In this document: piece by piece, positions 1 to 64,000 of the stretch | How the letters are laid out: each line of letters opens with the position of its first letter | Position numbering within the stretch: the first letter of the stretch is position 1 | NCBI GenBank assembly: GCA_965223845.1 | Contig: CBDCXR010000004.1 | Coordinates: 4,480,001 to 4,544,000 of the forward strand | DNA length: 64,000 nt | Source: Planctomycetota bacterium | Lineage (GTDB): Bacteria > Planctomycetota > UBA8108 > SXIK01 | Reading direction: 5' to 3' | Translations under genes and position numbers: made by a program | Notes under the pieces: generated by a model | Database searches by the model: none | Seen by the model: the letters and a program-made list of their open reading frames with translations, nothing else | What the model was told of the DNA's origin: nothing

Positions 1-3000
1 CGCTCGTGAGATCGAAAAGGATGAGCTCGTCGCGCATGGTGGCTGCGAGCGTCTCGTCGGTCGGATGGAACGCCACGCGGGCTTGTGAGGGGGAAAAACG
101 TCCCGCCCCATCGGGCTGAAACTTGTGCTCGAGCGCGAGCGTCGACACCCGGTGCACCTCGACGTTCCTCAGGGAATCGATCGACGCGAGCCAGCGACCG
201 GTCGGGCTGAACGCGATGTCGACGACGAGGCCACGCCCGCCATCTCCCTTCGGAGCTTCGAGCTCGACCCCGGCGGGAAAGTTCCAGCGACGGAGCGAGT
301 AGTCGTTGCTTCCCGAGATCAGAAGAGATCCGTCTCGGGTGAGAGCGAGCGCGCGGACGACTTCGGTGTGCCCCGCGAGGCGCCGGAGTCGCTTCTTTGC
401 CTCGAGGTCCCAAACGGAGATGTCGTTTCCTTCCGCGCAAATGAAACGCCCGCTATCGGGCGCGAAGAGAACCGCGAGGGTCGGTCCCTCGAATCCCGGA
501 AGATCCTCGCGAATCTCCCGCGTGTTCACGTCGACGATCGTGATGGGAGTGTCGTCGTCTCCATGGCCGACGACGAGAGCATCGCCACTCGGAGAAAACG
601 CCAAACAGAACGGTCGCCCAGTGAGCTGGACGAGAGCGTCTTCCCCGGTTCGATCCGTGCTCCAGAGGCGGAGTTCGCCAGTGTCGTGACACGCTGAGGC
701 GAGGAGCTTCCCGTCCGGGCTGAACGAGAGTGCGTTGATGTACTCCGTGTGTCCCTCCAGCTCGTGCGTGATTTCGAGTGCATCGCCCGCCACCGAGCCG
801 AGGACCACGCCGCCGCTTACGCTGCTCGCCGCGAAACGCTCGCCGTCCGGGCTGAGGACGACTCGGCGTAAGCTGCCGATTCCGGGCGAGAGAGTCGACA
901 GCCTCTCGCCCGAGTTCACCTCGTAGCAAACGATGGCTCCGCTCGCCTTCGCGACAAAGATCGCGGAGCCGTCCGCCGTCATGACGACCGAGTTCGAGTC
1001 CGTGCTGTCGTATCGCCGGGTGAGGCCACCGCTATCGACGTCCCAGAGATAGGTCCCCGAGTCCGACACCGTCACGATGCTCTTCTCGTCCGGGGTGAAC
1101 GCGATCCCGATGATCTCTTCGTCGACGCCGGAGAGCGCTCGGAGCCAGAGGGGCGCGACCTGTGTCGATCCTTCTTCGATGAGGTTTCTTGCGGCGCGCC
1201 ATTCCTCGGAATCTGGGCGGAGAAGAACGGGATGCTCGGCCTCGATCTTCTCGTCCGCCTCGGCGCGTCCGTAGCCTTCGAAGCCGATCGCCTTCCCGGC
1301 GAAGAGCCGCGCGGCGAAATGCCGCTTCTCCTCGCGGAGAACGCGCGCGCGCTCGAGCCAGACCGTGCCCTGCTCGTGGCGTGCGAGTTCGGCGAGACGC
1401 GTTGCTTCGTCGCGTGCTTTCTCGGCGTCTCCCTGGGCCTTTTCCGCCGCCGTCGCGTTTTCTTCCGCCAATCGCGCGTTCTCGTCGGCGTTGCGCTTGA
1501 GGCCGAAGGCCCAGATCGCGAGCAAGATGGCGATCACCGCGAGAACGCTGACTCCGGCGCCGAACGCTCGGAGATTGCGCGCAGCCTTGGCTCGACTCTC
1601 GGCGAGCGCGTTCGCCTGGGCGAGCTCGCGTTCTCGCGCGGCTTCCTCCGCGCGCTCTCGAGCGACGGCTTCGGCCTGACTCTCGTCGAGGAAGTCCATC
1701 GTCTCCGTGAACTCGCCGCCGTACTGGTCGGCCCAGGCGGCGTTCGGTTTTTCCGTCTCGCGCCATGCACGGGAAATCTGGAGATCGGGGCCGCGAAAGA
1801 GGCCAGCCTTGCCGGCGATCCAGAGAGCCGCCGTGTCGGCGAGTCGCCGATAGATCCGCGCGGACTGTGCCTCTTCTTCGACCCAGCCGCGGAGGTGAGT
1901 CCAGACGCGCATGAGGCTCTCGTGCGAGAGATCGACGACGCTTCCCGGTTCGAGCGACTGCGCGGCCGCGGGCATGAGGAACGTAACGCCGGGTGCGCGG
2001 TAGGCGTCGACGATCGGGCGGACGTCTCCCTCGGGAACGCCGACGATCGCGGCGAGGTCGCGAAGGCGCGTCGGCCGGCGGATCCCGCGGTGGTCGAGGC
2101 CGCGTTCGGTGAGTGCTTTGAAAATGCGTGCGGCGATGTGTCGATCGGCGTCGCGCGGGAACGCGTCGTAGACCTCGTCGGCGTGGCGCGAGAGCGCTTC
2201 TTCCATTCCGCCGGAAGCTTCGTAGTGCGGAAGGTCAATCTCGTCGGCGTCGACGGTGTCGTCAGCTTCGTTCTGCGCCCGCGAACCGATCGTGCGTTCC
2301 CACTCGTCCCACGTGCGCATGAGCGCGTGCTGAAGAATCGGAAGCTGATCGGGATCGTCTCCGACTGCGTTCAAAAGATGCTGAACGAGGCGATTCGAGA
2401 TCGCCGCGCCGCCGACTCTCACCGGACCTTCGATGGCCGCGCGAAGCTGCGTGCGCTTAAGGCGCGGAATGAGAAACTCGCCCTTGTTGACCGCCTCGGC
2501 GAGGCCTCGCAGACGCGCGCAGTCGCCGAGGTAGTCGGAGCGCATCGTGAGAACGATGTAGATCGGACATGCATCCGAACGAGCCGCCTCGAGGAGCAGG
2601 TTGACGAAGGCTTGCGCCTGGTCGTGGCGGCCGGAGCCGCTGTCGCGGAACCGGAAGATCTCCTCGAACTGGTCGACGATGATCGCGAGCTTGACATCAG
2701 GTTCGAGCTCGGACTGCTGGCAAGCTTCGACGAGGCCGAGGCGGCTGTGCCGGAGGGTGGACGTGACGCGCGGGAGGGACTCGGCGTCGTCCGGGTCGTA
2801 AAGCTCGGCGCGACAGAGCGCTTTCGCGAGGTTGCCGATGGGATCGCCGCCGGGACGAAGGACGGCGATCTCCCAGTTCGAGCCCGCCTGGGTCATCGTG
2901 CCGCCGTGGAGCTCGGGAAGGAGCCCGGCGCGGACGAGCGAAGACTTGCCCGAACCGGACGCACCGACGACGGCGATGAAGCGGTGCTCGCGAAGCCGCG

Positions 3001-3106
3001 TGAGAAGCTCGGCGGACTGGTCTTCGCGTCCGAAGAAGAGGTAGTCTTCGTCGCTCTCGAATGGGCGGAGACCCGGGAAGGGATTCAGTCGTGAGGAATC
3101 GTTCAT
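1..3106 (-). CDS. nSTAND1-type P-loop NTPase + coiled coil + TM helix + WD40 repeats (partial, runs off window start)
   Basis: Absent from the ORF track because it has no stop in the window. Manual translation from ATG 3106 gives [30 protein letters not shown], Walker [10 protein letters not shown], Walker [36 protein letters not shown] and WD repeats such as [20 protein letters not shown] and [35 protein letters not shown] overlap with the upstream kinase stop. Paralog of 15268..21483. Confidence 0.9.
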
Positions 3107-5910
3107 GGCGAGTCCTCCGCATCGTTCGGGGCGGATCGACGTAAGGCTTCGACGAAGGGCGCGAGAACTCTCGGATCAAAAGCGCCTTCCTCGCGGACGA
3201 CCTCGGCGAGGCGCGTGCGGAAACGTTCCTTCCGGCGATCGAACGGCGGAGCGATGTAGACGAGCTGCTGAACGAGCTCGCGCGTGCGGCCGTAACCGGC
3301 GGCTTTGAGGAGTCCGCGAAGCTTGATGTCGACCCAGCCGTGACGCGCGGCGCCATAGAAGATGATCGCGGCGTCGCAGTCGACGAGGTTCTGGCGGTGC
3401 GTCTCGGCGGCTTCGGATTCTTCTGCGTCGAAGTCGGGGAGGCTCACTTCGAAACCCTGATCGAAGAGGAAGTCTTCGATCGGCTCGATCGCTTCGGCGT
3501 CTTTGACGTCGCAGATGAGGTAGACGCGCGCCGGTCCTTTCGCGCGCGAATCGTCGTTTGCGGGCGTCTCGTCGATCGCCCCGGGAGGCGGAGTGAGCTT
3601 TTCGAGAAGGAGCTCTTTCGCCGCCTCGATGTGACTTTCGACGAGCTCGGCGCCGAGGTGTTCGGCCGGATCGCGGCGGATTCGTTCGATCCACTTCTGC
3701 TGACGCGCATCGCGGACTTCGAGGTCGCCCGGAATCCAGATAAGGCGCTCGAGCCCGCGAGCGCGGGACGCCTCGGAGGCGAGGCGGTTCTGCACTTCGA
3801 GAATCGATTCGCTCGAGCCTTCGGGCACGACGCCGTGGAGGCTTCCGACGATGTGGACCGCGTAGTCGGCGCGTTCGAGATAGCTGCTGAGCACCGCTTC
3901 GAGCTCCGAGCTGACGAGCGGAAGCTGCTGGTCGGGGAGGACTCCGTGTCCGCTTGCGAGGAGCTCGCGGCGCATCGCGTCTCGTTCCGAGCTGAGATCG
4001 GATGTCGTCGTCGCGAGGTAAACGAGCTTTCCCGAATCCGGCGCGGCGAGATCGGTGGAGCTCGACGTGCTTTCGCGAAACGCGCGGAGAACCTGACTGA
4101 TTTCGCGCGCGAGATCGTAGACGCGAGCGTGGTAGCGTTCCGTTGCCGCGGCGTCGAAGGAGCCGCCGAGCTCGCGGACGCGTCCGGTCGCCGGGTCGAC
4201 GTCGAAGAACTCGAAGTCGATGAGGGAGCCGAAGAGCTCAGCGAGGCGGACCGGCATCTCGCGTTCGGCGACGGGGTGCTTCACCACCTTGAAAAGGCGC
4301 GACTTCGACTGCGGAGTTTGCTCATCGAGAGCGACGGCGTCCCAGAACGATTCGACGTGACGGCGGCAACCCGTCGACTTCACAAAGGGAGGCGAGAGTA
4401 CCGAGACGAGCGTTTTGACGCGCGGGAGCTGCTCGAGCAGCCCTTCGTCGATCGCGGCGGTCTCGGCCGGACCGGGCAGACGACAGATCTTCACGCGCTC
4501 GCCGGAAATCTGTTCGACGCGAATCTCGAGGTTCCGGTGAAGCTGCGCGATCCAGCCTTCCTTCTCGTTGGCGAGCGGCTGATCGTCGACGCGGGCGTAG
4601 CTGATGAAGACGTCGCTCTCGGTGAGGACTTCGGGCGTGATCGGTGGCGGCATTGCCTCGACCTCGATGGACGCACCGACTGCGGCAGGAAGAGCAGAGG
4701 TTTCGGTCGCGATCGACGCGGTCGCACCCGCGGGTGAGCCGGAAGCCTGGTCGCGCGCGAAGTTCTTGAGGTCGATGAGAAGATCGCGCGCCGATTGATA
4801 CCGTCGCTCGATATCCTTCTCGAGGAGCTTTCGAACGATGCGATCGAGCTCGGGAGGAACCTCGTAATTGAACCGAGCGATCGCGTCGGGCTGCGCGCGA
4901 AGAACCTTGTCGGCAACCTCGGCGTACGTGTCGCCGGCAAAAGGTAGACGAGTCGTGAGAAGCTGAAAGAAGACGCCGCCGAGCGAGAAGAGATCGCTCC
5001 GGTGATCGACGTCGCGACCGAGAACTTGCTCGGGACTCATAAAGGCGGGAGTGCCGAGAATCGTTCCGGGTTTGGTGACGAGGTTCTCCGCGGATTCCTC
5101 GCGACTCCCCGAAGGATCGACGTCGACTCGCTTCGCGAGACCGAAGTCGAGGATCTTCACCTGCCCGCGCTCGCTGAGGCTGATATTCGCGGGTTTGATG
5201 TCGCGGTGGACGATGCCCTTTGCGTGAGCGGCGTCGAGCGCGTCGGCGATTTGCGTCGCGACATCGAGAAACTCGTCGAGCGGGATCGGGCCGTCGGCGA
5301 TGCGCCGATCGAGACTCTGACCTTCGACGAGCTCCATCGCCATGAACGGCCGGCCATCCTCGCTCTCGCCGACCTCGAAGATCATGCAGACGTTCGGATG
5401 GCTGAGCGCCGAGGCGGCGCGGGCTTCGCGAAGGAAACGGCGTCGCTGCTCGGGATCGCCGGCGAGCTCGGCGATGAGGAACTTGAGCGCGACGGGTCGC
5501 TGAAGCCGGGCGTCGACGGCGAGGTAGACTTCGCCCATTCCGCCTCGGCCGAGGAGGCGTTCGAGGCGGTAGTGGGTGGAGGGGGTTGGGGCCGGGGGGT
5601 GGTTCGGGGGAGTAGGGTTCGGCGAGGCGGAGCTCGATGAGCGGGACGTGGGCGCGGACGCGGAGTCTTTAGGATTCGCGGGCGTAGCGTCCGGATCAGC
5701 GTCGGACGGAACGCCGCGGACGAGGGGAGCGGGCCGGGTTCGCTCGGTGTCGTCCGATTCGAAAGACCGGTCGTAGTCGAGGAGGGACTCGACTCGCGAG
5801 CGAACCTCGGGATCCGGGCAGCGTTCGAGTTCGGCCTGCTGCTCGGCGGGGGGTAGGCTCGCAAGCTCCTGGAAGAGAGCTTCGACTTTCTTTCTTTGGT
5901 CGGCGTTCAT
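3103..5910 (-). CDS. Ser/Thr protein kinase fused to TIR + DUF4062-like + third TIR-like domains
   Basis: Intact Hanks motifs [33 protein letters not shown]. Then [11 protein letters not shown] (TIR), [21 protein letters not shown] (DUF4062-like) and [10 protein letters not shown] (third alpha/beta domain). No TM helix seen. Confidence 0.9.
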
Positions 5911-6379
5911 TTGTTGTTTGGCGCCCCAGCTGTGTTTTCCGAAGCGGATACGATATCACGACTTCGGGGTATTTTGGGCACGCGGGGCGTGCGCGCGCAT
6001 CAACAGTCCGACGGGCGAATCCAGACCGTCATGCGTAGAAGAGGAATGGGAACCGTCACGAAAGCCGACCGTATCCCCCCGAATCTCCCTCGCGCACGTG
6101 GGACGCGTCCGCAAGGAGTGGACGGACGTCGCGATCAAAGCGATCGATGAACTTCATCCGACCTCCGCCGTGTCTCGTTCGATCGTCGTCCTCGACGTAC
6201 GCGCGCAACGCCCGTCCGAACGAACAGACCCGTGAACGATTGCTTCGCGCCGAGAACCGGATGATTCGCGTTTAGATGGGTCAAGCCCAACGCCGGTGCC
6301 ATCTCGAGATTTCGTACGATCGGCGGAGCGATTTCCGAGGTTCCGCTCGAGATCACGCCCCCTCCCTGCTTCGCCCATC

Positions 6380-6695
6380 GCGATCTCGAGGAATTCGAAG
6401 CCGAGCTCGAACGAGAGGTCGAAGAGCGCGAGGCCGCGTGCCGATCTGAAGTCTAGATGGAAGGACCGGGGTTCCTTGGCGAGAAGCGAATTCGAAATCA
6501 AAGCCCGACCGACACCCCCCAAAGCTACGAGAAGAAGTGGAATCTCTCGCCGACCATCTAGGCGAAGCGACCAGATCCGAGGACCCAAGAGATTCGCGAG
6601 CCCGTCATCTTCTGTAAGCGCTACCGAGCGGCGCTCGAGAAGTATCGTGAACGGGTCAAGAACGTCGTCTTCCCGGCCGGAACCTACGTCGCGCA
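6380..6695 (+). pseudogene. Degenerate 3' remnant of a RAYT/Y1 transposase, paralogous to 8172..9163
   Basis: Translates as VEEREAACRSEV*MEGPGFLGEKRIRNQSPTDTPQSYEKKWNLSPTI*AKRP...RYRAALEKYRERVKNVVFPAGTY. This matches the C-terminus of the minus-strand RAYT (GFLGEKRALAQKPTDSPRSYEKRWKLSPAIQAKRP...RYREALLEYRRGVKNVIFPAGT). In-frame stops; boundaries approximate. Confidence 0.75.
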
Positions 6696-7237
6696 GGTGC
6701 GGACCGACTGTCTGCGTTTCGACGGATTGTGCTGAAGAAGTTGGTGGGTCGACGCAGGTTGTGTTGATTCGGGCGAACCGGGGTGCGGTCGACGCCTCGG
6801 CGACTAGGCGAAACTCACCTGGAAATACCCAGCTCTACCCACACCTTTCCAGCTGGGCCCCGTCGATTCGAAAGGGAGCCCCGGTTCGGGCGGTCCCGCA
6901 GCCGCGAGGCGAGGAGCCGTTCGGCGTCCCCCAACCAGCGGCGGAGCGCGTCAGGGTCTCGGAAGTCGATCCCCGCCGCTTCAGCACAGTGCGCCCCTCT
7001 CTTCGCGGGGAGCGACTCACTCGCGAGCGCCTCGTCGCTCGAGGCGCTCGCGCCTCGTGAGCAGAGATGCTCACCGACGAGTTCTGCTTTTGACGCAGTG
7101 AGAATCGGGGTGTTGACGCATCCGATGCTCGGTTCGCAATATACGCCGGCGGAGGAGAGTCTGGTGAACTCCGGCCTATATCCGAAAAGAAATATGTGCT
7201 ATGCCGCGGCGGGATCCTCCCGCAGCCGCAAGGCGAG

Positions 7238-7832
7238 TGTAGTGCTCCCCTCAGGTCAAGCCACCTGGTTGGATTGTTTTGACCGGAACTGAGCTGGACT
7301 GAGATAGCAGAGCGCCTGGTGAGGGCGCACCTCGTCGTACCAGCTGATCCACGATTGAACGGCGCGTCGCGCCTCCTCGAAGTCTTTGAAGTTGTGCTGC
7401 CAGGTGCACTCTTCTTTGAGGCTCCTGAAGGACCGCTCGATCATGCCGTTCTGCTCGGGCGTGTACGGCGTGATGTACTCCTGGCTGAGGTTGTACGTGC
7501 GGCAGGTCTCACGAAAGCGTCTGGACTGGAATGCGAGCCCGTTGTCGCTACGGAGGATTAGCCTCCGCCCTGACGGGCGGAGGGTTCCGAAGCGATTGAG
7601 GCAAGCCTCCTCGAGGGCTCGCTCGGCCTCGCGAGCCCTCGCTCTCAGCGAGAACTCGTACCCCACCACTTCGCGGCCGTGACAGTCGATGACTGCCGAG
7701 AGGTGAGCCCAGCCGTCGCGTCCGCAGGGGATGTGAGCGATGTCTACAGCCCAGCGAAGGTTGCTACGCTCGGAGCGACTCGTCCGTGTCTGAGCCCGCG
7801 GTCGCGGCGTTCGCGCACGCTGATTGTAAACG
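7238..7832 (-). mobile_element. IS3-family transposase orfB fragment (integrase core) with one terminal IR, 5'-truncated
   Basis: RWAVDIAHI...SAVIDC...LRSDNG...PYTPEQNGMIERSFRSLKEEC...RPHQAL..LSP is a DDE rve core. The stop at 7256 is followed by an IS3-like end reading TGTAGTGCTCCCC on + from 7238. No orfA or second IR recognised. Confidence 0.85.
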
Positions 7833-8171
7833 TCCGGTGAACCCAGGTCCGTCGCCGACGTACGTTTCGCGACATTCGCGGACGCTCGACCGGTCAGGTA
7901 ACGAGCGAGGTCGAGGTTCCGCGAAGGCGCGTTCTGATGACCGGCGAGTTACTTCCCGCGCACTTCTTCGATGAGCTTCTTCAGCTCCTTGAGCACGGGG
8001 AGCGCCTCTTTACGCAGCCCCCCTAACCCCGTCCATCCTCAAGGATCGACGTTAATCGCCGAGTTCATAGTCAATTCAAACTATGGAGCGCGTGGCAGCG
8101 GACGTCGGATCCGCGTCGGGAGTCCGTCGTTCGCCTCTCCGCTGGTCAGAAAGCCAACTCCCCCACGATTC

Positions 8172-9163
8172 TCAATCAAGAGATCGAAAACACAAACAGA
8201 CCCTCCCCGCAATCCCGCGCCACTCTTGGCGCTTCGGTCTCCGGATCCGCGCGCCGCTACGGACAGCCGCACCGCTCCCGACAGGAGCGGCTCGCACCGC
8301 TGAAGATGGAACACCCGCATAAGGTTTCGTCCCGGCCGGGAAGATCACATTCTTCACGCCGCGGCGGTACTCGAGGAGCGCCTCCCGGTATCGCGAGCGG
8401 AACCTGACCAGCGCCCGGATCTCCGCCAGCCGCGGACCCGGCCGTTTCGCCTGAATCGCCGGCGAGAGCTTCCATCGCTTTTCGTACGACCGGGGCGAAT
8501 CGGTTGGCTTCTGCGCGAGCGCCCGCTTCTCACCGAGAAATCCACGTCCCGACGCTTCGATCTCCGCCCGGCCTCGCGTTCTTCTACTGCCTCTTCCACC
8601 TCCCGCGGGAATTCCTCGTCACTTCGATTCGCGAAGCTCGCGGGCCGGACGATCTTGAGCGGCACGACGTCTGGCATCTTGCCGGAGAAGAACCAACCCG
8701 GTCTCTCCGCGAGGACGGTCTCTCCGAATTGGCTCGGCCGACTCCGCGCGCCCGGCCATTCCTTCGCTCGCGGAACGAGACCCGAGGACACGGGATTGCA
8801 GAACGTGTAGACGAGCTGCCGGAGCACGTCTTCGGCCTCGACCGCCCGCACACAGATCGTCTGCGAGCAGTCGAACATGCTGCCAAACCTCCCGCGAAGA
8901 GCGTTCATCGAACGCGTCAGAAGGAGGTGGAAACACTGGATAAACTCACAGATCCGCCCCTCCGGGTCCGTCGCAACCACGTGGTGATGGTTCGAGAGCG
9001 CGACGTACGCGTGAATCTCGATTCCGTTTTTCTCGGCGGCGTACGCGAGACAGTAGAGAAAGGCGCCGTTCACTTTTCGCTCAGGGCGCAGCAGGAACTG
9101 ACGCTGAGTGCACCGGCGCGTAATGAGATACGTCGCGCCCGGAGTTACACGTCGTGGCAACAT
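8172..9163 (-). pseudogene. REP-associated tyrosine transposase (RAYT/IS200-like Y1), frameshifted near 8565
   Basis: ATG 9163 with GAGGAG RBS; MLPRRVTPGATYLITRRCTQRQFLLRP, HUH motif SNHHHVV, YTFCNPVSSGLV. The conserved C-terminus (GFLGEK...VIFPAGT) continues in a different frame. The 3' end is approximate. Confidence 0.8.
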
Positions 9164-9609
9164 TCGCGTTCTCCTCGTTTGACAGGAGGCGGTGTGCCAT
9201 TCGGAGCTCGGTGGGGACGGGCAAGGCATTGGTATCATCGGGCGCCAGCCGCCGCCCGCAAGTTCGAATCGTTCGCGGTCTTTCTTCCCGGGTCCCAGTT
9301 GACCGCGAGTCCTTTCCGAACTTCGGTATGAACCGGCGCACGGTGAGTCGCCCGCAACCTGGTGCGAATTGAGCGAGCCGCCCCGACGCCCCCTGGCTCA
9401 AATCGCCGCCTGTCCGGTCGCCTTGCCCTCTCGTTGCTCCCGGAGGGAGCCTGCGTATTTTCGCCGGCGCGAGCCGCGGCTTCCCGACGACCACGAATCC
9501 GGAACGTGCCCAGCCGTATAGCCAAGGATCGAACGATCCCCCGAATCCATCGTGCACGCGACGAGGCACCGTTCAGATTCATTCGATGCCTGAATTCTGG
9601 CGAGGAGCC

Positions 9610-11460
9610 TCAGTCTCCCGGCGCCGCCGTCACCTCCCGACGCGCCCCCGTCCCTGGATCGTACTCCGCGTCCTTGAGCCAACCGACGAACGCGATGCAC
9701 ATCTCGTCGGTCGTCTTCTCTCCCCAACTGATCTCGGCCGGTGGATCGTTCGGGTTGTGCGGGTTCCCGGCGGAGTTGTCGAAGGTTCCGACGACATCGA
9801 TCCGCGTTCCCGCCGGGAAGTGGATGAGTTCCTTGAAGTGATACGTCGCTTGCCAGTTGAAGTCCCAGTCGTCGATTCGAACGAGCGGGGAGATCGTTCC
9901 GTCCGGTAGCGTTGCCGTCACCTTCATCGCCTTTCCGAGGAGATGCATGTGCGGCGTAACGGAAAACGCGTAGACCGGCTCTTCGACTTTCAAGCTCGCG
10001 CGGATCTGGTAATCGGAAGCGTCTGCGGGAATCGTGAAGTCACGATTCGCGACGATTCCGGAGCGGACGCGAACCGGCCGCTCCTCCCGCGTGAGGTAGA
10101 TGCCGAGTTTCGTCTGGTCGCGTTCCTCGAGTCCGGTACGGTAGTAATGCACTTGGAGAACGATGTCGCACTTCCGTGGAAGCCACCGGCCGGTCCCCGG
10201 TAACGCTTTCACCGGGAAATTCCCCGGTGCCCAACCTCCGATGACGGAGGCCGGCTTGAACCCGGTACCACCGAACATCGTATAGCCGGGTCCTTCGTCG
10301 GCGGCGTCGAGCTCGCGAGCCTTGCCACTCGTGTCGATGAACGCGATGACATGATGCACGGTGGCACGATTCCCGGGACGCACGTCGACGGCTTGGACGA
10401 AACGATCGCGATCGGCTTCGTAGGGAATAACGAAGTGCCGGTAGTCGTCCTCTCCCTCCGGGCCGATCGTGTACTCCTCCGGCATTTCGACGACCATGTC
10501 CGGCTCGCCGAGCGCCCATCCCTCGGAGAAGATCGGAGCCGGCGGCATGTCTCCGAGATGGCCACGCGGCGCGCCCGCGTCGACCCATTTCGCGATCAGG
10601 GAAATCTCTTCGCGCGACAGGCTGCTATCGTTTCGAAACTGCCCGAATCCCGGCGCGGCCTTCCACGGCGGCATCAGCCGTTTCGCCGTATACGCTTTGA
10701 TCTCCCTCCGCCAGCGACGCGCCTCCTCGTAGTTCGTGAGAGGAAACGGTCCAACCTCGCCCGGTCGATGGCAAGACTGGCAGTTGTCTTGAAGGATGCG
10801 AGCGATGTGTCCGGTGTAGGTGACATCTTTCCTTTCGATGTCCTGCGCGAGGTGAATGCTGCAGCCGAGTGCTTTGGTTTCGGGCGTTTCGATTTTTCGC
10901 TTAGCGAGAGCCGCCGACAGCGCAGCGTCGAGGTAACGCTTCCGAACTCGATTCTCGTAGCGATGATCGTCGATCGCGCCGCGGTAGAGTAGCCTTCGCC
11001 CTTCGCCCACGAGCAGAACCTGCGGGGTCATGCTCGCGCCGAGCTTCTTTGCGATGTACCCGCTCACGTCCCGCGTGACCGGAAACGGAAGGCACGCCGC
11101 GACGGCGAATTCTCGGATTCCAGCAGCGGTTTCGTCGCCGTTCGAAAAGACACCGATCAGCGTCGCCCCTCGAGCGGCGTAGGCCGTGTGCAGCCTCTTC
11201 AGTCGCTCGATGTAGCGTTTCGCGAGGGGACATGTCGTCGAAAGAAACACAAACGCGACGGGCCCACGCTCGAGTCGTTTCTCGAGTCGAATCGTTTGGC
11301 CGCTTAGGTCGTGAAACGAGATCGGCGGAACGACCTGCCCCACTCCGAATTCCCGATGATCGCTGTCTTCGAGAAGATTGTGACCCGGTCGGATGGTGGA
11401 GTCGTCGGCGAGAGTGCTTGCGGCGATCGTTAAGCAACAAAGAACGAGAGCGATTCTCAT
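9610..11460 (-). CDS. Secreted redoxin (AhpC/TSA) + c-type heme + copper type II monooxygenase-like protein
   Basis: Signal peptide MRIALVLCCLTIAASTLA (start moved to ATG 11460); TCPLA redoxin motif, YRGAIDD, CQSCH heme motif, VHHVI, PHMHLLG, WDFNWQ, DEMC. Confidence 0.85.
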   Translation of the reverse strand: MRIALVLCCLTIAASTLADDSTIRPGHNLLEDSDHREFGVGQVVPPISFHDLSGQTIRLEKRLERGPVAFVFLSTTCPLAKRYIERLKRLHTAYAARGATLIGVFSNGDETAAGIREFAVAACLPFPVTRDVSGYIAKKLGASMTPQVLLVGEGRRLLYRGAIDDHRYENRVRKRYLDAALSAALAKRKIETPETKALGCSIHLAQDIERKDVTYTGHIARILQDNCQSCHRPGEVGPFPLTNYEEARRWRREIKAYTAKRLMPPWKAAPGFGQFRNDSSLSREEISLIAKWVDAGAPRGHLGDMPPAPIFSEGWALGEPDMVVEMPEEYTIGPEGEDDYRHFVIPYEADRDRFVQAVDVRPGNRATVHHVIAFIDTSGKARELDAADEGPGYTMFGGTGFKPASVIGGWAPGNFPVKALPGTGRWLPRKCDIVLQVHYYRTGLEERDQTKLGIYLTREERPVRVRSGIVANRDFTIPADASDYQIRASLKVEEPVYAFSVTPHMHLLGKAMKVTATLPDGTISPLVRIDDWDFNWQATYHFKELIHFPAGTRIDVVGTFDNSAGNPHNPNDPPAEISWGEKTTDEMCIAFVGWLKDAEYDPGTGARREVTAAPGD

Positions 11461-11528
11461 CGATGGATTTCCTTCTCGAAGCGCGGTTGTCGTTCGGGCC
11501 TGAACGCGATTTTGGGCGAGTCGACGAT

Positions 11529-11762
11529 TCACCACGGAATGAGCTCTCCCGGATAGCCGCAGCTCCTCAGAAGCTGAGCCAGGAACAAGGAGGCGTCCCG
11601 CTCGACCCAATCGGAAATTGCCAGGTCGACGAAGCCGAACACGACAGAGAGGACGCACCCGAAGAAAAGAAAGACGACGAGCAGCGGAGCCCCTGCTTCC
11701 TCTCGTCCTTGATCGCCGAATTGATTCTGCCCCACCGAATCGACGCGCTCTTCGCTTAGCAT
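11529..11762 (-). CDS. Small putative membrane protein (77 aa)
   Basis: ATG 11762 with GGAGGGAG RBS; one hydrophobic helix LLVVFLFFGCVLSVVFGFV; co-oriented upstream of the redoxin gene. No family recognised. Confidence 0.4.
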   Translation of the reverse strand: MLSEERVDSVGQNQFGDQGREEAGAPLLVVFLFFGCVLSVVFGFVDLAISDWVERDASLFLAQLLRSCGYPGELIPW

Positions 11763-11902
11763 GGGCGCTCCCTCCGTAACGGAAACTGTGTTCGAGGGGA
11801 CATCCGAATACGCGACGAGCACTCCGTCATTTTTTGGAGGAATCTCCCAACCACGCTTCTGGCAGCGAATTCTGATTGAGCCTCGCTAGCGAATTTCTTT
11901 TG

Positions 11903-12496
11903 ATGGCGTCCATGGAACCGGGCGACCGACAACACGATCCGGCGGATTCTTCGCGACTCTCCCAAACGATCGACGCCGCGACTCGCGGGGATCGTCGAGC
12001 GGCCGGCGAGCTCCTTCCGATCCTCTACGCGGAGCTGCGCGGTCTTGGCCGGGCGCTACTCAGCCGCAAACCGCCTGGTCAGACTTTGCAGGCGACGGCG
12101 CTCGTCCACGAGGCCTACGCGAGACTCGTTGGAACCGCCGACCCAGGCTGGAACGGCCGCGGTCATTTTTTCGGCGCCGCCGCCCGTGCGATGCGCGACA
12201 TCCTGGTGGAGGAGGCACGGCGAAAAGCGTCCCTCAAGAGAGGGGGCGGCCGCCGGAGAGTCGGTGCCGACCCGGACGAATTCGGCATCGAAGCGCCGTG
12301 CGAAGACGTACTCGCGCTCAATGACGCGATGGAGCGCCTCGAGAAAGATGACGCGCTCAAGGGGCGGATCGTCCTCCTCAAGTTCTTCACGGGCCTCTCG
12401 ATGCAGGAGATCGCCGACGATCTCGGTGTTTCGAAGGCGACGGTCGAGAGGGAATGGCGTTTCGCCCGCGCTTGGCTCCATCGAGAGCTCGAGTGA
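11903..12496 (+). CDS. ECF sigma factor, TIGR02999-like (kinase-associated type)
   Basis: AAGELLPILYAELRGL, QTLQATALVHEAY, HFFGAAARAMRDILVE, FFTGLSMQEIA..LGVSKATVEREWRFARAWL. Start is ATG 11903 or 11912. Confidence 0.92.
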   Translation: MASMEPGDRQHDPADSSRLSQTIDAATRGDRRAAGELLPILYAELRGLGRALLSRKPPGQTLQATALVHEAYARLVGTADPGWNGRGHFFGAAARAMRDILVEEARRKASLKRGGGRRRVGADPDEFGIEAPCEDVLALNDAMERLEKDDALKGRIVLLKFFTGLSMQEIADDLGVSKATVEREWRFARAWLHRELE

Positions 12497-12643
12497 ATCC
12501 CCTCGTTCGCCCGCTGTGTGGGCTCCGCCCCCGCGTCTTTTCGCTTTCTTGAGGGGCCCAGCGCCCGGAATTCGGATGGTCTCCGACGCTCTCAACCGTG
12601 GCGGGAATCGCCGCCGACGCAGGGTTCAGCTCGAGCCAAAGTC

Positions 12644-15271
12644 TTGAATCCCGAGATCAAACGAACCAGCCAAGACCTCTTCGACCGCGTTCTGAAGCAG
12701 CCTCCAAACGAACGCCGTTCGTACCTCGCCGCGAACTGCCCCGACGATGAGGTGCGAGCGGAGGTCGAGCGTCTACTCGCGATCGACGTCGAGCTAGGCG
12801 GCACAAAGTCGCTCGAAGCGAGTGACCCCGCTCCGAGCTCGACCGCCGCGACTCAGGAGTACGTGCGCGAGAAAGGCTCGATCATCGCTTCGCACTTCGA
12901 GATCGTCGAGCTCCTCGGTCGAGGAGCGATGGGTGAAGTGTATCTCGCGAGCGACCGTCGTTTGGAACGACGGATCGCCCTCAAGTTTCTAAGCGAGGCG
13001 CACGCTCGAGATCCTCGTCTGCGAGCTCGGTTTTTCGCCGAGGCACGAGCCGCATCGGCGCTCAATCATCCGAACGTTTGCATTCTCCACGAAGTCGGCG
13101 AGCTCGAAGACGGCAGTCCCTTTCTCGCTCTCGAATACCTCGAGGGAGGAGACCTCGAAGCAAGGCTCAGCGAGGGACGGGTGAGCCTTCGGGATGCGCT
13201 CGCCTGGTCGATGCAGCTCGCCGATGCGCTCGACGCCGCCCACTCCGTCGGACTCATTCACCGCGACATCAAGCCGTCGAACCTTCACATCACGCCGCGC
13301 GGACAGCTCAAGATTCTCGACTTCGGCTTGGCGAAACGATTCGAAGGGAAGGCGCTCGCGAGCGATGTTTCACTCCCCGGGTCGATCGTCGGCACACCAC
13401 TCTACATGAGTCCCGAGCAGGCGCTCGGCCATCCGCTCGACGCGCGGAGTGACCTCTTCAGCGCTGGCGTCGTCATGTACGAACTGCTCACGGGAGAGCG
13501 TCCGTTCTCGGGCGATACGTTCGCCGAAGTCGCCGTTCAGCTCGTCCACTTGGATCCAGAACCGGTTTCTCGGCGGAAACCCAAGGTCCCTCGCTCGGTC
13601 GAGCGCATCGTCGAAACCTGCATGGCGAAAAATCCCGAGGAGCGATACCCGTCCGCTCGAGATCTGCTCGTCGATTTGAAGCGCGTCTCGGACGGTGGCG
13701 ACCTGCGCGCTACGCCGTCTGAATTCGTCCCTTCGTTCGTCGACTCGAATGTCGAACAGACAACCGATCTCGGCGTCTCGGCGGATGCGTCGGGAACCGG
13801 CGAACCGCGCGGCGGCGATGTCTTCATCAGCTACGCCGCCGTCGACGATCACGCATTGCCGAACGACGCGCGCGGCTGGATTACCGGCTTTCATCGCAAC
13901 CTCGAAGTGCGCATCGAGCAACTCACCGGAGAACGAGTGCGCATTTGGCGGTCATCACTCGATTCGACCCGGGACGGAGAAGCGAGCGCGGAGGAGCTCG
14001 ATCGCGCGAGGACCGTGGTCTCGGTCGTGTCGCCCCCGTACATAAAGTCTCCGAGCTGCTGGGAGCCGGTCGTCCAGAGTCATGACGAGAGCGAGAACTC
14101 AGACGATTCGGCACGACTCTTCAAGGTCGTCAAGCGACCCGTGCCGGCGGCCGAAATTCCACCGCGCCTCCGTCGCATCTTTGAAGGCATCTCAGGTCAC
14201 GAATTCTTCGACATCGATCCTGCGACCGGCCGCGTACGCGAGTACACGGAGACCGGGGCGCAGACGGTCGCAGAGCGCTACCAGGAGCGCATCTACGATC
14301 TCGCCGAAGAGATTTCTTCGGCTCTCCGAGACGCGCGCGAGTCTCAGATCGCCAGCGCTTCCGAGTCGGGCAACCAGAAAACCGTCTATCTCGCAACGAC
14401 GACTTCGGATCTCCGCTCCGAGCGCGATCGCTTGCGGCGCGAGCTCGTCGCGCGCGGACATCTCGTCTTGCCGGATCGTCCGCTTCCTCTCATCGGCGCG
14501 GAGCTTCTCAGTGCGGTGCGGTTGTCCCTCGAACGGGCCGACTTTTCCGTGCACCCGGTTGGAAGTTATCTCGGAGTCGTTCCCGAAGGACTAGACGAAT
14601 CGGTCGCGGAGCTCGAAAACCGGCTCGCGGCCGAGCGTTCTCGACAAGCCGGGCTCGAGCGATTGATCTGGACTCCGGACGTACGAAAGATCGACGATTC
14701 GCGTCAGGCGAGCTGGGTGGAAAACTTGCGGGCTGATCCCCGGGAGCAGGAAGGTGCCGAGCTCGTCGAAGGAAGTTTCGAGGTTTTCCGCGGCGAGCTC
14801 GTCGATCTACTCACCGGCAAGCGACGTCAAACCGGCGCGGCCGGGAAGTCGACGGGCGCGCCGCCACAACTTTTTCTCCTCTGCGTTCCTGACGACGAGC
14901 GTGCCGTCGAGCCGATCGAGGACTTTTTCTTCGATCGAGGCGTCGAGGTCGTGCTCCCCGCGTTCGCTGACACTGAGCGCGATCAGGGTGAGCTTCACGT
15001 TCGTCGTCTCACCGAATGCGACGCGGTCCTCGTTTACTTCGGTGCCGCTGAGCGTCACTGGGTCGAGTTCATGCTGCGCGACGTCGCGAAGGCGGCCGGT
15101 TATCGAGACCGGGGCGCGATCGAGCATTGCGTCGTGTACGTCGCTCCGCCAATCGACCGTCGAAAAGAGCGGTTCCGGAGCCTCACGGCGGACGTCGTCC
15201 GTGCCGAAGGCGAATTTGATCCGAGCGCTTTGACCGAATTCGCCGAGCGACTCCGGGAGGGGAGGTCATGA
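12644..15271 (+). CDS. Ser/Thr protein kinase fused to TIR + DUF4062-like + third TIR-like domains (paralog of 3103..5910)
   Basis: LGRGAMGEVY, IALK, HRDIKPSN, DFGLAK, MSPEQ; DVFISYAAVDD; [22 protein letters not shown]; QLFLLC. Start TTG 12644 chosen by alignment to the paralog N-terminus; the ORF is open from 12518. Confidence 0.9.
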   Translation: MNPEIKRTSQDLFDRVLKQPPNERRSYLAANCPDDEVRAEVERLLAIDVELGGTKSLEASDPAPSSTAATQEYVREKGSIIASHFEIVELLGRGAMGEVYLASDRRLERRIALKFLSEAHARDPRLRARFFAEARAASALNHPNVCILHEVGELEDGSPFLALEYLEGGDLEARLSEGRVSLRDALAWSMQLADALDAAHSVGLIHRDIKPSNLHITPRGQLKILDFGLAKRFEGKALASDVSLPGSIVGTPLYMSPEQALGHPLDARSDLFSAGVVMYELLTGERPFSGDTFAEVAVQLVHLDPEPVSRRKPKVPRSVERIVETCMAKNPEERYPSARDLLVDLKRVSDGGDLRATPSEFVPSFVDSNVEQTTDLGVSADASGTGEPRGGDVFISYAAVDDHALPNDARGWITGFHRNLEVRIEQLTGERVRIWRSSLDSTRDGEASAEELDRARTVVSVVSPPYIKSPSCWEPVVQSHDESENSDDSARLFKVVKRPVPAAEIPPRLRRIFEGISGHEFFDIDPATGRVREYTETGAQTVAERYQERIYDLAEEISSALRDARESQIASASESGNQKTVYLATTTSDLRSERDRLRRELVARGHLVLPDRPLPLIGAELLSAVRLSLERADFSVHPVGSYLGVVPEGLDESVAELENRLAAERSRQAGLERLIWTPDVRKIDDSRQASWVENLRADPREQEGAELVEGSFEVFRGELVDLLTGKRRQTGAAGKSTGAPPQLFLLCVPDDERAVEPIEDFFFDRGVEVVLPAFADTERDQGELHVRRLTECDAVLVYFGAAERHWVEFMLRDVAKAAGYRDRGAIEHCVVYVAPPIDRRKERFRSLTADVVRAEGEFDPSALTEFAERLREGRS

Positions 15272-18200
15272 CGTCGCGCATGCCGAACCCCTACCCCGGT
15301 CTCCGTCCGTTCGATACGGAAGAAGACTATCTCTTCTTCGGCCGTGAAGAGCAGACGGCCGATCTGCTCGAGCTCCTCCGGTCGAATCGATTTCTCGCCG
15401 TCGTGGGTACGTCCGGGAGTGGCAAGTCTTCCTTGGTGCGCGCCGGCCTCATTCCCGGGCTCGTCAAGGGTTCGCTCGACGGGGCGAACACGCGCTGGGA
15501 GATCGCCGTCGCGCGTCCCGGTGGGAATCCCCTGCGGCGTCTCGCCGCGGGACTCTGCGAAGCCGGCCTCTTCGACTCGAGCGATGTCGAATCCGTTCCA
15601 CGCGTCGTCGCGACGCTCCGAAGGAGCACGCGGGGACTCATCGAAGCCGTTCGTCAATCCGGCCGCGCCGCCGATTCGAAGTTTCTCCTCGTCGTAGATC
15701 AATTCGAGGAGCTCTTTCGCTATGCGAGCGACGACGTAGAGGCTGGCGACGCCAGTCGAGCGTTCGTGAACTTGATTCTCGAAGGGGCGGCTCAAGCCGA
15801 GCTCCCGATCTACGTCGTCGTGACGATGAGATCGGATTACCTCGGCGACTGCGCTCGCATTCCCGGACTCGCCGAAGCGATCAACTCGGGAGAGTACCTC
15901 GTTCCACGCCTCGGGAGAGACCAGGTCCGCCGCGCGATCGAAGGACCGGCGCGAGTCGGAGGAGCCGGAGTTACGAAGCGCTTCGTTCAGCGCCTCCTCG
16001 GCGACCTCGGCGACGATTCGGATCAGCTTCCCGTTCTCCAGCACGCTCTCATGCGAGCGTGGGATGCACGAGGCGACGAAGAAGATCTCGATCTCGATCA
16101 CTACGGCGCGATCGGCGGATTGTCTCACGCGCTCTCTCAACACGCGGACGAAGTCTACGACGGGCTCGCGAGCGACGAACTTCGAAGTACGGCCGAGCGG
16201 ACCTTCAAGACTCTCACCGTGACCGAGAGCGGCGAGCGCGGTGTCCGGCGTCCGACTCGAGTGACTCGACTCGAAGCGGTCACTCGCGCGGAGCGCACAC
16301 AGGTTGAAGCGGTCGTCGAAGCGTTTCGCGCGCCCGGCGTCTCGTTCTTGATGCCCGGAGAAGCCACCCCGCTCGCCGACGACCCCGTGATCGACATCTC
16401 GCACGAGAGTCTGATGCGCGTTTGGACGCGGCTCCGGACGTGGGTCGGCGAGGAAGCGCAGTCCGCCGCGATCTACCGCCGCCTCTCGGAATCCGCTGCG
16501 CTTTGGCGAGAGGATCGTGCGGGGCTCTACCGTCACCCCGATCTCGAGGTCGCGCAGTCGTGGCGCCGGGAAGCGCGACCGAATCCGAGCTGGGCGAGTC
16601 TCTACGCACCCGGCTACGAAAATGCGATCGCGTTTCTGACGGAGAGCCAGGAGAACGCCGACGCGGAAGAGCTCGAGCGTGAACGAGCCCGAGAGCGCGA
16701 GCTCGCGCAGGCTCGTGAGCTCGCCGAAACGAAGTCGCGCGAAGCTGAAGCCGTCGCCCGGACCGCGCGCAACTTTCGGCGCTTCGCGATCGGACTTGCC
16801 GTGCTCGCCGTCGCCACGCTGGCGCTCGCGATCCAGGCACTACTCCTTTGGCGCGACGCCGAGGAGAGCCGGAAGCTCGTCTCCGAGAGCGAAGAGACGG
16901 CACGCCACGAACAGGGTGTCGCTTGGTTCGAGCAGGCGCAGCGACTTCGCGCGGAGGAGAGGCACTTCGCGGCCGAGCTCCTCGCGGCTCGGACCTTGGG
17001 CTTCGAAGGCGTCGACACGATCGAGGACGAACTGGGCGGAACCGGCGACCAGCGCATCGACCGATCGCTCCTCAGGCCCGACAGCGAGGAGGCGGATTCC
17101 GTCCGTGCGTTCTTGTCTGCGTCGATGCTCGACGAACCACTCTATCGCAGCCCACAAGTAGCGCCCCCGAATGCGCGATGCGTTTGCTGGACGCCCGATG
17201 GCAAGCTGGTTGTCGGAACCACGAGCGGCAGGGTCGCTCTCTACGATCCGGAAAGAGGAGAACGCGAAGGAGAGTTCGCCGCGCACGACACCGAGGTTTC
17301 GTTTGTCGGGCCGACGTCCGATGGGAGCGCGGTCGTCACGACAACGGTCCGAGCGGATACGATTCGCTGCCACGACCTCTCGACGGGGAACGAACGATGG
17401 AGTGTCGCCGGTCGCGGCCGGAGCTCCCACGCCGCGCTCTCGTCCGACCGATCCTTGCTCGTTGTCGCCGGATCGACCGGGGTAGTTCGAGTAGACACAA
17501 CGAATGGCGCCGTTTTGGGCGAGTCCGACGGTGGCGCCACAGGAGTCGCATTCTCTCCCGATGGTGAGCGTTACGCGGCACTCCACTCGGACGGCTGGCT
17601 CCGCGTCCGGACGCGCGAAGGGACCCTCGTCGCTTCGGCCATTCATGGCGCGGGAGTCACTCGTGGACTGGCGTTCTCTCCGGACGGCCGGCGGATCATC
17701 ACCGGAGCGCTCAATTCGTCTGCGACCATCGAGCCCGCCAAAGTTTGGGAGGTCTCGAACGACGGAGAGTTGCGGGTCGTCGACGAGTGGGACGTTCCGC
17801 ACAGCGAAGCTCGATCATCCAGTTGGTTCGGACTGAGCCGAATCGTTGCCGCGCGACCGTCGGGTGAAGACGTCGCCGTGTTCGGGGGGTCGGGCGGTCG
17901 ACTACAAATTCGTCGCATCGCCGATGGCACGCCCGTCGGCGTACTCGACGCTCACGGCCGGCTCATCGTCGACCTCGCCGTCGATCCGACCGGCCGGCGT
18001 CTCATTTCGGTAGCTCCCGGTGAGCCGATGCGACTCTGGGACTTGGTGGAGCTCCGCGAAATTTCGAAGCTCGGCGACGTCGAGATCGCTCGGTCGGTCG
18101 ATCACACGCGGGACGGTCGATTCGTCGCCTCGGCCCATGCGAACGGCGAGATCCGAGTGCTGCATTCGCGAACGGGTGCGGTCATCGCCAACCATCGCAC

Positions 18201-21200
18201 CGATGTCGCGCTCGATCTCATCCGTTTCTCCCCCGACGGCACTCGGCTCGCCGCGGGCGGTCGACGAGGGATTCGCGTTTTCGACGTGACGGACTCGATC
18301 CTGACTCAGCCCGATCCTCTGCCTGGTGAGACGGTCTCGCCCGCCGAGTTTAGCGAGCGCGCGCGGATCGAAGGGCTTCGGTTCGCCTGGAGTCCCGACG
18401 GAGATAAACTCGCCTACAACGGAACGTCGTTCGGCGTCTTTATCTGGGACGCGGAGAGTGGAGTGTCACGTCTCGTCGTCGACAGCAGTTCGGGGCGCTA
18501 CGTCGGCCTCGCGTTCACTCCGGATGGCAAGCAGCTCGTCGTCTCGTCGCTCGCGAAGACGGAGCTCTTCGAGATCGGGGGAACGAAGACGGCCGAGTGG
18601 GCCGAGATCGGCTCAAACGCGGGCCTCGTCTTCCAACCGGGTGGGGATCTCATCGCCAGCGTCGCTCGAGATCATCTGGCGATCTGGCGCCGTGCCGATC
18701 CACCCGTTGTCGTGGGGCGTCTCGACCATTCGGGAGCCGAGTATGACACGCGGCTAGAGTTCTCTCCGGACGGCCGATTCCTCGCGGTATCGGGTGGCGA
18801 CCGACTCGTGCGCGTCTACGATGTCCACCGTTTGACTCTGCTCGCGCTCCTCGAGGGTCACGCGGGAAACACACTCGACGCGAGCTTCGCGCCGGACGGA
18901 CGCACACTCGCTACGACGAGTCTCGACAATACGGTGCGCTACTGGAAACTCGGACACCACGTCGACCGAGACAGTCTCGTCGTCGGGGGAGTTCGCCATC
19001 GGAAGATCCAGTTCCTCGACGACAGCACGCTCGTCGCGTTCGGCGCGGAGAGCAAGGTCGCGATCGTCGATCGAAGGCTCGGGACGGTTCGCCGCGTCCT
19101 CGACGGCGCGCCCTATCAATCCGGAATTCGCTGCGCCGCTGGACCGGCAACCGAGTTCGGCGGACCGTTCATTTCGCTTAGTGCGCAAAGCCATACCGCT
19201 CTCTGGGATGTCGCGAGCGGTGAAATGATTCGGCGTTTCGCGAACGACTCGTCGTACAACACTCGCGCGACATTCGGACCGGAGAGCCGATGGCTTGCTG
19301 TGCTCCGCGGGCCGCGCCTCGATCACTTCGACATCTCGACTCGCCGGTTACGGAAGATCGGGAGCGGCGTCGATCTCGTCGACATCGCGGCGACCTCGGC
19401 GGGCGAGCTTCTCGCGCTCGGGATCGACGGAAGGGTTCGCGTCATCGATCCCACGACTGGAGAGGAGCGCGAGGTTTTCGGTTCTGTCTTAAGTGAGACG
19501 TCTCGAAACGTCGCCCATTCGCCTCGGGAATTCCATCTCTCGCGCGACGGCAGCACGCTCGCGATCCAGTTGCCGAGGTCCGTGTCGATTCTGAACATGA
19601 GGGAGAAGCGCGAAACGGCACGCTTCGACGTCGTCGGCCCCGGCGCGCAATTCTTCGATCTGGCGATCAACGAGGACGGCAGTCGATTGGCGGTGTGCGG
19701 TGGAGGGGTCGCGCGTCTCTGGTCTTCGTCGGGCGAGAAGATCCGTGAATACTCGCGGCCCGACTTCGACGACGATTTCGTACCGTACGGAGTGGATTTC
19801 AGCCCGGACGGGCGCTGGCTGGCCGGCGACAGCTTCGGCTCGACGATCGCACTTTGGTGGGTCGAGCCCGAGGAGCGGCGTCGTGACCGGCTCTCGCACC
19901 TACTCGAGAACTTTGCGCTCGACGGTCGGCGGATCGTGCCGCAGACGGTCTCGAAGGTGCTCTACGCCGATCCTCCTGTCAGGTCGCGCGCGCCCGAGCG
20001 CGATCCGGTCGCCGAAATGGAAAACCTCGTGCTCGCGGGTGGATTCGACGCCGCGGTGTCAGGAACGTCGCGCCTGTCGCCCGAGCTCCGCTCCCGGATC
20101 TCGCCGGCCATCGCTGACGCGATCTTTCATCGAGCGGGGGTTCTCAGTCGAAACGGGAGGACGGACGAAGTCGTCCGGATCGTGAGCGAGGCGCAGGAGC
20201 TCGTCGGGAACGAGAGCGAACAGTGGTATCTCCTCGAACAGCGCACGGCGGAAGCGATTTGCCGGGGCGGTCGGCTCGCGGAGGGGATCGATCGCTTCGA
20301 CGACGCCATCGGTCGAGCGATGGGAGCCGGGCTCGATTCGATCGCGCGACGTCTCGCGCGCGCGAGTGTTTCGGTACTCCTTGATCTGGAAGACGTCGAC
20401 GGCGCGAAAGATGCGTTCGAGAAGCTGCTCGCCCTGCCGAACTTCGTAGACGAAGGCCGGCGGGCAAACGAGATTCAAAGACACGCGCGCCTCGTCGTCC
20501 GCCAGGCGACGCGGGATTCAGAGACAGAGAGCACGAAGACCGATCGCGCGCTCGCGGCCGTCTTTGTCGACGTCGCGCTCGAAGCCGCGCGTCAGACGCC
20601 CCGGCTCGATACGTTGCCCGAGCTCTCAACGCTCGTCGAGCGAGCAAACGCCGGCCGAGAGCCCGTCGAGCTCGTATCCTCGAGCTCCTCGTGGAGAGTG
20701 TCGCCGGTAGATACGACGGTGGGCGCAGATTGGAACGCCTCCACCTTCGACGACAGTGCCTGGCCCAGCGTAAATCCGCCGATCTTGTTCTCGACTACGT
20801 CCGAACGCCCCGAGCTTCGCTCACCCGAAACGACACTCTTCGCCAGGGGCCGCTTTCAGGTTTCGCCCGGTGGATTGCCAGAGGGCTACGGACTCGCGAT
20901 CCAAAGCAAGTGTCTACCGGGCGCGAGAGTCTTCCTGAACGGCGTCGAGCTATTTCGGCACGGACTACCGGAGGGTGAGATCGATGCGACAACTCGCGCT
21001 CTCGACGGTGCGCACGGCCATGCGTGGCCACGGCGCGCGGACGCGCGACTCGCGGAGCCGCTACGTAAGGGGGAGAACGTCGTCGCGATCGAGTTGCATC
21101 GCAATGATGGCAGCGCATTGTTCTCGCTCGAGGTCGTCGCGCGCGTTACGCCGGCGTCGTATCTCGCGGCGGCGGACCGGAGTCGGGCTCTTGAGGTCGT

Positions 21201-21483
21201 CAGCGACGTTTTTCCGGCGAGCGTTCTCGAGCGGTTGGGGCCGCGGTTGCGTTTCGTTTTTGCTGACGACCCCGGCTCGCTAGGCGATGCGGGAGATGCG
21301 GGAGATGCGCAGGCGTGGCTCGAGCGGGCTCGGGTTCAGCGTGTGCTCGGGCGAAGTGAGCGGGCGCGGGGGGCGTATTCGCAGGCGGTGGAGGCGGCGG
21401 TTGTGGAGGGGGATGCGGATACGGAAGCGATCGCGCGAGGGGAGATGGAGGCGCTCGGGCTTCGGTTGCCGAAGAGTCCTTGA
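15268..21483 (+). CDS. nSTAND1 NTPase + coiled coil + TM + multi-propeller WD40 + helical/TPR-like region + beta-sandwich domain (2071 aa)
   Basis: NPYPGLRPF...FFGRE, Walker A GTSGSGKSS, Walker B LLVVDQFEELF, DQLPVLQHAL, ISHESL; TM FAIGLAVLAVATLALAIQALLLW; many FSPDG/GH..WD repeats; C-terminal W..FDDSAW...VFLNGVE...GENVVAIELH domain. ATGA overlap with the kinase stop. Confidence 0.92.
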   Translation: MTSRMPNPYPGLRPFDTEEDYLFFGREEQTADLLELLRSNRFLAVVGTSGSGKSSLVRAGLIPGLVKGSLDGANTRWEIAVARPGGNPLRRLAAGLCEAGLFDSSDVESVPRVVATLRRSTRGLIEAVRQSGRAADSKFLLVVDQFEELFRYASDDVEAGDASRAFVNLILEGAAQAELPIYVVVTMRSDYLGDCARIPGLAEAINSGEYLVPRLGRDQVRRAIEGPARVGGAGVTKRFVQRLLGDLGDDSDQLPVLQHALMRAWDARGDEEDLDLDHYGAIGGLSHALSQHADEVYDGLASDELRSTAERTFKTLTVTESGERGVRRPTRVTRLEAVTRAERTQVEAVVEAFRAPGVSFLMPGEATPLADDPVIDISHESLMRVWTRLRTWVGEEAQSAAIYRRLSESAALWREDRAGLYRHPDLEVAQSWRREARPNPSWASLYAPGYENAIAFLTESQENADAEELERERARERELAQARELAETKSREAEAVARTARNFRRFAIGLAVLAVATLALAIQALLLWRDAEESRKLVSESEETARHEQGVAWFEQAQRLRAEERHFAAELLAARTLGFEGVDTIEDELGGTGDQRIDRSLLRPDSEEADSVRAFLSASMLDEPLYRSPQVAPPNARCVCWTPDGKLVVGTTSGRVALYDPERGEREGEFAAHDTEVSFVGPTSDGSAVVTTTVRADTIRCHDLSTGNERWSVAGRGRSSHAALSSDRSLLVVAGSTGVVRVDTTNGAVLGESDGGATGVAFSPDGERYAALHSDGWLRVRTREGTLVASAIHGAGVTRGLAFSPDGRRIITGALNSSATIEPAKVWEVSNDGELRVVDEWDVPHSEARSSSWFGLSRIVAARPSGEDVAVFGGSGGRLQIRRIADGTPVGVLDAHGRLIVDLAVDPTGRRLISVAPGEPMRLWDLVELREISKLGDVEIARSVDHTRDGRFVASAHANGEIRVLHSRTGAVIANHRTDVALDLIRFSPDGTRLAAGGRRGIRVFDVTDSILTQPDPLPGETVSPAEFSERARIEGLRFAWSPDGDKLAYNGTSFGVFIWDAESGVSRLVVDSSSGRYVGLAFTPDGKQLVVSSLAKTELFEIGGTKTAEWAEIGSNAGLVFQPGGDLIASVARDHLAIWRRADPPVVVGRLDHSGAEYDTRLEFSPDGRFLAVSGGDRLVRVYDVHRLTLLALLEGHAGNTLDASFAPDGRTLATTSLDNTVRYWKLGHHVDRDSLVVGGVRHRKIQFLDDSTLVAFGAESKVAIVDRRLGTVRRVLDGAPYQSGIRCAAGPATEFGGPFISLSAQSHTALWDVASGEMIRRFANDSSYNTRATFGPESRWLAVLRGPRLDHFDISTRRLRKIGSGVDLVDIAATSAGELLALGIDGRVRVIDPTTGEEREVFGSVLSETSRNVAHSPREFHLSRDGSTLAIQLPRSVSILNMREKRETARFDVVGPGAQFFDLAINEDGSRLAVCGGGVARLWSSSGEKIREYSRPDFDDDFVPYGVDFSPDGRWLAGDSFGSTIALWWVEPEERRRDRLSHLLENFALDGRRIVPQTVSKVLYADPPVRSRAPERDPVAEMENLVLAGGFDAAVSGTSRLSPELRSRISPAIADAIFHRAGVLSRNGRTDEVVRIVSEAQELVGNESEQWYLLEQRTAEAICRGGRLAEGIDRFDDAIGRAMGAGLDSIARRLARASVSVLLDLEDVDGAKDAFEKLLALPNFVDEGRRANEIQRHARLVVRQATRDSETESTKTDRALAAVFVDVALEAARQTPRLDTLPELSTLVERANAGREPVELVSSSSSWRVSPVDTTVGADWNASTFDDSAWPSVNPPILFSTTSERPELRSPETTLFARGRFQVSPGGLPEGYGLAIQSKCLPGARVFLNGVELFRHGLPEGEIDATTRALDGAHGHAWPRRADARLAEPLRKGENVVAIELHRNDGSALFSLEVVARVTPASYLAAADRSRALEVVSDVFPASVLERLGPRLRFVFADDPGSLGDAGDAGDAQAWLERARVQRVLGRSERARGAYSQAVEAAVVEGDADTEAIARGEMEALGLRLPKSP

Positions 21484-21754
21484 GACATCTCGACTGCAAA
21501 CGGGTCGGACGAGGTCAGGGCGATCTAGGTTGGCCACGGCCGATGCTCGACTCGATTGGCCGGCCCACTCCTCGGCTTCGGCGAGCTCGCAAATCGCACG
21601 ATTTCTCCCACGCGTGAGCCCAAGGATCGACTTAAACTATTTTGCAATCAACATTTACGAATACCCCACTTCATCCCGACGGTCGGGCGCAACGCCGCCG
21701 ATGATCACGACCGGAGTTGCGCCAAGTACGTGAATCCCGTAGTATAGAGAGGTC

Positions 21755-22067
21755 GTGAGCGCACCCTCCCGGCTACGGATGGGACCCGCGAAAAAGGGAA
21801 AGCACCCGCGAGGACCGAGGGATCGACTTTCACGACGCCGCCACCGTCTTTGACGACTTTCACACGCGCTACGTCTTCGACCGAGTCGATCCGAAAACCG
21901 GGGAAGACCGGATGCGCGCGATCGGTCGCAGCCACGACGGCACGCTCCTCGTGGTCGCCTTTGCTGATCGCACCGACGACAAGGGCAACGAACTGACTTG
22001 GATCATCTCCGCTCGAGAACCCGAGACGTATGAAAGAAAAGCGTACGAAGAGGATCCCTGGCCATAG
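21755..22067 (+). pseudogene. brnT: BrnT-family toxin with apparent 5' frameshift
   Basis: The frame from 21774 reads YGWDPRKRESTREDRGIDFHDAATVFDD...GEDRMRAIG...LLVVAF..R...WIISAREPETYERKAYE* (BrnT pattern). That frame has TGA at 21756 and no upstream start. The RBS-preceded GTG at 21755 is one base out of frame. Confidence 0.7.
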
Positions 22068-22338
22068 CGTGGTCGACCCCGAGAATCCTCCGCTCACGCC
22101 GGAACAGCTTCGGCACATTCGGAAGGGCGTCCCAAACGTTCGAGCGATCCGGCGACGACTCAAGATGACGCAGGAGCAGTTCGCCGGTGCCTTCGGGTTC
22201 TCACTGAACTCGATCCGTGACTGGGAGCAGGGACGCCACGCTCCGGACAAGAACACGCTCGCGTATCTGCATACAATCGCGCTCAAGCCCGAAGAAGTTT
22301 TGAGAATCCGCCGAGAGGCCCGTCTGGCACCGGCCTAA
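22030..22338 (+). CDS. XRE/HTH antitoxin-like regulator
   Basis: DPENPPLT N-terminal motif, then VRAIRRRLKMTQEQFAGAFGFSLNSIRDWEQGRHAP (HTH_3); overlaps the toxin 3' end. Confidence 0.85.
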   Translation: MKEKRTKRIPGHSVVDPENPPLTPEQLRHIRKGVPNVRAIRRRLKMTQEQFAGAFGFSLNSIRDWEQGRHAPDKNTLAYLHTIALKPEEVLRIRREARLAPA

Positions 22339-22458
22339 CAGCCCGTTGAAGAATTGCTTCTTCAACGGGCTGCCAAGCTCGACGAAAACGGGAGCGACCT
22401 CCGAGTCTCGAAGATCGCTCCCGTCTGTTTTTCGACACCCCACGGCTGCTTCAGCCGT
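22339..22458. terminator. Hairpin cluster between convergent genes (candidate bidirectional terminator or IS-end footprint)
   Basis: Perfect 15-bp IR CAGCCCGTTGAAGAA-ttgc-TTCTTCAACGGGCTG (22339-22372); ACGGGAGCGA...TCGCTCCCGT (22388-22424) followed by CTGTTTTT; ACGGCTG-ctt-CAGCCGT (22442-22458). Confidence 0.6.
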
Positions 22459-22776
22459 TCAGCGCCTCAACAGCTTGAGTCCAAGCTCGCCGGCGATCTG
22501 ACGAATCGCGGCCTTGAGAGGCTGCCCGTTTCCGGACCGAACGTCTTCCATGCCGCGCTCGAGTGCCACGAGGTTTTCGGCAAGCGCGACGGCATCGTCG
22601 TCTCCTACACCTGCGTCCTTGCTCTTCAGTTCCTGCACGAGACGCCGCAGAACCTCGCCCTGCACGGCGTCGTCCACGAAGGCCGAGAGGTCGCCCTTCT
22701 TCATTCCCGTGCGGGAAAGGAATACGCGAACCAGGTGGTCGGTCTCGTCCGGGATGGTGACATTCCACTTCGGCAT
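22459..22776 (-). CDS. Ribbon-helix-helix protein (antitoxin-like)
   Basis: MPKWNVTIPDETDHLVRVFLSRTGMKKGDLSAFVDDAV has an RHH strand-helix-helix pattern; C-terminal LERGMEDVRSGNG is antitoxin-like. Start moved to ATG 22776. Confidence 0.7.
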   Translation of the reverse strand: MPKWNVTIPDETDHLVRVFLSRTGMKKGDLSAFVDDAVQGEVLRRLVQELKSKDAGVGDDDAVALAENLVALERGMEDVRSGNGQPLKAAIRQIAGELGLKLLRR

Positions 22777-22861
22777 CTGAGCTGTTCTGCGAGGGCCACA
22801 AGAGGTACCGTCCTCCCGCCGGGCAGGCAACCGGACCCAGCGGTCTTCGGCTTTCGCACCG

Positions 22862-24997
22862 TCACTCTGGTCGAGGCGTTCCCCCCTTAGAGGGCATCGG
22901 CTCCTTGGCCGGATGTCCGAGAAAGAACGAAGGATGCGGAGGCTTGTTGTACACGACGTTCTGCCAAACAAGCGCGAGTCGATACTGCCGGTCGTGAAGA
23001 AGAGTCGGCAGGCGGTACTCCGTCGGCAGATCTGTCGTGTACAGCCGGAGGGATCGACCGTCCGGCGCTGCCACGATCACTTCCTCGCGCCAATCTCCTA
23101 AGAGATCGCCGGCGAGGCTTGGATTTCGCGAACGACGCGGACCGTCGAGCTCGAAGATCGTCTCCTCGGTGCCGCGAGTCCAGTTCCACTTCGTGATGCG
23201 GTTTTGGTTGAGGAGCTCGCGGAGCAAGTCTCCGTCCCACCAGATCGCCCAGCTCGCTGAACGAGGCGCCGGTCCGATCTTGTTTCCGTTCGCGCTTCTG
23301 AGTCCGCCCGGACCACCCCACGCTTCGCAGCCCGCGTAGCGCGGATCGATGTCCGCCGCGAGACCGGCGCCGACGTCGACCCCTGGGCTGTGACTCCAAA
23401 TGATCTCGCCGCTTCGCGCGTCGCGCATCGCCGCCCCCGGCGTTCGGAAACGCACGGTGTCGCGTTCGTTTTCTTGCACCGTGAACACCTCGAGGCCCGA
23501 TCGGGCCGGATCGAGATCGCCGACGTGCATCGCATCGCCGTGCCGGAGGCCGGAGGAATAGAGCCCCTTCCCGTCATCGTCGATCACCATCGCCTGATAG
23601 ACGATCTCATCCTTTCCGTCCGCGTCGACATCGGCGACCGCGAGGGAGTGGCCTCCCATGCCTGAGTACGGGGACGCATCTTCGTAAGGCGGGTAACTCG
23701 TTCCGGAATCGAACTTCCAACGTCGACTCAGCTTTCCGCCTCGCCAGTCCCACGCGACGAGGACCGTTCGCCCGTAGACACCCCGACACATCACGACGCT
23801 CGGCCGCGTTCCGTCGAGGTACGCGACACACGCGAGAAAGCGGTCGCAGCGGTTCCCGTACGAATCGTTTCCGCCGTTTCCTCCGATCCCGCCCCAGCCG
23901 TCGATCGGGTCGCGACTCGGCTCGTAATCGACGGTCGCGAGCGCCGCTCCCGACACGCCGTCGAAGATCGTGAAAAACTCGGGCCCGGCGAGCACACGGC
24001 CGTAGGACTTCGAAGTCTTGTCGAGCGTGCGCCAGTCCTTCCCCGATTCGCCGATCGTCTTTCCTCGACCGTCGATCGTTCCGTCCGCGGTCTTACACGC
24101 GACCTCCGCGCGGCCATCGCCGTCGAGATCGTAGGCCATGAACTGCGTGTAGTGCTCACCCTCGCGGATGTTGATGCCGAGATCGATGCGCCAGAGCCTC
24201 GTTCCATCGAGCTCGTAGGCATCGAGGATCGGCGTTCCGGTGACACCCCCATGGGCGTTGTCGCGCGGGCGCGAGACTTGGTGAAGAACGATCTCGAACT
24301 CACCGTCGCCGTCGAGATCGGCGATCGAGGCGTCGCCGGGGCGATACTCGGGAATGGGTTCGATGGGAATCTCGAGCGCGCTTGAGCTCCACGCTCGCGC
24401 GGAACGCGAAGACTCGAGCTCCACGCCGCCCGAAACGGGACGGACGAAGTACTCGAGTTCCTTTCGAGTGTCCGCGGTTCGATCAACGAAGTTCGTCGAC
24501 TCTGCGATCGCCTCCGACGTGATCCGCTTCGCCTCGCCGCCCGCGCTCCGCCGGTAGACGTGGAACGCGGTCGACTCAGGATCCGTCGCGAAGAGTCGCC
24601 ATCCGACGTACACACTCCCGTCGGCGCGCTTCACGGCGACGACTCCGCGCGTGAGCTTTTCCGACGGCGTGCGTTCTTCGCCGTGGAGTGAGGTCCACGC
24701 GATCGCGAGTGGGAAGGCCCACGCGAGCACCGCGGCTCGGTGAGTGTTCCGTGCGCTGGTGGAGGCCTGGAGCCTTGTTCGGAAGAGGTTTACCACGAAG
24801 AACACGAAGGTCACGAAGGAAGAGTAATGGGAACGGGAATAAGAATGAGAATGAGAATGGGAACGAGGAGAGGATAACCTCGAGCCCGACTTGTGAGTGA
24901 AACCCTCCCTCCGCGTTTCCGGTGACGCAAAATCACCGGGTGACGATGAAGCGGGTCGCGCTTGCGCGGCCCGCTTTTTTCCATCTCCTGCGATCAC
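22862..24997 (-). CDS. Rhamnogalacturonan lyase, polysaccharide lyase family 11 (YesW/YesX-like)
   Basis: EKLTRGVVAV...VYVGWRL, DLDGDGEFEIV, LWRIDLGINIREGEHYTQFMAYDLDGDGRAEVACKTADGT, LRHGDAMHVGDLDP, GDLLGDWREEV, QNVVYNKPPHPSFFLG. The true start is probably near 24800-24750, since the ORF 5' extension crosses a hairpin and a repeat. Confidence 0.92.
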   Translation of the reverse strand: MIAGDGKKRAAQARPASSSPGDFASPETRREGFTHKSGSRLSSPRSHSHSHSYSRSHYSSFVTFVFFVVNLFRTRLQASTSARNTHRAAVLAWAFPLAIAWTSLHGEERTPSEKLTRGVVAVKRADGSVYVGWRLFATDPESTAFHVYRRSAGGEAKRITSEAIAESTNFVDRTADTRKELEYFVRPVSGGVELESSRSARAWSSSALEIPIEPIPEYRPGDASIADLDGDGEFEIVLHQVSRPRDNAHGGVTGTPILDAYELDGTRLWRIDLGINIREGEHYTQFMAYDLDGDGRAEVACKTADGTIDGRGKTIGESGKDWRTLDKTSKSYGRVLAGPEFFTIFDGVSGAALATVDYEPSRDPIDGWGGIGGNGGNDSYGNRCDRFLACVAYLDGTRPSVVMCRGVYGRTVLVAWDWRGGKLSRRWKFDSGTSYPPYEDASPYSGMGGHSLAVADVDADGKDEIVYQAMVIDDDGKGLYSSGLRHGDAMHVGDLDPARSGLEVFTVQENERDTVRFRTPGAAMRDARSGEIIWSHSPGVDVGAGLAADIDPRYAGCEAWGGPGGLRSANGNKIGPAPRSASWAIWWDGDLLRELLNQNRITKWNWTRGTEETIFELDGPRRSRNPSLAGDLLGDWREEVIVAAPDGRSLRLYTTDLPTEYRLPTLLHDRQYRLALVWQNVVYNKPPHPSFFLGHPAKEPMPSKGGTPRPE
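24783..24873 (+). repeat. Dispersed repeat copy 1: AAGAGGTTTAC + 3x (CA/CG)CGAAG + purine-rich tail
   Basis: aagaggtttaccacgaagaacacgaaggtcacgaaggaaga followed by (GAATGA)-like hexamers; second copy at 42502. Confidence 0.7.
24949..24980. terminator. Intrinsic terminator-like hairpin
   Basis: AAGCGGGTCGCG-cttg-CGCGGCCCGCTTTTTT; GC stem with T run on +, just downstream of the rtcA-like stop. Confidence 0.6.
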
Positions 24998-25760
24998 GTC
25001 TCTACATGGACGTGCTGTGCGCCGTCCGCGGATTCCGCGCGCACACGGGCGTTGAGGAACTTCTCGATGAGGTCGATCTGAGTCTTCGCCTGCGGGCTGA
25101 GCCCCATCGACGACACGCTGCCTCCGCCGGCGATCGCCAGCGGCAGAAGGATCTGCTCGGTCAGAAACTCTGCGGCGACCGCCGTCGATTTCCGGTAGCG
25201 CTGATACTCGTTCACAGCGTGCTTGGCGACGCTCTCGGCCGGGCGGGCGACCTCGCCGAAGGCGGTGAATACCTCCGTGACGTTTTCGCTCTCGACTTCC
25301 AGCATGAGGACGTTTCCAGGGCCGCGCGAGTTCTCGACCTCCACCAGGTCGCAGCTCGATTCCGGCCAGCCCAGCCGACGGCGAACGAACTGAAACTCAC
25401 GCCGAGCCACGTGATCGGGGAGGTTCGCCACGACGGCGACGGCCCGCACCGATTTCGTCGTGCCCCGTTCGATGAGCTCGATCCCGTCGAGGCGCTCGGT
25501 CGGCTCGATCTGAGCCACGATCCGTCCGCCGCCGGCGGGATGAAATCCGTAACGCTCGAGCTCGACCGTGACGTTCGGACCCATGCGCGAAACGAGAGGC
25601 AGATAGGAGCGCGCGAGGAAATCGAACGGCGGGGCCATAGGGTTGTGCGTGCCCCCTTCGAGGACGAGCCGGGACGGGCCCGAGGCGGCGAGGAGTGCCG
25701 GCAGGACCGTCTGCAAGACCAGCGTCGTGCTTTCCGCCGCGCCGACCGAGGGAAACGCCG
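24994..25760 (-). pseudogene. rtcA: RNA 3'-terminal phosphate cyclase, N-terminally truncated
   Basis: STTLVLQTVLPALL, LEGGTHNPMAPPFDFL, GFHPAGGGRI, SRGPGNVL, AESVA are RtcA motifs. The N-terminal DGSxGEGGGQILR segment is missing and the HxxTN motif reads QAKTQ. Confidence 0.8.
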
Positions 25761-25921
25761 CGGCTGATTCTTGAGCCCATCTCGAAGCGCCGGAACGAGC
25801 GATTCTCGATCCGACGCTAGCCCGGAGCGAGAATTCGGAAGAATTCACCCACGGGACCGCGGGAGAGGGACGGTACACTGCGGGAACACGGTTCTCATCC
25901 GCGTAGGGCGGGAGTTTCTCC

Positions 25922-27544
25922 ATGAACGTTCGAAGAATCTTCAGTCACCACACCGAGGTTTTCGTGTCTCTCGTTCGCTCCGGCGCGGTTCGGTCGACGC
26001 TCCTCCTCGCCCTCCTCGGAACGCTTCTCTCAGCGACCGCCCACGCCGTCGATCCCGATCCGTACCCGGTTCCTCCCGGTCTCGAACCCGGCGACCACTA
26101 TCACATCATATTCACGACGAGCACGAATCGAGATGCGTGGTCGAGCGACGCGGCCGATTACGACGCTCACGTGCTAGCCGCGGCGAACTCGGCGGGAATC
26201 GGCGACGAGCTCGGCATCGGTTGGACCGCGCTCGTCTCCGTCGGCGACGAGACAGCTCCGCAACACCACGCGCGCGATCGCGTGTCGCTCGGCGCCAACG
26301 TCCCCGTGTACAACACGCGATTGGAACTCGTTGCTACGGGGTTCGCCGACCTCTGGGACGGATCTCTCCAGAACCCGCTCAACTCGGACGAACACGGGCG
26401 CATGGTCGGCGGAGACAGCTGGACGGGCTCGAACGCGGACGGAACGGCCGACGAGGTCGACTACCTCGGATCGAGCAGCCCGGTCGCGTGGTGCGGACAA
26501 GCCTCGGCGATCGACGAGCGATGGATTCGCAACGTGACGCCCGGGAAGGGCGCCGGACTTCACGTCATCGCGATGTCGGAAGAGCTCACGGTTCCCGAAC
26601 CCTCCGAGGTCGAGATGGTGACGATATCCGGTGCGGACGGGAGCTACCAGCAGAGCTTCGACGAGGCGCTCGGAATGGACGCGAATCTGAATCGTTCGCT
26701 CCCCCTGGGCTGGAGCGTGACCGCGGGGGACTTCCTCGCGTGTTCGACGACGCAAAACTTCCCTGCGAGCTTCTTCGCTGCTACTGGCGTCTTCAACGCG
26801 GGCGAACCTGGATCCACCGATCGCACCGTCGCCATTCTCGGGTCGTCGAGTGAAGACACGACGATCGCGTTCGAGGCAGAAGTCAAGGATTCGGCTGGGC
26901 GATACGCGAATCTCTCTTTCGACGTCGAAGCGTGGGATGCGATCTCCACGGCCATGACGCCGGGGGAAGCGTCCGTGCGAGTCTTCGTCGACGTTGGCAC
27001 CGCGGGTGACTACACGCAAGTCGCGGATCTCGGGACCGTGACGACGGGGACCTCGCTCCTCCCACCGGAAGGGGACTACCTCAGCGGCAACGTCGAAGAC
27101 CACCGCACGTCGGTCGAGAGTGTCTCGGTCGAGATCGACGCCCCCGTGGGATCGCAGGTGCGCGTCCGGTGGGTCGCCGAAGCGAGCCCGACGATCGCCG
27201 GATGGATCTTCGGGATCGACAACTTCGCGATCAGCTGCTCCGACCGAGCGCCCGCTCCGACATTCCGCCGCGGGGATGGGAACAGCGACGGAGCCGTGAA
27301 CATCTCCGACGTCCTCTTCACGCTGAACTTTTTGTTCTCCGACTTCGGCGAGCCGATGTGCGACGACGCGCTCGACGCAAACAACGACGGGCTCGTCAAT
27401 ATCTCCGACGCGCTTGCGACGATCGGGTTCCTCTTCTTGAGTGACGTCACAGAGCTCCCCCCGCCGGGAGTGTCCGCGTGCGGAGTCGACCCGAGCGAAG
27501 ACGACGACGTGCTCGGCTGCGCCGCGAGTCCGACTTGCGAATGA
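25922..27544 (+). CDS. Secreted multidomain protein with C-terminal dockerin-like (double EF-hand) module
   Basis: Signal peptide ending ATAHA; N-terminal domain PPGLEPGDHYHIIFTTS...LWDGSLQNP...WTGS; internal VPEPS; C-terminal FRRGDGNSDGAVNISD...DALDANNDGLVNISDAL...CGVDP. Confidence 0.8.
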   Translation: MNVRRIFSHHTEVFVSLVRSGAVRSTLLLALLGTLLSATAHAVDPDPYPVPPGLEPGDHYHIIFTTSTNRDAWSSDAADYDAHVLAAANSAGIGDELGIGWTALVSVGDETAPQHHARDRVSLGANVPVYNTRLELVATGFADLWDGSLQNPLNSDEHGRMVGGDSWTGSNADGTADEVDYLGSSSPVAWCGQASAIDERWIRNVTPGKGAGLHVIAMSEELTVPEPSEVEMVTISGADGSYQQSFDEALGMDANLNRSLPLGWSVTAGDFLACSTTQNFPASFFAATGVFNAGEPGSTDRTVAILGSSSEDTTIAFEAEVKDSAGRYANLSFDVEAWDAISTAMTPGEASVRVFVDVGTAGDYTQVADLGTVTTGTSLLPPEGDYLSGNVEDHRTSVESVSVEIDAPVGSQVRVRWVAEASPTIAGWIFGIDNFAISCSDRAPAPTFRRGDGNSDGAVNISDVLFTLNFLFSDFGEPMCDDALDANNDGLVNISDALATIGFLFLSDVTELPPPGVSACGVDPSEDDDVLGCAASPTCE

Positions 27545-27768
27545 GTCTCTCAGCCCGGAACGCCGGTGCGCGAGGATCACTGGAGACAAAGAACCGGGTC
27601 GCGGTCTAGCGCGGCCCGCTTTGCGTCATGATTCGATCGCGCGGTCGTCGGTTCGTCGCGGTGACGCGCCCCCCACTCCTTCCTCCAAGCGAGCAGCACG
27701 ATGCGAGAAACCGGATGGGACTGTTCGGCGCGCCCGCTTCCTTCGCAGCTCAGAAAACGAGGCCATCG

Positions 27769-28431
27769 ATGATCTCCTCGCCGATGTTTCTTTCTGTCGC
27801 CGTTCGAGCTCGAATTGCCGTTCTTGTCGCGCTTTTCGCGTCGATCGGATTCGGCTGCCGCTTCGGCGGCGAACGGCCAGCGACGATCCCAGACGGCTGG
27901 GTCGCCGTCCTCGATTCCGAGTGGACGGTCAGTGCAGACGGCACGATCGCGTCCGACCAAGATCCCGGCGGCCGTCTCGCCGGCGAGAGCTGGCTCCTCA
28001 CGGAGAAGGACTACGAGGACTTCGAGCTCTCTCTCGAGTTTCGCATTCCCGCCGGTGGAAACAGCGGCGTGTTCTTTCGTGACCCGGTTTCCCGTGCCGA
28101 ACGGCTGGCGGCGGCGAACGGCGGCTCGCCTCCCTGGGAGGCCGGGTACGAGGTGAACATCAACGGCGACGAGCCCAACTACCCGACCGGATCGGTCTGG
28201 GCAACGGCGAAGGGCACGCCGGGGTTGCAGCGAGACGATGAGTGGAACACTCTCGAGGTGCGCGTCGTCGGCCAGAGAATCTGGACGACGGTCAACGGAA
28301 CGGTCGCCCTCGACGGCGCCGAGCTGCCGGCGCGATCAGAGCGGGGAGCGATCGGCTTTCAGCGCCACGGCGGCGAGGCTTATCGTGACAAGCGGATCGA
28401 GTTCCGGAGAGTCGAAATCCGCGAACTGTGA
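27769..28431 (+). CDS. DUF1080 (3-keto-disaccharide hydrolase-like) protein, probable lipoprotein
   Basis: WTVSADGTI, LLTEKDYEDFELSLEFRI..GGNSGVFFR, YEVNI, TGSVW, EWNTLEV, GAIGFQRHG, IEFRRVEIREL; GFGC lipobox-like. Start uncertain (ORF open from 27628). Confidence 0.85.
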   Translation: MISSPMFLSVAVRARIAVLVALFASIGFGCRFGGERPATIPDGWVAVLDSEWTVSADGTIASDQDPGGRLAGESWLLTEKDYEDFELSLEFRIPAGGNSGVFFRDPVSRAERLAAANGGSPPWEAGYEVNINGDEPNYPTGSVWATAKGTPGLQRDDEWNTLEVRVVGQRIWTTVNGTVALDGAELPARSERGAIGFQRHGGEAYRDKRIEFRRVEIREL

Positions 28432-28477
28432 AGCGGGCGCGGGTCACGCGCTCTCAACACCGAACTCGGGGGAACCG

Positions 28478-30463
28478 ATGGATGTCGTCGTACGATCACG
28501 CGCCGCGCTCTGCGTCCCGGTCTTCGTAGCGCTCGTTGCGGCGCCTCTCACTGCCCAGCCTTACGGCGAGCCCGATCGGGATTCACCCGGCGACGCGATG
28601 ATCCAGGCATGGCTCGCGGCGCGCGCAAAGGCGATCGACGCTGAGTTCCTCGCCGAGATCGAATCGGCAACGGATTGGACGGCGGCGCGCCCGCGGTATC
28701 TCGAAGAGTACCGCTCGATGCTCGGCCTTCCTCGCGAACGAGTCTCGACGCCGCTTCATGCGACCGTCACCGGGCGCGTCGAAGGCGACGGCTACGTCGT
28801 CGAGCTGCTCCACTACCAGAGCCGACCGCGACTCTATGTTACGGCCAACCTCTACCGCCCCGCGGTGGTCGAACCCGGCTCTCGCCTGCCCGCGATCCTC
28901 TACGTGTGCGGACATTCGCCGCGCGGACGGAACGGGAACAAGACGGCGTATCAGTCGTGGGGCATCTGGTTCGCTCGACACGGCTACGTGTGCCTCATGG
29001 TCGATACCCTTCAACTCGGAGAGATCGCGGCGATCCATCATGGGACATACCGCGAAGAGCGGTGGTGGTGGCATTCGCGCGGATACACGTCGGCCGGCGT
29101 CGAGTGCCTCAATGGGATCCGCGGGATCGATTACCTAGTGAGCCGCGCGGATGTCGATCCCGAACGGATCGGCGTGACCGGCATCAGCGGAGGTGGCGCA
29201 GCTACCTTTTGGGTCGCAGCGGCCGACGAGCGGGTCAAAGTCGCCGCACCGGTGAGCGGCATGGCCGACCTCGAGTCGTACGTCGGGAACCGCGTGATCA
29301 ACGGGCACTGCGACTGCATGTTCCTCCACAACACCCATCGCTGGCCGTGGACGCGGATCGCCGCGATGATCGCACCCCGGCCGCTACTCTTTGTGAACAG
29401 CGACGCCGATCCGATCTTTCCCATGGACGCGAACGAACGCGTCATCGCGCGTCTCGAGCGCCTCTACGCGCTCTTCGGCGCCGGCGACCTCGTCGACAGT
29501 GTGGTCAGCATTGGCGGGCACGCGTACCGAACGGACATCCGTCGAGCGGTGTATCGCTTCTTGAATCTCCACCTGAAGGACGATTCACGGCCCGTCACCG
29601 ATTCGGAGGTCGATCTCGTCACCGGGAACGATCATCCGATCCCGCCCGAGCGCCTGCGGGTCTTTCGAACGGACGCGGACATTCCGGCGGACGAGCTCAA
29701 TACAAAGATCGATGCGCACTTCGTCGAGCTCGCGTCGCCTGATCAACCGCTTCCCGAGAGTCTCGACGCGTTTCGTCGGTGGCAAAGCGAGCGACTCGAA
29801 CGGCTTCGCGCCATCGATCGCCGCCGCGAACCCGGTCGAACGCTCGCCCGACTCGAGGGCGAGCGACTCGAGACGGAGCCGGGGGTTGGGGTGGTTCTTC
29901 GTCGACTCAGAGTCGCCCCCGAGAAGAAACGTCACATCCTCGTCGTCGGCTCGAGCCTGGACGCGGACCTCGACTGGCTGGGTGACGAAGTCGGTGACGA
30001 CGCCGAAGTCTGGCTCGTCGAGCCGCGCGGGATCGGCTCGACGCGCTGGACGCGGAACAACCCACCGAATTACGTCGAACGGTCTCACGTCCTCGTCGGC
30101 ACGACCGTCGACGCGAGCAGACTCCTCGACGTCTTTGCGGCGATCGACGCGATCGAGCTCCGTCTTCCGATCCAGCCACCCATCACCGTCGCCGGTCGCG
30201 GGTCGAACGGTCTCCTCGCGGCCTACGCGGCCGCGCTGTCTCGAACCATCGACCGCGTGGTGGTCGCCGACATTCCACTCTCTCACCGGGCGAGCGGCGC
30301 CCCGCAGTTCCTGGACTCCCTTCGAGTCGGCGATGTGCCGGAGATCCTCGGACTCATCGCACCGCGTCCGCTCGTCGTTCACGACGGGAACGAAACGGAG
30401 TTCGCACGAACGATTGAGCTCTACACCGCCGCGGGCGCGAGAGATCGGATCGGGATCCGCTGA
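28478..30463 (+). CDS. Secreted alpha/beta hydrolase (acetylxylan esterase-like)
   Basis: YVTANLYRP, ILYVCGH, nucleophile elbow GVTGISGGG, IAPRPLL; second degenerate hydrolase domain; start moved to ATG 28478. Confidence 0.85.
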   Translation: MDVVVRSRAALCVPVFVALVAAPLTAQPYGEPDRDSPGDAMIQAWLAARAKAIDAEFLAEIESATDWTAARPRYLEEYRSMLGLPRERVSTPLHATVTGRVEGDGYVVELLHYQSRPRLYVTANLYRPAVVEPGSRLPAILYVCGHSPRGRNGNKTAYQSWGIWFARHGYVCLMVDTLQLGEIAAIHHGTYREERWWWHSRGYTSAGVECLNGIRGIDYLVSRADVDPERIGVTGISGGGAATFWVAAADERVKVAAPVSGMADLESYVGNRVINGHCDCMFLHNTHRWPWTRIAAMIAPRPLLFVNSDADPIFPMDANERVIARLERLYALFGAGDLVDSVVSIGGHAYRTDIRRAVYRFLNLHLKDDSRPVTDSEVDLVTGNDHPIPPERLRVFRTDADIPADELNTKIDAHFVELASPDQPLPESLDAFRRWQSERLERLRAIDRRREPGRTLARLEGERLETEPGVGVVLRRLRVAPEKKRHILVVGSSLDADLDWLGDEVGDDAEVWLVEPRGIGSTRWTRNNPPNYVERSHVLVGTTVDASRLLDVFAAIDAIELRLPIQPPITVAGRGSNGLLAAYAAALSRTIDRVVVADIPLSHRASGAPQFLDSLRVGDVPEILGLIAPRPLVVHDGNETEFARTIELYTAAGARDRIGIR

Positions 30464-30502
30464 GCCGGCACGATGTTCACTGGGGCGGAAACGCGTCCCC
30501 GG

Positions 30503-30838
30503 TCAGGCCCGCGTCACTCCGTGACTGCTGGCGGAATCCAATTCCGCCTGCGCCGGTCGCTCAGGAATCCCGGTCGCCTCTGCGGCGCCGTTCTCCTCGT
30601 CCACGCGATTCGAATCCGTTTCCGCGTCAGCGTCCTTCTCAACTGGTCCGTCGGCTTCCGACACGACCTCCGGCTCGCCGTCGGTTTCCGCCTCCGCTTC
30701 TTCCGATTCCGCGTCCGGCGAGGAGCCGCTCTCCGCGGCTGCTCTGCGCTCTGCTTTGCGCCGTGCTTTTTCCTCGCGCTTCTCCTTCTTCGCTCGTTCT
30801 CTCCGCCGCTTCTCGAAGGACGGGTTCGATTTCGCCAA
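30503..30838 (-). CDS. Small protein with basic N-terminus and acidic disordered tail
   Basis: TTG start with AGGAG RBS; MAKSNPSFEKRRRERAKKEKREEKARRKAERR; lies downstream of the RRM gene. Confidence 0.65.
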   Translation of the reverse strand: MAKSNPSFEKRRRERAKKEKREEKARRKAERRAAAESGSSPDAESEEAEAETDGEPEVVSEADGPVEKDADAETDSNRVDEENGAAEATGIPERPAQAELDSASSHGVTRA

Positions 30839-30942
30839 GAGGCTTCTCCTTTCGGGTTTTCAACGAGGATTCACGCCGTGATCGCGGCGTCGCGAGCGGC
30901 GTCAACTAGATCGCGTCATGCGAAGACGCTGGCCTCGAATCA

Positions 30943-30972
30943 GGACGGGAAGCCGCAGGCGACCTCCCGTCC
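30943..30972. terminator. Hairpin downstream of RRM gene
   Basis: GGACGGGA...TCCCGTCC stem about 30 bp after the stop at 31004; no clear U tract. Confidence 0.35.
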
Positions 30973-31003
30973 CAGTTCTACGTCGCGGAGTGGACGCTCG
31001 GCT

Positions 31004-31279
31004 CTACCAGCGCCCGCCACCACCACCGCCGCCGCCACCTTGGCGTTCGCGCGCGATGTTCACGTTGAGCGCCCGACCTTGAAGCTCGTGACCGTTCAAC
31101 GCAGAGATCGCCGCCTCGGCGTTCTCCATTTCGACGAAGCCAAACCCGCGCGGGCGGCCGGTGTCGCGATCGGTGATGAGGTTCACGGAGTGGATCTCGC
31201 CGTACTCCGCGAAGAGCGCCTGAAGATCGTCGGACGTGACAGAAAAGGGAAGATTCCCGACGTAAAGCTTTTGAGCCAT
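31004..31279 (-). CDS. RRM (RNP-1) RNA-binding protein with Gly-rich tail
   Basis: RNP2 LYVGNL, RNP1 RGFGFVEM, GRALNVNIA, poly-Gly tail; ATG 31279 with AAGGAG RBS. Confidence 0.95.
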   Translation of the reverse strand: MAQKLYVGNLPFSVTSDDLQALFAEYGEIHSVNLITDRDTGRPRGFGFVEMENAEAAISALNGHELQGRALNVNIARERQGGGGGGGGGRW

Positions 31280-31731
31280 GACTCTCAGCTCCTTGAATTG
31301 GTTGCTTCGAGTACAGGCCCAGATACGTGGCACGAAGACGGCCGGTCCGACTAACGCTCAGTCGAACGAAAATCCGAGAGAGACAAGAGAGCAACAGATT
31401 GTAGAGACGGACTCGATGCTGAATCCGCCGTCGCCGCGAGAGCTCAGCTGGCTCCGCAGCAGATCGGTATGGTCCGGAGTATAGCTCAGGCGACCGAAAA
31501 TCCCATCAAAGCCTGAAGGTACTCTCCGCGAATCGGGCGGCTTCGGCCGAAAATCTCGGCTGGTGGGTCCAGATCAGCGCGTTGAAAAAGTGCTCCGAGT
31601 CGAGAACCGGCTCGTTTGCGCTCAGGTGAGCAGCGGCAAACGCAGGCGATCTCGGTGGGTCTCGGCGCCCCAGCTGAGCGTGGCCGCGCTGAGTTCTCGG
31701 CCGAATGACTTTCCTTGCCGGGGTGCTATCG

Positions 31732-32478
31732 TCACCGATAGAGCGGATTGGGATGATCGAAGCGACACCCGGCGTCCCATTGCGATCGCTGGTTGCCGTG
31801 AGCCGGGACGCCGCCCGCGTCCTTGATCATGCGCGCGAAATGCATCAGGTTCCACGTCATGAAGGTGGTGTTTCGGTTGGTGAAATCGTTCTCGGGGCCG
31901 CCCGATCCCGGATCGAGGTAAGACGGTCCCGGGCCCGCTTCACCGAGCCAGCCCGCGTCGGCCTGCGGCGGTATCACATAACCGAGATGCTGGAGCGAAT
32001 AGAGGATGTTCATGGCGCAGTGCTTCGCGCCGTCTTCGTTCCCGGTGATCAAGCAACCCCCGACGCGACCGTAGTACGCGTATTGCCCGTTCTCGTTGAG
32101 GTCACCCGACGACGAGTAGAGCCGCTCGATCGTCTTCGTGCACACCGACGATTTTTCGCCGAGCCAGATGGGCGATGTGATGACGAGAATCTGCGCCGCC
32201 TTCACTTTTTCGTAGATCTCGGGCCACTCGTCGGTCTTCCACCCGCGTTCGGTCATATCCGGATAGACACCGTAGGCGATCGAGTAATCGACGGGGCGAA
32301 GCACGTCGACGGTGACGCCGTTTTTCTCCATGATCGCGCGCGAAATCGCGACGAGGCCGTCCGTATGCGACTGCTCCGGTGATCGCTTCAAAGTGCAGTT
32401 GAGAAAGAGTGCTTTCAGGTCGGAGAAATCCCACTTGCTCGAGGAGCACAGCTCGAGCTGCTTATCGCTGAGTGACAT
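31732..32478 (-). CDS. Flavodoxin-like NADPH-dependent FMN reductase family protein
   Basis: LFLNCTLKRSP..SHT, ITSPIWLGEKSS, ITGNEDGAKH; ATG 32478 with GGAGG RBS. Confidence 0.9.
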   Translation of the reverse strand: MSLSDKQLELCSSSKWDFSDLKALFLNCTLKRSPEQSHTDGLVAISRAIMEKNGVTVDVLRPVDYSIAYGVYPDMTERGWKTDEWPEIYEKVKAAQILVITSPIWLGEKSSVCTKTIERLYSSSGDLNENGQYAYYGRVGGCLITGNEDGAKHCAMNILYSLQHLGYVIPPQADAGWLGEAGPGPSYLDPGSGGPENDFTNRNTTFMTWNLMHFARMIKDAGGVPAHGNQRSQWDAGCRFDHPNPLYR

Positions 32479-32564
32479 GATCGCCTCCAGTGTTCTCACG
32501 TAGTTTTCGTGCGAGAGGACCGATCTGACGCTCCGATGGGATCATCGGGCCGGCTTGCGTCCGG

Positions 32565-33629
32565 TCACTCCCCCACGACTTGTCCGACACTCGGGCCAAG
32601 CGCTCCGCGTTCGGCCGCAGCGATCACCTCCATCGCCGCGACCCCGTCGCGATGCGTTACCGAGAACGGCGCTTCCGAGCAACAACGATCGACGAACTCC
32701 TCCAGTTCCCGCCGATACGCCGGGCCGAATCGATCGACGAACTCCGGCAGCGGGCGCCCGTAGTTCCGCATCGGGTACGTCGCCCGCGCGATCGTCTTCG
32801 TCCGCCCGTACGCCTCGACGACCACGTCGAACGGCGTTCGCTCGAAGTGACCCGAATGGATCACTCCTTCCTCGCCAAAGATCCACGTCTCAACGCGGTA
32901 CCCGGAAACGTGGTTGCGACTCACTTGCACTTGACCGACGAGCTCGTCGTCGAACCAGAGGGAAATGATCCCGTCGTCGAAATCCTCATTCGCCGTCGAC
33001 ATGCGATGGCTGTAGAGATTCGCACCTAGCGACGCCGCGCGCTGGGGAGTGCGCTCCATGATCCAGAGGATCTCATCGACGTTGTGGACCGACATGTCCT
33101 TCAGGATCCCGGAGGAGACGTAGCCATCGGGAAGCGGCCCCGAGTCTTCGAGAACCGAGACGATTTTGAACGGGCGACCGATAGCGCCTTCCTCGAGGAG
33201 GCGCTTCGCGTGGCGGAGCGGCTCATCGAATCGTCGCTGAAACGCGAGCATGACCCCGTCGGGCGCCTCCCGATCGACCCACGCCGCGAACTCGCGGTCG
33301 TCCGCGAGCGAAGTCGTCATCGGTTTCTCGAGGAGAACACGGCAGCCCGAGCGAAGGAGGATCTCCGCGTGCTCGCGGTGAAGGCTCGTCGGCGTGCCGA
33401 CGACCGCCGCGTTCGCCGCTCCTGATTTCGCGAGCTCCTCGACACTCGCGAACACGTGCGCCGCCGACAAATCGAGCTCGCGTCGAAGCCGCTCCGCTCG
33501 AGCCGCCTCGGTGTCGACGAGGGCGGTGACGGAGCAGCATCCCGTCTCCGCCGCAAGCTCGCGGGCGTGGAGGGCGTGAAGCGCTCCGATGCGACCGAGT
33601 CCCACGATCGCGAGGTTCAAGCTTTCCAT
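32565..33629 (-). CDS. Gfo/Idh/MocA oxidoreductase (inositol 2-dehydrogenase-like)
   Basis: IVGLGRIG, TPTSLH, LLEKP, AFQRRFD, DMSVHNVD. Confidence 0.92.
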   Translation of the reverse strand: MESLNLAIVGLGRIGALHALHARELAAETGCCSVTALVDTEAARAERLRRELDLSAAHVFASVEELAKSGAANAAVVGTPTSLHREHAEILLRSGCRVLLEKPMTTSLADDREFAAWVDREAPDGVMLAFQRRFDEPLRHAKRLLEEGAIGRPFKIVSVLEDSGPLPDGYVSSGILKDMSVHNVDEILWIMERTPQRAASLGANLYSHRMSTANEDFDDGIISLWFDDELVGQVQVSRNHVSGYRVETWIFGEEGVIHSGHFERTPFDVVVEAYGRTKTIARATYPMRNYGRPLPEFVDRFGPAYRRELEEFVDRCCSEAPFSVTHRDGVAAMEVIAAAERGALGPSVGQVVGE

Positions 33630-33830
33630 GGTAGACGTCTACGCATGAGAGCGGATTGAAGACGAAAAAATGCCGTCTGGAGGCTCTTCCGAACCGCCAG
33701 ACGGCACCAGCTTATCCGCACGCAAGCGCGACAGCCACCGCGGCGCACCATCGTGCCGACGACTCTCTATCGCTCGTTTCTTGGCTTCGGCTCTCCGTGC
33801 AAATCACTCAACCAGAGGACGCCGAGAACG

Positions 33831-35591
33831 CTAGTCTTCTTCGACGGGCGGCGCGCACTCCGGAGATCCGAAGCAGCCGAGAGAATTCTCAGGCGTTGGA
33901 TCTTCGCCGCACGACTCGAACGGCGGTCGCGGCGCCGGACCGTCCGAGAAGAGGTAGTTGAGGAGGTAGATCCCACTCGAGATATTGACGGCGCCCGAAT
34001 CGTTGACGTCAGCCGCGTTCATGCAGATCGGCCGTTGCCCCGAAGAAAAGAGATGATTGAGAAGGAACATCGCGTCGGCGACGTTCACTTCCGCATCCCC
34101 GTTCGTGTCGCCGCGACGGAACGTCGTCACTTCGCCGACGATGTTGAGGAAGCCGTTGACGAAGATGAACGAATCGAGCAGCTCCGGCGGCACGTGAAAC
34201 CCACGCGAGCGGATCATGTTATCGGTGTGGCACCCCCACTCCGACGGATCAGGGTGAGGACAGCGAGGCGACCCGTCGACGAACCGGATCTCCGTCGTCT
34301 GCTCGGAGGCGCCCGGTCGGACCCGGAAGTGAAGGTTGACGACCGTCTGGGGATCTCCGATCGGGATCACATTGACGGTGTCGAACGGCGCGCTGATCCT
34401 CACGGTGCCGACGGCGTAACCTTCCTCCCTCACCGTGTTCCCGGGAATGTTGTTGAGGTTGTTCGCTAAGACTCCGTGCTCCCAAACGAAATCCTCGCCG
34501 TCTTGCCGCTCGTAGACGATTTCGACCTCGGTGGCTTCGAGCACTTCTTCGTCAAAGTCGATCGAGAACGAGAAGCCTTGCGTGAGGCCGGTCGTCTCGA
34601 TCGTGAACGGTATCACGACAGACTCGCCCGGAGCGGCCTCACCACTCCCGAGCGCAAACTCGACGTCGAAATCGGGCTTCTCGAAGGGGAGCTTCGGCTC
34701 GATTGCGCACTCCTCGGACCCGACGTCATTCACGACGGTCAGCGTCCCACCGATCAACTCGGGGACGACCGCCCGCCCGGTTTCGTAATCGGCGATCTCG
34801 CCCACGATCATCTCGAGCGGATACTCGCCCGCTGGCGTCCCTTCGCGGAGACAGAGCTCGATCTCGAGTACGAATTGCTCCTCGCCGTCTGGTCCGAAAA
34901 CCTGTGCTCCCAGCGAGCTCAGGTACGAAAACCTGAGCTCGCTCCCTTTGGTCTTTGCGCCGATGAACCCGTGTAGATAGGTATTCGACAAGTCGAACAC
35001 GCGAATGTTTCCGTCCTGGCCGGCGAGCTCCTCTCGGTTGAAGATCGCGGTCTGACCGGACTCGAAGAGATCCCCGGCGTCGAGGGACGCCTGGTAGCCC
35101 GCGAACGATCGAGAGTTGGTGATCGCGACGACGATCGTCGCCGTACGGACGGAACCGCCCTCGGCGACAGCGTCGAGAACTCGAATGGAGGCGACCGGAT
35201 CATCGATCGGTTCCGTCGTTTCGTCTCCGCACGGCCAGTTCGCGTCGAGCGGACCTAGATGCGACTCGGGAGGCGGCGTGTCAGCCGTCCCGTCCGAGCC
35301 CGGGGCGGGAAACGGGGCGGCGGGAGGTTCTTCATCCTCGAACGCGAGGTAGTTCATGAGTCCGAGCGGATCGCGGATGTTGAGTCCCCCGTCGTCGTTC
35401 ACGTCCGCAGCGTCGCCGCACAGAAGCTCGGACTCGCCGAGATCGATAAAGATAAACCGGAGGCCGGCGTGGACGTCCGCCCACGTGGCTTCGCCATCGC
35501 CGTTCCAGTCGCCGCGGATGAAATCGGCGTAGAGGGCGGGCGAGTAGACAAAGGAAACCGTCAGAACAATCGCAGCCAGTGTGGTCTTCAT
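33831..35591 (-). CDS. Secreted dockerin-like / two cohesin-like / dockerin-like protein, paralog A
   Basis: Signal peptide MKTTLAAIVLTVSFVYSPALYA; FIRGDWNGDG...DVNDDG; beta-sandwich GEAAPGESVVIPFTI...GFSFSIDFDEEVL; FRRGDTNGDAEVNVAD...DVNDSG. Confidence 0.8.
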   Translation of the reverse strand: MKTTLAAIVLTVSFVYSPALYADFIRGDWNGDGEATWADVHAGLRFIFIDLGESELLCGDAADVNDDGGLNIRDPLGLMNYLAFEDEEPPAAPFPAPGSDGTADTPPPESHLGPLDANWPCGDETTEPIDDPVASIRVLDAVAEGGSVRTATIVVAITNSRSFAGYQASLDAGDLFESGQTAIFNREELAGQDGNIRVFDLSNTYLHGFIGAKTKGSELRFSYLSSLGAQVFGPDGEEQFVLEIELCLREGTPAGEYPLEMIVGEIADYETGRAVVPELIGGTLTVVNDVGSEECAIEPKLPFEKPDFDVEFALGSGEAAPGESVVIPFTIETTGLTQGFSFSIDFDEEVLEATEVEIVYERQDGEDFVWEHGVLANNLNNIPGNTVREEGYAVGTVRISAPFDTVNVIPIGDPQTVVNLHFRVRPGASEQTTEIRFVDGSPRCPHPDPSEWGCHTDNMIRSRGFHVPPELLDSFIFVNGFLNIVGEVTTFRRGDTNGDAEVNVADAMFLLNHLFSSGQRPICMNAADVNDSGAVNISSGIYLLNYLFSDGPAPRPPFESCGEDPTPENSLGCFGSPECAPPVEED

Positions 35592-35652
35592 CGAAATTCC
35601 TCTCGCAATGAGACTCGCGCCCATGAAAATCGCGTCCGTCGCGGGCGACCGC

Positions 35653-37422
35653 CTACTCTTCAGCGGTAACGCACGTCGGCGAGCGACGGCAGCTCAGCGA
35701 ACCGCCGGGGGTCGGGTCTTCACCGCACTCCTCGAACGGAGCTTTCGGCGGAGCACCGTCCGAGAACAGGTAGTTCAGCAGGTAGAGTCCACTCGAAATG
35801 GTGACGCGGCCGACATCGCTCACGTCGGCTTCCTTCATGCATTCAGGCGCCCGAGCGTCCGCGAACAAGTACTCGAGAATGTGAATCGCGTCCGCGACGT
35901 TCACGTCCCCGTCGCTGTTCGTATCGCCGCGACGAAACGTCGTCACTTCACCGATGATCTCGAGGAAGCCATCGATGAAGACGAACGAATCGAATAGCTC
36001 GGGGGGAATCGCGTATCCACGGGAATTCACCGTGTTCTCGGTCGGGCAGTGCCATTCCGCCGGTGGCGTGTTCCGCCGACAGAATCGTCCCCCGTTAATG
36101 AATCGGAGCTCGGTGATCTGAGCCGTGGCGTCTGGTTTCACACGGAAGCGGAAGTTGAGTGCCGTCTCAAACTCGCCCTCGGGGATCACGTTGTCCTGAT
36201 CGTAAGGTAGGCTGATCGTCACCCTCCCGGCGAGAAACCCCTCGTCGACTCCGTCGTCTCCGGGGAAGTCGTTATGATTGCTCCACGCCCACTTGGCTGA
36301 CTCGTATTCCGCGCCGTCCGGCCGGCGGAAGACCGCTTCGATGTCCTCGACCTCGAGAAGCCTCTCGTCGAAATCGACCGAGAACGTATAGCCCTGGGTG
36401 GGGCCAGCGGTCTTGATAAAAAACGGGATCGTGACCTCTTCCCCCGGAGCGGCGTCTCCCGTTCCGAGAGCGAATGCGACATCGAACTCTGGCGCCGCGA
36501 ACGGGGGCCTCTCTTCGATGATGCACTCGTTCGACGCAACGTCGTTTAGGACGGTGAGCGTACCGCCCACGAGCTCAGGATAGATCGCACGCCCCGACTC
36601 GTAGTCCACGAGCTCGCCGAGGCTCAAGTTCAGCGGATACTCGCCGGCTGGGGTACCTTCCCGAAGGCAGACTTCGATCTCGAGCGCGAGTTGATCCTCT
36701 CCAGCCGGAATCAAACTCACTGCGCTGATCGAAGCCATGTATCCGAACGTCACCTTGCTTTCCTCGATCTTGGTGCCGATGTATCCATGGAGGAATGTGT
36801 TCGACAAGTCGAAGACATGCGAATTAATGTGCTCCTCACTCATCTCGGCATCACCCAAGATGCTATCAGCATCGATGCGCCCATAGTACCCGGCGATGCT
36901 CGTGGAACTGGACACTGCGAGAACGATCTTCGCGTTCCTGACGGCACCGCCAGCCGCCACCGTGTCGAGGATGCGAAGCGACGCGGCGGCATCCTCGAGC
37001 GCCGATCCGTCGATCTCAGAATCACACGGCAGCCACGTCGAAGGCTCGCCGGTCGGATCCTCTCCGGGATCGGGATAGGGCGCGGACGGTGCGGAGCGAT
37101 CACCAAACGTAAGAAATCGAAGCAAGTGGACTGGGTCGCTGATGTTGAACTGTTCGTCGTCGTTCACATCTCCGGCGTCGGCGCAGAACACCTCGCTGAG
37201 ATCGGCGAAGAGAAACCCGAGCATCTTGTGACCGTCCGCCCAAGTGACCTCGCCGTCGCCGTTCGCATCTCCGCGCACGAATTCGCCACCGAGCAACGCC
37301 GAGCTCGGCTGGACGCTGGCGACCGCGACGACCATCGCGTACGCCAAGGTGGGGAAGACACGGCGAGCGGTCAACACAGCTGAAGCGCGCCGCTCCGTAC
37401 GCGGCATCGTCGTCGAATTCAT
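35653..37422 (-). CDS. Secreted dockerin-like / two cohesin-like / dockerin-like protein, paralog B
   Basis: ATG 37422 with GAGGGAG RBS; FVRGDANGDG...DVNDD; GDAAPGEEVTIPFFI...GYTFSVDFDERLL; FRRGDTNSDGDVNVAD; collinear with paralog A. Confidence 0.8.
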   Translation of the reverse strand: MNSTTMPRTERRASAVLTARRVFPTLAYAMVVAVASVQPSSALLGGEFVRGDANGDGEVTWADGHKMLGFLFADLSEVFCADAGDVNDDEQFNISDPVHLLRFLTFGDRSAPSAPYPDPGEDPTGEPSTWLPCDSEIDGSALEDAAASLRILDTVAAGGAVRNAKIVLAVSSSTSIAGYYGRIDADSILGDAEMSEEHINSHVFDLSNTFLHGYIGTKIEESKVTFGYMASISAVSLIPAGEDQLALEIEVCLREGTPAGEYPLNLSLGELVDYESGRAIYPELVGGTLTVLNDVASNECIIEERPPFAAPEFDVAFALGTGDAAPGEEVTIPFFIKTAGPTQGYTFSVDFDERLLEVEDIEAVFRRPDGAEYESAKWAWSNHNDFPGDDGVDEGFLAGRVTISLPYDQDNVIPEGEFETALNFRFRVKPDATAQITELRFINGGRFCRRNTPPAEWHCPTENTVNSRGYAIPPELFDSFVFIDGFLEIIGEVTTFRRGDTNSDGDVNVADAIHILEYLFADARAPECMKEADVSDVGRVTISSGLYLLNYLFSDGAPPKAPFEECGEDPTPGGSLSCRRSPTCVTAEE

Positions 37423-37523
37423 AGCTCCCTCTCCCAGTCTCTGAATTCGCGCGGGGCAGATCCGTACACACTCGTTCCGGCTGCAGCACCCGGAAATCCC
37501 GTCCCGCGGCATCGAGAGGCGAG

Positions 37524-37565
37524 CGCAAACTCCGTTCCTTCCGCGCGGACGGAACCCGCTTTGCG
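37524..37565. promoter_or_regulatory. Back-to-back sigma54-like -24/-12 promoters
   Basis: Minus strand GGAACGGAGTTTGC (37538-37525) and plus strand GGAACCCGCTTTGC (37551-37564). Both are GG-N10-GC with TTGC, next to a sigma54 activator gene. Confidence 0.55.
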
Positions 37566-37730
37566 TGACGTTCCCGCACGAATTCGCCGGTTTTCCCCGT
37601 CTGAAACGCGTCGATTCTGCTGCGGATCCGGGCGGGCGCCGGTTCGCCAGCTCGGAATGCTGTAAAGTGATCTTTACTCCTCTTGCCGCCCGTAGAGTCC
37701 CGGCGGTTCCATATCAGAGCAGTTCTCAGC

Positions 37731-40700
37731 ATGAACACAGGAGATTCGATCGGCGAAGGCCTTCGGGTTTGCGGGAGCCTCAACGAGAGCCTATCCGGCG
37801 TGGGGTCGTCGTCGCCGCGCTACCTCGTTTCGGCGGTCGGCAGCCGCCGACGCCGCCCCCGGTGGGTGCTCCGGTGGTGGCCCGACGCCTCCGAGATCGA
37901 CGCTTCGCTTCGCGCTCGACTCCTCCGGCTGGCGACTCTCGACCACGCCGCACTCGCTCTCCCGTGCGACTTCGGGCTCGACAACGCGACCGGCCGCACG
38001 TACTCGCTACGGACCTACATCGACGGCGCGCCACTCCTCAGCGCGCTCGAGGGAAAATCACCGCGCGAGATCCTCCCGTGGCTGGTCGCGACGACGGAAG
38101 CTCTCGAAACGCTGCATCGCTTCCGGCTCGAACACGGGCGCGTCTCCGCCGAGAACGTCATTGTGCCGCGTTCGAGCCTGTTTGGGAGACGAGTCGCGGG
38201 GACTCCGCTCGCCGTGCTCACCGACCCTCTCGTCGAGATGGCCGAAGCGAAGACGCGTTTCGATGCCGCACCAGACTTGAGCGCTCTCGGCGAACTCTTC
38301 TATCGCATACTCACGCGCCACGAGATCGAGCTCGAACCCACCGGCTTTCCCGTCGCTCCCGCGAAGCTGAATCCCGCGATTCCCGTCGATCTCGAGCGCG
38401 TGCTGCTCAAGCTCCTTCACCCCGAGGCGGCTAAGCGATACCGGGACGCGTCCGAACTCTCCGAGGACCTCCGACGGATTCCGGGCGCGGAGTCGTGCCC
38501 CGAACTCCCGCCCGCCGGGTGCTTCGTCCATCGAGAACGAGAGCTCGCGCGCGCGACGGAGTGCCTGCGTGAACCCTCGCGAGCCTTCGCCATCGCAATC
38601 ACCGGCGAGGCGGGGATCGGAAAAAGCGCGTTCGTCGACCGCCTCGTCCTCGAAGCGAAGACGCGCGGCTACCTGACCGTCGGCGTACGCTGCTACCGCG
38701 AGAGCGAGACGGCGCTCGCGCCTCTCCGAGCGCTCGCCGCAAGACTGGCGACCGCCGAGCATCGGCGTTCGACACTCGGCGCACGCATCGATCGTCTGCT
38801 CGAGGAGAGCGACTTTCAACCGGAGCCCGGAGCACGCCGAGCCGTCCTGCGCGGGCTGGTCGATTACTTCACCTCGTGTGTCCGGCGACGACCGACGCTC
38901 ATCGTCGTCGACGAAGTTCACTTCGCCGACCCTCTGACGGTGGAGTTCCTCGTCGAGGTGACACGGGAGATCTCGTTGCAGGAGAGGAGAGCCGCGCGCG
39001 GGGATTCCTCGCCGCGTCTCTCCCTCGCTATGACCTACCGGAGCGAGAGCTCGTTTCGACCGGCGCTCGCCCCCCTCCTCGATCGAATCGCTGCGTCCGA
39101 CGCGGAATTGATCGCGATCGAGCTCGACGCGTTGTCGGACGACGCGGTTACCGAGTGGGTCGAGCGGACGTCGAGGGATCCGCGGGTTCGTCGCGCGGCA
39201 ACGTCGCTTTCGGCGCCGTTTCGAGGGAATCCGTTCGCGATCCGCCAGGTCCTTTGTGGAGCGCCTCCCGTCGCCCTCGCCGAACCGGACGACGACGGCC
39301 GGCGTCTCCACGGCTGGTGGGTCGCGCAACTCAGCGACTCCGAGCAAAGATTCGTTCAATTCCTAGCGGTCCTCGGACGCCCTGCGCCGGTCGAGCTGCT
39401 GTCCGAGCTCACCGGCGAAGGGATGACGGCAACGAAGCGCCACGTCGCGACGCTGGCATCCGTCGATCTCGTGAGCCACGAGGACGACCTGGTTTTCTTT
39501 CGGCACGGTTCGATGGAGGAAGGCATCCGGTCTTCGCTGTCATCGGGCGACATGGCGTCGATGCACGAGCGAATCGCTCTTGCGCTCGCAAACCGGGCCG
39601 ACGAGAGCGGGGCGGAGCTTGCGCATCATTGGCTCCGCTCGACGACACCGGAGCGCGGGTTCGAAGTCGGACTCGAAGCCGCGCGCGATCTCGCCCGCAA
39701 CCACGAGGACGGGCGCGCGCTCGACTTCTACCGTCGCGTCGCGGAGCTCGTTCCCGATGATCGTCGCGATCTTCGACGTGGAGTTCTCAGAGAGACCGCC
39801 GATCTGCTGGCGAAAACCGGGGACTACGCGGGAGGGATCGAGATCCTCGAGTCGATGCTCGGCGAGCTGAGTACCGCCGAGCTCGCTCACGTACGCGGCC
39901 GGATCGGGTTCTATCACCACCTCGCCGGACAGATCGCGGAGGCGGTCGTCCACTTCGAAGCCGCGAGAGCTCTCCTCCACGGCGAGGGCGAATCCAGCTC
40001 CGATCGCGATCGATTCATGATCGAATCTGAGCTCGCAACGATCGCTCTTCACCGCGGCGAGTACGAACGGGTCGCGCGTATCTGCCGACACGCGATCGAA
40101 GCGCTCTCGAGTCGAGCGTCCACGACTGAGGACCGCGCCTTAACTCGCGCGACGATGAGTCTTCACGCGACGCTCGGCTGCGTCGCGCTCCGACGATTCT
40201 CCTACGGCGACGCACGGAAGTTCTTTGAGCAAAGCTTGGAAAGCGGAGCGGAGCTCGCGGCGGTCCCCGAGAAGAGCCTCGTCTACAACAACCTCGGCGT
40301 TCTCCACGTACAACAGGACCGCTACCGCGACGCGATCGCGGCCTTCCGCCGCGCCGCCGAGATCGCACGCCAACTCGGTCAGGATCTCATGCTCGTGAGC
40401 GTCGAAGGGAACCTCGCGGTCCTGCACGCAAAGATCGGCGACGGGAAAGCAGCCGAGGCCGCGCTCGAGCGGACCGCACTCTGCGCGGCGCGTTCCGGCT
40501 CGCGTCGAGCTCGTTTCCTACACCTCCACTCGGCAGGACTCGTCGCGCTCGTTTCTGGGCACTACGCAACTGCGATCTCGTCGTTCAAGGAGGCGATCAT
40601 CGTGGGCGGCGAGCTCGGCGACCGCCACATGGTCGCGTTCGACCTCGTCTATCTCGGCGAATGCCAACTCTATCGAGGCGAGGCGACGGCGGCAGCGGCT

Positions 40701-42503
40701 TCGTTTGCGCGCGCGATCGAAGAGCCGGGCGTCGATGCCCCACCGCCGGTCGCAGCGATGGTTCGCGCGCGCCAGACACTCCTCTCTGCTTTTCGCGGCG
40801 AGCGGCGGCGAACGTCCGCAGGCGAGGACGACCGCACGCAACGAAGTGGCGACGCCGGCGCGAGAGTCGAGTACCTCGACGCGTGGAACGCGCTCTACAT
40901 CGGGTGGGCGAACCGCCTCCTCGGTCGCTGGCGTGAAGCGCGGAAGCATCTCGACTCCGCGCGCGTTTTCTTCACCCGCGCCGCCGTTCCCTCGGCCGTG
41001 CTTCACGCCGAGCTCGAGCTCGCTCTCCTCGACGCCGATCGCCAGCAACACGGCCGCGCTTCGAGACGACTCGAGCGTCTCGAGACGCGTTTTGCGAAGA
41101 ACGCGACACCGCTCGACCATCCCGCGCTCGCAGCGCGGCTCCGTGCCTACCAGACTCGCGTCGAGCTCGAGCGCGACCCTCCGGATCTCGATCGCGCGAC
41201 CTCACTTCTCGTCGAGGCGGAAAGTCACCTGATCGGACGGCGCGTCCAGGATCTCGAACATCTCGTCTCGACGCTCCGCCGGCGGCTGAATCTCCTTCGG
41301 CTAGAGCGCGGCGGAGTCGATCGGATCGTGCCGCCGCCACGCTCGGAGACGACCATCGTGCGCGCGGTGCGCGAACTCGCCCGAGATACCGATTCGCTCC
41401 TTCGGCGTCTGCAGGACGAAAATGGACTCGAGTCCGGAATCGAAGTCGTTCGCGAGCTCCGAGGGCACGCCGATCACCTGCGGGAAGTGCTTCGCCGACA
41501 GGAACAGCGCGTCGATGATCGCGAGAGAAGCGCGTCCGATCTTCCCGGCGTGGACGCGATCGTCGGATCGTCGCCAGCGGTGACGACGCTCAAGAATCTC
41601 GTGCGACGCGTCGCCGCAGCCGATCTCCCGGTACTCATCACGGGAGAAACGGGAACGGGGAAGGATCTCGTCGCCCGCGCGCTTCACGAAGAGAGCTCTC
41701 GTCGAAGCGAAGTGTTCCTCAGCATCAACTGCGCGGCGCTTCCGGAGGGCCTCCTCGAAGCGGAGCTGTTCGGACACCTCCGAGGAGCGTACACCGGCGC
41801 AGAGGAAGACCGCTCGGGTCTGCTTATCGATGCCGACGGTGGCACATTCTTCTTCGACGAGATCGGTGAGATGTCTCTCGACCTCCAGGGCAAGCTCCTC
41901 AAGATCCTCGACCGGGGCTGCGTTCGTCCGATCGGGGGAACCGAGGAAGTGTCGATCGATCTACGCTATGTCTTCTCGACGCACCGCCGACTGTCCGATC
42001 TCGTCGAAGACGGAAGAATGCGCGAGGACTTCTACTACCGCGTCCGTGCCGTCGAGATCCCCGTGCCGCCGCTGCGCGAGCGGATCGAGGATCTCGACGC
42101 GCTCATCGAGCACTTTCGAAAGCTCGCCTCCGACGCACACAGCGCGGTCGCCATGACGACAGACGCGCGAGCGGCGCTTCGAGCCTACCCTTGGCCCGGA
42201 AACGTCCGTGAACTTCGAAACGTCATCACGCGCCTCGCGCTCACTGGGCGTGAGACGATCGACGAAGAAGACGTGAGAAAGCTCATCGGCGTCGAGACGG
42301 GCTCGGGCGTGTTCTCTTCCGCGCTCCTTCGCAGCCGCTCGCTCGACGACCTGCAGGTGCAGCTCGAGCGCGAGTATCTCCTTCAGCTCCACGCGGACAA
42401 GGCCGGCGACATGAAAGCGGTGGCGGCCCAGCTGGGGATCACATTGCGGGGGCTTTATAAGCGGCTTCAGAGGCTCGGGGTCGATCCTCGTAGGCTCAGG
42501 TAA
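37731..42503 (+). CDS. Sigma54-dependent activator with N-terminal pseudokinase, AAA/STAND-like ATPase and TPR domains
   Basis: Degenerate kinase fold (HGRVSAEN, LTDP, DLSALG); GEAGIGKS and IVVDEVH; TPRs (YNNLGVLH); GETGTGKD, INCAAL, ELFGH..GAYTGA, FFDEIGE, YPWPGNVREL; C-terminal HTH. Start ATG 37731. Confidence 0.9.
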   Translation: MNTGDSIGEGLRVCGSLNESLSGVGSSSPRYLVSAVGSRRRRPRWVLRWWPDASEIDASLRARLLRLATLDHAALALPCDFGLDNATGRTYSLRTYIDGAPLLSALEGKSPREILPWLVATTEALETLHRFRLEHGRVSAENVIVPRSSLFGRRVAGTPLAVLTDPLVEMAEAKTRFDAAPDLSALGELFYRILTRHEIELEPTGFPVAPAKLNPAIPVDLERVLLKLLHPEAAKRYRDASELSEDLRRIPGAESCPELPPAGCFVHRERELARATECLREPSRAFAIAITGEAGIGKSAFVDRLVLEAKTRGYLTVGVRCYRESETALAPLRALAARLATAEHRRSTLGARIDRLLEESDFQPEPGARRAVLRGLVDYFTSCVRRRPTLIVVDEVHFADPLTVEFLVEVTREISLQERRAARGDSSPRLSLAMTYRSESSFRPALAPLLDRIAASDAELIAIELDALSDDAVTEWVERTSRDPRVRRAATSLSAPFRGNPFAIRQVLCGAPPVALAEPDDDGRRLHGWWVAQLSDSEQRFVQFLAVLGRPAPVELLSELTGEGMTATKRHVATLASVDLVSHEDDLVFFRHGSMEEGIRSSLSSGDMASMHERIALALANRADESGAELAHHWLRSTTPERGFEVGLEAARDLARNHEDGRALDFYRRVAELVPDDRRDLRRGVLRETADLLAKTGDYAGGIEILESMLGELSTAELAHVRGRIGFYHHLAGQIAEAVVHFEAARALLHGEGESSSDRDRFMIESELATIALHRGEYERVARICRHAIEALSSRASTTEDRALTRATMSLHATLGCVALRRFSYGDARKFFEQSLESGAELAAVPEKSLVYNNLGVLHVQQDRYRDAIAAFRRAAEIARQLGQDLMLVSVEGNLAVLHAKIGDGKAAEAALERTALCAARSGSRRARFLHLHSAGLVALVSGHYATAISSFKEAIIVGGELGDRHMVAFDLVYLGECQLYRGEATAAAASFARAIEEPGVDAPPPVAAMVRARQTLLSAFRGERRRTSAGEDDRTQRSGDAGARVEYLDAWNALYIGWANRLLGRWREARKHLDSARVFFTRAAVPSAVLHAELELALLDADRQQHGRASRRLERLETRFAKNATPLDHPALAARLRAYQTRVELERDPPDLDRATSLLVEAESHLIGRRVQDLEHLVSTLRRRLNLLRLERGGVDRIVPPPRSETTIVRAVRELARDTDSLLRRLQDENGLESGIEVVRELRGHADHLREVLRRQEQRVDDRERSASDLPGVDAIVGSSPAVTTLKNLVRRVAAADLPVLITGETGTGKDLVARALHEESSRRSEVFLSINCAALPEGLLEAELFGHLRGAYTGAEEDRSGLLIDADGGTFFFDEIGEMSLDLQGKLLKILDRGCVRPIGGTEEVSIDLRYVFSTHRRLSDLVEDGRMREDFYYRVRAVEIPVPPLRERIEDLDALIEHFRKLASDAHSAVAMTTDARAALRAYPWPGNVRELRNVITRLALTGRETIDEEDVRKLIGVETGSGVFSSALLRSRSLDDLQVQLEREYLLQLHADKAGDMKAVAAQLGITLRGLYKRLQRLGVDPRRLR

Positions 42504-42599
42504 GAGGTTTACACGAAGTGCGCGAAGGGTCGCGAAGGAAGACGAAGGGAGAGAGTAGAGAGTAGAAAGAGAGAAAGAGAGAAAGAGAGGGAGAGAAGG
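42502..42599 (+). repeat. Dispersed repeat copy 2 with near-pure purine tail
   Basis: aagaggtttacacgaagtgcgcgaagggtcgcgaaggaaga then gagagagtagagagtagaaagagagaaagagagaaagagagggagagaagg, between convergent genes. Confidence 0.7.
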
Positions 42600-42614
42600 T
42601 GAGCGGCGCGTGGT

Positions 42615-43730
42615 TTACTCGTTTTCGAAGGTCGGGAGTTCCATCCACGTCCCCTCGCGCGCCGAGCGCGCGCTGGCGTCGGTGAAGAGCTGGACCCGCC
42701 AGCCGTCGTAGAGGTTCGGGTGGTCGCTCGCAGCGCTTTCGAGTTGAGCTCGGAGCGCGGGGAAGACGTGGTCCGCGAACCGGTTTTCGGTGATGTCTTC
42801 CGCGACGCGTTCGAGTCGCTCCGGGCCCTTGTCCGCACGCGCGATCGTGATCTCGCCGTGGATGCGATCGACCGCGAGCGACGCCTCGGTCCCGTGGAGC
42901 TCGAGCTCGGGAGCGAGACCTTTCCGAAAGAACGTTGCGTGGGAGAGGAGAAGCGAGCCGACCGCTCCGCTCGGAAACGTGAACGCGACGTCCCCGTAAT
43001 CGAAGGTCGTCCCTCTGCGCGCGAGAGCGTGTGGCGCGCTCCCGCCCGAGCTCGCCCAGTCGATCGCCTCTTCGAGATTGATCTCGCCGAGATCGGGCTT
43101 CGGCCCGGAGATGGTCCCCGCGTGCGCGAGGACGCGCTCCGCGTCTTCGCCCAGCATCCAGCGGATCGTGTCGTAGGCGTGAGAGCCGACATCCGCGATG
43201 CTTCCCGCCGACGAAAGCCGCGCGTCGTCTCGCCACGTGAGCGGCATCCCCGCCGGACGCGGATTCTGCCAGCGGTAGACGACGACCTTGATCTCGCCGA
43301 TCGCGCCCGAGAGATAGTGCTCGCGCGCGCGAGCGAACACCGGAAAGTAGCGAGTCCAGAACGGAACGAAGTGCGCGAGCGCGCGGCCTTCGTACGCTCG
43401 CCACATCTCGCCCGCCTCGCGTGCGTCGACACCGATCGGCTTCTCGCAGACGAGGTGCTTCCCGGCCGCGGCGGCGGCCATCACCGCTTCGTGATGGAGA
43501 GCGTCGGGCGTCGCGACGACGACGAGATCGATGTCCGGGTGATCGACTACCGCGCGCCAGTCATCCGTCGCGAGAGCGGCACCGTCTTCCTTCCGAGCCG
43601 CTTCGAGCAGCGATTTTCGCCGAGCGCAGAGCGCCACGATCTCGGCAGCCGCGCCGCTCCTTCGGATCTCATCTCGATACGGCGAGCCGATGTAGCCGGT
43701 CGCTCCGAGAACTCCGACGCGGAACTTCAT
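42615..43730 (-). CDS. Gfo/Idh/MocA oxidoreductase
   Basis: MKFRVGVLGATGYIG, ATPDALH, VCEKP, DVGSHAYD; ATGA overlap with the upstream gene. Confidence 0.9.
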   Translation of the reverse strand: MKFRVGVLGATGYIGSPYRDEIRRSGAAAEIVALCARRKSLLEAARKEDGAALATDDWRAVVDHPDIDLVVVATPDALHHEAVMAAAAAGKHLVCEKPIGVDAREAGEMWRAYEGRALAHFVPFWTRYFPVFARAREHYLSGAIGEIKVVVYRWQNPRPAGMPLTWRDDARLSSAGSIADVGSHAYDTIRWMLGEDAERVLAHAGTISGPKPDLGEINLEEAIDWASSGGSAPHALARRGTTFDYGDVAFTFPSGAVGSLLLSHATFFRKGLAPELELHGTEASLAVDRIHGEITIARADKGPERLERVAEDITENRFADHVFPALRAQLESAASDHPNLYDGWRVQLFTDASARSAREGTWMELPTFENE

Positions 43731-44839
43731 GACACCGTCACCGGCGCTCCGCTTCGTCCCGACTCGATCGCGGCCGCGACGGTGGCGCAGATCGCGCGCG
43801 CGGTGTGTACATCGAGCACGGAGTCCTCGTCGCCGTCGAGCGTTCGCGCGAAATTCTCCGCGAGACAAAAGTCGTTTTCGTTCGCGACTCGCCGATGGCG
43901 AAACTCGGCGGGCGGCTGACCGCGGTAGTAGACGCTGACTTCCGGCCGCGCCTCGCTCACGACGAGCCCGCCTTCCGAGCCGAGGACGTGGATCTTAATC
44001 TCTCCGATGTCCGGATGGCTCGCGGCGCCGATGCGGCCGATCGCGAGCGAGCCGGTGAGCCCGCTCGCCATTTCGAGCGTGACCGTTGCGAGGTCCTCGA
44101 CGTCGTTGTCGACGTTGACTTGATGGAATCGGCTCGCCGTCACGGCGAACACGCGCTCGACTCGCGCGCGCGTGAGGCGATGAATGTAGGCGAGCGGGTA
44201 GATCCCCTCGATCGCGAGCTCGCCCATCGGCTCGATGCCGACTCCGCCGTCCGAGCCGTCGGCGTGTGCCTCAATCTGACGCTCTAGCCAATTGATCGGC
44301 GGATCGGACGGGCCGCGCGAGCCGGCCGGTGGGCCCGAATCCTTAGCGAAGTAGAAATCGACGTGAATCGCGTAGGGCGTTCCAATCCTCCCGGCTTCGA
44401 TGATTTCGCGTGCGTGCTCGACCGCCGGGAGATAGTTCCGATTCCAGAGGAGAAACTTCACGCCGTTTCGGCTTGTGGCTTCGACGAGACGATCGCATTC
44501 AGCGAGGTCTGTCGAAACCGGCTTGTCCTGGACGATGTGGATCCCCGCTTCGGCCGCGCGGAGACTGAGATCGCAGTGGCGTTCCGCCTCGGAGCTCACG
44601 ACGGCCACGTCGACGTCGTACTCCGCGAGCGCGCGCTCGACATCGCGGACGTAGGGGATGTTGTAGTCCCGCGCGAACTTCTCGTTTCGTTCGTGCACCC
44701 ATTCGGGGCGGGACGCGTCATCGGCGACGACGACGGGAACGAAGCGCGGGTGGTTCGCCATCCCGATCGGCACGTAATCGTGCTTCACGACGCTCAGAAC
44801 TGCGAACCGGTAGACACGCGGCTCACCCGGCGAGCTCAT
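43727..44839 (-). CDS. Gfo/Idh/MocA oxidoreductase (atypical N-terminus)
   Basis: ATG 44839 with GGAGG RBS; VDVAVVSSEAERH, HIVQDKP, IEAGRIG, VEDLATVTLE. Confidence 0.85.
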   Translation of the reverse strand: MSSPGEPRVYRFAVLSVVKHDYVPIGMANHPRFVPVVVADDASRPEWVHERNEKFARDYNIPYVRDVERALAEYDVDVAVVSSEAERHCDLSLRAAEAGIHIVQDKPVSTDLAECDRLVEATSRNGVKFLLWNRNYLPAVEHAREIIEAGRIGTPYAIHVDFYFAKDSGPPAGSRGPSDPPINWLERQIEAHADGSDGGVGIEPMGELAIEGIYPLAYIHRLTRARVERVFAVTASRFHQVNVDNDVEDLATVTLEMASGLTGSLAIGRIGAASHPDIGEIKIHVLGSEGGLVVSEARPEVSVYYRGQPPAEFRHRRVANENDFCLAENFARTLDGDEDSVLDVHTARAICATVAAAIESGRSGAPVTVS

Positions 44840-45707
44840 AGCGACCTCCTCTGAGCACAGCCGGCTTTCCGCTCGTCGCGGAAGCCGCGGCGGCAGCAGC
44901 GACGGCGAGCGCAGCAACCGCGTCGTCCACGGAGTCGCCGCTGTCTCGACCCGCCGCGATCGTGTCGACGAAGGCCTGCCACTCCGCCGCGAGTCCCGAT
45001 TGGCGTTCGTCGGTCCTCAGCGCGAGCGGTTCGCCACCGCGATAAAGAAGCTGCGTGTTGCGGTGATCGTCAGCGTATGCCGAGCCGTTCGTTCCGATGA
45101 CCGACGCGGAGCGGTAGCCGTCGCCACGAGGGAGTCTCGCGCTGACATCGACAAGCGCCATGCCACCACCTGAAAACGCTAAGTGCACTTGAAGGTAGCT
45201 CGGAGGCGAGCCCACGGCGAAGACGCGCTCCGGGCTCCGACCGAACCACCAGTGAACGAGATCGATGTCCGCACTGATCTCGGCCGACGCCGCGCTCTCC
45301 CAGCGGTGCGCGCGAACGAGCACCGGCTCGCCGAGCTCGCCCGCAGCGAGGCTCTCCTTGACCGCGATCGAGGACGGCACCCCCCGCGCCGGTTGCTCGA
45401 CGACGCAGCGAACACCGGCGTCGCGACAACGCGAGACGATCCGCTCGGCATTCGCCAGGGAATCAGCCAGCGGCGCGCCGACGAACACCTGCTTTCCGAA
45501 CGCAGCCGCCGCTTCGCATGCGGCGGCATGGTCGGCCGGCGAGGTGTGGACGAGCACCGCGTCGAGGTCGCCCGCACGCAAGCGGAGGAGCTCGGCGATC
45601 CCGCGGGTCGGAACGGCCGCGACGAGCTCTGCGTCGCGGATGCTCGCGGCGAGGTCCGCGAGTCCTTCCCGGTCCTCATCCGGGGCTACGAGCGCGAGCC
45701 GCATCAT
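44823..45707 (-). CDS. Gfo/Idh/MocA-like oxidoreductase (degenerate)
   Basis: DAVLVHTSPADH, GKQVFVGAPLA in place of EKP, GELGEP, DIDLVHWWFG; ATGA overlap with the MFS stop. Confidence 0.8.
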   Translation of the reverse strand: MMRLALVAPDEDREGLADLAASIRDAELVAAVPTRGIAELLRLRAGDLDAVLVHTSPADHAAACEAAAAFGKQVFVGAPLADSLANAERIVSRCRDAGVRCVVEQPARGVPSSIAVKESLAAGELGEPVLVRAHRWESAASAEISADIDLVHWWFGRSPERVFAVGSPPSYLQVHLAFSGGGMALVDVSARLPRGDGYRSASVIGTNGSAYADDHRNTQLLYRGGEPLALRTDERQSGLAAEWQAFVDTIAAGRDSGDSVDDAVAALAVAAAAAASATSGKPAVLRGGRYELAG

Positions 45708-47107
45708 CCCACCACCGGTTCGTCTTCGATCGACCGCTTCGACGTGTCGGGTGCGAGACAAATCACCACCATTCCGAGTGCGAAGATGAAACTCGTCGCA
45801 CGTCCGATCTTCGCGTAGTCGCCATCGAACTTCGCGGTGAGAGCCGCCGTCGCAAACACCGTCGCCGCCGTCAGGATCCGGCCGAAGTTGAAGCTGACGC
45901 CCGATCCGGTCGCGCGTATGCGCGTCGGAAAAAGCTCGGGGAGGAAGAGCGGAAGCCAGCCGAAGTAGACGCCGTTAAAGAATCCGAGCGCGGCGACCCA
46001 GTATAGAAACGACGCGTCCGTGGGGACGGTGAATCGAAAGATGTACTGCGCGCAGAAGAGAGCACCGAAGCTGACGAGCGCGTATGCGCGCCGCCGTCCG
46101 ACGAGCGAAGCGATCCAACCGCCCAGGAGGCTGCCGATGATTCCCGCGATCGAACGGTACTGATTGACGTCCGCCTTGAGATACGGGTTCGGCGGATCGG
46201 CTGCCTGACCCGCTTCGTCGGCCCACGGAACCATCCAGTTCGCGCTCCCCCACCCGCCGATGAGTGGAACCGTGGCGAGCGCGATGCCGACGATCGTGAC
46301 TCGCAGATACGGCAATCGAAACACGGTCGAGGCCGACGCGGCGACCGCGTTCTCTCGCGGGCGGATCCGCCCCTCGAGCCAGCGCGGAGACTCAGGCACG
46401 ATCGCGAACGCGATGATCGACAGTCCGGCGGGGATCGCCGAGAGCACGAAGACCCAGCGCCAGTCCTCGGGGGTGATCGCGACCTCGAGTGCGATGCGTC
46501 CCATGAGGAAGATGCCGATGTTCGCCGCCGCACCCATGATGCCCGCGACCATCGGACGCGAGAGCTCCGACCAGGCTTCGGCGAGCAAAGAGACGCCGTT
46601 CGGCCACGTTCCCCCGATTCCGAGACACGATACGAACCATAGCGCTAGGAGCGCCGGAAGACTCGGTGCGTAGTGACAGGCCGCGGAGACCGACCCGAAC
46701 CAGAGCATGCTGACCGCGAGCGCTTTTGCGCGACCGACGCGGTCACCGAGCCGGCCGAACAGCCAACCGCCCGTCGCAGCGCCGAAGAGGAACGCGCAGA
46801 CGATCCAGCCGAACCAGCGCTGAGTGAGAACGTTCCAGTTCTCGAGCTGCTCACGATCCGCTGGCGTGAGATTTCCGCCTCCTTCGTCGACACTTCGCTT
46901 CTCCAGCTGCGAAAGCTGCTGGTAGCGCTCGAGATCGAGCGCACCCTCCTTGTCGAGGAGAGCGACCGACGCCGGGCGCATCGCGAGCGACGTTATCCCC
47001 ATCTGCACCCCCGCACACAGCCAACCGAGGACGGCAGCGAGGAGTACGAGATAGCGTCCGGTCGGGGACATCGAGGCGAGCTCGGACCAAGAGATCGTCT
47101 GCGGCAA
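45704..47107 (-). CDS. MFS transporter
   Basis: Many hydrophobic helices; motif A GRLGDRVGRAKAL; LPELFPTRIRATG...FNFGR. Confidence 0.92.
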   Translation of the reverse strand: MPQTISWSELASMSPTGRYLVLLAAVLGWLCAGVQMGITSLAMRPASVALLDKEGALDLERYQQLSQLEKRSVDEGGGNLTPADREQLENWNVLTQRWFGWIVCAFLFGAATGGWLFGRLGDRVGRAKALAVSMLWFGSVSAACHYAPSLPALLALWFVSCLGIGGTWPNGVSLLAEAWSELSRPMVAGIMGAAANIGIFLMGRIALEVAITPEDWRWVFVLSAIPAGLSIIAFAIVPESPRWLEGRIRPRENAVAASASTVFRLPYLRVTIVGIALATVPLIGGWGSANWMVPWADEAGQAADPPNPYLKADVNQYRSIAGIIGSLLGGWIASLVGRRRAYALVSFGALFCAQYIFRFTVPTDASFLYWVAALGFFNGVYFGWLPLFLPELFPTRIRATGSGVSFNFGRILTAATVFATAALTAKFDGDYAKIGRATSFIFALGMVVICLAPDTSKRSIEDEPVVG

Positions 47108-47203
47108 CTCGCCTCAGCGGCGACGCGAGATCCGGATCGACCGGATCGACTCGCCATTGTCGAGCGACCGGAGGAGGCTTTCAACCCCGACCGCAGACGA
47201 CCT

Positions 47204-49153
47204 TCACCTCGGATCGGCGACCCGTCCGACGAAGAGAATCGCACCGCTCGTGCGCTCGCGGATCACGAAGAGAAACGGACGATCCGCCCGCACAATCGGC
47301 GTGAATGGAACGAGCTCCTCGACCGGCAGCTTCGCGCCCGTCGGGACGGCGGCGGTCACCGCAGCGGCCACAGTTCCTTCCTCGTCGACGCGAACGACCG
47401 CACGGTGGAGGACCGCGGAGAGAAAGAGCGGCGGTCCGCCCGACGCGGCCATCCCAGAGAGGTCCGACTCTCGCGTAAACGCCTTGCTTACGCCGAGCGC
47501 CTCCAAAGTCGAGCGAAGCTCGAAGGACGACTCGAGCTCGAACCGCGGGACGTACGCCTCCACCTTGCGTTTGGCGAGCGCGCCGATCCACCGGTCGAGA
47601 TCATCCGCGTTCAGCCGAGCTTCGAGCTTCCCGAGGCCGCCGGTGCTCCGCGGGACGAGAAGGACCATCGACACGTCGCCACCCTTGTACGGAATCTCGA
47701 GCAACTGAATTCCGTCGTCTTCCGGATAGAGGCCCTCCGTGCGCCCCTTGGCGATCATCGCCGGTGTGTCGAAGAGCGCGCCATCGGCGTTGACGGCCGC
47801 ATAGAGTCCCTCTAACCGCCGCGCGTACATCGTCGCGACATCTACAGTGTCTCCGCCGGGAAGCGTGAACTCTCGCGGCTCGGTACGTTTCCGCGGAAAC
47901 GGCTTCTGCCAGTGCCCGGCGAAATAGATCGCGTTGACGAGCGCCATCGCGGTCGCCTCGCCGAAGTGTCCCTCGCCGACGATGCGCCGGATCTCCCCCT
48001 CCGTAATGTCGCTCACCCAGTCGTTGATGTGATCGGCAGACGCGGCCGGCGCGCCGCCGAAGTCGAGAGTTTCCATGCGCGATCCGAATTCGCTCGTCAT
48101 GATGTCGACGAACTGCGGATTCGGGCGGAACTGATCGTTGAGAAAGAGGCCGTTCGCGACGCGCAGCTGGTACTGATCCACCCGGACGAGGAGCTCGTTC
48201 AATCGCTCCACGGATTCGCGCTCCTCTCTGGATTTCGCGAAGTACTCCCGCCCGCCAGTCCCCCGGAGGGCGACCAAGGCTGCACGAATGCGATCGAGCT
48301 TCGTCTTTTCGGCATCGATCGCCGCGCGAATCTTCGCGAGCTCGGGTGAATCCTCCCTCTGCAAAAGCGCGGTGAGCTCTTTCAGCCCCGAGTGAATTCG
48401 CGCCGTCTCCCACGGAATCCGCTGCGCGTCGTCTCCGACGCGACGCGCGCTTTCCGGGAAATGAAGCGCTCGTCCGAGCTCGGCGGCGGTCTCGCCTCGA
48501 GCCCCTTCCGCGATCATCGACAGTACGACCGAGATCGAGAACGGAGAGCAGAACAAGTTTCCCGCATCGCGCGCGGCGAGCTTTCGGTAGAGATCCACGG
48601 CAAAGCGTGACTGGGACGCGACCGCAGTCTTCACCGCCGGCGAATTCGCTTCCGCGGTCACGAGTTCCCCCTCTTCGGCGACGATGGTTCCCTGCGCCGT
48701 AGTGAACACCAACGATCCCGTAACGACGAGCGCTCGAGTGAATAGGTCGTTCATGCGATCCCTCTCCGAATGTGCGCCAACGAAAAAAACCGCCTTCGAG
48801 GCGCTGATCCGGGCGGTGGGTGTCTGAATCGTAATCTCTCCACTCTGGCCCGATCCACGAAACTCGAGCTCGCCGCGTGAGAGTTCGACCGCGTACGGCC
48901 CGACGATCCGGAACTCCGCGTCCGGCGCGGGCTGGATCGCCCAGCTCGGCACGAGCTCGATCGTCCGCGGCCAAACGAGAAACACGAGCAGTGCGACGAC
49001 GAGGAGCGCCGCCGCCGCGACCCAAGGGAGTGGCGAGCTCACTTGCTCGGCTCGCACAAGAGCCGCGTCGAGTCGTACTTCGGCTTCTCGGCCGAGCGAC
49101 CGGGGTGAAAGGGATCGGAGACGGAGCTCGAACTCGTCGGTGTGATCGTTCAT
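47204..49153 (-). CDS. Anti-sigma factor-like (TM + FecR-like) protein fused to a serpin
   Basis: Start moved to ATG 49153 (ATGA overlap with the sigma stop). N-terminus FELRLRSLSPR, TM WVAAAALLVVALLVFLVW, FecR-like LSRGEL..IQTPTARI..VVTGSL. Serpin: RFAVDLYRKL, NLFCSPFSI, GARGETAAEL, INDWVSDITEGEI, LVNAIYFAGHW, VDEEGTVAAAVT, RADRPFLFVI, ILFVGRVADP. Confidence 0.9.
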   Translation of the reverse strand: MNDHTDEFELRLRSLSPRSLGREAEVRLDAALVRAEQVSSPLPWVAAAALLVVALLVFLVWPRTIELVPSWAIQPAPDAEFRIVGPYAVELSRGELEFRGSGQSGEITIQTPTARISASKAVFFVGAHSERDRMNDLFTRALVVTGSLVFTTAQGTIVAEEGELVTAEANSPAVKTAVASQSRFAVDLYRKLAARDAGNLFCSPFSISVVLSMIAEGARGETAAELGRALHFPESARRVGDDAQRIPWETARIHSGLKELTALLQREDSPELAKIRAAIDAEKTKLDRIRAALVALRGTGGREYFAKSREERESVERLNELLVRVDQYQLRVANGLFLNDQFRPNPQFVDIMTSEFGSRMETLDFGGAPAASADHINDWVSDITEGEIRRIVGEGHFGEATAMALVNAIYFAGHWQKPFPRKRTEPREFTLPGGDTVDVATMYARRLEGLYAAVNADGALFDTPAMIAKGRTEGLYPEDDGIQLLEIPYKGGDVSMVLLVPRSTGGLGKLEARLNADDLDRWIGALAKRKVEAYVPRFELESSFELRSTLEALGVSKAFTRESDLSGMAASGGPPLFLSAVLHRAVVRVDEEGTVAAAVTAAVPTGAKLPVEELVPFTPIVRADRPFLFVIRERTSGAILFVGRVADPR

Positions 49154-49656
49154 TCCTCGACCTCCGCAGCGAGTCGCGTACGCAGCGCATCGAGCGCGTA
49201 GCGGTAACGCGATTTCGCGGTGGCAACGGGGATTTCGAGAAGAGATCCAATTGCGCCAAACGTGAGCTCTCCCCACACTCGGAGCACGAGCGCTTCGCGC
49301 TGCTCGGCCGGAAGCGCGTCTAGCGCGGCTTCCACTCGAGCGCGGAACTCGTCGTCTTCGGGGCCAGGCGCCGCCTCCTCGAAGAGCTGCCGATCGGTCG
49401 GCACACGCTCGGCCCGCTCGCGTCGTGCGAGGCTCCGCCGGTGATTCAGCGCGGCGTTTCGGACCGCGCGATAGAGATACGGCAGCGGTTCGTCGACTCG
49501 AGCGATACGCCGGCGGTAGCAGTTCACGAACGCGTCCTGGACCACGTCCTCGGCGTCCGCTCGATCGCGTACCCACTGCGATGCGTAGAGCACGAGTCGG
49601 CGACCGTGGTCGCGGAACAATTCGGTGAACTCTCTACGGCGTCGATCCGCTCCCAA
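49150..49656 (-). CDS. ECF RNA polymerase sigma factor (sigma-70 group 4)
   Basis: DAEDVVQDAF, YLYRAVRNAALN, LPAEQREALVL, TAKSRYRYAL; TTG start with AAGGAG RBS. Confidence 0.92.
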   Translation of the reverse strand: MGADRRRREFTELFRDHGRRLVLYASQWVRDRADAEDVVQDAFVNCYRRRIARVDEPLPYLYRAVRNAALNHRRSLARRERAERVPTDRQLFEEAAPGPEDDEFRARVEAALDALPAEQREALVLRVWGELTFGAIGSLLEIPVATAKSRYRYALDALRTRLAAEVEE

Positions 49657-49742
49657 CGATTCGTCGGCTCCTTGGCATGGCTTCAGCTCCGGCCGTCGAG
49701 CGCGGCTGACCGCTCACACCGAGGACGAGGCTTTCGATGAAG

Positions 49743-49771
49743 AAGACACCGCTCGATCACGAATGGATTCA
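49743..49771 (-). promoter_or_regulatory. Candidate ECF-type autoregulatory promoter
   Basis: Minus strand TGAATCC-N16-TGTCTT about 90 bp upstream of the ECF gene; loosely resembles ECF -35/-10 spacing. Confidence 0.3.
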
Positions 49772-49814
49772 AGAGAATCTCCGCCTCGCGCGGTGGAGGG
49801 ATCGACGGGGGGAT

Positions 49815-52316
49815 CTAGCGACCCGGCGTTCCCCCCTCGACCGCGCTCGGCCGCCAGCGATTCGCCTCGGCCGCGTCATCCGCACCGCCGGCACGCTCGA
49901 GAGACCTACCCGTGCCGTCCGCGCCACGAGTTGCCCCGGCGGCGTCGGCTCCGTAGGTGACGGAACACATCGCAACTCCCCGTCGGTTGACGAGCTGAAC
50001 GCGCTCGCCTTCGTTCGCGAGATGGCCGCGATACGTCCCCGCGATCTCTGCGCCGGGATACCGCGCACGAAACGCGGCAGGGTCGTCGTTCGGGACGAGC
50101 AGGAGACGCTGACGCGGTGCGATGACACTACCCGGCGGGAAGTGATAGTCCACGCCGCTCAGATACGCGCCGGTGAGCTCGATCGATGCCGCGGACGGAT
50201 TCTCGATCTCGATGAACTCGAACTCCTCGCCTTCCGTCGGTTGATACATGATCTCGCTGAACCGAAGCGGCGAGGTCGTCGTCCCGATGAGAACGAGCTG
50301 ATCGAGGAGCGCGCTCCACTCTTCGCCGACGCGAACTCTCGCGCGCACGCGAGCGGTTTCCCTGAGCTCGAAGCTCACCTGTCGCGCGCGGATGCCGCGC
50401 CGTCGAGACGGACGTCCTCGCTCCGGCTCGCGCGGATCGGAGCCGTCGATCGAGTAGGAGACCGCACCGCGACGGTTCGGATTGCGAAGGACGACGCGCA
50501 CTGCCGCCGTCGTCTCGCTCTCACTCTCGAGCGACGAAATTTCGATCGCCGGGGGATCGATCGAAGGGAAGTACCCTCGCTCGCGGAGTGCCCGGACGAA
50601 ACGGGCGACGTTTCTCTGCAGGATCTTCGCGATCGCGTCGCGACTCGGGCGCCAGTTTTGCTCCCGGGTTCGGGGGTCGTCTTCCTGTCCCCAGGCGGAA
50701 TCACCCCACCGTGCGGACTCGGCGACGATCGGTCCTTCGATCGCATCGGCGAGCGAGCGGAAGCGCGCCCCCATCGCGCGATCGCTGAGGGCTCCGGCGC
50801 GAAAGCAGTGTTTCTGAACGCGATCCGCGAACCGAAGGAGAAACTCGGGATCCTCCGCGAGCGTGAGCCAAATGCGCGAAATCGGGATCCGGCCCGACGA
50901 AAAGAGCGGATGCACCCAGGCGCCCGGGTGCGAATAGTGATAGTCGACCGTCCAGAACGCCAGCTCCGCGTCCCAGGAGTGGAAACGCAGCTTTCCCGCG
51001 GGCTTCGTGCGACCGCCGACGTACCAATTGTTGTACGGCCAGTCCCCAGTGCCGGAGTACCAGTTGAGAAGGACGTAGTCGCAAAACGCGTCCAGGTCGA
51101 GGAGCTCTTCGATCGTTCGACGGCGCGCGTCCGGGTCTCCCCCGCGAAGCATCACGGTCTCGAGCAGCCGATTCCACCGCGAGGCGTCACCCGCGACGAC
51201 CCCGCCGTGATTGACGACGCCGTAGTCGGTTTCCTGGCCGCCGAGGTAGGCCGCCAAGAACTTCGCGTCCGGTCGCTCCGTAATGTTGTAGAGACCGAAG
51301 TAGAGGCCGTTCACATAGAGGTGGACGAAGATCCCACGCGCGCCGAGCCCGGTCATCGCGATCTCCGAGTCGCGAACGAGCTGATCCCGCAGGTACGCGC
51401 TCGGCGCGTGCTTGTACGCGAGCTCCTTCGACCAGTTCGTGTTGCCGCCCGCTCGGAGGACGACGGTGTCGAATCGCTCGACTGCGGAATGAGCGTGGTG
51501 AACGGCGCTCTCGAAGAGCGGATACTCGAGCTTGCCGCTCCCGTGCTCCTTCTTGAAGAGAAGCCGAAACGATTTTTTTCGCGCCTGGTCCGCGGCGAGA
51601 CCACCCTGCATGCGAAACCCACAGTCCGCCTGAAAGCCGCGAAACTGAGCGTAGCGCTCTCGCTCAGGGTACATCAGCTCCACCGACGCGCTCCGTTCCC
51701 AATCGGCGCCGCGCCGGCGGTGGTTCGTGTAGAGATCGTTGAAGTCCTCGCGCGCGAGCGCGATCGATAAGCTCGGCAGCTCGGTGAGATGAGTCGCGAG
51801 ATCACCGCTCGCCGGGTCACCGAGGACCTCGGGGTCCATCGCGTAGTCGAACGTCAATTCGCGCGAGCGCTGCCGCACCGACCGGAACGACGTGATGTAA
51901 CCAGCCGGAAGCGCGGGCTGCGCGGCGACGGTGCGGGGAAGCACGAACGTGTGCGTCGTCGGTGCGGGCGCCGACTCCGAATCGCTTCCGTACGCGACGG
52001 CCCGCACGACGGTCGTTCGCGTAATCTTGATCGGCTTCGCGTAGCGCGCACCGAAGCTCGCCGTCGGCGCGCTTCCGTCTGTCGTGTAGCGAATCGTGTC
52101 CGTAGGATTCGGCGATGCGAGCGTAAGGAGGAACGGCGCGTCTCGGAAGCCGCGCGTCTCGCTGAACCGGACTGTGTCCGCGCGAGCTCGCTCTTGAACG
52201 GCGCTCGACATCAAGGCGAGCGCGAGTGCGATCAGGGCGCGCCCGCCACGGGCCGGGGTCGCTCGTCTCCCCCCGAGGCTCGGGTTCGCGCACCGCGTCG
52301 CTCGCCGATCGTCCAT
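49815..52316 (-). CDS. CotH kinase family protein with chitobiase/Fn3-associated and lamin-tail domains
   Basis: IRYTTDGSAP, KKSFRLLFK, HLYVNGLYFGLYNITERPD, DWPYNNW, WDAE, AESARWGD, LRFSEIMYQP..EFIEIEN, ANRWRPS..GGTPG. Confidence 0.9.
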   Translation of the reverse strand: MDDRRATRCANPSLGGRRATPARGGRALIALALALMSSAVQERARADTVRFSETRGFRDAPFLLTLASPNPTDTIRYTTDGSAPTASFGARYAKPIKITRTTVVRAVAYGSDSESAPAPTTHTFVLPRTVAAQPALPAGYITSFRSVRQRSRELTFDYAMDPEVLGDPASGDLATHLTELPSLSIALAREDFNDLYTNHRRRGADWERSASVELMYPERERYAQFRGFQADCGFRMQGGLAADQARKKSFRLLFKKEHGSGKLEYPLFESAVHHAHSAVERFDTVVLRAGGNTNWSKELAYKHAPSAYLRDQLVRDSEIAMTGLGARGIFVHLYVNGLYFGLYNITERPDAKFLAAYLGGQETDYGVVNHGGVVAGDASRWNRLLETVMLRGGDPDARRRTIEELLDLDAFCDYVLLNWYSGTGDWPYNNWYVGGRTKPAGKLRFHSWDAELAFWTVDYHYSHPGAWVHPLFSSGRIPISRIWLTLAEDPEFLLRFADRVQKHCFRAGALSDRAMGARFRSLADAIEGPIVAESARWGDSAWGQEDDPRTREQNWRPSRDAIAKILQRNVARFVRALRERGYFPSIDPPAIEISSLESESETTAAVRVVLRNPNRRGAVSYSIDGSDPREPERGRPSRRRGIRARQVSFELRETARVRARVRVGEEWSALLDQLVLIGTTTSPLRFSEIMYQPTEGEEFEFIEIENPSAASIELTGAYLSGVDYHFPPGSVIAPRQRLLLVPNDDPAAFRARYPGAEIAGTYRGHLANEGERVQLVNRRGVAMCSVTYGADAAGATRGADGTGRSLERAGGADDAAEANRWRPSAVEGGTPGR

Positions 52317-52600
52317 GTCGTCCGTCCCAGCTTCGGTCTCCGACTATCGCGTCATCGTACCTCGCCGAGAGCCGTTCGCCAGCGGCGGCAGGAAGTTGCG
52401 CTTCTCAGCCTGGATCATTCATGAACACCGTGACGAGAGCGCGGAGGCGCCCGCCTGGCGAGGCACCGGATCGGGTTCGACCGGAGGCGAGTGTTTCACT
52501 CTGTAGGTGTTCACCCACCCCGGATCGAATCCGATTCGGTACCACCGTCCGGGCGGGATGCATACGTGCTCGCAGTCGGTGGCTCGTGAACCATTCGGGC

Positions 52601-53815
52601 TCAGAGCTCGAAGTCGACGAACCGCGGCCGGCACGCCGTGTCGTACGCTACGCGCATCCGGCGATCTCGCGGAAAAAACTGAAGCGTCGCGGTTGTGTAC
52701 CAGTAGGAACCGTGCGTGCAGATCGTCGCGTCACCCGGCTCGTTCTCCGGTCCGTGGTCGGCGAGAATCCGCTCGAGATCGTTCGCACTCAACCGCTCGT
52801 CGCCATCGAACAGATCCGCGAAGCGACGGTCCCGGAGATCGGACGAATCGTGGACCCGTCGTCCTCGGAGCGCGCGCGGTGAGCGACCGGCGAACACGGT
52901 GTCGTCGTCCACTTCGACGTCGCTCAGCAAGCCGGCACGAAATCGATTCGTGTGGAAGAGGTGATCGGCACCTCGCGTCGGACACCGGACCGCGTGCTTG
53001 GAGTTTGACAGCTCGAGCGACGCGATGTCTCCGCTCGCGTCGGCGAGCATGAGAATGCCGCCGCCCCACCGCGGAAAAGAACCGAGAAAGTCGACGGCCT
53101 CTGCGACCGTACGGCATCGCGCGAGCGCGGCCGAAATCGCCATCGAGATCGACGGCCCAAAGCGGGCGCAGTCCCGCACGTACGCGTAGTCGTACGTGAT
53201 TGTTAGACCGTTCTCGTTCATTCCGTCGACGGCACCCGCGAGCGGCGCGATCGTGAACTCGAGCGACCGAAACCCCTCTCGCGGCCGGCACTCACGCACG
53301 GCGTAGTAGGGCTGAATGAGAGGAAGATAGTCGAAGTTCCGCGCGACGATCGGCGACTCGGTCGACGACCGGCGGCCGCGCACCGCCACCGCGCAGCACG
53401 CCCCGGGCGGCGGAACGATCGCCTTGCCGTCGAGATCGGCGATCCAGGGCTCGAGCGCGTTCAGGAGCCGGATCGACTTCGAGCTCAGGCCCGCTCCGGC
53501 GGCGATCCCGTCGAGACGGTGAGCGTGTGCCGGTGAGATGCGGTCGAGGATCGACCAAAGCCGCCCGATCCTTCGCTCGGCGATCCTCCGAAACACCCCG
53601 AACGGGATCCACATCGGCTTGGCGCGGCGAAAGACCTCGAGTCCGCGGAGAGAGGAAAGCGTGCCGGCGATCTTCTCGCTGAGTGCCTCGCCTTGCCTCG
53701 CACCCATCTCGAACGCATCGCCGCTGCAGACGACGTCGAGCACGGGAGTCGAGCTCGCTTCGCGCGCTTCGATCGGATTCGTAGCCCCGCGAGACGAGGC
53801 CGTCGCAACAGTCAT
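52601..53815 (-). CDS. Peptidase C45 / acyl-CoA:6-APA acyltransferase-like Ntn hydrolase
   Basis: ATG 53815 with GAGGGAGGAG RBS; FEMGARQG, GACCAVAV (Cys nucleophile), ARNFDY, DGMNENGL, ADASGD, HTNRF. The longer 5' part of the track ORF is an antisense shadow. Confidence 0.88.
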   Translation of the reverse strand: MTVATASSRGATNPIEAREASSTPVLDVVCSGDAFEMGARQGEALSEKIAGTLSSLRGLEVFRRAKPMWIPFGVFRRIAERRIGRLWSILDRISPAHAHRLDGIAAGAGLSSKSIRLLNALEPWIADLDGKAIVPPPGACCAVAVRGRRSSTESPIVARNFDYLPLIQPYYAVRECRPREGFRSLEFTIAPLAGAVDGMNENGLTITYDYAYVRDCARFGPSISMAISAALARCRTVAEAVDFLGSFPRWGGGILMLADASGDIASLELSNSKHAVRCPTRGADHLFHTNRFRAGLLSDVEVDDDTVFAGRSPRALRGRRVHDSSDLRDRRFADLFDGDERLSANDLERILADHGPENEPGDATICTHGSYWYTTATLQFFPRDRRMRVAYDTACRPRFVDFEL

Positions 53816-53856
53816 GAACTCCTCCCTCACACGGGACCCTCCTCCGAGACCTCGAC

Positions 53857-53872
53857 AGCGAACGCCGTACCG
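53857..53872 (-). promoter_or_regulatory. Sigma54-like -24/-12 promoter for the C45 gene
   Basis: Minus strand CGGTACGGCGTTCGCT (GG-N10-GC) about 40 bp upstream of ATG 53815, divergent from a sigma54 activator. Confidence 0.5.
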
Positions 53873-54103
53873 CGCGCCGGAATCGACCGAGAATCGTTCC
53901 CGTAACTCGGGTGCTGAGGACGCGCTTGGCCGGTGCGATCGGTACCGCGAACTCCTTCTCGTACTTGGAGTTCGACCGCGCGCCGGCTTCGAAAGTCCGC
54001 CGAGCGCCGGGCCCCGTGGAATGTCGATCGGAGAGCATCGAAGGCCCGCTACAATCGCTGTCGTGTGAGGGACATCTTCTGCAGGCACGATGAGGAGTCG
54101 GCG

Positions 54104-55642
54104 ATGGCTCTCTTCCCGGCGGCAAGCGCGAGGAAAGTCGAGGCTTTCGTCGAGCTGGCGTTCTGCAACCCGTTCCTCGCGAGGCGCATCGACCTCGAGC
54201 GCAAGATCCTCGGACCGACCACGGTCGGCGATCACGCCGTGATGCACAACCTCGCCGGTCTTTCCGTCGAGGATGCGTTTCCGCACCTCGCCCGACTCAG
54301 CGAAGAGGCACTCTCGATCGCGCGCGCTGCGCGAACGAAGCTCCTCGAGCGCGTCGCCGCGAGCGATCGCGAGCTCGATCTCTACCAGCACCTCGCCCTC
54401 TACTGTCTCTACTCGCACGCGGCCGTACGGGCGGGCGAGGAATCGTCCGGCCGTTCGTTCGCCGCGCACTGGGAGAAGTTCGAGGCAGACTTCGCTTTTT
54501 TTCTGCGACTTCCCGGTCGATCCTTCGAGCGGGAGGACGACCCCGCGCACGTCCTCGCGTGCTCCGTCCAGATCCGCCGCGCGTTTCGCAATGTGTTCAA
54601 TTACGTCGTCGGCGCGTCCACGCCCGTAGCGCGGCTCCGCGCGGCGGTGTGGGAATCGATCTTCACTCACGACCTCCGTCGCTACGGGCGAGCGCTCTTC
54701 GAAACGCTTCCCCGCGTACCCACCCTGATCACCGGACAATCCGGCACGGGAAAAGAGCTCGTCGCGAAGGCGATCGCGCTCTCGCGATACGTCCCGTTCG
54801 ATTCCGACGAGAAGCAGTTCGCGCGAGAGAACGGTCGCCTCGTCTCGGTCAATCTTTCCGCGCTCGCCCCGACGCTCGTCGAGTCCGAGCTCTTCGGTCA
54901 CGTCAAGGGTGCATTCACCGGCGCCGTGCGCGATCGCGACGGTCGACTCGCGGAGTGCGGCGAGCTCGGGTCGGTGTTCCTCGATGAAATCGGCGAGCTC
55001 GATCTCGCCATCCAAGTGAAGCTGCTTCGCGTCCTCCAGGAGCGTCGCTACCAGCGGCTGGGTGAAGGCGAGGACCGCACCTTCAACGCCAAGATTCTCG
55101 CGGCCACGAACCGCGATCTCGCCATCGAGATGGCGGAAGGACGATTCCGCGAGGATCTCTACTACCGCCTCTGCGGCGACGTCGTTCGCACGCCGTCTCT
55201 CCGCGAGCAGCTCGACGATGCGCCGGACGATCTCCCGAGCATGGTGCGCTACATCTTGAGCGATCAACATCTCGTCGTCGACGAAGTGGAGCGCGAGAGC
55301 ATCGCGAACGAGGTCGTCTCGTTCATCGAGACCGAGCTGCCCGGCGACTATCCCTGGCCCGGCAACTTCCGCGAGCTCGAGCAGTGCGTGCGAAACATCC
55401 TCATCCGGCGCGAGTATCGCCCGGTGACTCGAGCCCCCTCGGCACCAGGTGACTCCGACGCAGACTCCTACGTCGCACGGCTCCGGCGCGGCGAACTCTC
55501 TTCGGATGAGCTCGTTCGGGAGTACTACACCCTCGTCTACAAAAAAACGGGAAGCTACAAGGCCGCCGCGCGTGTCCTCGAAATCGACTGGCGCACGGTT
55601 CGCGACAAGGTCGATCCCGCCGCTCTCGATTCGGACGCTTAG
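54104..55642 (+). CDS. Sigma54-dependent transcriptional activator with unrecognised N-terminal domain
   Basis: ATG 54104 with GAGGAG RBS; GQSGTGKE, ESELFGHVKGAFTGA, FLDEIGE, YPWPGNFRELEQ, HTH YKAAARVLEIDWRTV. Confidence 0.92.
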   Translation: MALFPAASARKVEAFVELAFCNPFLARRIDLERKILGPTTVGDHAVMHNLAGLSVEDAFPHLARLSEEALSIARAARTKLLERVAASDRELDLYQHLALYCLYSHAAVRAGEESSGRSFAAHWEKFEADFAFFLRLPGRSFEREDDPAHVLACSVQIRRAFRNVFNYVVGASTPVARLRAAVWESIFTHDLRRYGRALFETLPRVPTLITGQSGTGKELVAKAIALSRYVPFDSDEKQFARENGRLVSVNLSALAPTLVESELFGHVKGAFTGAVRDRDGRLAECGELGSVFLDEIGELDLAIQVKLLRVLQERRYQRLGEGEDRTFNAKILAATNRDLAIEMAEGRFREDLYYRLCGDVVRTPSLREQLDDAPDDLPSMVRYILSDQHLVVDEVERESIANEVVSFIETELPGDYPWPGNFRELEQCVRNILIRREYRPVTRAPSAPGDSDADSYVARLRRGELSSDELVREYYTLVYKKTGSYKAAARVLEIDWRTVRDKVDPAALDSDA

Positions 55643-55801
55643 ACCGGTGCTCCTACGAACAATACCGGAATTCAGATCGCGGCTCGAAGTCGCTCCCCCG
55701 CTCGTCGAGAGATCCGCTCGTTCGTCTTCGTTGCTTATCGACCGCTCATGGTGCACGATGCCCGGGCGTGAGGGACGCACCGCCTCGGATACCATTCATC
55801 G

Positions 55802-58800
55802 ATGATTCGTTGGTTCGCCAACAACTCGATCGCCGCCAATTTTCTCATGGTGGGGATCCTCCTCGCGGGCTTCTACACCGCGTTCTTTCGCATCCCTCTC
55901 GAGGTGACCCCCTCGAAGAGCTACAACGGCATTCGGATCGCGATGCCGTATCGGGGCGCGACGGCGAAGGACGTCGAGCGTGACATCCTGATCCCGATCG
56001 AGAACTCCCTCGAGGGAGTCGAAGGGATCAAGATGCTCCACGCCGACGGCAGTCGCGGCTACGGGCAGATCTGGATCGAGGCGAAGGACGGCTACGATCC
56101 AAAGGAGCTCCTCGACGTCGTCGAAGCGCGCGTCGACGCAATCACATCCTTTCCGAGCGAGACGGAGCGCCCGCGGATCCACGTGCCGGATTCGTCGGAG
56201 TGGATGGAGGTGCTGACCGTCGCGGTGACCGCGCGGCTTCCGGCCGACGACCTCCGCCGGCTCGCGCGCCGAGTTCAGGAGGATCTCCTCGAGATTCCCG
56301 GCATCAGCCGCGTGAACCTCGAAGGGACGCGAAACCACGAGATCGCGATCGAAGCGGGAATCGATCGTCTCGAAGCCTACGACCTCGGCTTCCGCGAGCT
56401 CGCCGAGGCCATCCGCCGCTCCTCGGTCGACCTTCCGGCGGGCGCGATCCGAAGCGAGAGCGGGACGCTCGTCGTCCGGACTCGGGGCCAGGCCTACACG
56501 ACCGAGGACTTCGAGGCGATCCCCGTTCGCGCAGCGAGCGGGGCGGAAGTTCTTCTCGGCGAAATCGCGACGGTGAAGGACGGCTTCGAAGAGGGCGACA
56601 AGCGCGTCGCGTTCAACGGCCAACCCGCGATCTTCCTCGAAGTCATGCGGGCCGGAAACGAAAGCGCGATCGACATCTCGAAGAAAGTCGCGGCTTACGT
56701 CGACGCGGCGCCGACGCGGTTCCCCGAGGGCATCGCGCTCTTCATCTGGGACGACGAATCGATCCGCATCCGCGGACGGCTGAGCACGCTCGCGTGGTCG
56801 CTCGTTCAGGGCGGCCTTCTCGTCTTCGCCATCCTCGGACTGTTCCTCCGCCCGCGTCTCGCGTTCTGGGTCATGATGGGGATCCCGGTGAGCTTCGCGG
56901 GTGGGGTTCTCCTCATGCCGACGTTCGGCCTGACTGCGAACCTAACGAGCCTCTTCGGATTCATGCTCGTGCTCGGACTCGTCGTCGACGACGCGATCGT
57001 CACGGGAGAGAACATCTACTCTCGCGCGCGCGACGGCTTGGATCCGCTCGAGGCTTCCGTTCGCGGAACGAAGGAAGTCGCCGTACCGGTGACCTTCGGC
57101 GCCCTGACGACGGTCGTCGCGTTTCTACCTCTCCTCTACTTTGAGGGCTGGTGGGGAGATTTTGCGAAGCAGATCCCGCCGGTCGTCGCTCCGGTTCTCC
57201 TTTTCTCGCTCATCGAGTCGAAGCTGATCCTCCCGTCGCACCTCAAGCACTTGAAGGTGCGACGCACACAGCTGAACGCCTTCGATCGATTTCAAAAGAG
57301 ATTCGCGAGCAGCCTCGAGTGGTTCGTCGCCAACGTGTATCAACCCAGCCTTCGCATCGCCGTGCGCTACCGCACCGCGGTCCTCGCCGGTTTCGTGGCC
57401 GCGGGCCTTCTGATCGCGGGATACTGCAAGGGAGGGCGAATGGGATTCATCTCCCTCCCCGAGGTCGATCGCCCGCGAGTCTCCGCGTGGCTCGACCTTC
57501 CGGATGACACCCCAACCGAAACGACGCACGCGTACGTGGACCGGATCGCAGCCGCGATCGAAGGTCTCAAGAGCGAATTCGTCGATCCCGGAACGGGGGA
57601 ATCGCTGATCGTCAACATCATGAAGGTGGGATGTGCGTACTACGCCGGCGCTGACTTCGACAACTCGCGCGGCATGGTCGCCGTCGAGTTGATGCCTCCG
57701 AGCCTCCGCACGGGACGCGGAGCGCGGAACAGCGAAATCGTGAAGCGCTGGAACGACGTCGTCGGCAAAATTCCCGAGGCGAATTCCTTCGTGATTCGCA
57801 GCGAGAGCATGGGCGGAAAGCCGCGCCGGGGCGACTACATGGAGGAGGCGCTCGAGCTCGAGATTCGCGGTGTCGCGTCGGAGGAGAAGAATGCGATCGC
57901 CGAGCGCGTCGCCGATCTCATCGAATCGAAGGAAGGCATCCGGACGGCGTGGGCGCGGGTGAATCACGGTCAAGACGAGCTCGAGTTTAGGCTGAAACCG
58001 CGCGCGCTCGAGCTCGGCCTCACGCAGCGACAGCTAGCGCAGCAGATTCGTCAGGCGTTCTACGGGGAGGAGGCGCAGCGTCTCCTTCGCGACTCGAGCG
58101 AGATTCGCGTCATGGTGCGCCTTCCGCGCGAGGCGCGAGAGTCGCTCGACACCCTCGATCGAATCCGCGTGCGGACGCCGGGCGGCGCCGAGGTGCCGCT
58201 CGCCACCGTCGCCGATGTGGCGTTCGTCAAGGCGCCGTCGTTCGTCGAACGAAACGACCGTGCGGAGGTCGTCCGCATCGGCGCGATGCCGGAGGACGAG
58301 ACGGTCGACATCGTCGGAATCGCCAAGGCGGCGGTTCCGGAAATTCAGGAGATCGTCAGCGAGGGAAAGGGGCTCTCGTTCGTGTTTCGCGGTTACGTCG
58401 CGGAGTACGACGAGTCGCGACGGCGAACGATCATCGGCTTCGTCGCGCTCCTCTTCGCGCTCTACGCGCTCCTTGCGATTCCGTTCAAGTCGCTCCTTCA
58501 GCCGCTCTACGTCCTCGTCGCCGTTCCGTTCGGCATCATCGGCGCGCTTCTCGGCCACATGGCGATGGGCATCACACCGTCCTACCTGTCGGTGTTCGGA
58601 ATGCTCGCCGTCTCGGGCATCGTCGTCAACGACGCGCTCGTGCTCGTCGATTACATCAACCGGCGTCGAAAAGCGGGCGTCTCCCTGCACGACGCCGTGC
58701 TCGAGGCCGGTGGTCGACGCTTCAGGCCGATCGTCCTCACGTCGCTCACGACGTTCGTCGGGCTCGTGCCTCTCCTCCTCGACCGCTCGCTCCAGGCGCA

Positions 58801-59011
58801 GTTTCTCATCCCGATGGCGACGACCCTCGGATCCGGTATCCTCGTCGCGACGGGAATCACTCTCTACTTAATCCCCTGCACTCTGATCGTCGCCGAGGAC
58901 ATCGGGCGAGGGTGGCGACGCGTCGCGGATTGGTACTGCCGCCCGTTTCGCCGGTCGGTCGACGATCTCTCGAAACCCGCTTCCCACGCCGGTGAGGGCG
59001 TTGCGCGGTGA
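55802..59011 (+). CDS. RND family efflux permease (AcrB/AcrD/AcrF-like)
   Basis: MIRWFANNSIAANFLM, LGLVVDDAIVTGENI, GIVVNDALVLVD, RFRPIVLTSLTT, QAQFLIPMA. Confidence 0.95.
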   Translation: MIRWFANNSIAANFLMVGILLAGFYTAFFRIPLEVTPSKSYNGIRIAMPYRGATAKDVERDILIPIENSLEGVEGIKMLHADGSRGYGQIWIEAKDGYDPKELLDVVEARVDAITSFPSETERPRIHVPDSSEWMEVLTVAVTARLPADDLRRLARRVQEDLLEIPGISRVNLEGTRNHEIAIEAGIDRLEAYDLGFRELAEAIRRSSVDLPAGAIRSESGTLVVRTRGQAYTTEDFEAIPVRAASGAEVLLGEIATVKDGFEEGDKRVAFNGQPAIFLEVMRAGNESAIDISKKVAAYVDAAPTRFPEGIALFIWDDESIRIRGRLSTLAWSLVQGGLLVFAILGLFLRPRLAFWVMMGIPVSFAGGVLLMPTFGLTANLTSLFGFMLVLGLVVDDAIVTGENIYSRARDGLDPLEASVRGTKEVAVPVTFGALTTVVAFLPLLYFEGWWGDFAKQIPPVVAPVLLFSLIESKLILPSHLKHLKVRRTQLNAFDRFQKRFASSLEWFVANVYQPSLRIAVRYRTAVLAGFVAAGLLIAGYCKGGRMGFISLPEVDRPRVSAWLDLPDDTPTETTHAYVDRIAAAIEGLKSEFVDPGTGESLIVNIMKVGCAYYAGADFDNSRGMVAVELMPPSLRTGRGARNSEIVKRWNDVVGKIPEANSFVIRSESMGGKPRRGDYMEEALELEIRGVASEEKNAIAERVADLIESKEGIRTAWARVNHGQDELEFRLKPRALELGLTQRQLAQQIRQAFYGEEAQRLLRDSSEIRVMVRLPREARESLDTLDRIRVRTPGGAEVPLATVADVAFVKAPSFVERNDRAEVVRIGAMPEDETVDIVGIAKAAVPEIQEIVSEGKGLSFVFRGYVAEYDESRRRTIIGFVALLFALYALLAIPFKSLLQPLYVLVAVPFGIIGALLGHMAMGITPSYLSVFGMLAVSGIVVNDALVLVDYINRRRKAGVSLHDAVLEAGGRRFRPIVLTSLTTFVGLVPLLLDRSLQAQFLIPMATTLGSGILVATGITLYLIPCTLIVAEDIGRGWRRVADWYCRPFRRSVDDLSKPASHAGEGVAR

Positions 59012-59175
59012 GCGCCATCGATCGATGGCGCGCCGACGCGCCGGCGCGGTGAAATCGATTGTGTTCTCGAGCCGAGTAGATTCAATGGAGAGCGACGACG
59101 ACATCGCAGCGATGCTCGATAGCACGAACGTCTGGAGCTGTTTCGGGCGCGCTGCACGCGGTTTCCGATCGGCTG

Positions 59176-60249
59176 ATGATGTGTGCGTGTTCAGGTTTTC
59201 GCGAGTTCCTTCGCAGCCCCGAGGTTCGAACTGCCGCGACGCTCTTCGTCGCAGCAGCGCTGCTCGCTTGCGACGCAGAACGGACGGAATCGGGTTCCCC
59301 CGCGCCGAGCACGGCTGAGTCCCCCGCCCGATCGCAATCCTCGCCGCCCGAATTGCCGGCGCCCGAGCTCGTGAAGCTCGGACGATTCGCCGAGGCCGAG
59401 ACGGCGCTCCGCGGTGCGATCGAGCGAGCGAGCGGATCCGATCCGAGGACGAATCCGGCGTCTCGCGCGCGCCTTCGTCACCTCCTCGCCCTCTCTCTCA
59501 GCGGTCAAGGACGACCCGCAGAAGCGCTCGTCGAAATCGAGCTCGCCGCTCGGCTCGCCGGTGACAATCCAGAGGTACAGCGCGCATTCGGCAGCATTCT
59601 AGCGAGCTGCGGCCGAACCGATGACGCGGTGCCGCGGTTCCGCAAGGCGATCGAGCTCGCCGAAGCGTTTCGCGCCAAGACGGGACTCGACGTCCCCGAC
59701 CTCCATCGCTGGCGGTATGCGCTCGCTCAGGCTCTACGCCGATCGGGAAACGACGAGGAAGCCGCGCGAGAGATCGACATCTACGAACGCTCTCAGACGC
59801 GCGAGATCGAGCTTCGCAGTCTCGCGCGACGGGCGCGCGAACGGGGAACGGCCGCCGCGCACTGCGATCACGGGAAAGCACTCCGCGCGGCCGGTGAGCT
59901 CCAGCGTTCCGCCGAGGCGTTTCGCGCTGCGATTTCGGTGGACGAGACTTCTGCGAACGCTCAGCTCGGCCTCGCTGCCGTGCTCACCGACGACGCCGCG
60001 TCGCGAACGCCCTCGCCGTTTCGCACGGAGCTCCTCAAGCTGGCGAAGAGTCACGCGAAGCTGGGTCTCGCCGTCGAAGAATCGCCGGGCGCGCTCCTCG
60101 CCGTTGCGCGCGTCGAGTGGCTCCGCGGAGAGGTCGATTCCGCCGAGGCACTGTTCGCCCGGGCTCTCGCGCTCGCGGGCGACGAACCCGGCACCGCCGA
60201 AGCGATCGTGGAGATTCGCACTCTCCCTCTCGGTGAGGCCGCGAGATGA
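59176..60249 (+). CDS. TPR-repeat protein, probable lipoprotein
   Basis: LFVAAALLAC lipobox; Ala/Leu-rich TPR helices; overlaps the CRTAC1 gene start (ATGA). Start uncertain. Confidence 0.75.
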   Translation: MMCACSGFREFLRSPEVRTAATLFVAAALLACDAERTESGSPAPSTAESPARSQSSPPELPAPELVKLGRFAEAETALRGAIERASGSDPRTNPASRARLRHLLALSLSGQGRPAEALVEIELAARLAGDNPEVQRAFGSILASCGRTDDAVPRFRKAIELAEAFRAKTGLDVPDLHRWRYALAQALRRSGNDEEAAREIDIYERSQTREIELRSLARRARERGTAAAHCDHGKALRAAGELQRSAEAFRAAISVDETSANAQLGLAAVLTDDAASRTPSPFRTELLKLAKSHAKLGLAVEESPGALLAVARVEWLRGEVDSAEALFARALALAGDEPGTAEAIVEIRTLPLGEAAR

Positions 60250-62051
60250 CGCGTCGCCTCTGCGCCGCACTTGTCATCGCGATCGGGGCGATCGGTCCGG
60301 CGTGTACGCCACGCCCGGATCCATCGGTCGAGCACGACCGCGCGGAGCCGCACTTCGTCGACGTCGCGAGCGCGCGCGGACTCGACTTTCGGCATCGCCG
60401 TGGGGCGCGCGGGGACCGACGGCTCCACGAAACGATGGGCGGCGGAGTCGCGTTCATCGATATCGATCGAGACGGAGATCTCGACGTCTTCGCTCCCCAA
60501 GGACAGGCGGCGCGCGAAGACGGGTCATTTCCCGAGACCGGTGTTCACCGACTCTTCCGGAGCGAAGGCGGAGCGCGCTTTACCGATGTGACCGACGCCG
60601 CGGGGCTCGGCGACCTCGGCGGCTACGGTCTCGGAGCAGCGGTGGGAGACGTCGACAACGATGGCGACTCCGACCTCTACCTCATCCGCTACGGAGACAA
60701 CGCACTCCTTCTCAATGAAGGGGGCGGCCGCTTCGTCGAGAAGCGCGATGCGGGAGTTGAAGGCGCGGCGCCATTCAGCGCGAGTGCGGCGTTCGGCGAT
60801 CTCGACGGGGATGGCTGGCTGGATCTTTTCCTCGCGGGTTACGTGAGCAAAGTCGAGGACGAGTCGCCGTGTTTTCAAACTTCGTCGACGACCGGAGAGA
60901 AGGTACGAATCTACTGCGGGCCGCATCACTTTCGCGGTGCCGTCGATCAAATCTTCCTGGGCAACGGAGACGGAACCTTTCGAGACGCCACCGCGGGCGC
61001 CGGGCTGCGTGATCCCGGGTGGGCGGTCTCGAAGAGCCTCGGCGTCGTAATCGCCGACCTCGATGACGATCGTGATCTCGACGTCTTCGTCGCCTGCGAC
61101 ACGACGGCAAACCTACTCTATAGGAACCGCGGCGACGCGACGTTCGAGGAGGACGCCCTCTGGGTCGGCGTCGCCGCGAGCGACGCGGGAGGATACGAAG
61201 GCGGCATGGGCATCGCGGCCGGAGACTTCGACGATGACGGCCGTCTCGATCTCTTCGTGACAAATTACGAGGATGAATCGAATCGTCTCTACTCGCGCGC
61301 GGACTCGCGGCACTTCGTCGACGCCACAGATCGATTCGGCGTCGGCGCCAAAAGCCATCCGAACGTCGGTTGGGGCACGGCGCTCGAAGACTTCGATCTC
61401 GACGGCGACTTGGATCTCTTCGTCGCGAACGGGCATATCTTCGACAATCTCGAAGCGTGGAGCGACAAGGGCGCGTACCGGCAGCGAAACGCATTCTTTC
61501 GCTTTCAGCGTGAAGAGATCGCTCCGGGCGGTGCAGCAAACACCGCGGAGCGATCCGGACGGTTCGTAGACGCGAGCCGAGCCATCGGACCGCCGTGCCG
61601 CGGCGAGCGCTCGCACCGAGGGGTGGCCGCCGGAGACTTCGACTCCGACGGCCGCGTCGACCTTCTGGTGTCCGCTCTAGACGAACCGCTCCTACTCTTT
61701 CGGAATCGAACGGCGAGACACGGCCGCGGATTCCTCGTCGTCGAGCTCGTAGGCGACGGACCGGGCGGGCGCGACGCGATCGGGGCGCGCGTCGACATCG
61801 AGTCGGCCGGCACCCGACAGTCGCGTTGGCGGATCGGCGGGGGAAGTTACCTTTCAGCACCCGACCATCGCCTTCACTTCGGCCTCCCTTCTTCGAAGCC
61901 GATCGACACGCTCGTCGTCACCTGGCCCGACGGCGGAGTCGAACGCCTCCCTCCTCCACCTGTCGATACCTTCGTTCGAATCGAACGCGGCCGCGGGAGC
62001 GCGGAGATCGTTGACCGACGATCTCCCGACGCAGCCGACGGCGACGACTGA
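60246..62051 (+). CDS. CRTAC1-family FG-GAP repeat protein with ASPIC/UnbV domain
   Basis: ETMGGGVAFIDIDRDGDLD, repeated GDxDxDGxxDL, GMGIAAGD, VGWGT, RDAIGARV...GGSYLS...LHFGL...VTWPDG. Confidence 0.92.
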   Translation: MTRRLCAALVIAIGAIGPACTPRPDPSVEHDRAEPHFVDVASARGLDFRHRRGARGDRRLHETMGGGVAFIDIDRDGDLDVFAPQGQAAREDGSFPETGVHRLFRSEGGARFTDVTDAAGLGDLGGYGLGAAVGDVDNDGDSDLYLIRYGDNALLLNEGGGRFVEKRDAGVEGAAPFSASAAFGDLDGDGWLDLFLAGYVSKVEDESPCFQTSSTTGEKVRIYCGPHHFRGAVDQIFLGNGDGTFRDATAGAGLRDPGWAVSKSLGVVIADLDDDRDLDVFVACDTTANLLYRNRGDATFEEDALWVGVAASDAGGYEGGMGIAAGDFDDDGRLDLFVTNYEDESNRLYSRADSRHFVDATDRFGVGAKSHPNVGWGTALEDFDLDGDLDLFVANGHIFDNLEAWSDKGAYRQRNAFFRFQREEIAPGGAANTAERSGRFVDASRAIGPPCRGERSHRGVAAGDFDSDGRVDLLVSALDEPLLLFRNRTARHGRGFLVVELVGDGPGGRDAIGARVDIESAGTRQSRWRIGGGSYLSAPDHRLHFGLPSSKPIDTLVVTWPDGGVERLPPPPVDTFVRIERGRGSAEIVDRRSPDAADGDD

Positions 62052-62218
62052 TCGGCGACTCGGAAGCGACCATCCGATCGGATACCATGGAAGGGTCTGG
62101 GTCCATCGGTTCGGCGCGCTCCCCCCTCGGTCACATCTCTCCCTGCCGCCGGACGACCGGTGTCGCGACCGACACCAGCGGGCCGCTCAGCGTGGGATCA
62201 GCAAACGAGGAAAACACT

Positions 62219-64000
62219 ATGTCCGGGCCCGATCGACGCGGCGTCCGTTCTTGGCGCGTTCTAGTCGTATCCGTCGCTCTCCAAGCGGCCGCCGGTGCGA
62301 CACTCGAAGCGCAGCCCTATGGCCTCGATACTCGACCGGCGGCGCAGCCGTACCTCGGCATGCCTGCGTCTCTCCCGACGCCGAGCGGCGATTTCGTCAC
62401 CGAGCTCGCATTCCCGAACCTGACGTTTCAAAACCCCGTCTTTCTCACGCACGCGCCGTCGTCGAACATCATGTACGTCTGCGAGCGAGAGGGACGTATC
62501 TATTCGTTCCCGAACGATCCCGGGACGTCGTCGAAGACGCTCGTTCTCGACGTCAGTGCGCAGACGCAGGGCTGGGACGACTGCGGCCTTCTCGGCATGG
62601 CCTTTCACCCGGAGTTCGGCGTTTCGGGTTCCCCGAACCGCGGCTACTTCTACGTTCTCTATCAATACAGCGACAATCCCGTCCCCGGACCCAATCGTCC
62701 GCCGGCGACGACACCCGCGTACAACCGACTCTCGCGGTTCACGATTCCGGACGGAATGTTCGTCGCGGATCCGGCATCCGAGCTCGTTCTGATCCATCAG
62801 CACGACCGCCACGTGTGGCACAACGGCGGCGCGATGTTCTTCCACCCCGTCGACGGATTCCTCTACTTCACGATCGGTGACGAAGGTGGCGCGAACGACA
62901 CCTACGATTCGTCGCAGAAGATCGATGACAAGCTTTTCGGTGGCGTCTTCCGGATCGACGTCGACATGCAGGGCGGCTCGGTCAGCCATCCGATCCGCCG
63001 GCAACCGCAAAGCTACTCGGGCAGGCCCGCGTACACGCAGAACTACTACATTCCGAACGACAACCCATGGCAGGACACGGGAGGCGGAGTTCTCGAAGAA
63101 TTCTGGGCGCTCGGCGTGCGAAGCCCGCACCGAATGACGCACGACGCGATCGACGATCTCATCTTCCTCGGCGACGTCGGCCAGGGAAGCTGGGAAGAAG
63201 TGAGCGTGATCGAGAAAGCCGGGAACTACCAATGGCCGTACAAGGAAGGATTCCACGACGGCGCGCGGTCTCCACCGGCGACCCTCATCGGGACGGAGAA
63301 ACCCCCGATTTACGATTATCCGCACGGGAGCACGTTTCCCTTCAACGGCAATTGCGTCGTCGGCGGCTATATCTACCGCGGGACGGAGCACCCGGATCTC
63401 TACGGACAGTACATCTTCGGCGACAACACGAGAGGTCGGATCTGGGCGATGGATCTCTCTACGAACCCGCCGACCGTCACCTACCTTTGCAATATGCCCG
63501 CGGGGAGCAATTACAACGGGCTCTCGAGCTTCGGTGTCGGCCCCGACAACGAGCTCTATCTCTGCAAGATGGGGCACACCGGCCCCGGCTATATCTACAA
63601 GCTCGGACGCACGGGGACGACCGGTCCACCGGTCCCACCGCTCCTCTCGCAGACGGGAGCCTTCTCGGACGTCGTCAATCTGACGGCATCTTCCGAGCTG
63701 ATCCCCTTCGACGTCGGTTCACCGCTTTGGTCGGACAGTGCGATCAAGACGCGCTGGATCTCGGTTCCAAACACGGGCGCAATCCCCGCGACCGACGAGC
63801 AGATCGCGTTCGGCGCGACGGGTGAATGGAGCTTTCCGACGGGAACCGTGTTTGTAAAGCACTTCGAGCTCGTCGTCGATGAGGTCACTCTCGCGCGGCG
63901 TCGACTCGAAACGCGTCTCGTCGTTCAAAAAAATGACGGCGGCGTCTACGGTGTCACGTACAAGTGGCGTCCGGACGAGAGCGATGCGGATCTGATCCTC
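62219..64000 (+). CDS. Secreted PQQ-dependent sugar (glucose/sorbosone) dehydrogenase-like protein (partial, runs off window end)
   Basis: Absent from the ORF track. ATG 62219 with GAGGA RBS: MSGPDRRGVRSWRVLVVSVALQAAAGATLEAQPYGLD, AFPNLTF, GLLGMAFHPEF, HNGGAMFF, IGDEGG, ALGVRSPHR, GDVGQ, PPLLSQTGAF, LWSD, FPTGTVFVKHFEL. Confidence 0.88.
   Translation, partial: MSGPDRRGVRSWRVLVVSVALQAAAGATLEAQPYGLDTRPAAQPYLGMPASLPTPSGDFVTELAFPNLTFQNPVFLTHAPSSNIMYVCEREGRIYSFPNDPGTSSKTLVLDVSAQTQGWDDCGLLGMAFHPEFGVSGSPNRGYFYVLYQYSDNPVPGPNRPPATTPAYNRLSRFTIPDGMFVADPASELVLIHQHDRHVWHNGGAMFFHPVDGFLYFTIGDEGGANDTYDSSQKIDDKLFGGVFRIDVDMQGGSVSHPIRRQPQSYSGRPAYTQNYYIPNDNPWQDTGGGVLEEFWALGVRSPHRMTHDAIDDLIFLGDVGQGSWEEVSVIEKAGNYQWPYKEGFHDGARSPPATLIGTEKPPIYDYPHGSTFPFNGNCVVGGYIYRGTEHPDLYGQYIFGDNTRGRIWAMDLSTNPPTVTYLCNMPAGSNYNGLSSFGVGPDNELYLCKMGHTGPGYIYKLGRTGTTGPPVPPLLSQTGAFSDVVNLTASSELIPFDVGSPLWSDSAIKTRWISVPNTGAIPATDEQIAFGATGEWSFPTGTVFVKHFELVVDEVTLARRRLETRLVVQKNDGGVYGVTYKWRPDESDADLIL

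Follow-up and report, generated by a model that had tools for sequence, protein, structure and literature searches.

The window (the whole 64,000-nucleotide stretch of Planctomycetota DNA that was analysed) carries two gene pairs facing outward from a central region, and open reading frame coordinates together with Pfam matches confirmed both at the positions reported in a first-pass annotation. The left pair, on the minus strand, consists of a 935-aa kinase-TIRx3 gene (3103..5910), which has an N-terminal sigma-kinase motif, and an nSTAND1 receptor gene of which the window holds the first 1,035 codons (1..3106). Leftward extension past the window completed this receptor at 2,251 aa, with the gene ending 3,649 bases beyond the window's left edge. 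Its partner is divided into a kinase (4795-5571), a TIR domain D1 (4063-4611), D2 (3595-4026) and D3 (3133-3528). The left receptor has an NTPase at about 1814-3082 (Walker A GASGSGKSS, Walker B VDQFEE) and a single transmembrane (TM) helix predicted by hydropathy (residues 518-536; 1499..1555), the remainder being WD40 repeats. The right pair, on the plus strand, consists of a kinase-TIRx3 gene (12518..15271; kinase 12896-13648, TIRx3 13793-15268) and a 2,071-aa nSTAND1 receptor gene (15268..21483) with the NTPase at 15289-16515 and a single TM helix predicted by hydropathy (residues 508-526; 16789..16845). Behind the right NTPase come WD40 repeats together with a helical region and a beta-sandwich, but no malectin domain. 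The start of the right kinase is uncertain within 12518-12644; the first GTG is at 12518, and 12644, the start used in the first-pass annotation, agrees better with homology. Two copies had been described, but a genome search gave three, with the extra module at G000:C4:1867619-1877121 of the same genome. All three modules have a 4-nt overlap between the kinase-TIRx3 stop and the nSTAND1 start, and the nSTAND1 proteins span 2,071-2,280 aa.

The central region, previously put at 6.7 kb, measures about 6.6 kb and holds three non-module open reading frames besides an ECF sigma factor gene. These encode a 137-aa C-terminal fragment of an IS3-family transposase (7256..7669, minus strand; model positions 247-369 of 369), which scores below the cut-off as a whole protein; a 294-aa REP-associated tyrosine-transposase-like protein (8354..9238, minus strand; 45.9 bits against a cut-off of 80) with no Pfam match; and a 682-aa protein with AhpC/redoxin, cytochrome-c-like and Cu2-monooxygenase-C-like parts (9610..11658, minus strand). 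The last has 57% identity to L022:6757-8862, and the redoxin gene is a conserved neighbour of sigma and module in loci L022 and L024. On the far side of the right receptor, a rhamnogalacturonan lyase RGL11 gene (22862..24997, minus strand), the sole one in the genome above cut-off, is convergent with the receptor gene at a distance of 1.4 kb. The modules' neighbours are glycan-degrading enzymes, and none of the three has known defence genes in its flanks. In nine foreign loci the gene directly after the receptor gene encodes a TonB-dependent receptor, whose N-terminal extension looks TPR-like rather than STN-like; no such gene lies beside the window's modules.

Pfam Pkinase matched both window kinases (4.9e-47 left, 6.8e-47 right), and nSTAND1 (PF20703) matched both receptors far above its cut-off of 27.1 bits (325.4 left, 338.6 right). 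WD40 families also matched both receptors, which thus have C-terminal superstructure-forming repeats. In the translations, the kinase motifs VALK, HRD and DFG were intact in 3/3 copies and Walker A and Walker B in 3/3 receptors, with Walker columns G48, S50, G51, G53, K54, S55, D145, Q146, F147, E148 and E149 invariant across 64 sequences. One TIR per kinase gene had been annotated; structure-model and fold comparison instead revealed three TIR-like domains. The predicted model of D1 (pLDDT 89.4) has a TIR fold, matching RUN1 (Z 13.9, rmsd 2.7, 146 residues aligned), MyD88 (Z 13.0) and SARM1 (Z 12.9), while the Pfam TIR_2 family stayed below its cut-off of 28 in both copies (23.7 and 19.8 bits). 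The D2 model resembles BcmB, Rcl and DNPH1 (Z 12.2-12.6), and D2 also matches DUF4062 and KpSwz (profile-to-KpSwz E 0.0047, the alignment ending before KpSwz E97); the D3 model resembles DNPH1 (Z 12.1). DUF4062 (PF13271) was detected in the left kinase-TIRx3 protein (31.1 bits, cut-off 24.7), with no Pfam match to it listed for the right copy. The NTPase begins at residue 8-9 of the receptor and the effector is a separate upstream gene. A classical tripartite STAND protein, soluble, cytoplasmic and with its effector fused at the N-terminus of the same polypeptide, was ruled out by this separate gene and by the TM helix.

The combination of a TIRx3 gene and a single-pass nSTAND1 gene is a large family without earlier description, comprising 2,490 representative clusters at E<=1e-30 across five phyla. 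The nSTAND1 gene lay no more than 1 kb downstream of the TIRx3 gene in 71 of 75 units, and among the 401 genomes sampled in the phylum the pair turned up, patchily, in 3. Searched against PADLOC-DB v2 (2023 library), the TIRx3 and NTPase parts gave only generic kinase-domain matches and P-loop scraps, and the stand-alone pair L017 matched 0 families. Complex prediction of TIRx3 with the NTPase scored 0.74, 0.74 and 0.72 in three runs compared to 0.26 for the best control, with at least 96% of contacts in common and a partner pLDDT of at least 80. The docking mark was reached by 116/157 solved complexes and 2/215 mismatched pairs, counts that are only rough because the alignments were author-built. 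The predicted interface places D3 (including the invariant W439 and K443) against NTPase residues 19-39, 64-77 and 218-250, so that D3 of the TIRx3 partner is predicted to dock on the N-terminal face of the NTPase.

Exactly one TM helix was present in all 57 assessable nSTAND1 partners, at the same place as in the left receptor, and hydropathy located it in every copy of this genome, as expected from the first-pass annotation. Lysine and arginine residues averaged 5.2 before the helix compared to 2.7 after it (before greater than after in 51/60), and the domains after the helix are typical of the outside (malectin, Laminin_G_3, Peptidase_M74). The receptor is therefore predicted to be a type-II single-pass protein with the NTPase and coiled coil in the cytoplasm and the sensor outside it. 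The outside region would comprise 1,500-1,700 aa of WD40 propellers, helical repeats and a beta-sandwich common to the three copies, to which the left and third alone add a malectin domain. The annotated post-TM motif is indeed kept in all copies here, but it is restricted to their sub-clade and is absent from the wider family.

Compared by BLASTP, the left and right kinases have 45% identity and the nSTAND1 proteins 41% (both E = 0). In 100-column steps, nSTAND1 identity was 40-80% up to about residue 665 and 13-37% thereafter, so the proposed split between conserved core and diverged sensor held: the modules are genuine paralogues whose sensors have diverged far more than their conserved cores. 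A dN/dS check between the window copies was uninformative because synonymous sites are saturated (pS 0.56-0.78), and dN/dS above 1 was not reached in any window of any pair. The near-orthologues L011 and L034 show the same gradient, with dN/dS of 0.03-0.08 in the NTPase compared to 0.21-0.34 in the sensor. L029 and L031 have NTPases that are 95% identical and sensors of 35-72% identity with saturated dS; in this pair a wholesale exchange of the sensor seems to have taken place. Highly conserved internal repeats were looked for in the WD40 DNA and none were found.

The catalytic Glu of the TIR domain (D1 position 98; WCxxE motif, helix C) is replaced by H in the left, P in the right and Q in the third copy, the loss in the right copy resting on an ambiguous alignment because a Glu stands one residue earlier. 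This Glu is present in 49/69 relatives and was kept in 35/36 unfused rows compared to 12/30 kinase fusions; among 150 representatives it occurred in 100/102 stand-alone forms, which make up most of the family, compared to 9/19 kinase fusions. A near-invariant Gln occupies position 287, where a catalytic residue might lie, in 144/150 representatives, and the right copy alone has a Glu in its place (D2/D3 region). Mapped on the tree, Glu loss and kinase fusion involve at least four changes of state and few independent events, and an independent-pairs test had no power. Since the Glu persists in the sigma-linked relatives L009, L056, L022 and L024, the coupling between kinase output and lost TIR catalysis is not tight. 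The ancestral output of the family was probably TIR NADase activity. Since the Glu is often lost in kinase fusions and lost in all three copies here, our proposal is that the TIR-like domains in this genome may act mainly as a scaffold.

The ECF sigma factor gene (11876..12496, plus strand; TIGR02999/PF07638 type) was the only one found in the region, as previously annotated, and its product is 61% identical to the sigma of L022. Sigma-2.2 reads QATALVHEAY; compared by eye, its QATA may correspond to the QTTA consensus given in the accessible text of PMC13147305, which would put a candidate phosphorylatable Thr in place of the acidic DxxD. The same text describes ECF sigmas that are directly phosphorylated by Hanks kinases (EcfK/PknS, EcfP/PknT). 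Sigma-kinase adjacency without an anti-sigma factor is confined to the right module (sigma end 12496, kinase start 12518-12644); no sigma or sigma remnant was detected upstream of the left module (best E 0.29) and no sigma lies beside the third. In this genome, 9 of 14 TIGR02999-type sigmas precede a kinase with the same N-terminal motif, and the left and third kinases keep this motif of the sigma-coupled kinases (E 3e-11, 8e-9), which favours a sigma output for them as judged from sequence. The motif occurred in 7 of the 19 N-terminal extensions searched, five of them with a sigma within 2.5 kb and the rest being the left and third copies; 30/37 kinase fusions either gave no motif match or had fewer than 25 residues before the kinase and lay outside the search. 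A sigma stood directly upstream in only 2/29 foreign kinase-fusion loci. With sigma rarely upstream and the motif in few kinase fusions, sigma output therefore characterises only a minority of these fusions. No kinase gene follows either of the two paralogues nearest to the right-hand sigma (62.5% and 58.8% identical to it). This leaves the genome with a pair of orphan sigmas alongside a pair of orphan kinases, and the orphan sigmas are equally good candidate partners of the left and third kinases. One sigma shared by the modules, as first suggested, is plausible.

In known TIR/DUF4062-STAND-WD40 proteins (bacterial Avs and bNACHT-type NLR-like proteins; human TEP1, NWD1 and NWD2) the order of TIR-like effector or adaptor, STAND NTPase and propeller sensor is the same, and effector activation by oligomerisation is likewise expected. 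Here, however, the effector is separate, translationally coupled and has three TIR-like domains, the NTPase is nSTAND1 with a TM helix and an outside sensor, the catalytic Glu is missing and a kinase is added. The ECF sigma/Hanks kinase pairs (ECF43, ECF59-62; EcfK-PknS, EcfP-PknT) also have a sigma followed by a Ser/Thr kinase without an anti-sigma factor, but the known kinases bear their own TM helix and sensor, whereas here a separate STAND receptor would sense via TIR-like docking domains. Trans-envelope signalling also operates via TonB-dependent transducers of the FecA-FecR-FecI type. The TonB-dependent receptor genes of the nine foreign loci and the ECF sigma output in the window recall this type, and a single-pass protein could use its periplasmic domain to read the transporter; the modules differ in having no FecR domain, and in the window no TonB-dependent receptor beside them. 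The nSTAND1 conflict systems (Kaur, Burroughs, Iyer, Aravind, eLife 2021; PMC8195603) share the NTPase family (325-339 bits to PF20703); in the accessible text of that paper they are cytoplasmic with EAD or death-like adaptors, and a TM form, a TIRx3 partner or a kinase/sigma link is not mentioned. Receptor-like ParA systems (PCTM, TIR-ParA subtype iii; bioRxiv 10.64898/2026.10.19.760177) are likewise type-II single-pass, with a cytoplasmic NTPase, a variable outside sensor and an upstream effector gene, but the NTPase is ParA rather than STAND, and the accessible part of that preprint describes no kinase/sigma output.

We read the modules as a two-protein transmembrane STAND receptor whose output has moved from NADase to kinase and then sigma, a reading we hold with evenly balanced confidence. 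The second gene would encode the type-II single-pass nSTAND1 NTPase, and the first its cytoplasmic partner of one TIR domain and two NDT/DUF4062-like domains, the last docking on the NTPase; in this genome the partner adds an N-terminal Hanks-type kinase with intact motifs and a short helical motif for putative sigma coupling. Ligand binding outside, most likely of a glycan or other envelope signal, would lead to NTP-dependent oligomerisation inside the cell, which would cluster the TIRx3-kinase partners and switch the kinase on. The kinase may then phosphorylate an ECF sigma: its neighbour in the case of the right copy, and either that right-hand sigma or an orphan paralogue for the left and third.

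How the copies arose and whether they address one sigma allow other answers. The first-pass annotation assumed an old duplication; paralogy holds, but monophyly of the three copies was neither recovered nor rejected (AU p = 0.24), and in-lineage duplication is therefore indistinguishable from separate acquisition. All three fall in one 12-row clade (SH-aLRT 93) that also takes in foreign sequences, while the free tree leaves them ungrouped with the third joining foreign sequences (SH-aLRT 81). Together with the intermixing of Planctomycetota and Verrucomicrobiota in the tree and the head-to-head pairs of L046 and L052, which also combine different subclades, this would fit separate acquisition of family members that had already diverged. 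Besides the AU result, the N-terminal motif, Glu loss, post-TM motif and beta-sandwich common to the three copies, and the malectin domain common to two, argue against it, and we regard separate acquisition as rather unlikely. That the modules have no common sigma, with the left and third addressing their own sigmas elsewhere or non-sigma substrates, is a serious possibility, though we lean slightly against it. The orphan sigmas match the orphan kinases in number, and most kinase-TIRx3 proteins elsewhere have neither motif nor sigma; yet the only sigma in the region is 6.6 kb from the left module, and the orphans have no detected linkage to any system part, redoxin paralogues included.

The main rival of the sigma-signalling reading is defence. 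The modules would then be a counter-invader system of the abortive-infection type, whose outside sensor responds to a damaged envelope or to a component of a phage or competitor; once the NTPase had oligomerised, the cell would be arrested or killed by the kinase, the TIR-like domains or both, and the neighbouring sigma would be incidental. The accessible texts place nSTAND1 and DUF4062 in systems of conflict and defence (PMC8195603; bioRxiv 10.64898/2026.05.01.722283, 10.64898/2026.09.04.749371), nSTAND1 in conflict systems only (PMC8195603), and propose that receptor-like ParA systems whose effector gene lies upstream sense periplasmic invasion signals (10.64898/2026.10.19.760177). The Glu kept in unfused relatives, a patchy spread typical of defence genes, fast sensor evolution with one apparent swap, several diverged copies per genome with head-to-head pairs in three genomes, and IS remnants adjoining the modules also point this way. 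Against defence, the TIR Glu is absent from all three copies here, their flanks hold no known defence genes, the kinases carry the sigma-coupling motif, sigma and redoxin gene are kept with the module in L022/L024, and the TonB-dependent receptor as next gene in nine loci suggests envelope signalling. On this evidence we consider a defence role unlikely.

As an analogy, the likeness to immune receptors drawn in the first-pass annotation is reasonable, although the sensor is predicted outside the cytoplasm and the neighbouring genes degrade glycans rather than serve defence. Returning to the sigma-signalling reading, the modules might represent a bacterial counterpart of Toll-like receptor logic, in which a single-pass receptor, with a propeller/lectin sensor outside and an oligomerising NTPase inside, acts through a catalytically dead TIR adaptor-kinase on an ECF sigma, derived from an NADase-type TIR-STAND death module and deployed as a small receptor repertoire with each member beside a different glycan-degrading gene; this extension is speculative and, in our judgement, quite doubtful. 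Overall, an immune-type receptor seems to have been rewired into a sigma-factor signalling path.

The two gene pairs described by the first-pass annotation were present in the window. Each is made up of a kinase-TIRx3 gene (a protein kinase followed by three TIR-like domains, D1, D2 and D3) and a gene for a single-pass nSTAND1 receptor. At the left edge, on the minus strand, lies a long ORF of 935 aa (3103-5910; protein kinase domain, E 4.9e-47) with an nSTAND1 gene (2-3106; nSTAND1, 325 bits) that runs off the edge. The right copy, on the plus strand, consists of a kinase-TIRx3 gene of 917 aa (12518-15271; protein kinase domain, E 6.8e-47) and an nSTAND1 gene of 2,071 aa (15268-21483; nSTAND1, 339 bits). 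The same Pfam searches returned many matches to WD40 families in both second genes, a weak TIR_2 match, under its cut-off, in both first genes and DUF4062 in the left first gene (31.1 bits vs a cut-off of 24.7). All four long ORFs match the earlier description, and BLASTP established paralogy (45% identity between the kinase proteins and 41% between the nSTAND1 proteins, both E = 0). The rest of the left receptor, cut by the window edge in the first reading, was recovered by reading leftwards in the 7.9-Mb genome, where the window occupies C4:4480001-4544000; the full protein has 2,251 aa, its gene ending 3,649 bases beyond the edge. The paralogy thus stood but the number of modules, two, did not: a whole-genome tblastn with the conserved parts as queries revealed three copies, the third on the same contig (kinase-TIRx3, C4:1867619-1870282, 887 aa; nSTAND1, C4:1870279-1877121, 2,280 aa). 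A fourth, distant nSTAND1-like match with 28% identity was placed outside the family. The stop of the first gene overlaps the start of the second by 4 nt in all three modules. Left and third copies have 59% identity over the core, and either has 51% to the right copy. The genome also contains PSCyt1/PSCyt2/PSD1 and DUF1501 genes, which together with the nearest homologues mark the organism as a planctomycete.

The TIRx3 protein belongs to a large family: a word-indexed search at E <= 1e-5 gave at least 615 relatives, and a full profile search at E <= 1e-30 gave 2,490 representative clusters. A scan of species-representative genomes gave 79 loci in Planctomycetota, Verrucomicrobiota, Acidobacteriota, Bacteroidota and one SAR202 bin (L-numbered loci below are homologous modules in other genomes unless stated), and these were scanned with local profiles. 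Within the phylum the family is sparse, occurring in 3 of 401 sampled genomes, the source genome included. Of the 75 TIRx3 units followed by 600 bp or more of sequence, 71 had an nSTAND1 gene on the same strand no more than 1 kb downstream; the four exceptions were two with nSTAND1 farther off, one with overlapping ORFs and one lacking nSTAND1. The N-terminus of TIRx3 is mostly empty, a kinase being possible in PVC bacteria and a class III cyclase occurring in three loci. No PADLOC-DB model was found for TIRx3 or for the conserved part of the NTPase. The literature excerpts retrieved dealt with nSTAND1, DUF4062, ECF-kinase pairs and receptor-like ParA systems and did not include the TIRx3-nSTAND1 pair, so in these sources we found no description of this large two-gene family. 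In some metagenome-assembled loci, kinase-TIRx3 or nSTAND1 genes were split into overlapping ORFs (L034:9027-10049 and 9998-11476; also L030, L037, L038, L049, L045 and L083), and frameshifts, misassembly or decay could account for these splits.

For the 515 post-kinase residues, an AlphaFold model built from 69 homologues (mean pLDDT 89.4) predicted three alpha/beta domains, numbered here within this piece. D1 (residues 7-192) has a TIR fold, aligning by VIA-align to RUN1 (Z 13.9, rmsd 2.7, 146 residues aligned), the SPARTA TIR-APAZ protein (Z 13.9), MyD88 (13.0) and SARM1 (12.9). D2 (residues 208-352) resembles the nucleoside-deoxyribosyltransferase-like proteins BcmB, Rcl and DNPH1 (Z 12.2-12.6) and also has a sequence profile match to the DUF4062 protein KpSwz (E 0.0047). 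D3 (residues 371-504) aligns to DNPH1 (Z 12.1). Foldseek of the whole model gave noisy multi-domain matches, with usable hits to TIR only, and a single-sequence search of PDB sequences with D2 gave chance matches only. In the excerpts available, two 2026 preprints describe DUF4062 as a TIR-like NADase with a catalytic Glu that precedes NACHT-WD40 in human TEP1, NWD1 and NWD2. Profile-profile alignment matched D2 weakly to D3 (E 0.0016); aligning D1 with D2 or D3 to carry over the catalytic position gave no match (probability 0.06).

Complex prediction with NTPase residues 1-470 and the TIRx3 piece, both supplied as alignments, supports binding between the two proteins. Three runs scored 0.74, 0.74 and 0.72 compared to 0.26 for the best control, with at least 96% of contacts common and partner pLDDT of at least 80. 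The docking mark was reached by 116 of 157 solved complexes and by 2 of 215 mismatched pairs, counts that are only rough because our own alignments were used in the complex prediction. The predicted interface places D3 and the end of D2 against NTPase residues 19-39, 64-77 and 218-250, and its D3 residues include the invariant W439 and the near-invariant K443. Because of this predicted docking and the near-universal gene adjacency, we regard the two proteins as parts of one split receptor.

Each of the 57 nSTAND1 partners whose sequence extended far enough carried exactly one strongly hydrophobic 19-mer, 25-55 residues past the NTPase. Lys+Arg averaged 5.2 in the 15 residues before this helix compared to 2.7 after it, with an excess before the helix in 51 of 60 proteins, equality in seven and fewer before it in two. 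This bias fits a cytoplasmic NTPase with the sensor, the region after the helix, on the outside. That region is mostly WD40, the alternatives being Laminin_G_3, TPR, and TPR with a murein-endopeptidase domain.

The first-pass annotation had also proposed a conserved core joined to a diverged WD40 sensor, and an identity profile of the three nSTAND1 copies in 100-column steps bore this out. The NTPase is 50-80% identical among copies, the coiled coil, transmembrane helix and juxtamembrane stretch 40-56%, and the WD40 repeats with the helical region (about 900 residues) only 13-37%; identity returns to 31-45% in the C-terminal beta-sandwich. A malectin domain ends the left and third receptors (E 2.8e-15 and 1.1e-19) and is lacking from the right copy; a model of the C-terminal 421 aa of the left receptor, from 6 sequences, was poor (mean pLDDT 59.4). 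Identity among the kinase proteins is 34-65% throughout, N-terminal and linker segments excepted. Synonymous differences between the window paralogues were saturated (pS 0.56-0.78), making their dN/dS uninformative. No highly conserved internal or tandem repeats were found in the WD40 DNA of the left receptor, and the right receptor gene has a single array (37 bp with an 18-bp period, 15932-15968), located in the NTPase part and not the WD40 part.

Near-orthologues from other genomes displayed a sensor that changed 5-10 times faster than the NTPase with dN/dS below 1; between L011 and L034, dN/dS was 0.03-0.08 for the NTPase and 0.21-0.34 for the sensor. The near-orthologous receptors L029:4191-12323 and L031:6549-14681 are 95% identical in the NTPase (dS 0.7-1.1) and 35-72% identical in the sensor, where dS is mostly saturated. 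Judged from these alignments, this looks like a sensor that was replaced through recombination. Divergence between L029 and L032 was uniform along the length.

A quick maximum-likelihood tree of TIRx3 plus NTPase (63 units, LG+G4) placed the three copies within one 12-row clade (SH-aLRT 93) together with two foreign subclades. The order inside this clade was unresolved, and constraining the three copies together cost 7 log-likelihood units (AU p = 0.24). Head-to-head module pairs also occur in a Pirellulaceae MAG (L046:136-8228(-)/9014-21512(+), 786 bp apart) and a Verrucomicrobia MAG (L052:3705-9587(-)/9998-14013(+), 411 bp apart), their members being distantly related and from different subclades of the tree; L034 and L055 lie on one contig. 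Between the two window modules, an IS3 transposase C-terminal fragment (7256-7669, minus strand) and a REP-associated tyrosine-transposase-like ORF (8354-9238, minus strand; below cut-off) suggest past rearrangement of the pair.

The family motif SxWCxxE aligns by profile with that of TLR TIR domains, and the model places its catalytic Glu (alignment position 98) at the start of D1 helix C. In a 69-row alignment this Glu was retained by 35 of 36 unfused proteins and 12 of 30 kinase fusions, and the three remaining fusions, to a cyclase or another part, had two Glu and one Asp. In the set of the 150 best representatives (clusters no more than 50% identical to one another), it was present in 100/102 stand-alone proteins, 9/19 kinase fusions and 26/29 other long forms. 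His, Pro and Gln occupy the position in the three copies, the state of the right copy being ambiguous because its helix is shorter, with a Glu one residue earlier. On the tree there are at least 4 changes of state, always within kinase-bearing rows; with just 4 pairs to compare, an independent-pairs test relating loss of the Glu to kinase fusion had no power. The sigma-linked relatives L009, L056, L022 and L024 all keep the Glu, which counts against a simple story. At residue 287 of the TIRx3 alignment, where helix C of the DUF4062-like D2 begins, Gln is found in 144 of the 150 representatives and 68 of the 69 aligned homologues; the right copy (post-kinase piece, 13793-15268, plus strand) has Glu there, as few representatives do.

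An ECF sigma of TIGR02999/PF07638 type (11876-12496) lies directly upstream of the right kinase-TIRx3 gene. The genome encodes 14 TIGR02999-type sigmas, the loci including those at 2334492, 2500126, 3129310, 5147810, 6949220, 4254260, 436430 and 182739 on the source contig. Behind nine of the 14, within 35 bases, comes a large Ser/Thr kinase, and these kinases have a helical motif in common at the N-terminus. A motif profile built from eight sigma-coupled kinases, with the right copy left out, matched 7 of the 19 kinase-TIRx3 N-terminal extensions searched. A sigma lies directly upstream of three of the matches (right copy, L009, L056) and 2.5 kb upstream on the opposite strand in two (L022, L024); the left and third copies match and have no sigma nearby, and therefore look, from sequence, like sigma-coupled kinases without the neighbour. 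In the remaining 18 foreign kinase fusions, the kinase is preceded by fewer than 25 residues. Of the 29 foreign fusions whose upstream sequence reaches 800 bp or more, only 2 have a sigma directly upstream. No sigma remnant was found upstream of the left or third module (best E 0.29), and promoter words common to the three upstream regions were chance 8-10-mers only. The closest paralogues of the right-hand sigma (62.5% and 58.8% identity, at 6.40 and 2.97 Mb) are followed by no kinase, and no redoxin paralogues were found beside them. The modules may share one sigma or act on separate, distant ones. Excerpts of two published studies describe direct phosphorylation of ECF sigmas, ECF43 members, by Hanks kinases (PMC13147305, PMC7826278). 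The kinase-TIRx3 proteins at L025:8987-11470 and L030:2327-4003 begin with a CxxC...CxxC zinc-ribbon-like stretch and not with the sigma-kinase motif.

Divergent from the sigma is a gene of 682 aa (9610-11658, minus strand) with AhpC/redoxin, cytochrome-c-like and Cu2-monooxygenase-C-like regions. In L022 and L024, a redoxin gene (57% identity) and a sigma (61% identity) again stand directly upstream of kinase-TIRx3, with the redoxin gene between the sigma and kinase-TIRx3, so redoxin and sigma form a conserved neighbourhood. The 682-aa protein may be a regulon member or a component of the system.

On its 3' side each module faces a glycan-degrading gene. The only RGL11 rhamnogalacturonan lyase of the genome (22862-24997, minus strand) lies 1.4 kb from the right module, and the only PF05426 alginate-lyase-family gene (L002:5131-7659, plus strand, in the locus beside the left module) lies beyond one small gene. 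The third module is followed at 50 bp by a SASA esterase and then by a sulfatase (L001:15171-17743, plus strand, given for these neighbours of that module). As a set, these neighbours are no more than suggestive. An RNA 3'-terminal phosphate cyclase gene (24994-25923, minus strand) and a gene for a dockerin-bearing protein (25922-27544, plus strand) lie just past the lyase. Elsewhere, a TonB-dependent receptor gene directly follows the receptor gene in nine loci (Acidobacteriota L018, L019, L020, L070, L077 and L017; Bacteroidota L074, L075 and L079), the spacing ranging from a 3-bp overlap to a 22-bp gap, save in L017 (about 200 bp), where the TonB-dependent receptor is a fragment only. These proteins have a Plug and barrel with a TPR-like N-terminal extension. 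Four Bacteroidota loci (L075, L076, L079, L080) carry a TrkA_N protein of about 650 aa directly ahead of the pair.

The best-supported reading is a split, membrane-spanning STAND receptor with an outward and diversifying sensor. Its inside output in the source lineage is best read as the kinase, probably acting on an ECF sigma, and the TIR-like domains would be kept as a docking and clustering scaffold. A defence role for the modules is a serious alternative, to which both the ancestry of the family and its patchy distribution point. The sensors may read envelope or glycan signals, as suggested by their lectin-type domains, by the neighbouring lyase, esterase and sulfatase genes and, at other loci, by the TonB-dependent receptors.

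STAND/NLR-type receptors are regarded as sensors in the cytoplasm whose output is cell death or arrest. Unlike these, the split receptor proposed here would have its sensor outside the membrane and its effector split off as a docking protein, and one branch of the family would have swapped NADase chemistry for a sigma-wired kinase. Stand-alone TIRx3 proteins with the Glu, cyclase fusions, and kinase fusions with or without it would then form a natural series from an immune death switch to signalling, and for the many orphan ECF-kinase pairs of Planctomycetota the module would be a concrete candidate for the input device.

What the first reader, a model, noticed from the sequence alone, without database searches (positions are those of the whole stretch)
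11903..21483. ECF sigma + kinase-TIR-TIR-TIR + nSTAND1-TM-WD40: candidate Toll/NLR-like transmembrane signalling relay
Seen: three co-oriented genes, the last two coupled by an ATGA overlap. The kinase has intact catalytic motifs, no TM helix and three TIR/DUF4062-like domains. The partner has a STAND NTPase, a coiled coil, one TM helix (about 16783-16851) and roughly 1500 aa of WD40 and other domains beyond it. Established: TIGR02999-type ECFs sit next to Ser/Thr kinases that usually carry their own sensor domains; some ECFs are activated by Thr phosphorylation (Vibrio EcfP/PknT); nSTAND1-beta-propeller proteins and TIR domains occur in bacterial conflict systems. Inference: the sensor has been outsourced to a membrane-spanning NLR-like receptor, which would oligomerise, recruit the kinase through the TIR modules and activate the sigma factor. 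That logic parallels animal TLR-MyD88-IRAK signalling, with a transcriptional rather than suicidal output. I do not know of this combination being described.
Basis: partly seen in the sequence, partly recalled or inferred. Interest (0 to 1): 0.88.

Follow-up and report, generated by a model that had tools for sequence, protein, structure and literature searches.

The report
Membrane STAND sensor with TIR-kinase partner
A membrane-spanning NLR-like ATPase and a soluble kinase carrying three TIR-like domains form a strictly conserved gene pair, and this copy appears rewired to switch on a sigma factor rather than to destroy NAD.

Summary
Window 11903-21483 (+) encodes three genes:
- a TIGR02999-type ECF sigma;
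- a soluble Hanks kinase with three C-terminal TIR-like domains, here called TIR3 (D1 TIR_2, D2 DUF4062-like, D3 TIR/NDT-like by fold);
- an nSTAND1 NTPase with one TM helix and about 1540 aa of WD40 and other sequence. Its ATG overlaps the kinase stop (ATGA).

The core is the TIR3 + nSTAND1-TM gene pair:
- nSTAND1 directly follows TIR3 in 109 of 109 public loci with downstream DNA, and in all 3 copies in this genome. One of those is a second pair in this window.
- Three natural fusions exist.
- A co-fold gave weak support (0.59 against controls of 0.00).

The part in front of TIR3 varies: nothing, kinase, cyclase, trypsin-like, CHAT, or an extra TIR. The canonical TIR Glu in D1 is kept in 83 of 84 stand-alone forms but in only 76 of 130 kinase fusions. 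This copy has Pro there.

The ECF link is a minority feature: 4 loci including this one, plus 2 through an intermediate kinase. This kinase does carry an N-terminal motif that marks ECF-partner kinases in this genome (12 of 15 ORFs).

Best reading (0.5): a periplasm-sensing STAND clusters the kinase, which activates the sigma. The main rival is a conflict or defence system.

The parts
11903..12496 (+). ECF sigma factor of the TIGR02999 / PF07638 type (an alternative TTG start lies at 11876). QATA sits at residues 72-75 of the ORF that starts at 11876.
12644..15271 (+). Soluble Ser/Thr kinase with a triple TIR-like C-terminal module (875 aa from the TTG at 12644; the ORF is open from the GTG at 12518).
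12644..12793 (+). N-terminal helix motif (DLF..L..P..ER..YL...C.DD..R.EVE.LL) that marks ECF-partner kinases in this genome.
12896..13648 (+). Hanks-type kinase domain (residues 127-377 of P0002).
13805..14368 (+). D1: TIR_2-like domain. The canonical catalytic Glu position holds Pro in this copy.
14369..14839 (+). D2: DUF4062 (NIR)-like domain.
14852..15268 (+). D3: TIR/NDT-like flavodoxin-fold domain with no catalytic Glu at the TIR position. It is absent from 2 of the 3 natural TIR3-nSTAND1 fusions.
15268..21483 (+). nSTAND1 NTPase, coiled region, single TM helix, then WD40 propellers and an unassigned C-terminus (2071 aa). Its start overlaps the kinase stop (ATGA), with GGAGG upstream.
15289..16515 (+). 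nSTAND1 NTPase domain (residues 8-416). Walker A GTSGSGKSS and Walker B-like VVDQFEE are invariant in 32 relatives.
16771..16860 (+). Single transmembrane helix (residues 502-531), with positive charge on the N-terminal side.
17155..19857 (+). WD40 beta-propeller region, predicted to be extracytoplasmic.
19858..21480 (+). Unassigned C-terminal region. The only leads are weak TPR hits.
3103..5910 (-). Second kinase-TIR3 gene (paralogue A, P0012, 935 aa; 49% identical in TIR3). It has the same N-terminal motif.
1..3106 (-). Second nSTAND1-TM gene (paralogue A, 2251 aa). Its start overlaps the stop of paralogue A's kinase by 4 nt, and it runs off the window start to genome position 4476351.

Best explanation
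The unit is a two-gene signalling machine. One gene encodes a single-pass membrane STAND NTPase (nSTAND1) with its NTPase in the cytoplasm and WD40 propellers outside. The other is a translationally coupled partner whose triple TIR-like module (TIR3) docks on the NTPase.

Proposed sequence of events (inferred):
1. A ligand binds outside the membrane.
2. NTP-dependent oligomerisation of the STAND follows.
3. The partner proteins are brought together.

In the ancestral stand-alone form the clustered D1 TIR domains would be the effector. In this window's variant a Hanks kinase sits in front of TIR3 and D1 has lost the canonical Glu. The kinase also carries the N-terminal motif of ECF-partner kinases. 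The adjacent TIGR02999 sigma lacks acidic sigma-2.2 residues and has a Thr there (QATA). The output is therefore most likely proximity-induced kinase activation, then phosphorylation of the sigma, then transcription.

Shown here: the domain make-up, the conservation of the pair, the fusions, the conservation of the TM helix, and the motif/ECF association. Inferred: binding, the direction of signalling, the sigma as substrate, and the nature of the cue.
For: Pair conservation:
- nSTAND1 follows TIR3 in 37 of 37 genome loci (3 more are cut by contig ends).
- It does so in 72 of 72 metagenome loci (8 more are cut).
- It does so in 3 of 3 copies in this genome, each with a 4-nt overlap.

Fusions: L033 (kinase-D1-D2-nSTAND1), P0124 (D1-D2-nSTAND1-TM-WD40) and P0236 (TIR3-nSTAND1).

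Co-fold: ipSAE 0.59, 0.57 and 0.60; best of 3 controls 0.00; verdict 'weak support'. Partner pLDDT was at least 78 and the runs agreed in at least 90% of contacts. The mark was reached by 58 of 80 solved complexes and 2 of 110 mismatched pairs, but scores of 0.60 or under came from only 7 of those 80 and from both mismatches.

Topology:
- Exactly one TM helix lies 430-600 aa after the NTPase start in 28 of 28 genome loci and 42 of 42 metagenome loci that have at least 600 aa of open frame.
- Charge flanks imply N-in.
- One relative carries a murein-endopeptidase (Peptidase_M74) hit after the TM helix.

Output shift: D1 Glu is present in 83 of 84 stand-alone forms and 76 of 130 kinase fusions. 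The window has Pro.

ECF link:
- A motif HMM built only from TIR3-family N-termini finds 15 ORFs in this genome, 12 of them within 1 kb of a TIGR02999-like ECF.
- 10 of 11 other such kinases have their own TM helix. The TIR3 kinases have none.
- An ECF lies directly upstream in L016, L023 and L090 as well.
- ECF, motif-kinase, kinase-TIR3 and nSTAND1 form co-oriented clusters in L010 and L011.
- QATA in the sigma, against the ECF43 consensus QTTA (passages of PMC13147305; PMC8999054).
Against: - The ECF is next to only 1 of the 3 pairs in this genome.
- It is directly upstream in only 2 of 26 kinase-fused genome loci and 1 of 14 kinase-fused metagenome loci that have enough upstream DNA.
- L016 has an ECF upstream but did not match the motif HMM at E<=0.01.
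- Family-wide features look like a conflict system. The effectors in front of TIR3 are variable (cyclase, trypsin-like, CHAT, an extra TIR). Occurrence is patchy: 1 of 41 relatives and 3 of 401 genomes of the phylum sample, own genome included.
- D2 of this copy has Glu at both candidate catalytic positions, so an enzymatic role cannot be excluded.
- The co-fold support is weak, and TIR-NTPase arrangements exist among solved structures, so the score may partly reflect likeness.
- No expression data exist.
- A weak terminator-like hairpin lies between the ECF and the kinase (12516-12536), although the scan found 11 sites against 7.5 +/- 2.3 in shuffles.
Confidence: 0.5

Rival explanations
1. 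It is a conflict or defence system like the rest of the family. STAND activation unleashes the partner as a toxic effector, through NAD+ cleavage by a TIR-like domain or broad phosphorylation by the kinase. This causes dormancy or death. The neighbouring ECF is a remnant of the kinase's ancestry or a coincidence.
For: - TIR3 is fused to typical conflict effectors: trypsin-like, CHAT, an extra canonical TIR, cyclase.
- Stand-alone forms keep the TIR Glu in 83 of 84 cases.
- DUF4062 domains are NADases in phage defence (passages of 10.64898/2026.05.01.722283 and 10.64898/2026.09.04.749371).
- Occurrence is patchy, with spread across Planctomycetota, Verrucomicrobiota, Acidobacteriota and one Aromatoleum.
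- There are several paralogues per genome.
- D2 of this copy has Glu at the candidate positions.
- The kinase domain matches PD-T4-6 and mad6 models, though those are generic kinase-domain hits.
Against: - The sensor lies beyond a TM helix, whereas the Avs-type STAND sensors described in the passages read (PMC13581612) detect phage proteins inside the cell.
- P0003 and P0001 match nothing in PADLOC.
- The flanking genes are metabolic, not defence genes.
- D1 of this copy lacks the canonical Glu, and 54 of 130 kinase fusions lack it too.
- The N-terminal motif is tied to ECF neighbours in 12 of 15 ORFs in this genome.
Confidence: 0.3
2. The kinase-TIR3/nSTAND1 pair is a membrane signalling unit, but the adjacent ECF is not its target. 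The kinase phosphorylates other substrates, or the STAND protein itself. The sigma is served by another kinase or is constitutively active.
For: - Most kinase-fused pairs have no ECF nearby.
- Paralogues A and C have the motif but no ECF within 1 kb.
- A 147-nt gap with a weak hairpin separates the ECF from the kinase.
Against: - The motif/ECF association.
- The ECF-kinase-TIR3-nSTAND1 order recurs in four unrelated records.
- No other kinase gene lies next to this ECF in the window.
Confidence: 0.15
3. Signalling runs the other way. The sigma and kinase control the STAND protein, which is an output device acting on the envelope rather than a sensor.
For: The gene order, sigma first and STAND last, would allow sigma-driven expression of the pair. 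One relative has a murein-endopeptidase-like part after the TM helix.
Against: STAND NTPases with C-terminal repeats act as sensors and switches in the characterised cases I recall (Apaf-1, Avs, NLRs). The post-TM parts are variable repeats, as sensors are: WD40 in 5 of 8 loci, TPR in 2 of 8. Most pairs have no sigma at all.
Confidence: 0.05

Closest known systems
ECF43-type sigma with a Hanks kinase (EcfP/PknT of Vibrio parahaemolyticus; EcfK/PknS of Xanthomonas citri)
   Same: A sigma without an anti-sigma sits next to a Ser/Thr kinase. The sigma-2.2 region lacks the acidic motif and carries a Thr (QATA here; QTTA is the ECF43 consensus). Source: passages of PMC13147305 and PMC8999054.
   Different: PknS is described there as a transmembrane receptor kinase. 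This kinase is soluble and ends in three TIR-like domains, and the membrane sensor is a separate STAND NTPase. The ECF group of this sigma was not determined.
TIR-NB-LRR plant receptors, and the DUF4062-NACHT-WD40 proteins (TEP1, NWD1) or DUF4062-Avs2
   Same: A TIR-like domain sits N-terminal to a STAND NTPase that is followed by repeats. Oligomerisation is thought to activate the TIR-like domain (passages of the two 2026 preprints). The fusions L033, P0124 and P0236 recreate that order.
   Different: Here the TIR part is a separate polypeptide with three different TIR-like domains. The NTPase is nSTAND1, not NACHT or NB-ARC. A TM helix separates the NTPase from the repeats. In this copy the D1 Glu is lost and a kinase has been added.
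NTP-dependent conflict systems with effector-associated domains (Kaur et al. 2020 and 2021), which include the nSTAND1 proteins
   Same: A STAND NTPase of the nSTAND1 clade, swappable effectors (TIR, kinase, trypsin, caspase-like), and preference for complex bacteria (passages of PMC8195603).
   Different: In those systems the same adaptor domain sits on both the NTPase and the effectors. Here the NTPase starts at residue 8 of the protein with no N-terminal adaptor, so any docking would be heterotypic. In the passages I read, the nSTAND1 proteins were described with FGS/lectin sensors, not with a TM helix plus WD40, nor with a TIR3 partner.
Animal TLR - MyD88 - IRAK signalling
   Same: The logic only: an outside sensor, a membrane span, TIR-fold adaptor domains, a kinase, then a transcription factor. 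MAL, MyD88 and TLR TIR structures are among the fold matches.
   Different: There is no homology of the receptor ectodomain or of the death domains. An NTPase switch is interposed. The resemblance is functional analogy, not membership.
PknB-type receptor kinases
   Same: An N-terminal cytoplasmic catalytic part, one TM helix, and a large extracytoplasmic sensor. This is the topology predicted for the nSTAND1 protein and found in 10 of 11 other ECF-partner kinases in this genome.
   Different: In this system the membrane protein carries an NTPase, not the kinase.

Membership tests
TIGR02999 / PF07638 ECF sigma (kinase-associated, ECF43-like) | Scores above the curated cut-off of the family model | tested here: met
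   TIGR02999 186.2 bits against a cut-off of 126.15; PF07638 184.1 bits against 21.1
TIGR02999 / PF07638 ECF sigma (kinase-associated, ECF43-like) | Sigma-2.2 lacks the acidic DAED-type motif and has a Thr at the phospho-site (QTTA consensus) | tested here: met
   QATA at residues 72-75. The motif definition comes from passages of PMC13147305 and PMC8999054.
TIGR02999 / PF07638 ECF sigma (kinase-associated, ECF43-like) | Assignment to group ECF43 by the ECF classification | not tested
   No ECF group models were available. Other kinase-linked groups exist: ECF59-62, ECF217, ECF267 and ECF283 (passages of PMC7826278).
TIGR02999 / PF07638 ECF sigma (kinase-associated, ECF43-like) | Activated through phosphorylation by the neighbouring kinase | not testable with these tools
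   Requires biochemistry.
Hanks-type Ser/Thr kinase | Pkinase domain above the cut-off, with catalytic Lys, HRD, DFG and APE-like motifs | tested here: met
   160.5 bits against a cut-off of 31.7. IALK, HRDIKPSN, DFGLAK and SPE are in the translation.
TIR domain (D1) | Sequence match to TIR_2 or TIR | tested here: inconclusive
   Window copy 19.8 bits, below the cut-off of 28. 17 of 30 relatives match TIR_2 at E<=0.01, best 1e-11. The profile hits TLR6, L6 and TLR1 TIR chains at E 0.007-0.02.
TIR domain (D1) | TIR fold | tested here: met
   Foldseek probability 1.00 to MAL, MyD88, TLR1, SARM1, RUN1 and SPARTA TIRs, with target-normalised TM-scores (TMt) up to 0.64. The query was the whole three-domain model, and the output does not say which domain matched.
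TIR domain (D1) | Catalytic Glu of the (W)C..E motif, as in enzymatic TIRs | tested here: not met
   The position aligned to the Glu of L6 'CLMEL' is Pro in the window, and Glu in 55 of 97 aligned relatives. That this Glu is the catalytic one in plant TIRs is recalled.
DUF4062 / NIR TIR-like NADase (D2) | Sequence match to PF13271 | tested here: inconclusive
   Window copy E=0.05 at 14.2 bits, below the cut-off of 24.7. 29 of 30 relatives match at E<=0.01. The best PDB hit of the D2 profile is KpSwz DUF4062, at E=0.038.
DUF4062 / NIR TIR-like NADase (D2) | Conserved catalytic Glu after the 'SYT' region | tested here: inconclusive
   Counting from the invariant Ser: position +3 is Ala in 73 of 97 relatives and Glu in 21 of 97; position +5 is Gln in 94 of 97. 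The window has Glu at both. The alignment to KpSwz stops before that region, so the equivalent residue is not fixed.
nSTAND1 (PF20703) STAND NTPase | Family model above the cut-off, with an intact P-loop and Walker B | tested here: met
   338.6 bits against a cut-off of 27.1. GSGKS and DQFEE are invariant in 32 sequences.
Known anti-phage systems (PADLOC-DB 2.0) | The STAND or sigma component matches a defence-system model | tested here: not met
   P0003 and P0001 match 0 families. P0002 matches only through its kinase domain.
EAD-type NTP-dependent conflict systems (Kaur et al.) | Swappable effector domains on a constant adaptor | tested here: met
   Kinase, cyclase, Trypsin_2, CHAT, an extra TIR_2, LRR, and ParA-like domains occur in front of TIR3.
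EAD-type NTP-dependent conflict systems (Kaur et al.) | The same adaptor domain is also fused to the N-terminus of the NTPase (homotypic pairing) | tested here: not met
   The nSTAND1 match starts at residue 8 of the protein, so there is no N-terminal domain. The principle is taken from passages of PMC8195603.

The most novel reading that the evidence does not exclude
This is a bacterial counterpart of Toll-like signalling that arose from an NADase immune module. A transmembrane NLR-like NTPase senses something outside the cell through its propellers. It assembles a soluble partner through a now non-catalytic TIR-like scaffold, and so switches on a kinase that activates an ECF sigma by phosphorylation. 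On this reading the family records the step from a suicidal TIR effector to a transcriptional output.
Probability: 0.35. Interest if true: 0.9.

Novelty: new variant of a known kind. Interest (0 to 1): 0.72.

Why it matters
STAND/NLR proteins in bacteria are known as cytoplasmic sensors of phage proteins with built-in killing domains. Three things differ here:
- The STAND NTPase is split from its TIR part.
- It is anchored in the membrane, with its repeats on the far side.
- It is paired with one constant triple-TIR-like module that carries interchangeable outputs.

The contrast in the D1 Glu (83 of 84 stand-alone forms, 76 of 130 kinase fusions) gives a testable case of a TIR enzyme turning into a scaffold. 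The same question is open for animal TLR and MyD88 TIR domains.

The ECF-linked subset would add a new input route to sigma factors that are activated by phosphorylation.

The family is large, with 1618 representative clusters at E<=1e-30. I found no description of it in the papers I could search.

Tried and rejected
- Mutual profile comparison of D1, D2 and D3 (hhalign) gave no significant match (probabilities under 1%). The three domains are therefore not recognisable repeats of one another by sequence.
- A single-sequence PDB search with the window's D2 gave only chance hits. L029's D2 hit KpSwz at E=0.02, but the alignment again stopped before the catalytic region. The D2 catalytic residue stays unassigned.
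- The ESM Atlas search of the last 532 aa gave only TPR leads at scores up to 0.81, below the level that means anything.
- The promoter scan found 0 sigma-70-like sites. The terminator-like sites numbered 11 against 7.5 +/- 2.3 in shuffles, so they are not informative.
- Sequencing runs: no RNA holder is listed. Four DNA-type runs from one study hold the stretch.
- I considered that D3 is the docking domain because L033 and P0124 lack it. A third fusion, P0236, keeps it, so this remains only a lead.
- I considered that the ECF is a general third component. The counts reject that.
- Literature. Searches for 'nSTAND1' (6 papers hold the term), 'DUF4062' (15 papers) and 'ECF43' plus 'kinase' (7 papers), and a six-term search (STAND NTPase, TIR, kinase, transmembrane, WD40, sigma factor; 14 papers with at least 5 terms). 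I read passages only. None of those passages describes a TIR3 + nSTAND1-TM pair. The domain-architecture tables of Kaur et al. and of the 2026 STAND and DUF4062 papers could list it.


Full report
**1. What is there**

The region holds three co-oriented ORFs.

The first (11876/11903-12496) is an ECF sigma. It scores 186.2 bits on TIGR02999 (cut-off 126.15) and E=3.2e-54 on PF07638.

The second is open from 12518 to 15271. The 875-aa gene call on record (P0004) and the N-termini of its closest relatives put the start at the TTG at 12644. It has a Pkinase domain at residues 127-377 (E=6.8e-47). The catalytic Lys, HRD, DFG and SPE motifs are visible in the translation. It has no hydrophobic segment.

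The third (15268-21483, 2071 aa) starts with an ATG that overlaps the kinase's TGA, with GGAGG just upstream. It has:
- an nSTAND1 NTPase at residues 8-416 (E=9.5e-101);
- a charged helical stretch;
- one strongly hydrophobic segment at residues 502-531, with +4 charge before it and -3 after it;
- WD40 hits from about residue 630 to 1530;
- about 530 unassigned residues.

The flanking genes are unrelated: a redoxin/Cu-monooxygenase-like protein and a rhamnogalacturonan lyase.

**2. The C-terminal half of the kinase**

I call the 488-aa C-terminal part TIR3. An AlphaFold2 model built on 97 sequences (pLDDT 87.8, pTM 0.46) shows three separate five-fold beta/alpha domains: D1 at 1-188, D2 at 189-345 and D3 at 350-488.

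Foldseek on the whole model returns TIR domains at probability 1.00 (MAL, MyD88, TLR1, SNC1, SARM1, RUN1, SPARTA), with target-normalised TM-scores up to 0.64.

Domain by domain:
- D1 matches Pfam TIR_2 in 17 of 30 relatives at E<=0.01 (best 1e-11). The window copy scores E about 1e-3, below the cut-off.
- D2 matches DUF4062 in 29 of 30 relatives (best 7.5e-9). The window copy scores E=0.05. The best PDB hit of the D2 profile is the DUF4062 protein KpSwz, at a weak E=0.038.
- D3 has only marginal TIR_2 matches, in 10 of 30 relatives at E<=0.1. Modelled alone (pLDDT 93.1, pTM 0.88), its best fold matches are a 'cryptic TIR', DNPH1, MilB, TIR-STING, SPARTA TIR and the RRS1 TIR (TM 0.68). CheY-like receivers also appear in the list.

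'Three TIR-like domains' is therefore fair. D3 is TIR/NDT-like by fold only, and the three domains are not detectable repeats of one another.

**3. The conserved unit is the pair, not the trio**

The genome holding the window has three TIR3 genes. Each is followed by an nSTAND1 gene with a 4-nt overlap. They are this pair, a second pair on the minus strand of the same window (3103-5910 and 1-3106, running off the window start), and a third at C4:1867619-1877121.

In 40 loci from species-representative genomes, nSTAND1 follows TIR3 in all 37 that have downstream DNA. The other three are cut by contig ends. In 80 metagenome loci it follows in 72 of 72, with eight cut.

Three natural fusions join the two proteins:
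- L033 is one 2354-aa frame: kinase-D1-D2-nSTAND1.
- P0124 is D1-D2-nSTAND1-TM-WD40.
- P0236 is D1-D2-D3-nSTAND1.

A co-fold of TIR3 with nSTAND1 residues 1-500 scored ipSAE 0.59, 0.57 and 0.60 against 0.00 for the best of three controls. The tool's verdict was 'weak support'. The partner's pLDDT was at least 78 and the runs agreed in at least 90% of contacts. The mark was reached by 58 of 80 solved complexes and 2 of 110 mismatches, but scores of 0.60 or under came from only 7 of those 80 and from both mismatches. With a high prior from synteny and fusions I take the co-fold as mild corroboration. Solved TIR-NTPase assemblies may also contribute to the score.

**4. The membrane topology is conserved**

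Some loci have at least 600 residues of open frame after the NTPase start. In every one of them, exactly one strongly hydrophobic segment lies 430-600 residues in. This holds for 28 of 28 genome loci and 42 of 42 metagenome loci.

The parts after the TM helix vary. In eight loci examined they are WD40 in five, TPR in two (one of those also with a murein-endopeptidase-like Peptidase_M74 hit), and coiled-coil only in one. The full proteins range from about 985 to more than 3400 aa.

The NTPase needs cytoplasmic NTP and its partner has no signal peptide or TM helix. The repeats should therefore face the periplasm. This is inferred, not shown.

**5. The family is much wider than kinase fusions**

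A profile of TIR3 finds 5818 representative proteins at E<=1e-3, of which 1618 are at E<=1e-30.

I pooled 267 proteins that matched the module. They divide as follows:
- 130 carry a kinase;
- 84 are stand-alone (about 500 aa);
- 25 have another N-terminal part;
- 1 has a C-terminal extension;
- 27 are partial and were left out of the residue counts.

The ten proteins I scanned show these parts besides TIR3. One each carries LRR, Trypsin_2, a ParA-like domain, an adenylate/guanylate cyclase, CHAT, or a strong extra TIR_2. One carries nSTAND1 C-terminal to TIR3 (P0236). Three show nothing further. Cyclase also appears.

This is the effector repertoire that the passages of Kaur et al. list for NTP-dependent conflict systems.

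The module is patchy. It was found in 1 of 41 genomes (the window's own plus 40 relatives) and in 3 of 401 genomes of the phylum sample (own genome included). It nevertheless occurs in records labelled Planctomycetota, Verrucomicrobiota, Acidobacteriota and Aromatoleum.

The genome itself has no ftsZ match (at 92% completeness) and 51 PSD1 matches. From my own knowledge this fits Planctomycetota.

**6. Catalytic residues**

The D1 profile aligns 'C-r-r-E' with 'C-L-M-E' of the flax L6 TIR. From recall, that Glu is the catalytic one of plant TIRs.

| Class | Glu at this position |
|---|---|
| Stand-alone proteins | 83 of 84 |
| Proteins with another N-terminal part | 20 of 25 |
| Kinase fusions | 76 of 130 |

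The window copy has Pro at this position.

The sets come from two searches and their members are related, so these are not independent events. The contrast is still large. It fits a shift of the output from the TIR to the kinase.

For D2, the region after the invariant Ser is where the DUF4062 papers place a catalytic Glu, in an 'acidic-SYT region' (passage of 10.64898/2026.06.25.731849). Position +3 is Ala in 73 of 97 relatives and Glu in 21 of 97. Position +5 is Gln in 94 of 97. The window has Glu at both. I could not fix the equivalent residue, so D2 activity in this copy is open.

D3 has Lys where a TIR would have the Glu, in 83 of 97 relatives.

**7. The ECF link**

A directly upstream, co-oriented TIGR02999-like ECF is present at:
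- this locus;
- 2 of 26 kinase-fused genome loci with at least 1.4 kb of upstream DNA (L016, L023);
- 1 of 14 kinase-fused metagenome loci with at least 700 nt of upstream DNA (L090, where the ECF is read in two frames).

In L010 and L011 an ECF and a separate kinase sit immediately upstream of the kinase-TIR3 gene, all co-oriented. The trio therefore recurs but is a minority.

The window's kinase has a 50-aa N-terminal motif. An HMM of this motif, built only from TIR3-family proteins, finds 15 ORFs in this genome. Twelve of them lie within 1 kb of a TIGR02999-like ECF. The three exceptions are the two other kinase-TIR3 paralogues and one further ORF.

Ten of the eleven other ECF-adjacent motif ORFs have a TM helix after the kinase domain. 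The three kinase-TIR3 proteins have none.

In a FastTree of the module, rooted at the midpoint, 12 of the 13 leaves of the window's clade carry the motif (support 0.944), against 5 of the other 84 leaves.

The sigma has QATA where ECF43 sigmas have QTTA, with the phospho-Thr in place of an acidic motif (passages of PMC13147305 and PMC8999054).

**8. Reading**

Shown here: the pair is one unit, the TM topology is conserved, and the outputs are modular.

Most likely for this copy (0.5): an outside cue causes STAND oligomerisation, which clusters TIR3-kinase, which activates the kinase, which phosphorylates the ECF, which changes transcription.

The main rival (0.3) is that this copy still acts as a conflict system, with the kinase or D2 as a toxic effector and the ECF as bystander. 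Two further rivals are given in their own section.

**9. Novelty**

The parts are known kinds: nSTAND1, TIR, DUF4062, Hanks kinase, and a kinase-linked ECF. I found none of the following in any passage of the papers retrieved by my four searches:
- the constant triple TIR-like module as the obligate, separately encoded partner of a single-pass membrane nSTAND1;
- its swappable outputs;
- the ECF-coupled kinase variant.

Supplementary tables could not be read. I file this as a new variant of a known kind.

Noticed in passing
window 37683-42503 (+): A 1606-aa protein combines an AAA_16 STAND-like ATPase (residues 281-430), TPR repeats, and a C-terminal sigma-54 activator domain (PF00158, E=1.3e-61). 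It is another large NTPase-plus-repeat regulator with a transcriptional output in the same window.
   Followed up: no
L010:5647-12900 and L011:4081-13323: These are four-gene co-oriented clusters: TIGR02999-like ECF, a kinase with the N-terminal ECF-partner motif, kinase-TIR3, then nSTAND1. They hint at a two-kinase relay in relatives where the motif is not on the TIR3 kinase itself.
   Followed up: partly
L034:5640-6815: In an Acidobacteriota-labelled relative, the part of the nSTAND1 protein after the TM helix has TPR repeats and a Peptidase_M74 (murein endopeptidase) hit at E=4.2e-8. This fits a periplasmic location.
   Followed up: no
P0182 (660 aa), P0152, P0266: These are TIR3 proteins with a strong extra canonical TIR_2 (E=8.4e-41), a CHAT domain, or a trypsin-like domain in front of the module. 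They are classical conflict-system effectors.
   Followed up: partly
window 12516-12536 (+): A weak terminator-like hairpin with a T-rich tail lies between the ECF stop and the kinase start. The scan as a whole was not above shuffled background.
   Followed up: no
window 47204-49576 (-), 49815-52316 (-), 33831-37512 (-): A 790-aa serpin-domain protein, a CotH kinase-like protein with a lamin-tail domain, and two dockerin-containing proteins lie downstream. They appear unrelated to the finding.
   Followed up: no
genome C4:1870279-1877121 (paralogue C of the nSTAND1 protein): It has a second strongly hydrophobic segment near residue 1785, in addition to the conserved one at 497. The other two paralogues have only one.
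   Followed up: no
genome C4:6048720-6049454: A fourth, weak nSTAND1-like hit (E=5e-11, 27% identity) has no TIR3 hit nearby.
   Followed up: no

What the first reader, a model, noticed from the sequence alone, without database searches (positions are those of the whole stretch)
47204..49656. ECF sigma with an anti-sigma-serpin fusion: candidate protease-tripwire signalling system
Seen: an ECF sigma translationally coupled to a 649-aa protein made of a short cytoplasmic N-terminus, one TM helix, a FecR-like segment and a complete serpin. The hinge EEGTVAAAVTAA has small residues; counting from it puts P1-P1' near A-K in VPTGAKLP. Established: genes coupled downstream of ECFs with this topology are anti-sigma factors; serpins with such hinges are suicide inhibitors that change conformation drastically on cleavage. 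Inference: the periplasmic serpin is bait, and attack by a foreign (predator, host or competitor) or misregulated protease both traps the enzyme and releases the sigma factor. I do not know of a described serpin-based anti-sigma sensor.
Basis: partly seen in the sequence, partly recalled or inferred. Interest (0 to 1): 0.82.

Follow-up and report, generated by a model that had tools for sequence, protein, structure and literature searches.

The report
Serpin-tipped FecR-type anti-sigma factor
A stress-type sigma factor gene overlaps a gene for a membrane protein that probably holds the sigma inside the cell and carries a protease-trapping serpin outside the inner membrane, which could link protease attack to gene expression.

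Summary
On the minus strand an ECF sigma gene (49150-49656) overlaps by ATGA a 649-aa gene (47204-49153). That gene encodes a 44-residue N-terminus, one hydrophobic helix, a beta domain and a complete serpin.

- **Beta domain:** its model matches only FecR-type anti-sigma periplasmic domains (PupR, BDI_1681).
- **Recurrence:** 20 database proteins cover at least 89% of the query. In 15 of 15 genome loci with the full-length form, an ECF sigma ORF lies just upstream on the same strand. Nothing else is conserved nearby.
- **Sigma binding:** a complex model places the N-terminus between sigma regions 2 and 4 (ipSAE 0.72, best control 0.00).
- **Shared scaffold:** the same scaffold carries other C-terminal domains in other proteins. 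Two proteins fuse sigma, a membrane helix and a serpin in one chain.
- **Serpin type:** the hinge is nearly invariant and the loop around the predicted cleavage site is hypervariable, as in inhibitory serpins.

That it is an anti-sigma factor with a serpin sensor is well supported. That loop cleavage releases the sigma is inference. The serpin would sit in the periplasm, so the cell's own proteases are as likely targets as foreign ones.

I found no paper describing this. Earlier notes of this scan report serpin-tipped anti-sigma proteins in Clostridia. This FecR-type form, whose named relatives are mostly Planctomycetota and Verrucomicrobiota, was not among them.

The parts
49150..49656 (-). 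ECF (group 4) sigma factor, 168 aa (P0002), TTG start
   Evidence: Pfam Sigma70_r2 and r4_2/r4. TIGR02937 scores 77.4 bits, above its 42.9 cut-off. AAGGAG lies 11 nt upstream of the TTG.
49150..49153 (-). ATGA overlap of the sigma stop codon and the anti-sigma start codon, consistent with translational coupling
   Evidence: Sequence. Start-stop overlaps are also seen in 13 of 15 related loci by ORF coordinates.
47204..49153 (-). Anti-sigma::serpin gene, 649 aa (P0001)
49022..49153 (-). Cytoplasmic N-terminus (aa 1-44), proposed sigma-binding segment. No Pfam family.
   Evidence: Complex model with the sigma: ipSAE 0.72, best of 3 controls 0.00, contacts on sigma residues 3-48 and 104-159. The motif is shared with L007 and L009. 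A 120-aa membrane protein next to a paralogous sigma in the same genome has a similar N-terminus.
48971..49021 (-). Single predicted transmembrane helix (aa 45-61)
   Evidence: Hydrophobic stretch VAAAALLVVALLVFLVW. Helix 45-60 in the AlphaFold model. A hydrophobic stretch sits at this position in the relatives.
48620..48964 (-). FecR-like beta domain (aa 64-178). K120-A121 stands where FecR has the Gly181-Thr182 self-cleavage bond.
   Evidence: Domain model pLDDT 93.4. The only 4 Foldseek PDB hits at E <= 0.001 are anti-sigma periplasmic domains: 4m0n, 4m0h (two chains) and 6ovk_R (PupR, TMq 0.77, rmsd 2.2 A). The domain profile's best PDB sequence hit is 6ovk_R, E 0.02. Gly-Thr column.
47207..48616 (-). 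Complete serpin domain (aa 180-649)
   Evidence: Pfam Serpin 2.2e-98. Best solved relatives are Serpin B3/B4, 7.6e-60. Serpin secondary structure with an exposed loop in the model.
48179..48358 (-). Helical hairpin insert (about aa 266-325) between serpin helix D and strand 2A
   Evidence: Helices 270-295 and 302-322. Residues 239-316 are unaligned to Serpin B3. The insert is absent from P0025 and P0028 and present in the other 20 of 22 rows.
47354..47383 (-). Reactive-centre-loop hinge P17-P8 (aa 591-600, EEGTVAAAVT)
   Evidence: Mean entropy 0.47 bits against 1.55 for the serpin body. P15 Gly, P12 Ala and P17 Glu are invariant in 22 of 22.
47330..47335 (-). Predicted scissile bond P1-P1' = A607-K608, within the hypervariable stretch P7-P6' (aa 601-613)
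   Evidence: Count from the hinge and alignment to Serpin B3/B4. Entropy 2.67 bits. Model pLDDT is below 50 for residues 602-617.

Best explanation
This is a two-gene ECF signalling module. The 168-aa sigma factor is held at the inner membrane by the 44-residue cytoplasmic N-terminus of the 649-aa partner, a single-pass (N-in) anti-sigma factor of the FecR type.

- **What differs from FecR.** The C-terminal receptor-binding domain of FecR is replaced by a complete, inhibitory-type serpin in the periplasm, joined almost directly to the FecR-like beta domain.
- **Proposed working (inferred).** A serine protease in the periplasm attacks the exposed reactive loop near A607-K608. The attacker could be the cell's own protease, or a foreign one if the outer membrane is breached.
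- **The switch.** The serpin traps the protease, or is merely cut, and either way changes to its loop-inserted form.
- **Release of sigma.** The altered or protease-laden ectodomain then becomes a substrate for periplasmic site-1 cleavage. Intramembrane cleavage by an M50 protease follows, as in FecR and RseA, and frees the sigma.
- **Output.** The only output that can be inferred is the operon itself, since no other neighbour is conserved. That would replace the consumed suicide inhibitor one for one.

**How sure each part is**
- Shown by comparison and models: the domain make-up, the conserved sigma linkage, the FecR-type fold and the inhibitory-type hinge.
- Supported by a model only: sigma binding.
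- Inferred: topology, protease trapping, the link from loop cleavage to sigma release, and autoregulation.

My odds are about 0.85 that it is an anti-sigma factor with a serpin ectodomain, and about 0.4 that loop attack is the activating signal.
For: 1. **Conserved architecture.**
   - 20 of the 120 listed database proteins cover at least 89% of the query at 35-42% identity.
   - An alignment of 22 keeps the membrane helix, the beta domain and the serpin.
2. **Conserved sigma linkage.**
   - Of the 80 genome loci kept, 15 encode the full-length form.
   - All 15 have an ECF-like sigma ORF upstream on the same strand: 13 overlapping or abutting, L010 508 nt away and L038 95 nt away.
   - Of the other 64 serpin loci, 7 have any sigma within the stored flanks and none abuts the serpin.
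   - No other gene is shared by more than 3 of the 15 loci.
3. **FecR-type stalk.**
   - The domain model (pLDDT 93.4) matches only anti-sigma periplasmic domains at E <= 0.001: 4m0n, 4m0h and PupR 6ovk_R.
   - Pfam FecR matches 10 of the 22 aligned proteins at E <= 0.01.
4. **General anti-sigma scaffold.**
   - Of the best 150 clusters carrying this beta domain, 85 have a serpin and 65 do not.
   - Of 10 non-serpin ones scanned, one is zf-HC2+FecR+FecR_C, four carry DUF3160 (one also with zf-HC2) and two carry PA14+MG2.
5. **Sigma binding.**
   - ipSAE 0.72 in three runs; best of 3 controls 0.00.
   - At least 87% of contacts agree between runs, and the partner's pLDDT is at least 73.
   - That mark was reached by 58 of 80 solved complexes and 2 of 110 mismatched pairs.
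   - Contacts fall on sigma residues 3-48 and 104-159.
   - A paralogous sigma in the same genome is followed by a 120-aa membrane protein with a similar N-terminal motif.
6. **Fused and split forms.**
   - P0049 (723 aa) and the L011 ORF (835 aa) join sigma r2/r4, a hydrophobic helix and a serpin in one chain.
   - L030 has sigma, a zf-HC2 protein and a serpin with overlapping starts.
7. **Inhibitory-type serpin.**
   - Hinge entropy is 0.47 bits and loop P7-P6' 2.67 bits, against 1.55 for the serpin body.
   - P15 Gly and P12 Ala are in 22 of 22, and P14 Thr/Ser in 22 of 22.
8. **Cleavage machinery present.** The genome has M50 matches at 5 loci and S41 at 6.
Against: - No experiment and no RNA data bear on this locus.
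- The N-terminus is only 44 residues and matches no anti-sigma Pfam family.
- The complex score may partly reflect the model's memory of solved sigma/anti-sigma complexes. My own alignments were used, so the calibration holds only roughly.
- This copy's FecR match is below Pfam's cut-off: 14 bits against 24.
- It lacks the Gly-Thr self-cleavage dipeptide (K120-A121). If processing at that bond matters in this family, this copy works differently.
- P13 is Val here and Glu in the other 21 of 22; P9 is Val.
- A loop-inserted serpin is known to be very stable (my knowledge). That argues against easy degradation of the ectodomain after cleavage.
- No protease gene is conserved beside the module, so the target is unknown.
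- The module is patchy: not found in 3 of 3 other genomes of the same family with this query.
- No promoter motif could be defined, so autoregulation is assumed from what is usual for ECF operons.
Confidence: 0.55

Rival explanations
1. Anchored protective inhibitor with ordinary stress sensing. The protein is a true anti-sigma factor, but the serpin is cargo rather than sensor. It is a membrane-tethered periplasmic protease inhibitor, made together with its own sigma. The sigma is released by a generic envelope-stress route, such as unfolding or another protein's signal acting on the FecR-like stalk, and not by events at the reactive loop.
For: - The FecR-like stalk is shared with proteins that carry quite different C-terminal domains, so the signalling competence may lie in the stalk.
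- Stand-alone serpins of the same clade exist without any sigma.
- In L007 a second serpin gene follows the fusion gene. In L030 the serpin is a separate third gene. This is as expected if serpins are outputs.
Against: - In known modular anti-sigma factors, such as FecR (passages read) and RsgI (abstract seen), the C-terminal outer domain is the sensor.
- The join between stalk and serpin is direct: the last beta strand ends at 177 and the first serpin helix starts at 183. It is kept in all 22 aligned proteins.
- Sigma, membrane helix and serpin also occur in one chain without any FecR stalk. There the serpin is the only outer domain.
Confidence: 0.22
2. Self-guarding anti-sigma factor. The serpin traps the very site-1 protease that would degrade the anti-sigma, for example an HtrA/DegS-like enzyme. 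Signalling would then start only when protease activity exceeds the serpin pool, which makes a threshold device.
For: - The hinge is of the inhibitory type.
- The serpin sits beside the stalk, where site-1 cleavage takes place in FecR-type proteins (passages).
- Serpins act on chymotrypsin-fold proteases, to which HtrA enzymes belong (my knowledge).
Against: - The loop is hypervariable among relatives. That fits diverse targets better than one conserved housekeeping protease.
- The site-1 protease known for FecR-type factors is Prc, an S41 enzyme. It is not a known serpin target (my knowledge).
Confidence: 0.1
3. Non-inhibitory serpin fold. The domain has lost protease trapping and serves as a binding or scaffolding module, as in ovalbumin, HSP47 or hormone carriers. 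The signal would then be a ligand.
For: - This copy has Val at P13 and P9 where most relatives have Glu and Ala.
- A large helical insert of unknown role is present.
Against: - P15 Gly, P14 Thr and P12-P10 Ala-Ala-Ala are intact, with no charged residue or proline in P14-P8.
- Val at P13 also occurs in an inhibitory serpin, PAI-1 (my recollection).
- The contrast of conserved hinge and variable loop across 22 proteins is the inhibitory pattern.
Confidence: 0.08
4. Artefact: chimeric assembly, a gene-call error or a decaying gene.
For: The related gene in L038 is broken into three frames.
Against: - The ORF is intact at 649 aa.
- One contig in each of 4 runs covers the stretch with 0 differences.
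- The architecture recurs in 15 genome loci and in 85 of the 150 best-scoring clusters.
Confidence: 0.01

Closest known systems
FecI/FecR, PupI/PupR and FoxI/FoxR cell-surface signalling pairs of Proteobacteria
   Same: - An ECF sigma gene is followed by an overlapping gene for a single-pass anti-sigma factor with a periplasmic FecR domain. The fold matches PupR 6ovk_R (TMq 0.77).
- E. coli FecR aligns through the beta domain.
- Release in those systems is by periplasmic Prc and then the intramembrane protease RseP (passages read). The genome here has both enzyme families.
   Different: - The C-terminal FecR_C domain that docks on a TonB-dependent receptor is replaced by a serpin.
- No TonB-dependent receptor gene is adjacent; the neighbours are an MFS transporter, oxidoreductases and a CotH protein.
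- The N-terminus is 44 residues with no zf-HC2 or FecR-type anti-sigma domain.
- This copy has Lys-Ala in place of the Gly181-Thr182 self-cleavage bond.
SigV/RsiV of Bacillus subtilis and relatives
   Same: The outer domain of the anti-sigma factor is itself the receptor for a hostile hydrolytic enzyme (lysozyme). Binding licenses its proteolysis.
   Different: - The fold is unrelated and the target enzyme is different.
- It is a Gram-positive system and involves no covalent trapping.
- Nothing of this was tested here.
SigI/RsgI of Clostridium thermocellum
   Same: Modular anti-sigma factors with exchangeable C-terminal sensor domains and a conserved autoproteolytic periplasmic domain (abstract of PMC10328401 seen; passages of PMC3413522 read).
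   Different: - The sensors are carbohydrate-binding modules, not a protease inhibitor.
- The stalk domain and the sigma family are different.
IutY of Pseudomonas putida, a sigma/anti-sigma hybrid
   Same: One chain holds an ECF sigma, a single membrane helix and a periplasmic domain, and is processed by Prc and RseP (passages). This is the closest parallel for the sigma-helix-serpin proteins P0049 and L011.
   Different: - Its periplasmic part is FecR-like, not a serpin.
- The window's system is split into two genes.
Stand-alone and modular bacterial serpins: cellulosomal PinA of C. thermocellum, chloropin, and the Bifidobacterium longum serpin
   Same: - The serpin fold with an inhibitory hinge.
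- PinA is a serpin joined to a targeting module and inhibits subtilisin-like proteases (PMC12484212, passages).
   Different: None is joined to an anti-sigma scaffold or paired with a sigma in the texts I saw:
-, listing only for chloropin (PMC10090351);
-, passages for B. longum;
-, passages for the cellulosome papers.

The clade here also carries a helical hairpin insert after helix D.
Protease 'bait' sensors of eukaryotic immunity (NLRP1 tripwire, plant PBS1/RPS5 decoy, insect Persephone bait region); my knowledge
   Same: The logic proposed here: a protein segment offered to proteases, whose cleavage switches on a response.
   Different: The proteins and organisms are unrelated. This is an analogy only.

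Membership tests
ECF (group 4) sigma-70 factors | Only regions 2 and 4 are present, and the size is small | tested here: met
   168 aa. Pfam r2 covers 13-78 and r4_2 covers 106-157, with no r3 or r1. TIGR02937 scores 77.4 bits against a 42.9 cut-off. No finer NCBIfam model reaches its own cut-off.
Serpin superfamily (PF00079) | Full serpin fold | tested here: met
   Pfam 330 bits against a cut-off of 27. Profile positions 2-86 and 60-370 are both matched. 181 solved serpins hit at E <= 1e-20. The model shows serpin secondary structure.
Inhibitory serpins | Hinge P15-P8 of small uncharged residues (Gly-Thr/Ser-x-Ala-Ala-Ala-x-Thr) and an exposed loop with about 17 residues from P17 to P1 | tested here: met
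   The hinge is G593 T594 V A A A V T600, with no charge or proline. The loop 602-617 is exposed and has low confidence in the model. The P side aligns without gaps to Serpin B3/B4.
Inhibitory serpins | Forms covalent, SDS-stable complexes with a target protease | not testable with these tools
   This needs biochemistry.
FecR-type anti-sigma factors | Periplasmic FecR domain (PF04773) | tested here: inconclusive
   - By sequence this copy fails Pfam's cut-off (14 bits against 24, E 0.069).
- 10 of the 22 aligned proteins match at E <= 0.01.
- By predicted fold it is met: the only hits at E <= 0.001 are 4m0n, 4m0h and 6ovk_R.
FecR-type anti-sigma factors | Gly-Thr self-cleavage bond in the FecR domain (FecR G181-T182, FoxR G191-T192) | tested here: not met
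   P0001 has K120-A121 in the column that aligns with FecR G181-T182. Gly-Thr is present in 12 of 22 (A1) and 8 of 15 (A4) rows, P0001 counted.
FecR-type anti-sigma factors | C-terminal FecR_C/STN-like domain and a partner TonB-dependent transducer | tested here: not met
   There is no FecR_C match; a serpin follows the FecR-like domain. The neighbours are an MFS transporter, Gfo/Idh/MocA oxidoreductases and CotH/LTD and AAT proteins.
Anti-sigma factors in general | The cytoplasmic N-terminal segment binds its sigma between regions 2 and 4 | tested here: inconclusive
   The complex model supports binding: 0.72 against a best control of 0.00, with contacts on both sigma regions. It is a prediction, and similar complexes have been solved. 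There is no Pfam anti-sigma domain in this copy, and zf-HC2 is found in only 1 of the 22 aligned proteins.
Anti-sigma factors in general | The gene is adjacent to, and co-oriented with, its ECF sigma gene across relatives | tested here: met
   15 of 15 full-length loci. The control is 7 of 64 other serpin loci with any sigma within the flanks, none abutting.

The most novel reading that the evidence does not exclude
A suicide protease inhibitor serves as the sensory head of a transmembrane anti-sigma factor.

- Each protease molecule that attacks the reactive loop flips one serpin into its relaxed form.
- That event licenses intramembrane proteolysis and releases exactly one sigma.
- The result would be a stoichiometric, self-replenishing counter of protease activity in the cell envelope.
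- Specificity would be retuned by rapid change of the bait loop.
- The same idea appears to have been reached independently in Planctomycetota/Verrucomicrobiota (FecR-type stalk, or sigma and serpin in one chain) and, per earlier notes of this scan, in Clostridia.
Probability: 0.35. Interest if true: 0.85.

Novelty: new variant of a known kind. Interest (0 to 1): 0.72.

Why it matters
- **A new kind of input for ECF signalling.** ECF sigma/anti-sigma pairs are a major route of bacterial signalling, yet the input is unknown for most of them. Here the sensor domain has a very well understood chemistry, so the input (a protease) can be guessed and tested directly.
- **A new role for serpins.** If the loop is the trigger, this would be the first case I know of in which a serpin's conformational switch works as a signalling device in bacteria. 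It would also be a bacterial counterpart of the protease bait sensors of plant and animal immunity.
- **A use for the family's diversity.** The hypervariable loops give a natural library of baits.
- **It can be tested.** Two named strains carry the module: Stieleria bergensis SV_7m_r (L018) and Planctomycetaceae bacterium SH139 (L025).
- **If the trigger is something else.** It would still be a tidy example of domain swapping on the FecR scaffold.

Tried and rejected
- **Sigma search by tblastn.** The window's sigma alone found an upstream sigma in only 3 of the 15 fusion loci. This was too insensitive, so I replaced it with an iterated HMM.
- **First HMM iteration.** It was contaminated by a sigma-serpin ORF (L011) and pulled in all serpins. 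I repeated it with seeds of 260 aa or less.
- **Promoter search.** I printed 220 nt upstream of 15 sigma genes. By eye, a TGTCAAC-like element is shared by L001 and L006 only. There was no motif I could defend, so no regulon search was made.
- **Conserved neighbours.** None beyond the sigma. In particular no protease, so the target stays unknown.
- **Expression.** No RNA holder is listed.
- The call failed because my coordinates gave stop codons. I corrected them.
- **Not attempted.**
  - I did not name the window's organism.
  - I did not count prevalence across a whole phylum.
  - I ran no fold search of the whole 649-aa model.
- **Rows left out of alignment A1.** Of the proteins above P0028 in the listing, I left out the shorter ones with at most 82% coverage: P0016, P0020, P0022, P0026 and P0027.
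- **Rows left out or mislabelled in the tree.**
  - L038 was left out because its gene is broken.
  - Serpin matches under 330 residues were dropped.
  - L010, a fusion, was labelled stand-alone by my ORF rule.


Full report
**1. What is in the sequence**

On the minus strand, a 168-aa ORF (49150-49656, TTG start, AAGGAG 11 nt upstream) has Pfam sigma-70 regions 2 and 4. It passes the NCBIfam ECF superfamily model, TIGR02937, at 77.4 bits against a cut-off of 42.9.

Its stop codon overlaps, as ATGA, the start of a 649-aa ORF (47204-49153), which has GGAGG 7 nt upstream. The ORF listing extends this frame to 790 aa. The ATG at 49153 is the start that the relatives L007 and L009 share, beginning MNDxDD or MSNRDE.

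Pfam finds a complete serpin (2.2e-98) split by an insert, and only a sub-threshold FecR match (E 0.069) at residues 88-129.

The stretch is not an assembly accident. In each of four runs (two samples, one study, possibly the source) one contig covers 47000-49900 with no difference.

**2. Anatomy**

An AlphaFold model built on 22 aligned proteins has mean pLDDT 79.1. It gives these parts:

| Residues | Feature |
|---|---|
| 5-37 | two low-confidence helices |
| 45-60 | hydrophobic helix |
| 65-177 | all-beta domain, block pLDDT 71-92, mostly about 90 |
| 183-649 | serpin |
| 270-295, 302-322 | helical hairpin insert within the serpin |
| 602-617 | exposed, low-confidence reactive loop |

The beta domain ends only about five residues before the first serpin helix.

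I modelled the beta domain alone (pLDDT 93.4) and searched the PDB by fold. It has four matches at E <= 0.001, and all are periplasmic domains of anti-sigma factors. They are the putative anti-sigma factor BDI_1681 (4m0n, two chains of 4m0h) and PupR (6ovk_R, TMq 0.77, rmsd 2.2 A). The next hit has E 0.55. The sequence profile of the domain also has PupR as its best PDB hit (E 0.02). Pfam FecR matches 10 of the 22 aligned proteins at E <= 0.01.

**3. Recurrence and linkage**

The protein search returned 183 hits, of which 120 are listed. Twenty of them cover at least 89% of the query at 35-42% identity. All are from metagenomes or MAGs, and the few that are named are Pirellulales or Planctomycetota.

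In species-representative genomes, 577 stretches encode a serpin relative and the best 80 were kept.
- Fifteen of the 80 match from residue 69 or earlier.
- By their record titles, 12 of the 15 are Planctomycetota and two are Verrucomicrobiota. One MAG is labelled Chitinophaga.
- Two are named strains: Stieleria bergensis SV_7m_r (L018) and Planctomycetaceae bacterium SH139 (L025).

I built a sigma HMM in the box, seeded with the window's sigma and iterated on ORFs of 260 aa or less. It finds an ECF-like ORF upstream on the same strand in 15 of the 15 loci. In 13 it overlaps or abuts the fusion gene. In L010 it lies 508 nt away and in L038 95 nt away, and the L038 gene is broken into three frames.

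Among the other 65 loci, L011 is one ORF with sigma and serpin together. Seven more have a sigma somewhere in the flanks, and none of those abuts the serpin.

All-against-all comparison of the ORFs of the 15 loci finds no further gene shared by more than three of them. The unit is therefore two genes.

The window's own neighbours are unrelated: an MFS transporter, two Gfo/Idh/MocA oxidoreductases, a CotH/lamin-tail protein and an AAT-domain protein.

In the window's genome this is the only serpin. With this query the module was not found in 3 of 3 other genomes of the same family, while one genome of the same order has two full-length copies.

**4. Is it an anti-sigma factor?**

Five lines of evidence point that way.

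(a) The conserved adjacency above.

(b) The FecR-type stalk.

(c) The stalk family is a shared scaffold.
- A profile of the beta domain finds 294 clusters (50% identity) at E <= 0.001.
- Of the best 150, 85 carry a serpin and 65 do not.
- Ten of the 65 were scanned with Pfam, with these results:

| Pfam domains found | Proteins |
|---|---|
| zf-HC2 + FecR + FecR_C (canonical form) | 1 |
| DUF3160 (one also with zf-HC2) | 4 |
| PA14 + MG2 (one also with MG3) | 2 |
| FecR only | 2 |
| none | 1 |

(d) The sigma-binding end is exchangeable.
- The 15 sigmas fall into two types. Three, plus the window's, are 37-41% identical to it. The other 12 loci hold sigmas of the second type, and the 11 that I aligned are 16-25% identical to the window's.
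- The N-termini differ accordingly.
- In the window's genome, a paralogous sigma (39% identical) is followed by a 120-aa membrane protein. Its N-terminus (LRELPLRTPSRRLDARI) resembles that of P0001 (LRLRSLSPRSLGREAEVRLDAAL).

(e) A complex model of the sigma with residues 1-44.
- It scores ipSAE 0.72, 0.73 and 0.72 in three runs, against 0.00 for the best of three controls.
- At least 87% of contacts agree between runs, and the partner's pLDDT is at least 73.
- The mark was reached by 58 of 80 solved complexes and 2 of 110 mismatched pairs.
- The peptide touches sigma residues 3-48 and 104-159, that is both region 2 and region 4.
- This supports binding and does not show it. Sigma/anti-sigma complexes have been solved, so memory may contribute, and my own alignments were used.

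Fused and split forms add a further link between sigma and serpin.
- P0049 (723 aa) and the L011 ORF (835 aa) join sigma, a hydrophobic helix and a serpin, with no FecR domain.
- L030 has sigma, a zf-HC2/DUF4139 protein and a serpin as three genes with overlapping starts.

**5. Is the serpin inhibitory?**

Across the 22 aligned proteins, the hinge P17-P8 has mean entropy 0.47 bits. The serpin body has 1.55 bits and the stretch P7-P6' has 2.67 bits.
- P17 Glu, P15 Gly and P12 Ala are invariant.
- P14 is Thr or Ser in 22 of 22.
- This copy is the only one with Val at P13, and it has Val at P9, as 5 of the 22 do.
- P14-P8 holds no charged residue or proline.

Counting from the hinge, and HMMER's alignment to Serpin B3/B4 (best solved relatives, 7.6e-60), both place P1-P1' at A607-K608. 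The prime side is about five residues longer than in B3.

From memory, the invariant columns (S203, P204 and S206; N407; W415; H583) correspond to the shutter and breach residues of serpins. I did not test that.

A conserved hinge with a hypervariable bait loop is the usual signature of inhibitory serpins with diversified targets. Activity itself cannot be tested here.

**6. Serpin phylogeny**

A quick maximum-likelihood tree of 82 serpin domains puts all the fusions, the sigma-fused L011 and 21 rows labelled stand-alone into one set of 36 rows (SH-aLRT 99). L010, a fusion, is among those 21 because of my ORF rule. The remaining 46 rows are all stand-alone.

Inside the 36-row set, fused and unfused forms are interleaved, and well-supported branches force at least 3 changes. 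So the fusion has been gained or lost repeatedly, or the tree is too weak to tell. The three type-B fusions do not group together.

**7. How it most likely works**

*Established for FecR-type factors* (passages of Braun 2022, PMC9249621):
- The C-terminal domain receives the signal.
- Prc and possibly other periplasmic proteases then cut the periplasmic part.
- RseP cuts in the membrane.
- A Gly-Thr bond in the FecR domain cleaves itself.

*Seen here:*
- The genome has M50 matches at five loci, S41 matches at six and three other FecR-domain ORFs.
- E. coli FecR G181-T182 aligns with a column that is Gly-Thr in 12 of 22 (A1) and 8 of 15 (A4) rows.
- In P0001 that column is Lys-Ala.

*Inference:*
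- The serpin takes the place of the receptor-binding domain, and an event at its loop is the signal.
- Either outcome of attack, covalent trapping or simple cleavage, drives the loop into the sheet. This gives one irreversible switch for many proteases.
- How that switch is passed to the stalk is unknown.
  - The covalently attached, distorted protease may draw in quality-control proteases.
  - Alternatively, the change may uncover a site in the stalk or the helical insert.
- The great stability of the loop-inserted form argues against simple C-terminal degradation.
- Because the serpin is periplasmic in a diderm, the cell's own proteases are as plausible as foreign ones.
- Since the operon is the only conserved unit, the minimal output is its own re-synthesis.

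**8. What is known**

I made five full-text searches:

| Terms | Papers |
|---|---|
| serpin + anti-sigma factor + ECF | 2 |
| extracytoplasmic function + serpin | 5 |
| serpin + FecR | 11 (a human circular RNA of that name, or unrelated work) |
| prokaryotic/bacterial serpins + sigma factor | 5 |
| serpin + anti-sigma | 18 |

None describes a serpin on an anti-sigma factor, as judged from the listings and abstract openings. I also read passages in the three most likely papers: PMC10059941, PMC3413522 and PMC12484212. In all three the two words occur in separate contexts.

- The main text of the ECF reclassification (PMC7826278) has no occurrence of 'serpin'.
- The serpin phylogeny paper (PMC8233489) has no occurrence of 'anti-sigma', 'fusion' or 'Planctomycetes'.
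- The library holds only open-access papers.

Earlier notes of this scan report ECF sigma plus serpin-tipped membrane partners in gut and digester Clostridia several times, and a sigma/partner/serpin trio in a Kapabacteria-like genome. I did not check those notes. None of them mentions a FecR-type stalk or the phyla seen here.

**9. Verdict**

The reading 'anti-sigma factor with a serpin sensor' is well supported by comparison and models. The tripwire mechanism is a reasonable but untested inference.

It is a new variant of a known kind: a modular ECF anti-sigma factor on the FecR scaffold, with a sensor domain not described in print as far as I could search.

Noticed in passing
P0215 (1069 aa) and P0227 (1343 aa): The same FecR-like stalk is joined to PA14 plus macroglobulin MG2 (and MG3) domains. 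Alpha-2-macroglobulins are the other great class of protease-trapping proteins. No bait-region or thioester domain was matched, so this may mean nothing.
   Followed up: partly
P0204, P0210, P0214 and P0228: FecR-like stalk joined to DUF3160, a domain of unknown function. P0214 also has a zf-HC2 anti-sigma N-terminus. This looks like a second recurrent sensor head on the scaffold.
   Followed up: partly
L011:4987-7494 (P0122, 835 aa) and P0049 (723 aa): Single ORFs join ECF sigma regions 2 and 4, a hydrophobic helix, a low-complexity linker and a serpin, without a FecR domain. They would be membrane-tethered sigma factors with a serpin outside.
   Followed up: partly
L030:1882-5635: A three-gene form with overlapping starts: ECF sigma (1882-2475), a 631-aa zf-HC2 + DUF4139 protein (2472-4367) and a 423-aa serpin (4364-5635).
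   Followed up: partly
L007:6019-7635 and L008:2898-5734: In L007 a second serpin gene (538 aa, no anti-sigma part) follows the fusion gene by 230 nt. L008 has two serpin genes in tandem.
   Followed up: no
window 48179-48358 (aa about 266-325): A helical hairpin of about 60 residues is inserted after serpin helix D. It is present in 20 of 22 aligned proteins, is more variable than the serpin body (2.27 against 1.55 bits), and its role is unknown.
   Followed up: partly
G000:C4:7804118-7804504 and the ORF that follows: A paralogous ECF sigma (39% identical) is followed by a 120-aa single-helix protein whose N-terminus resembles that of P0001. It is probably the plain anti-sigma form of the same sigma-binding motif.
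   Followed up: partly
L038:5890-7937: The related fusion gene is split over three reading frames (5890-6927, 6614-7678, 7635-7937). This is either sequencing indels or a decaying gene.
   Followed up: no
window 49815-52316 (-): The upstream neighbour is an 833-aa protein with CotH kinase-like, chitobiase C-terminal/Fn3-associated and lamin-tail domains. It ends 158 nt before the sigma gene.
   Followed up: no
window 52601-55795 (-): The 1064-aa ORF has a Pfam match only at residues 814-1013 (acyl-CoA:6-APA acyltransferase family). The long N-terminal part may be an over-extended ORF call in this G+C-rich DNA.
   Followed up: no
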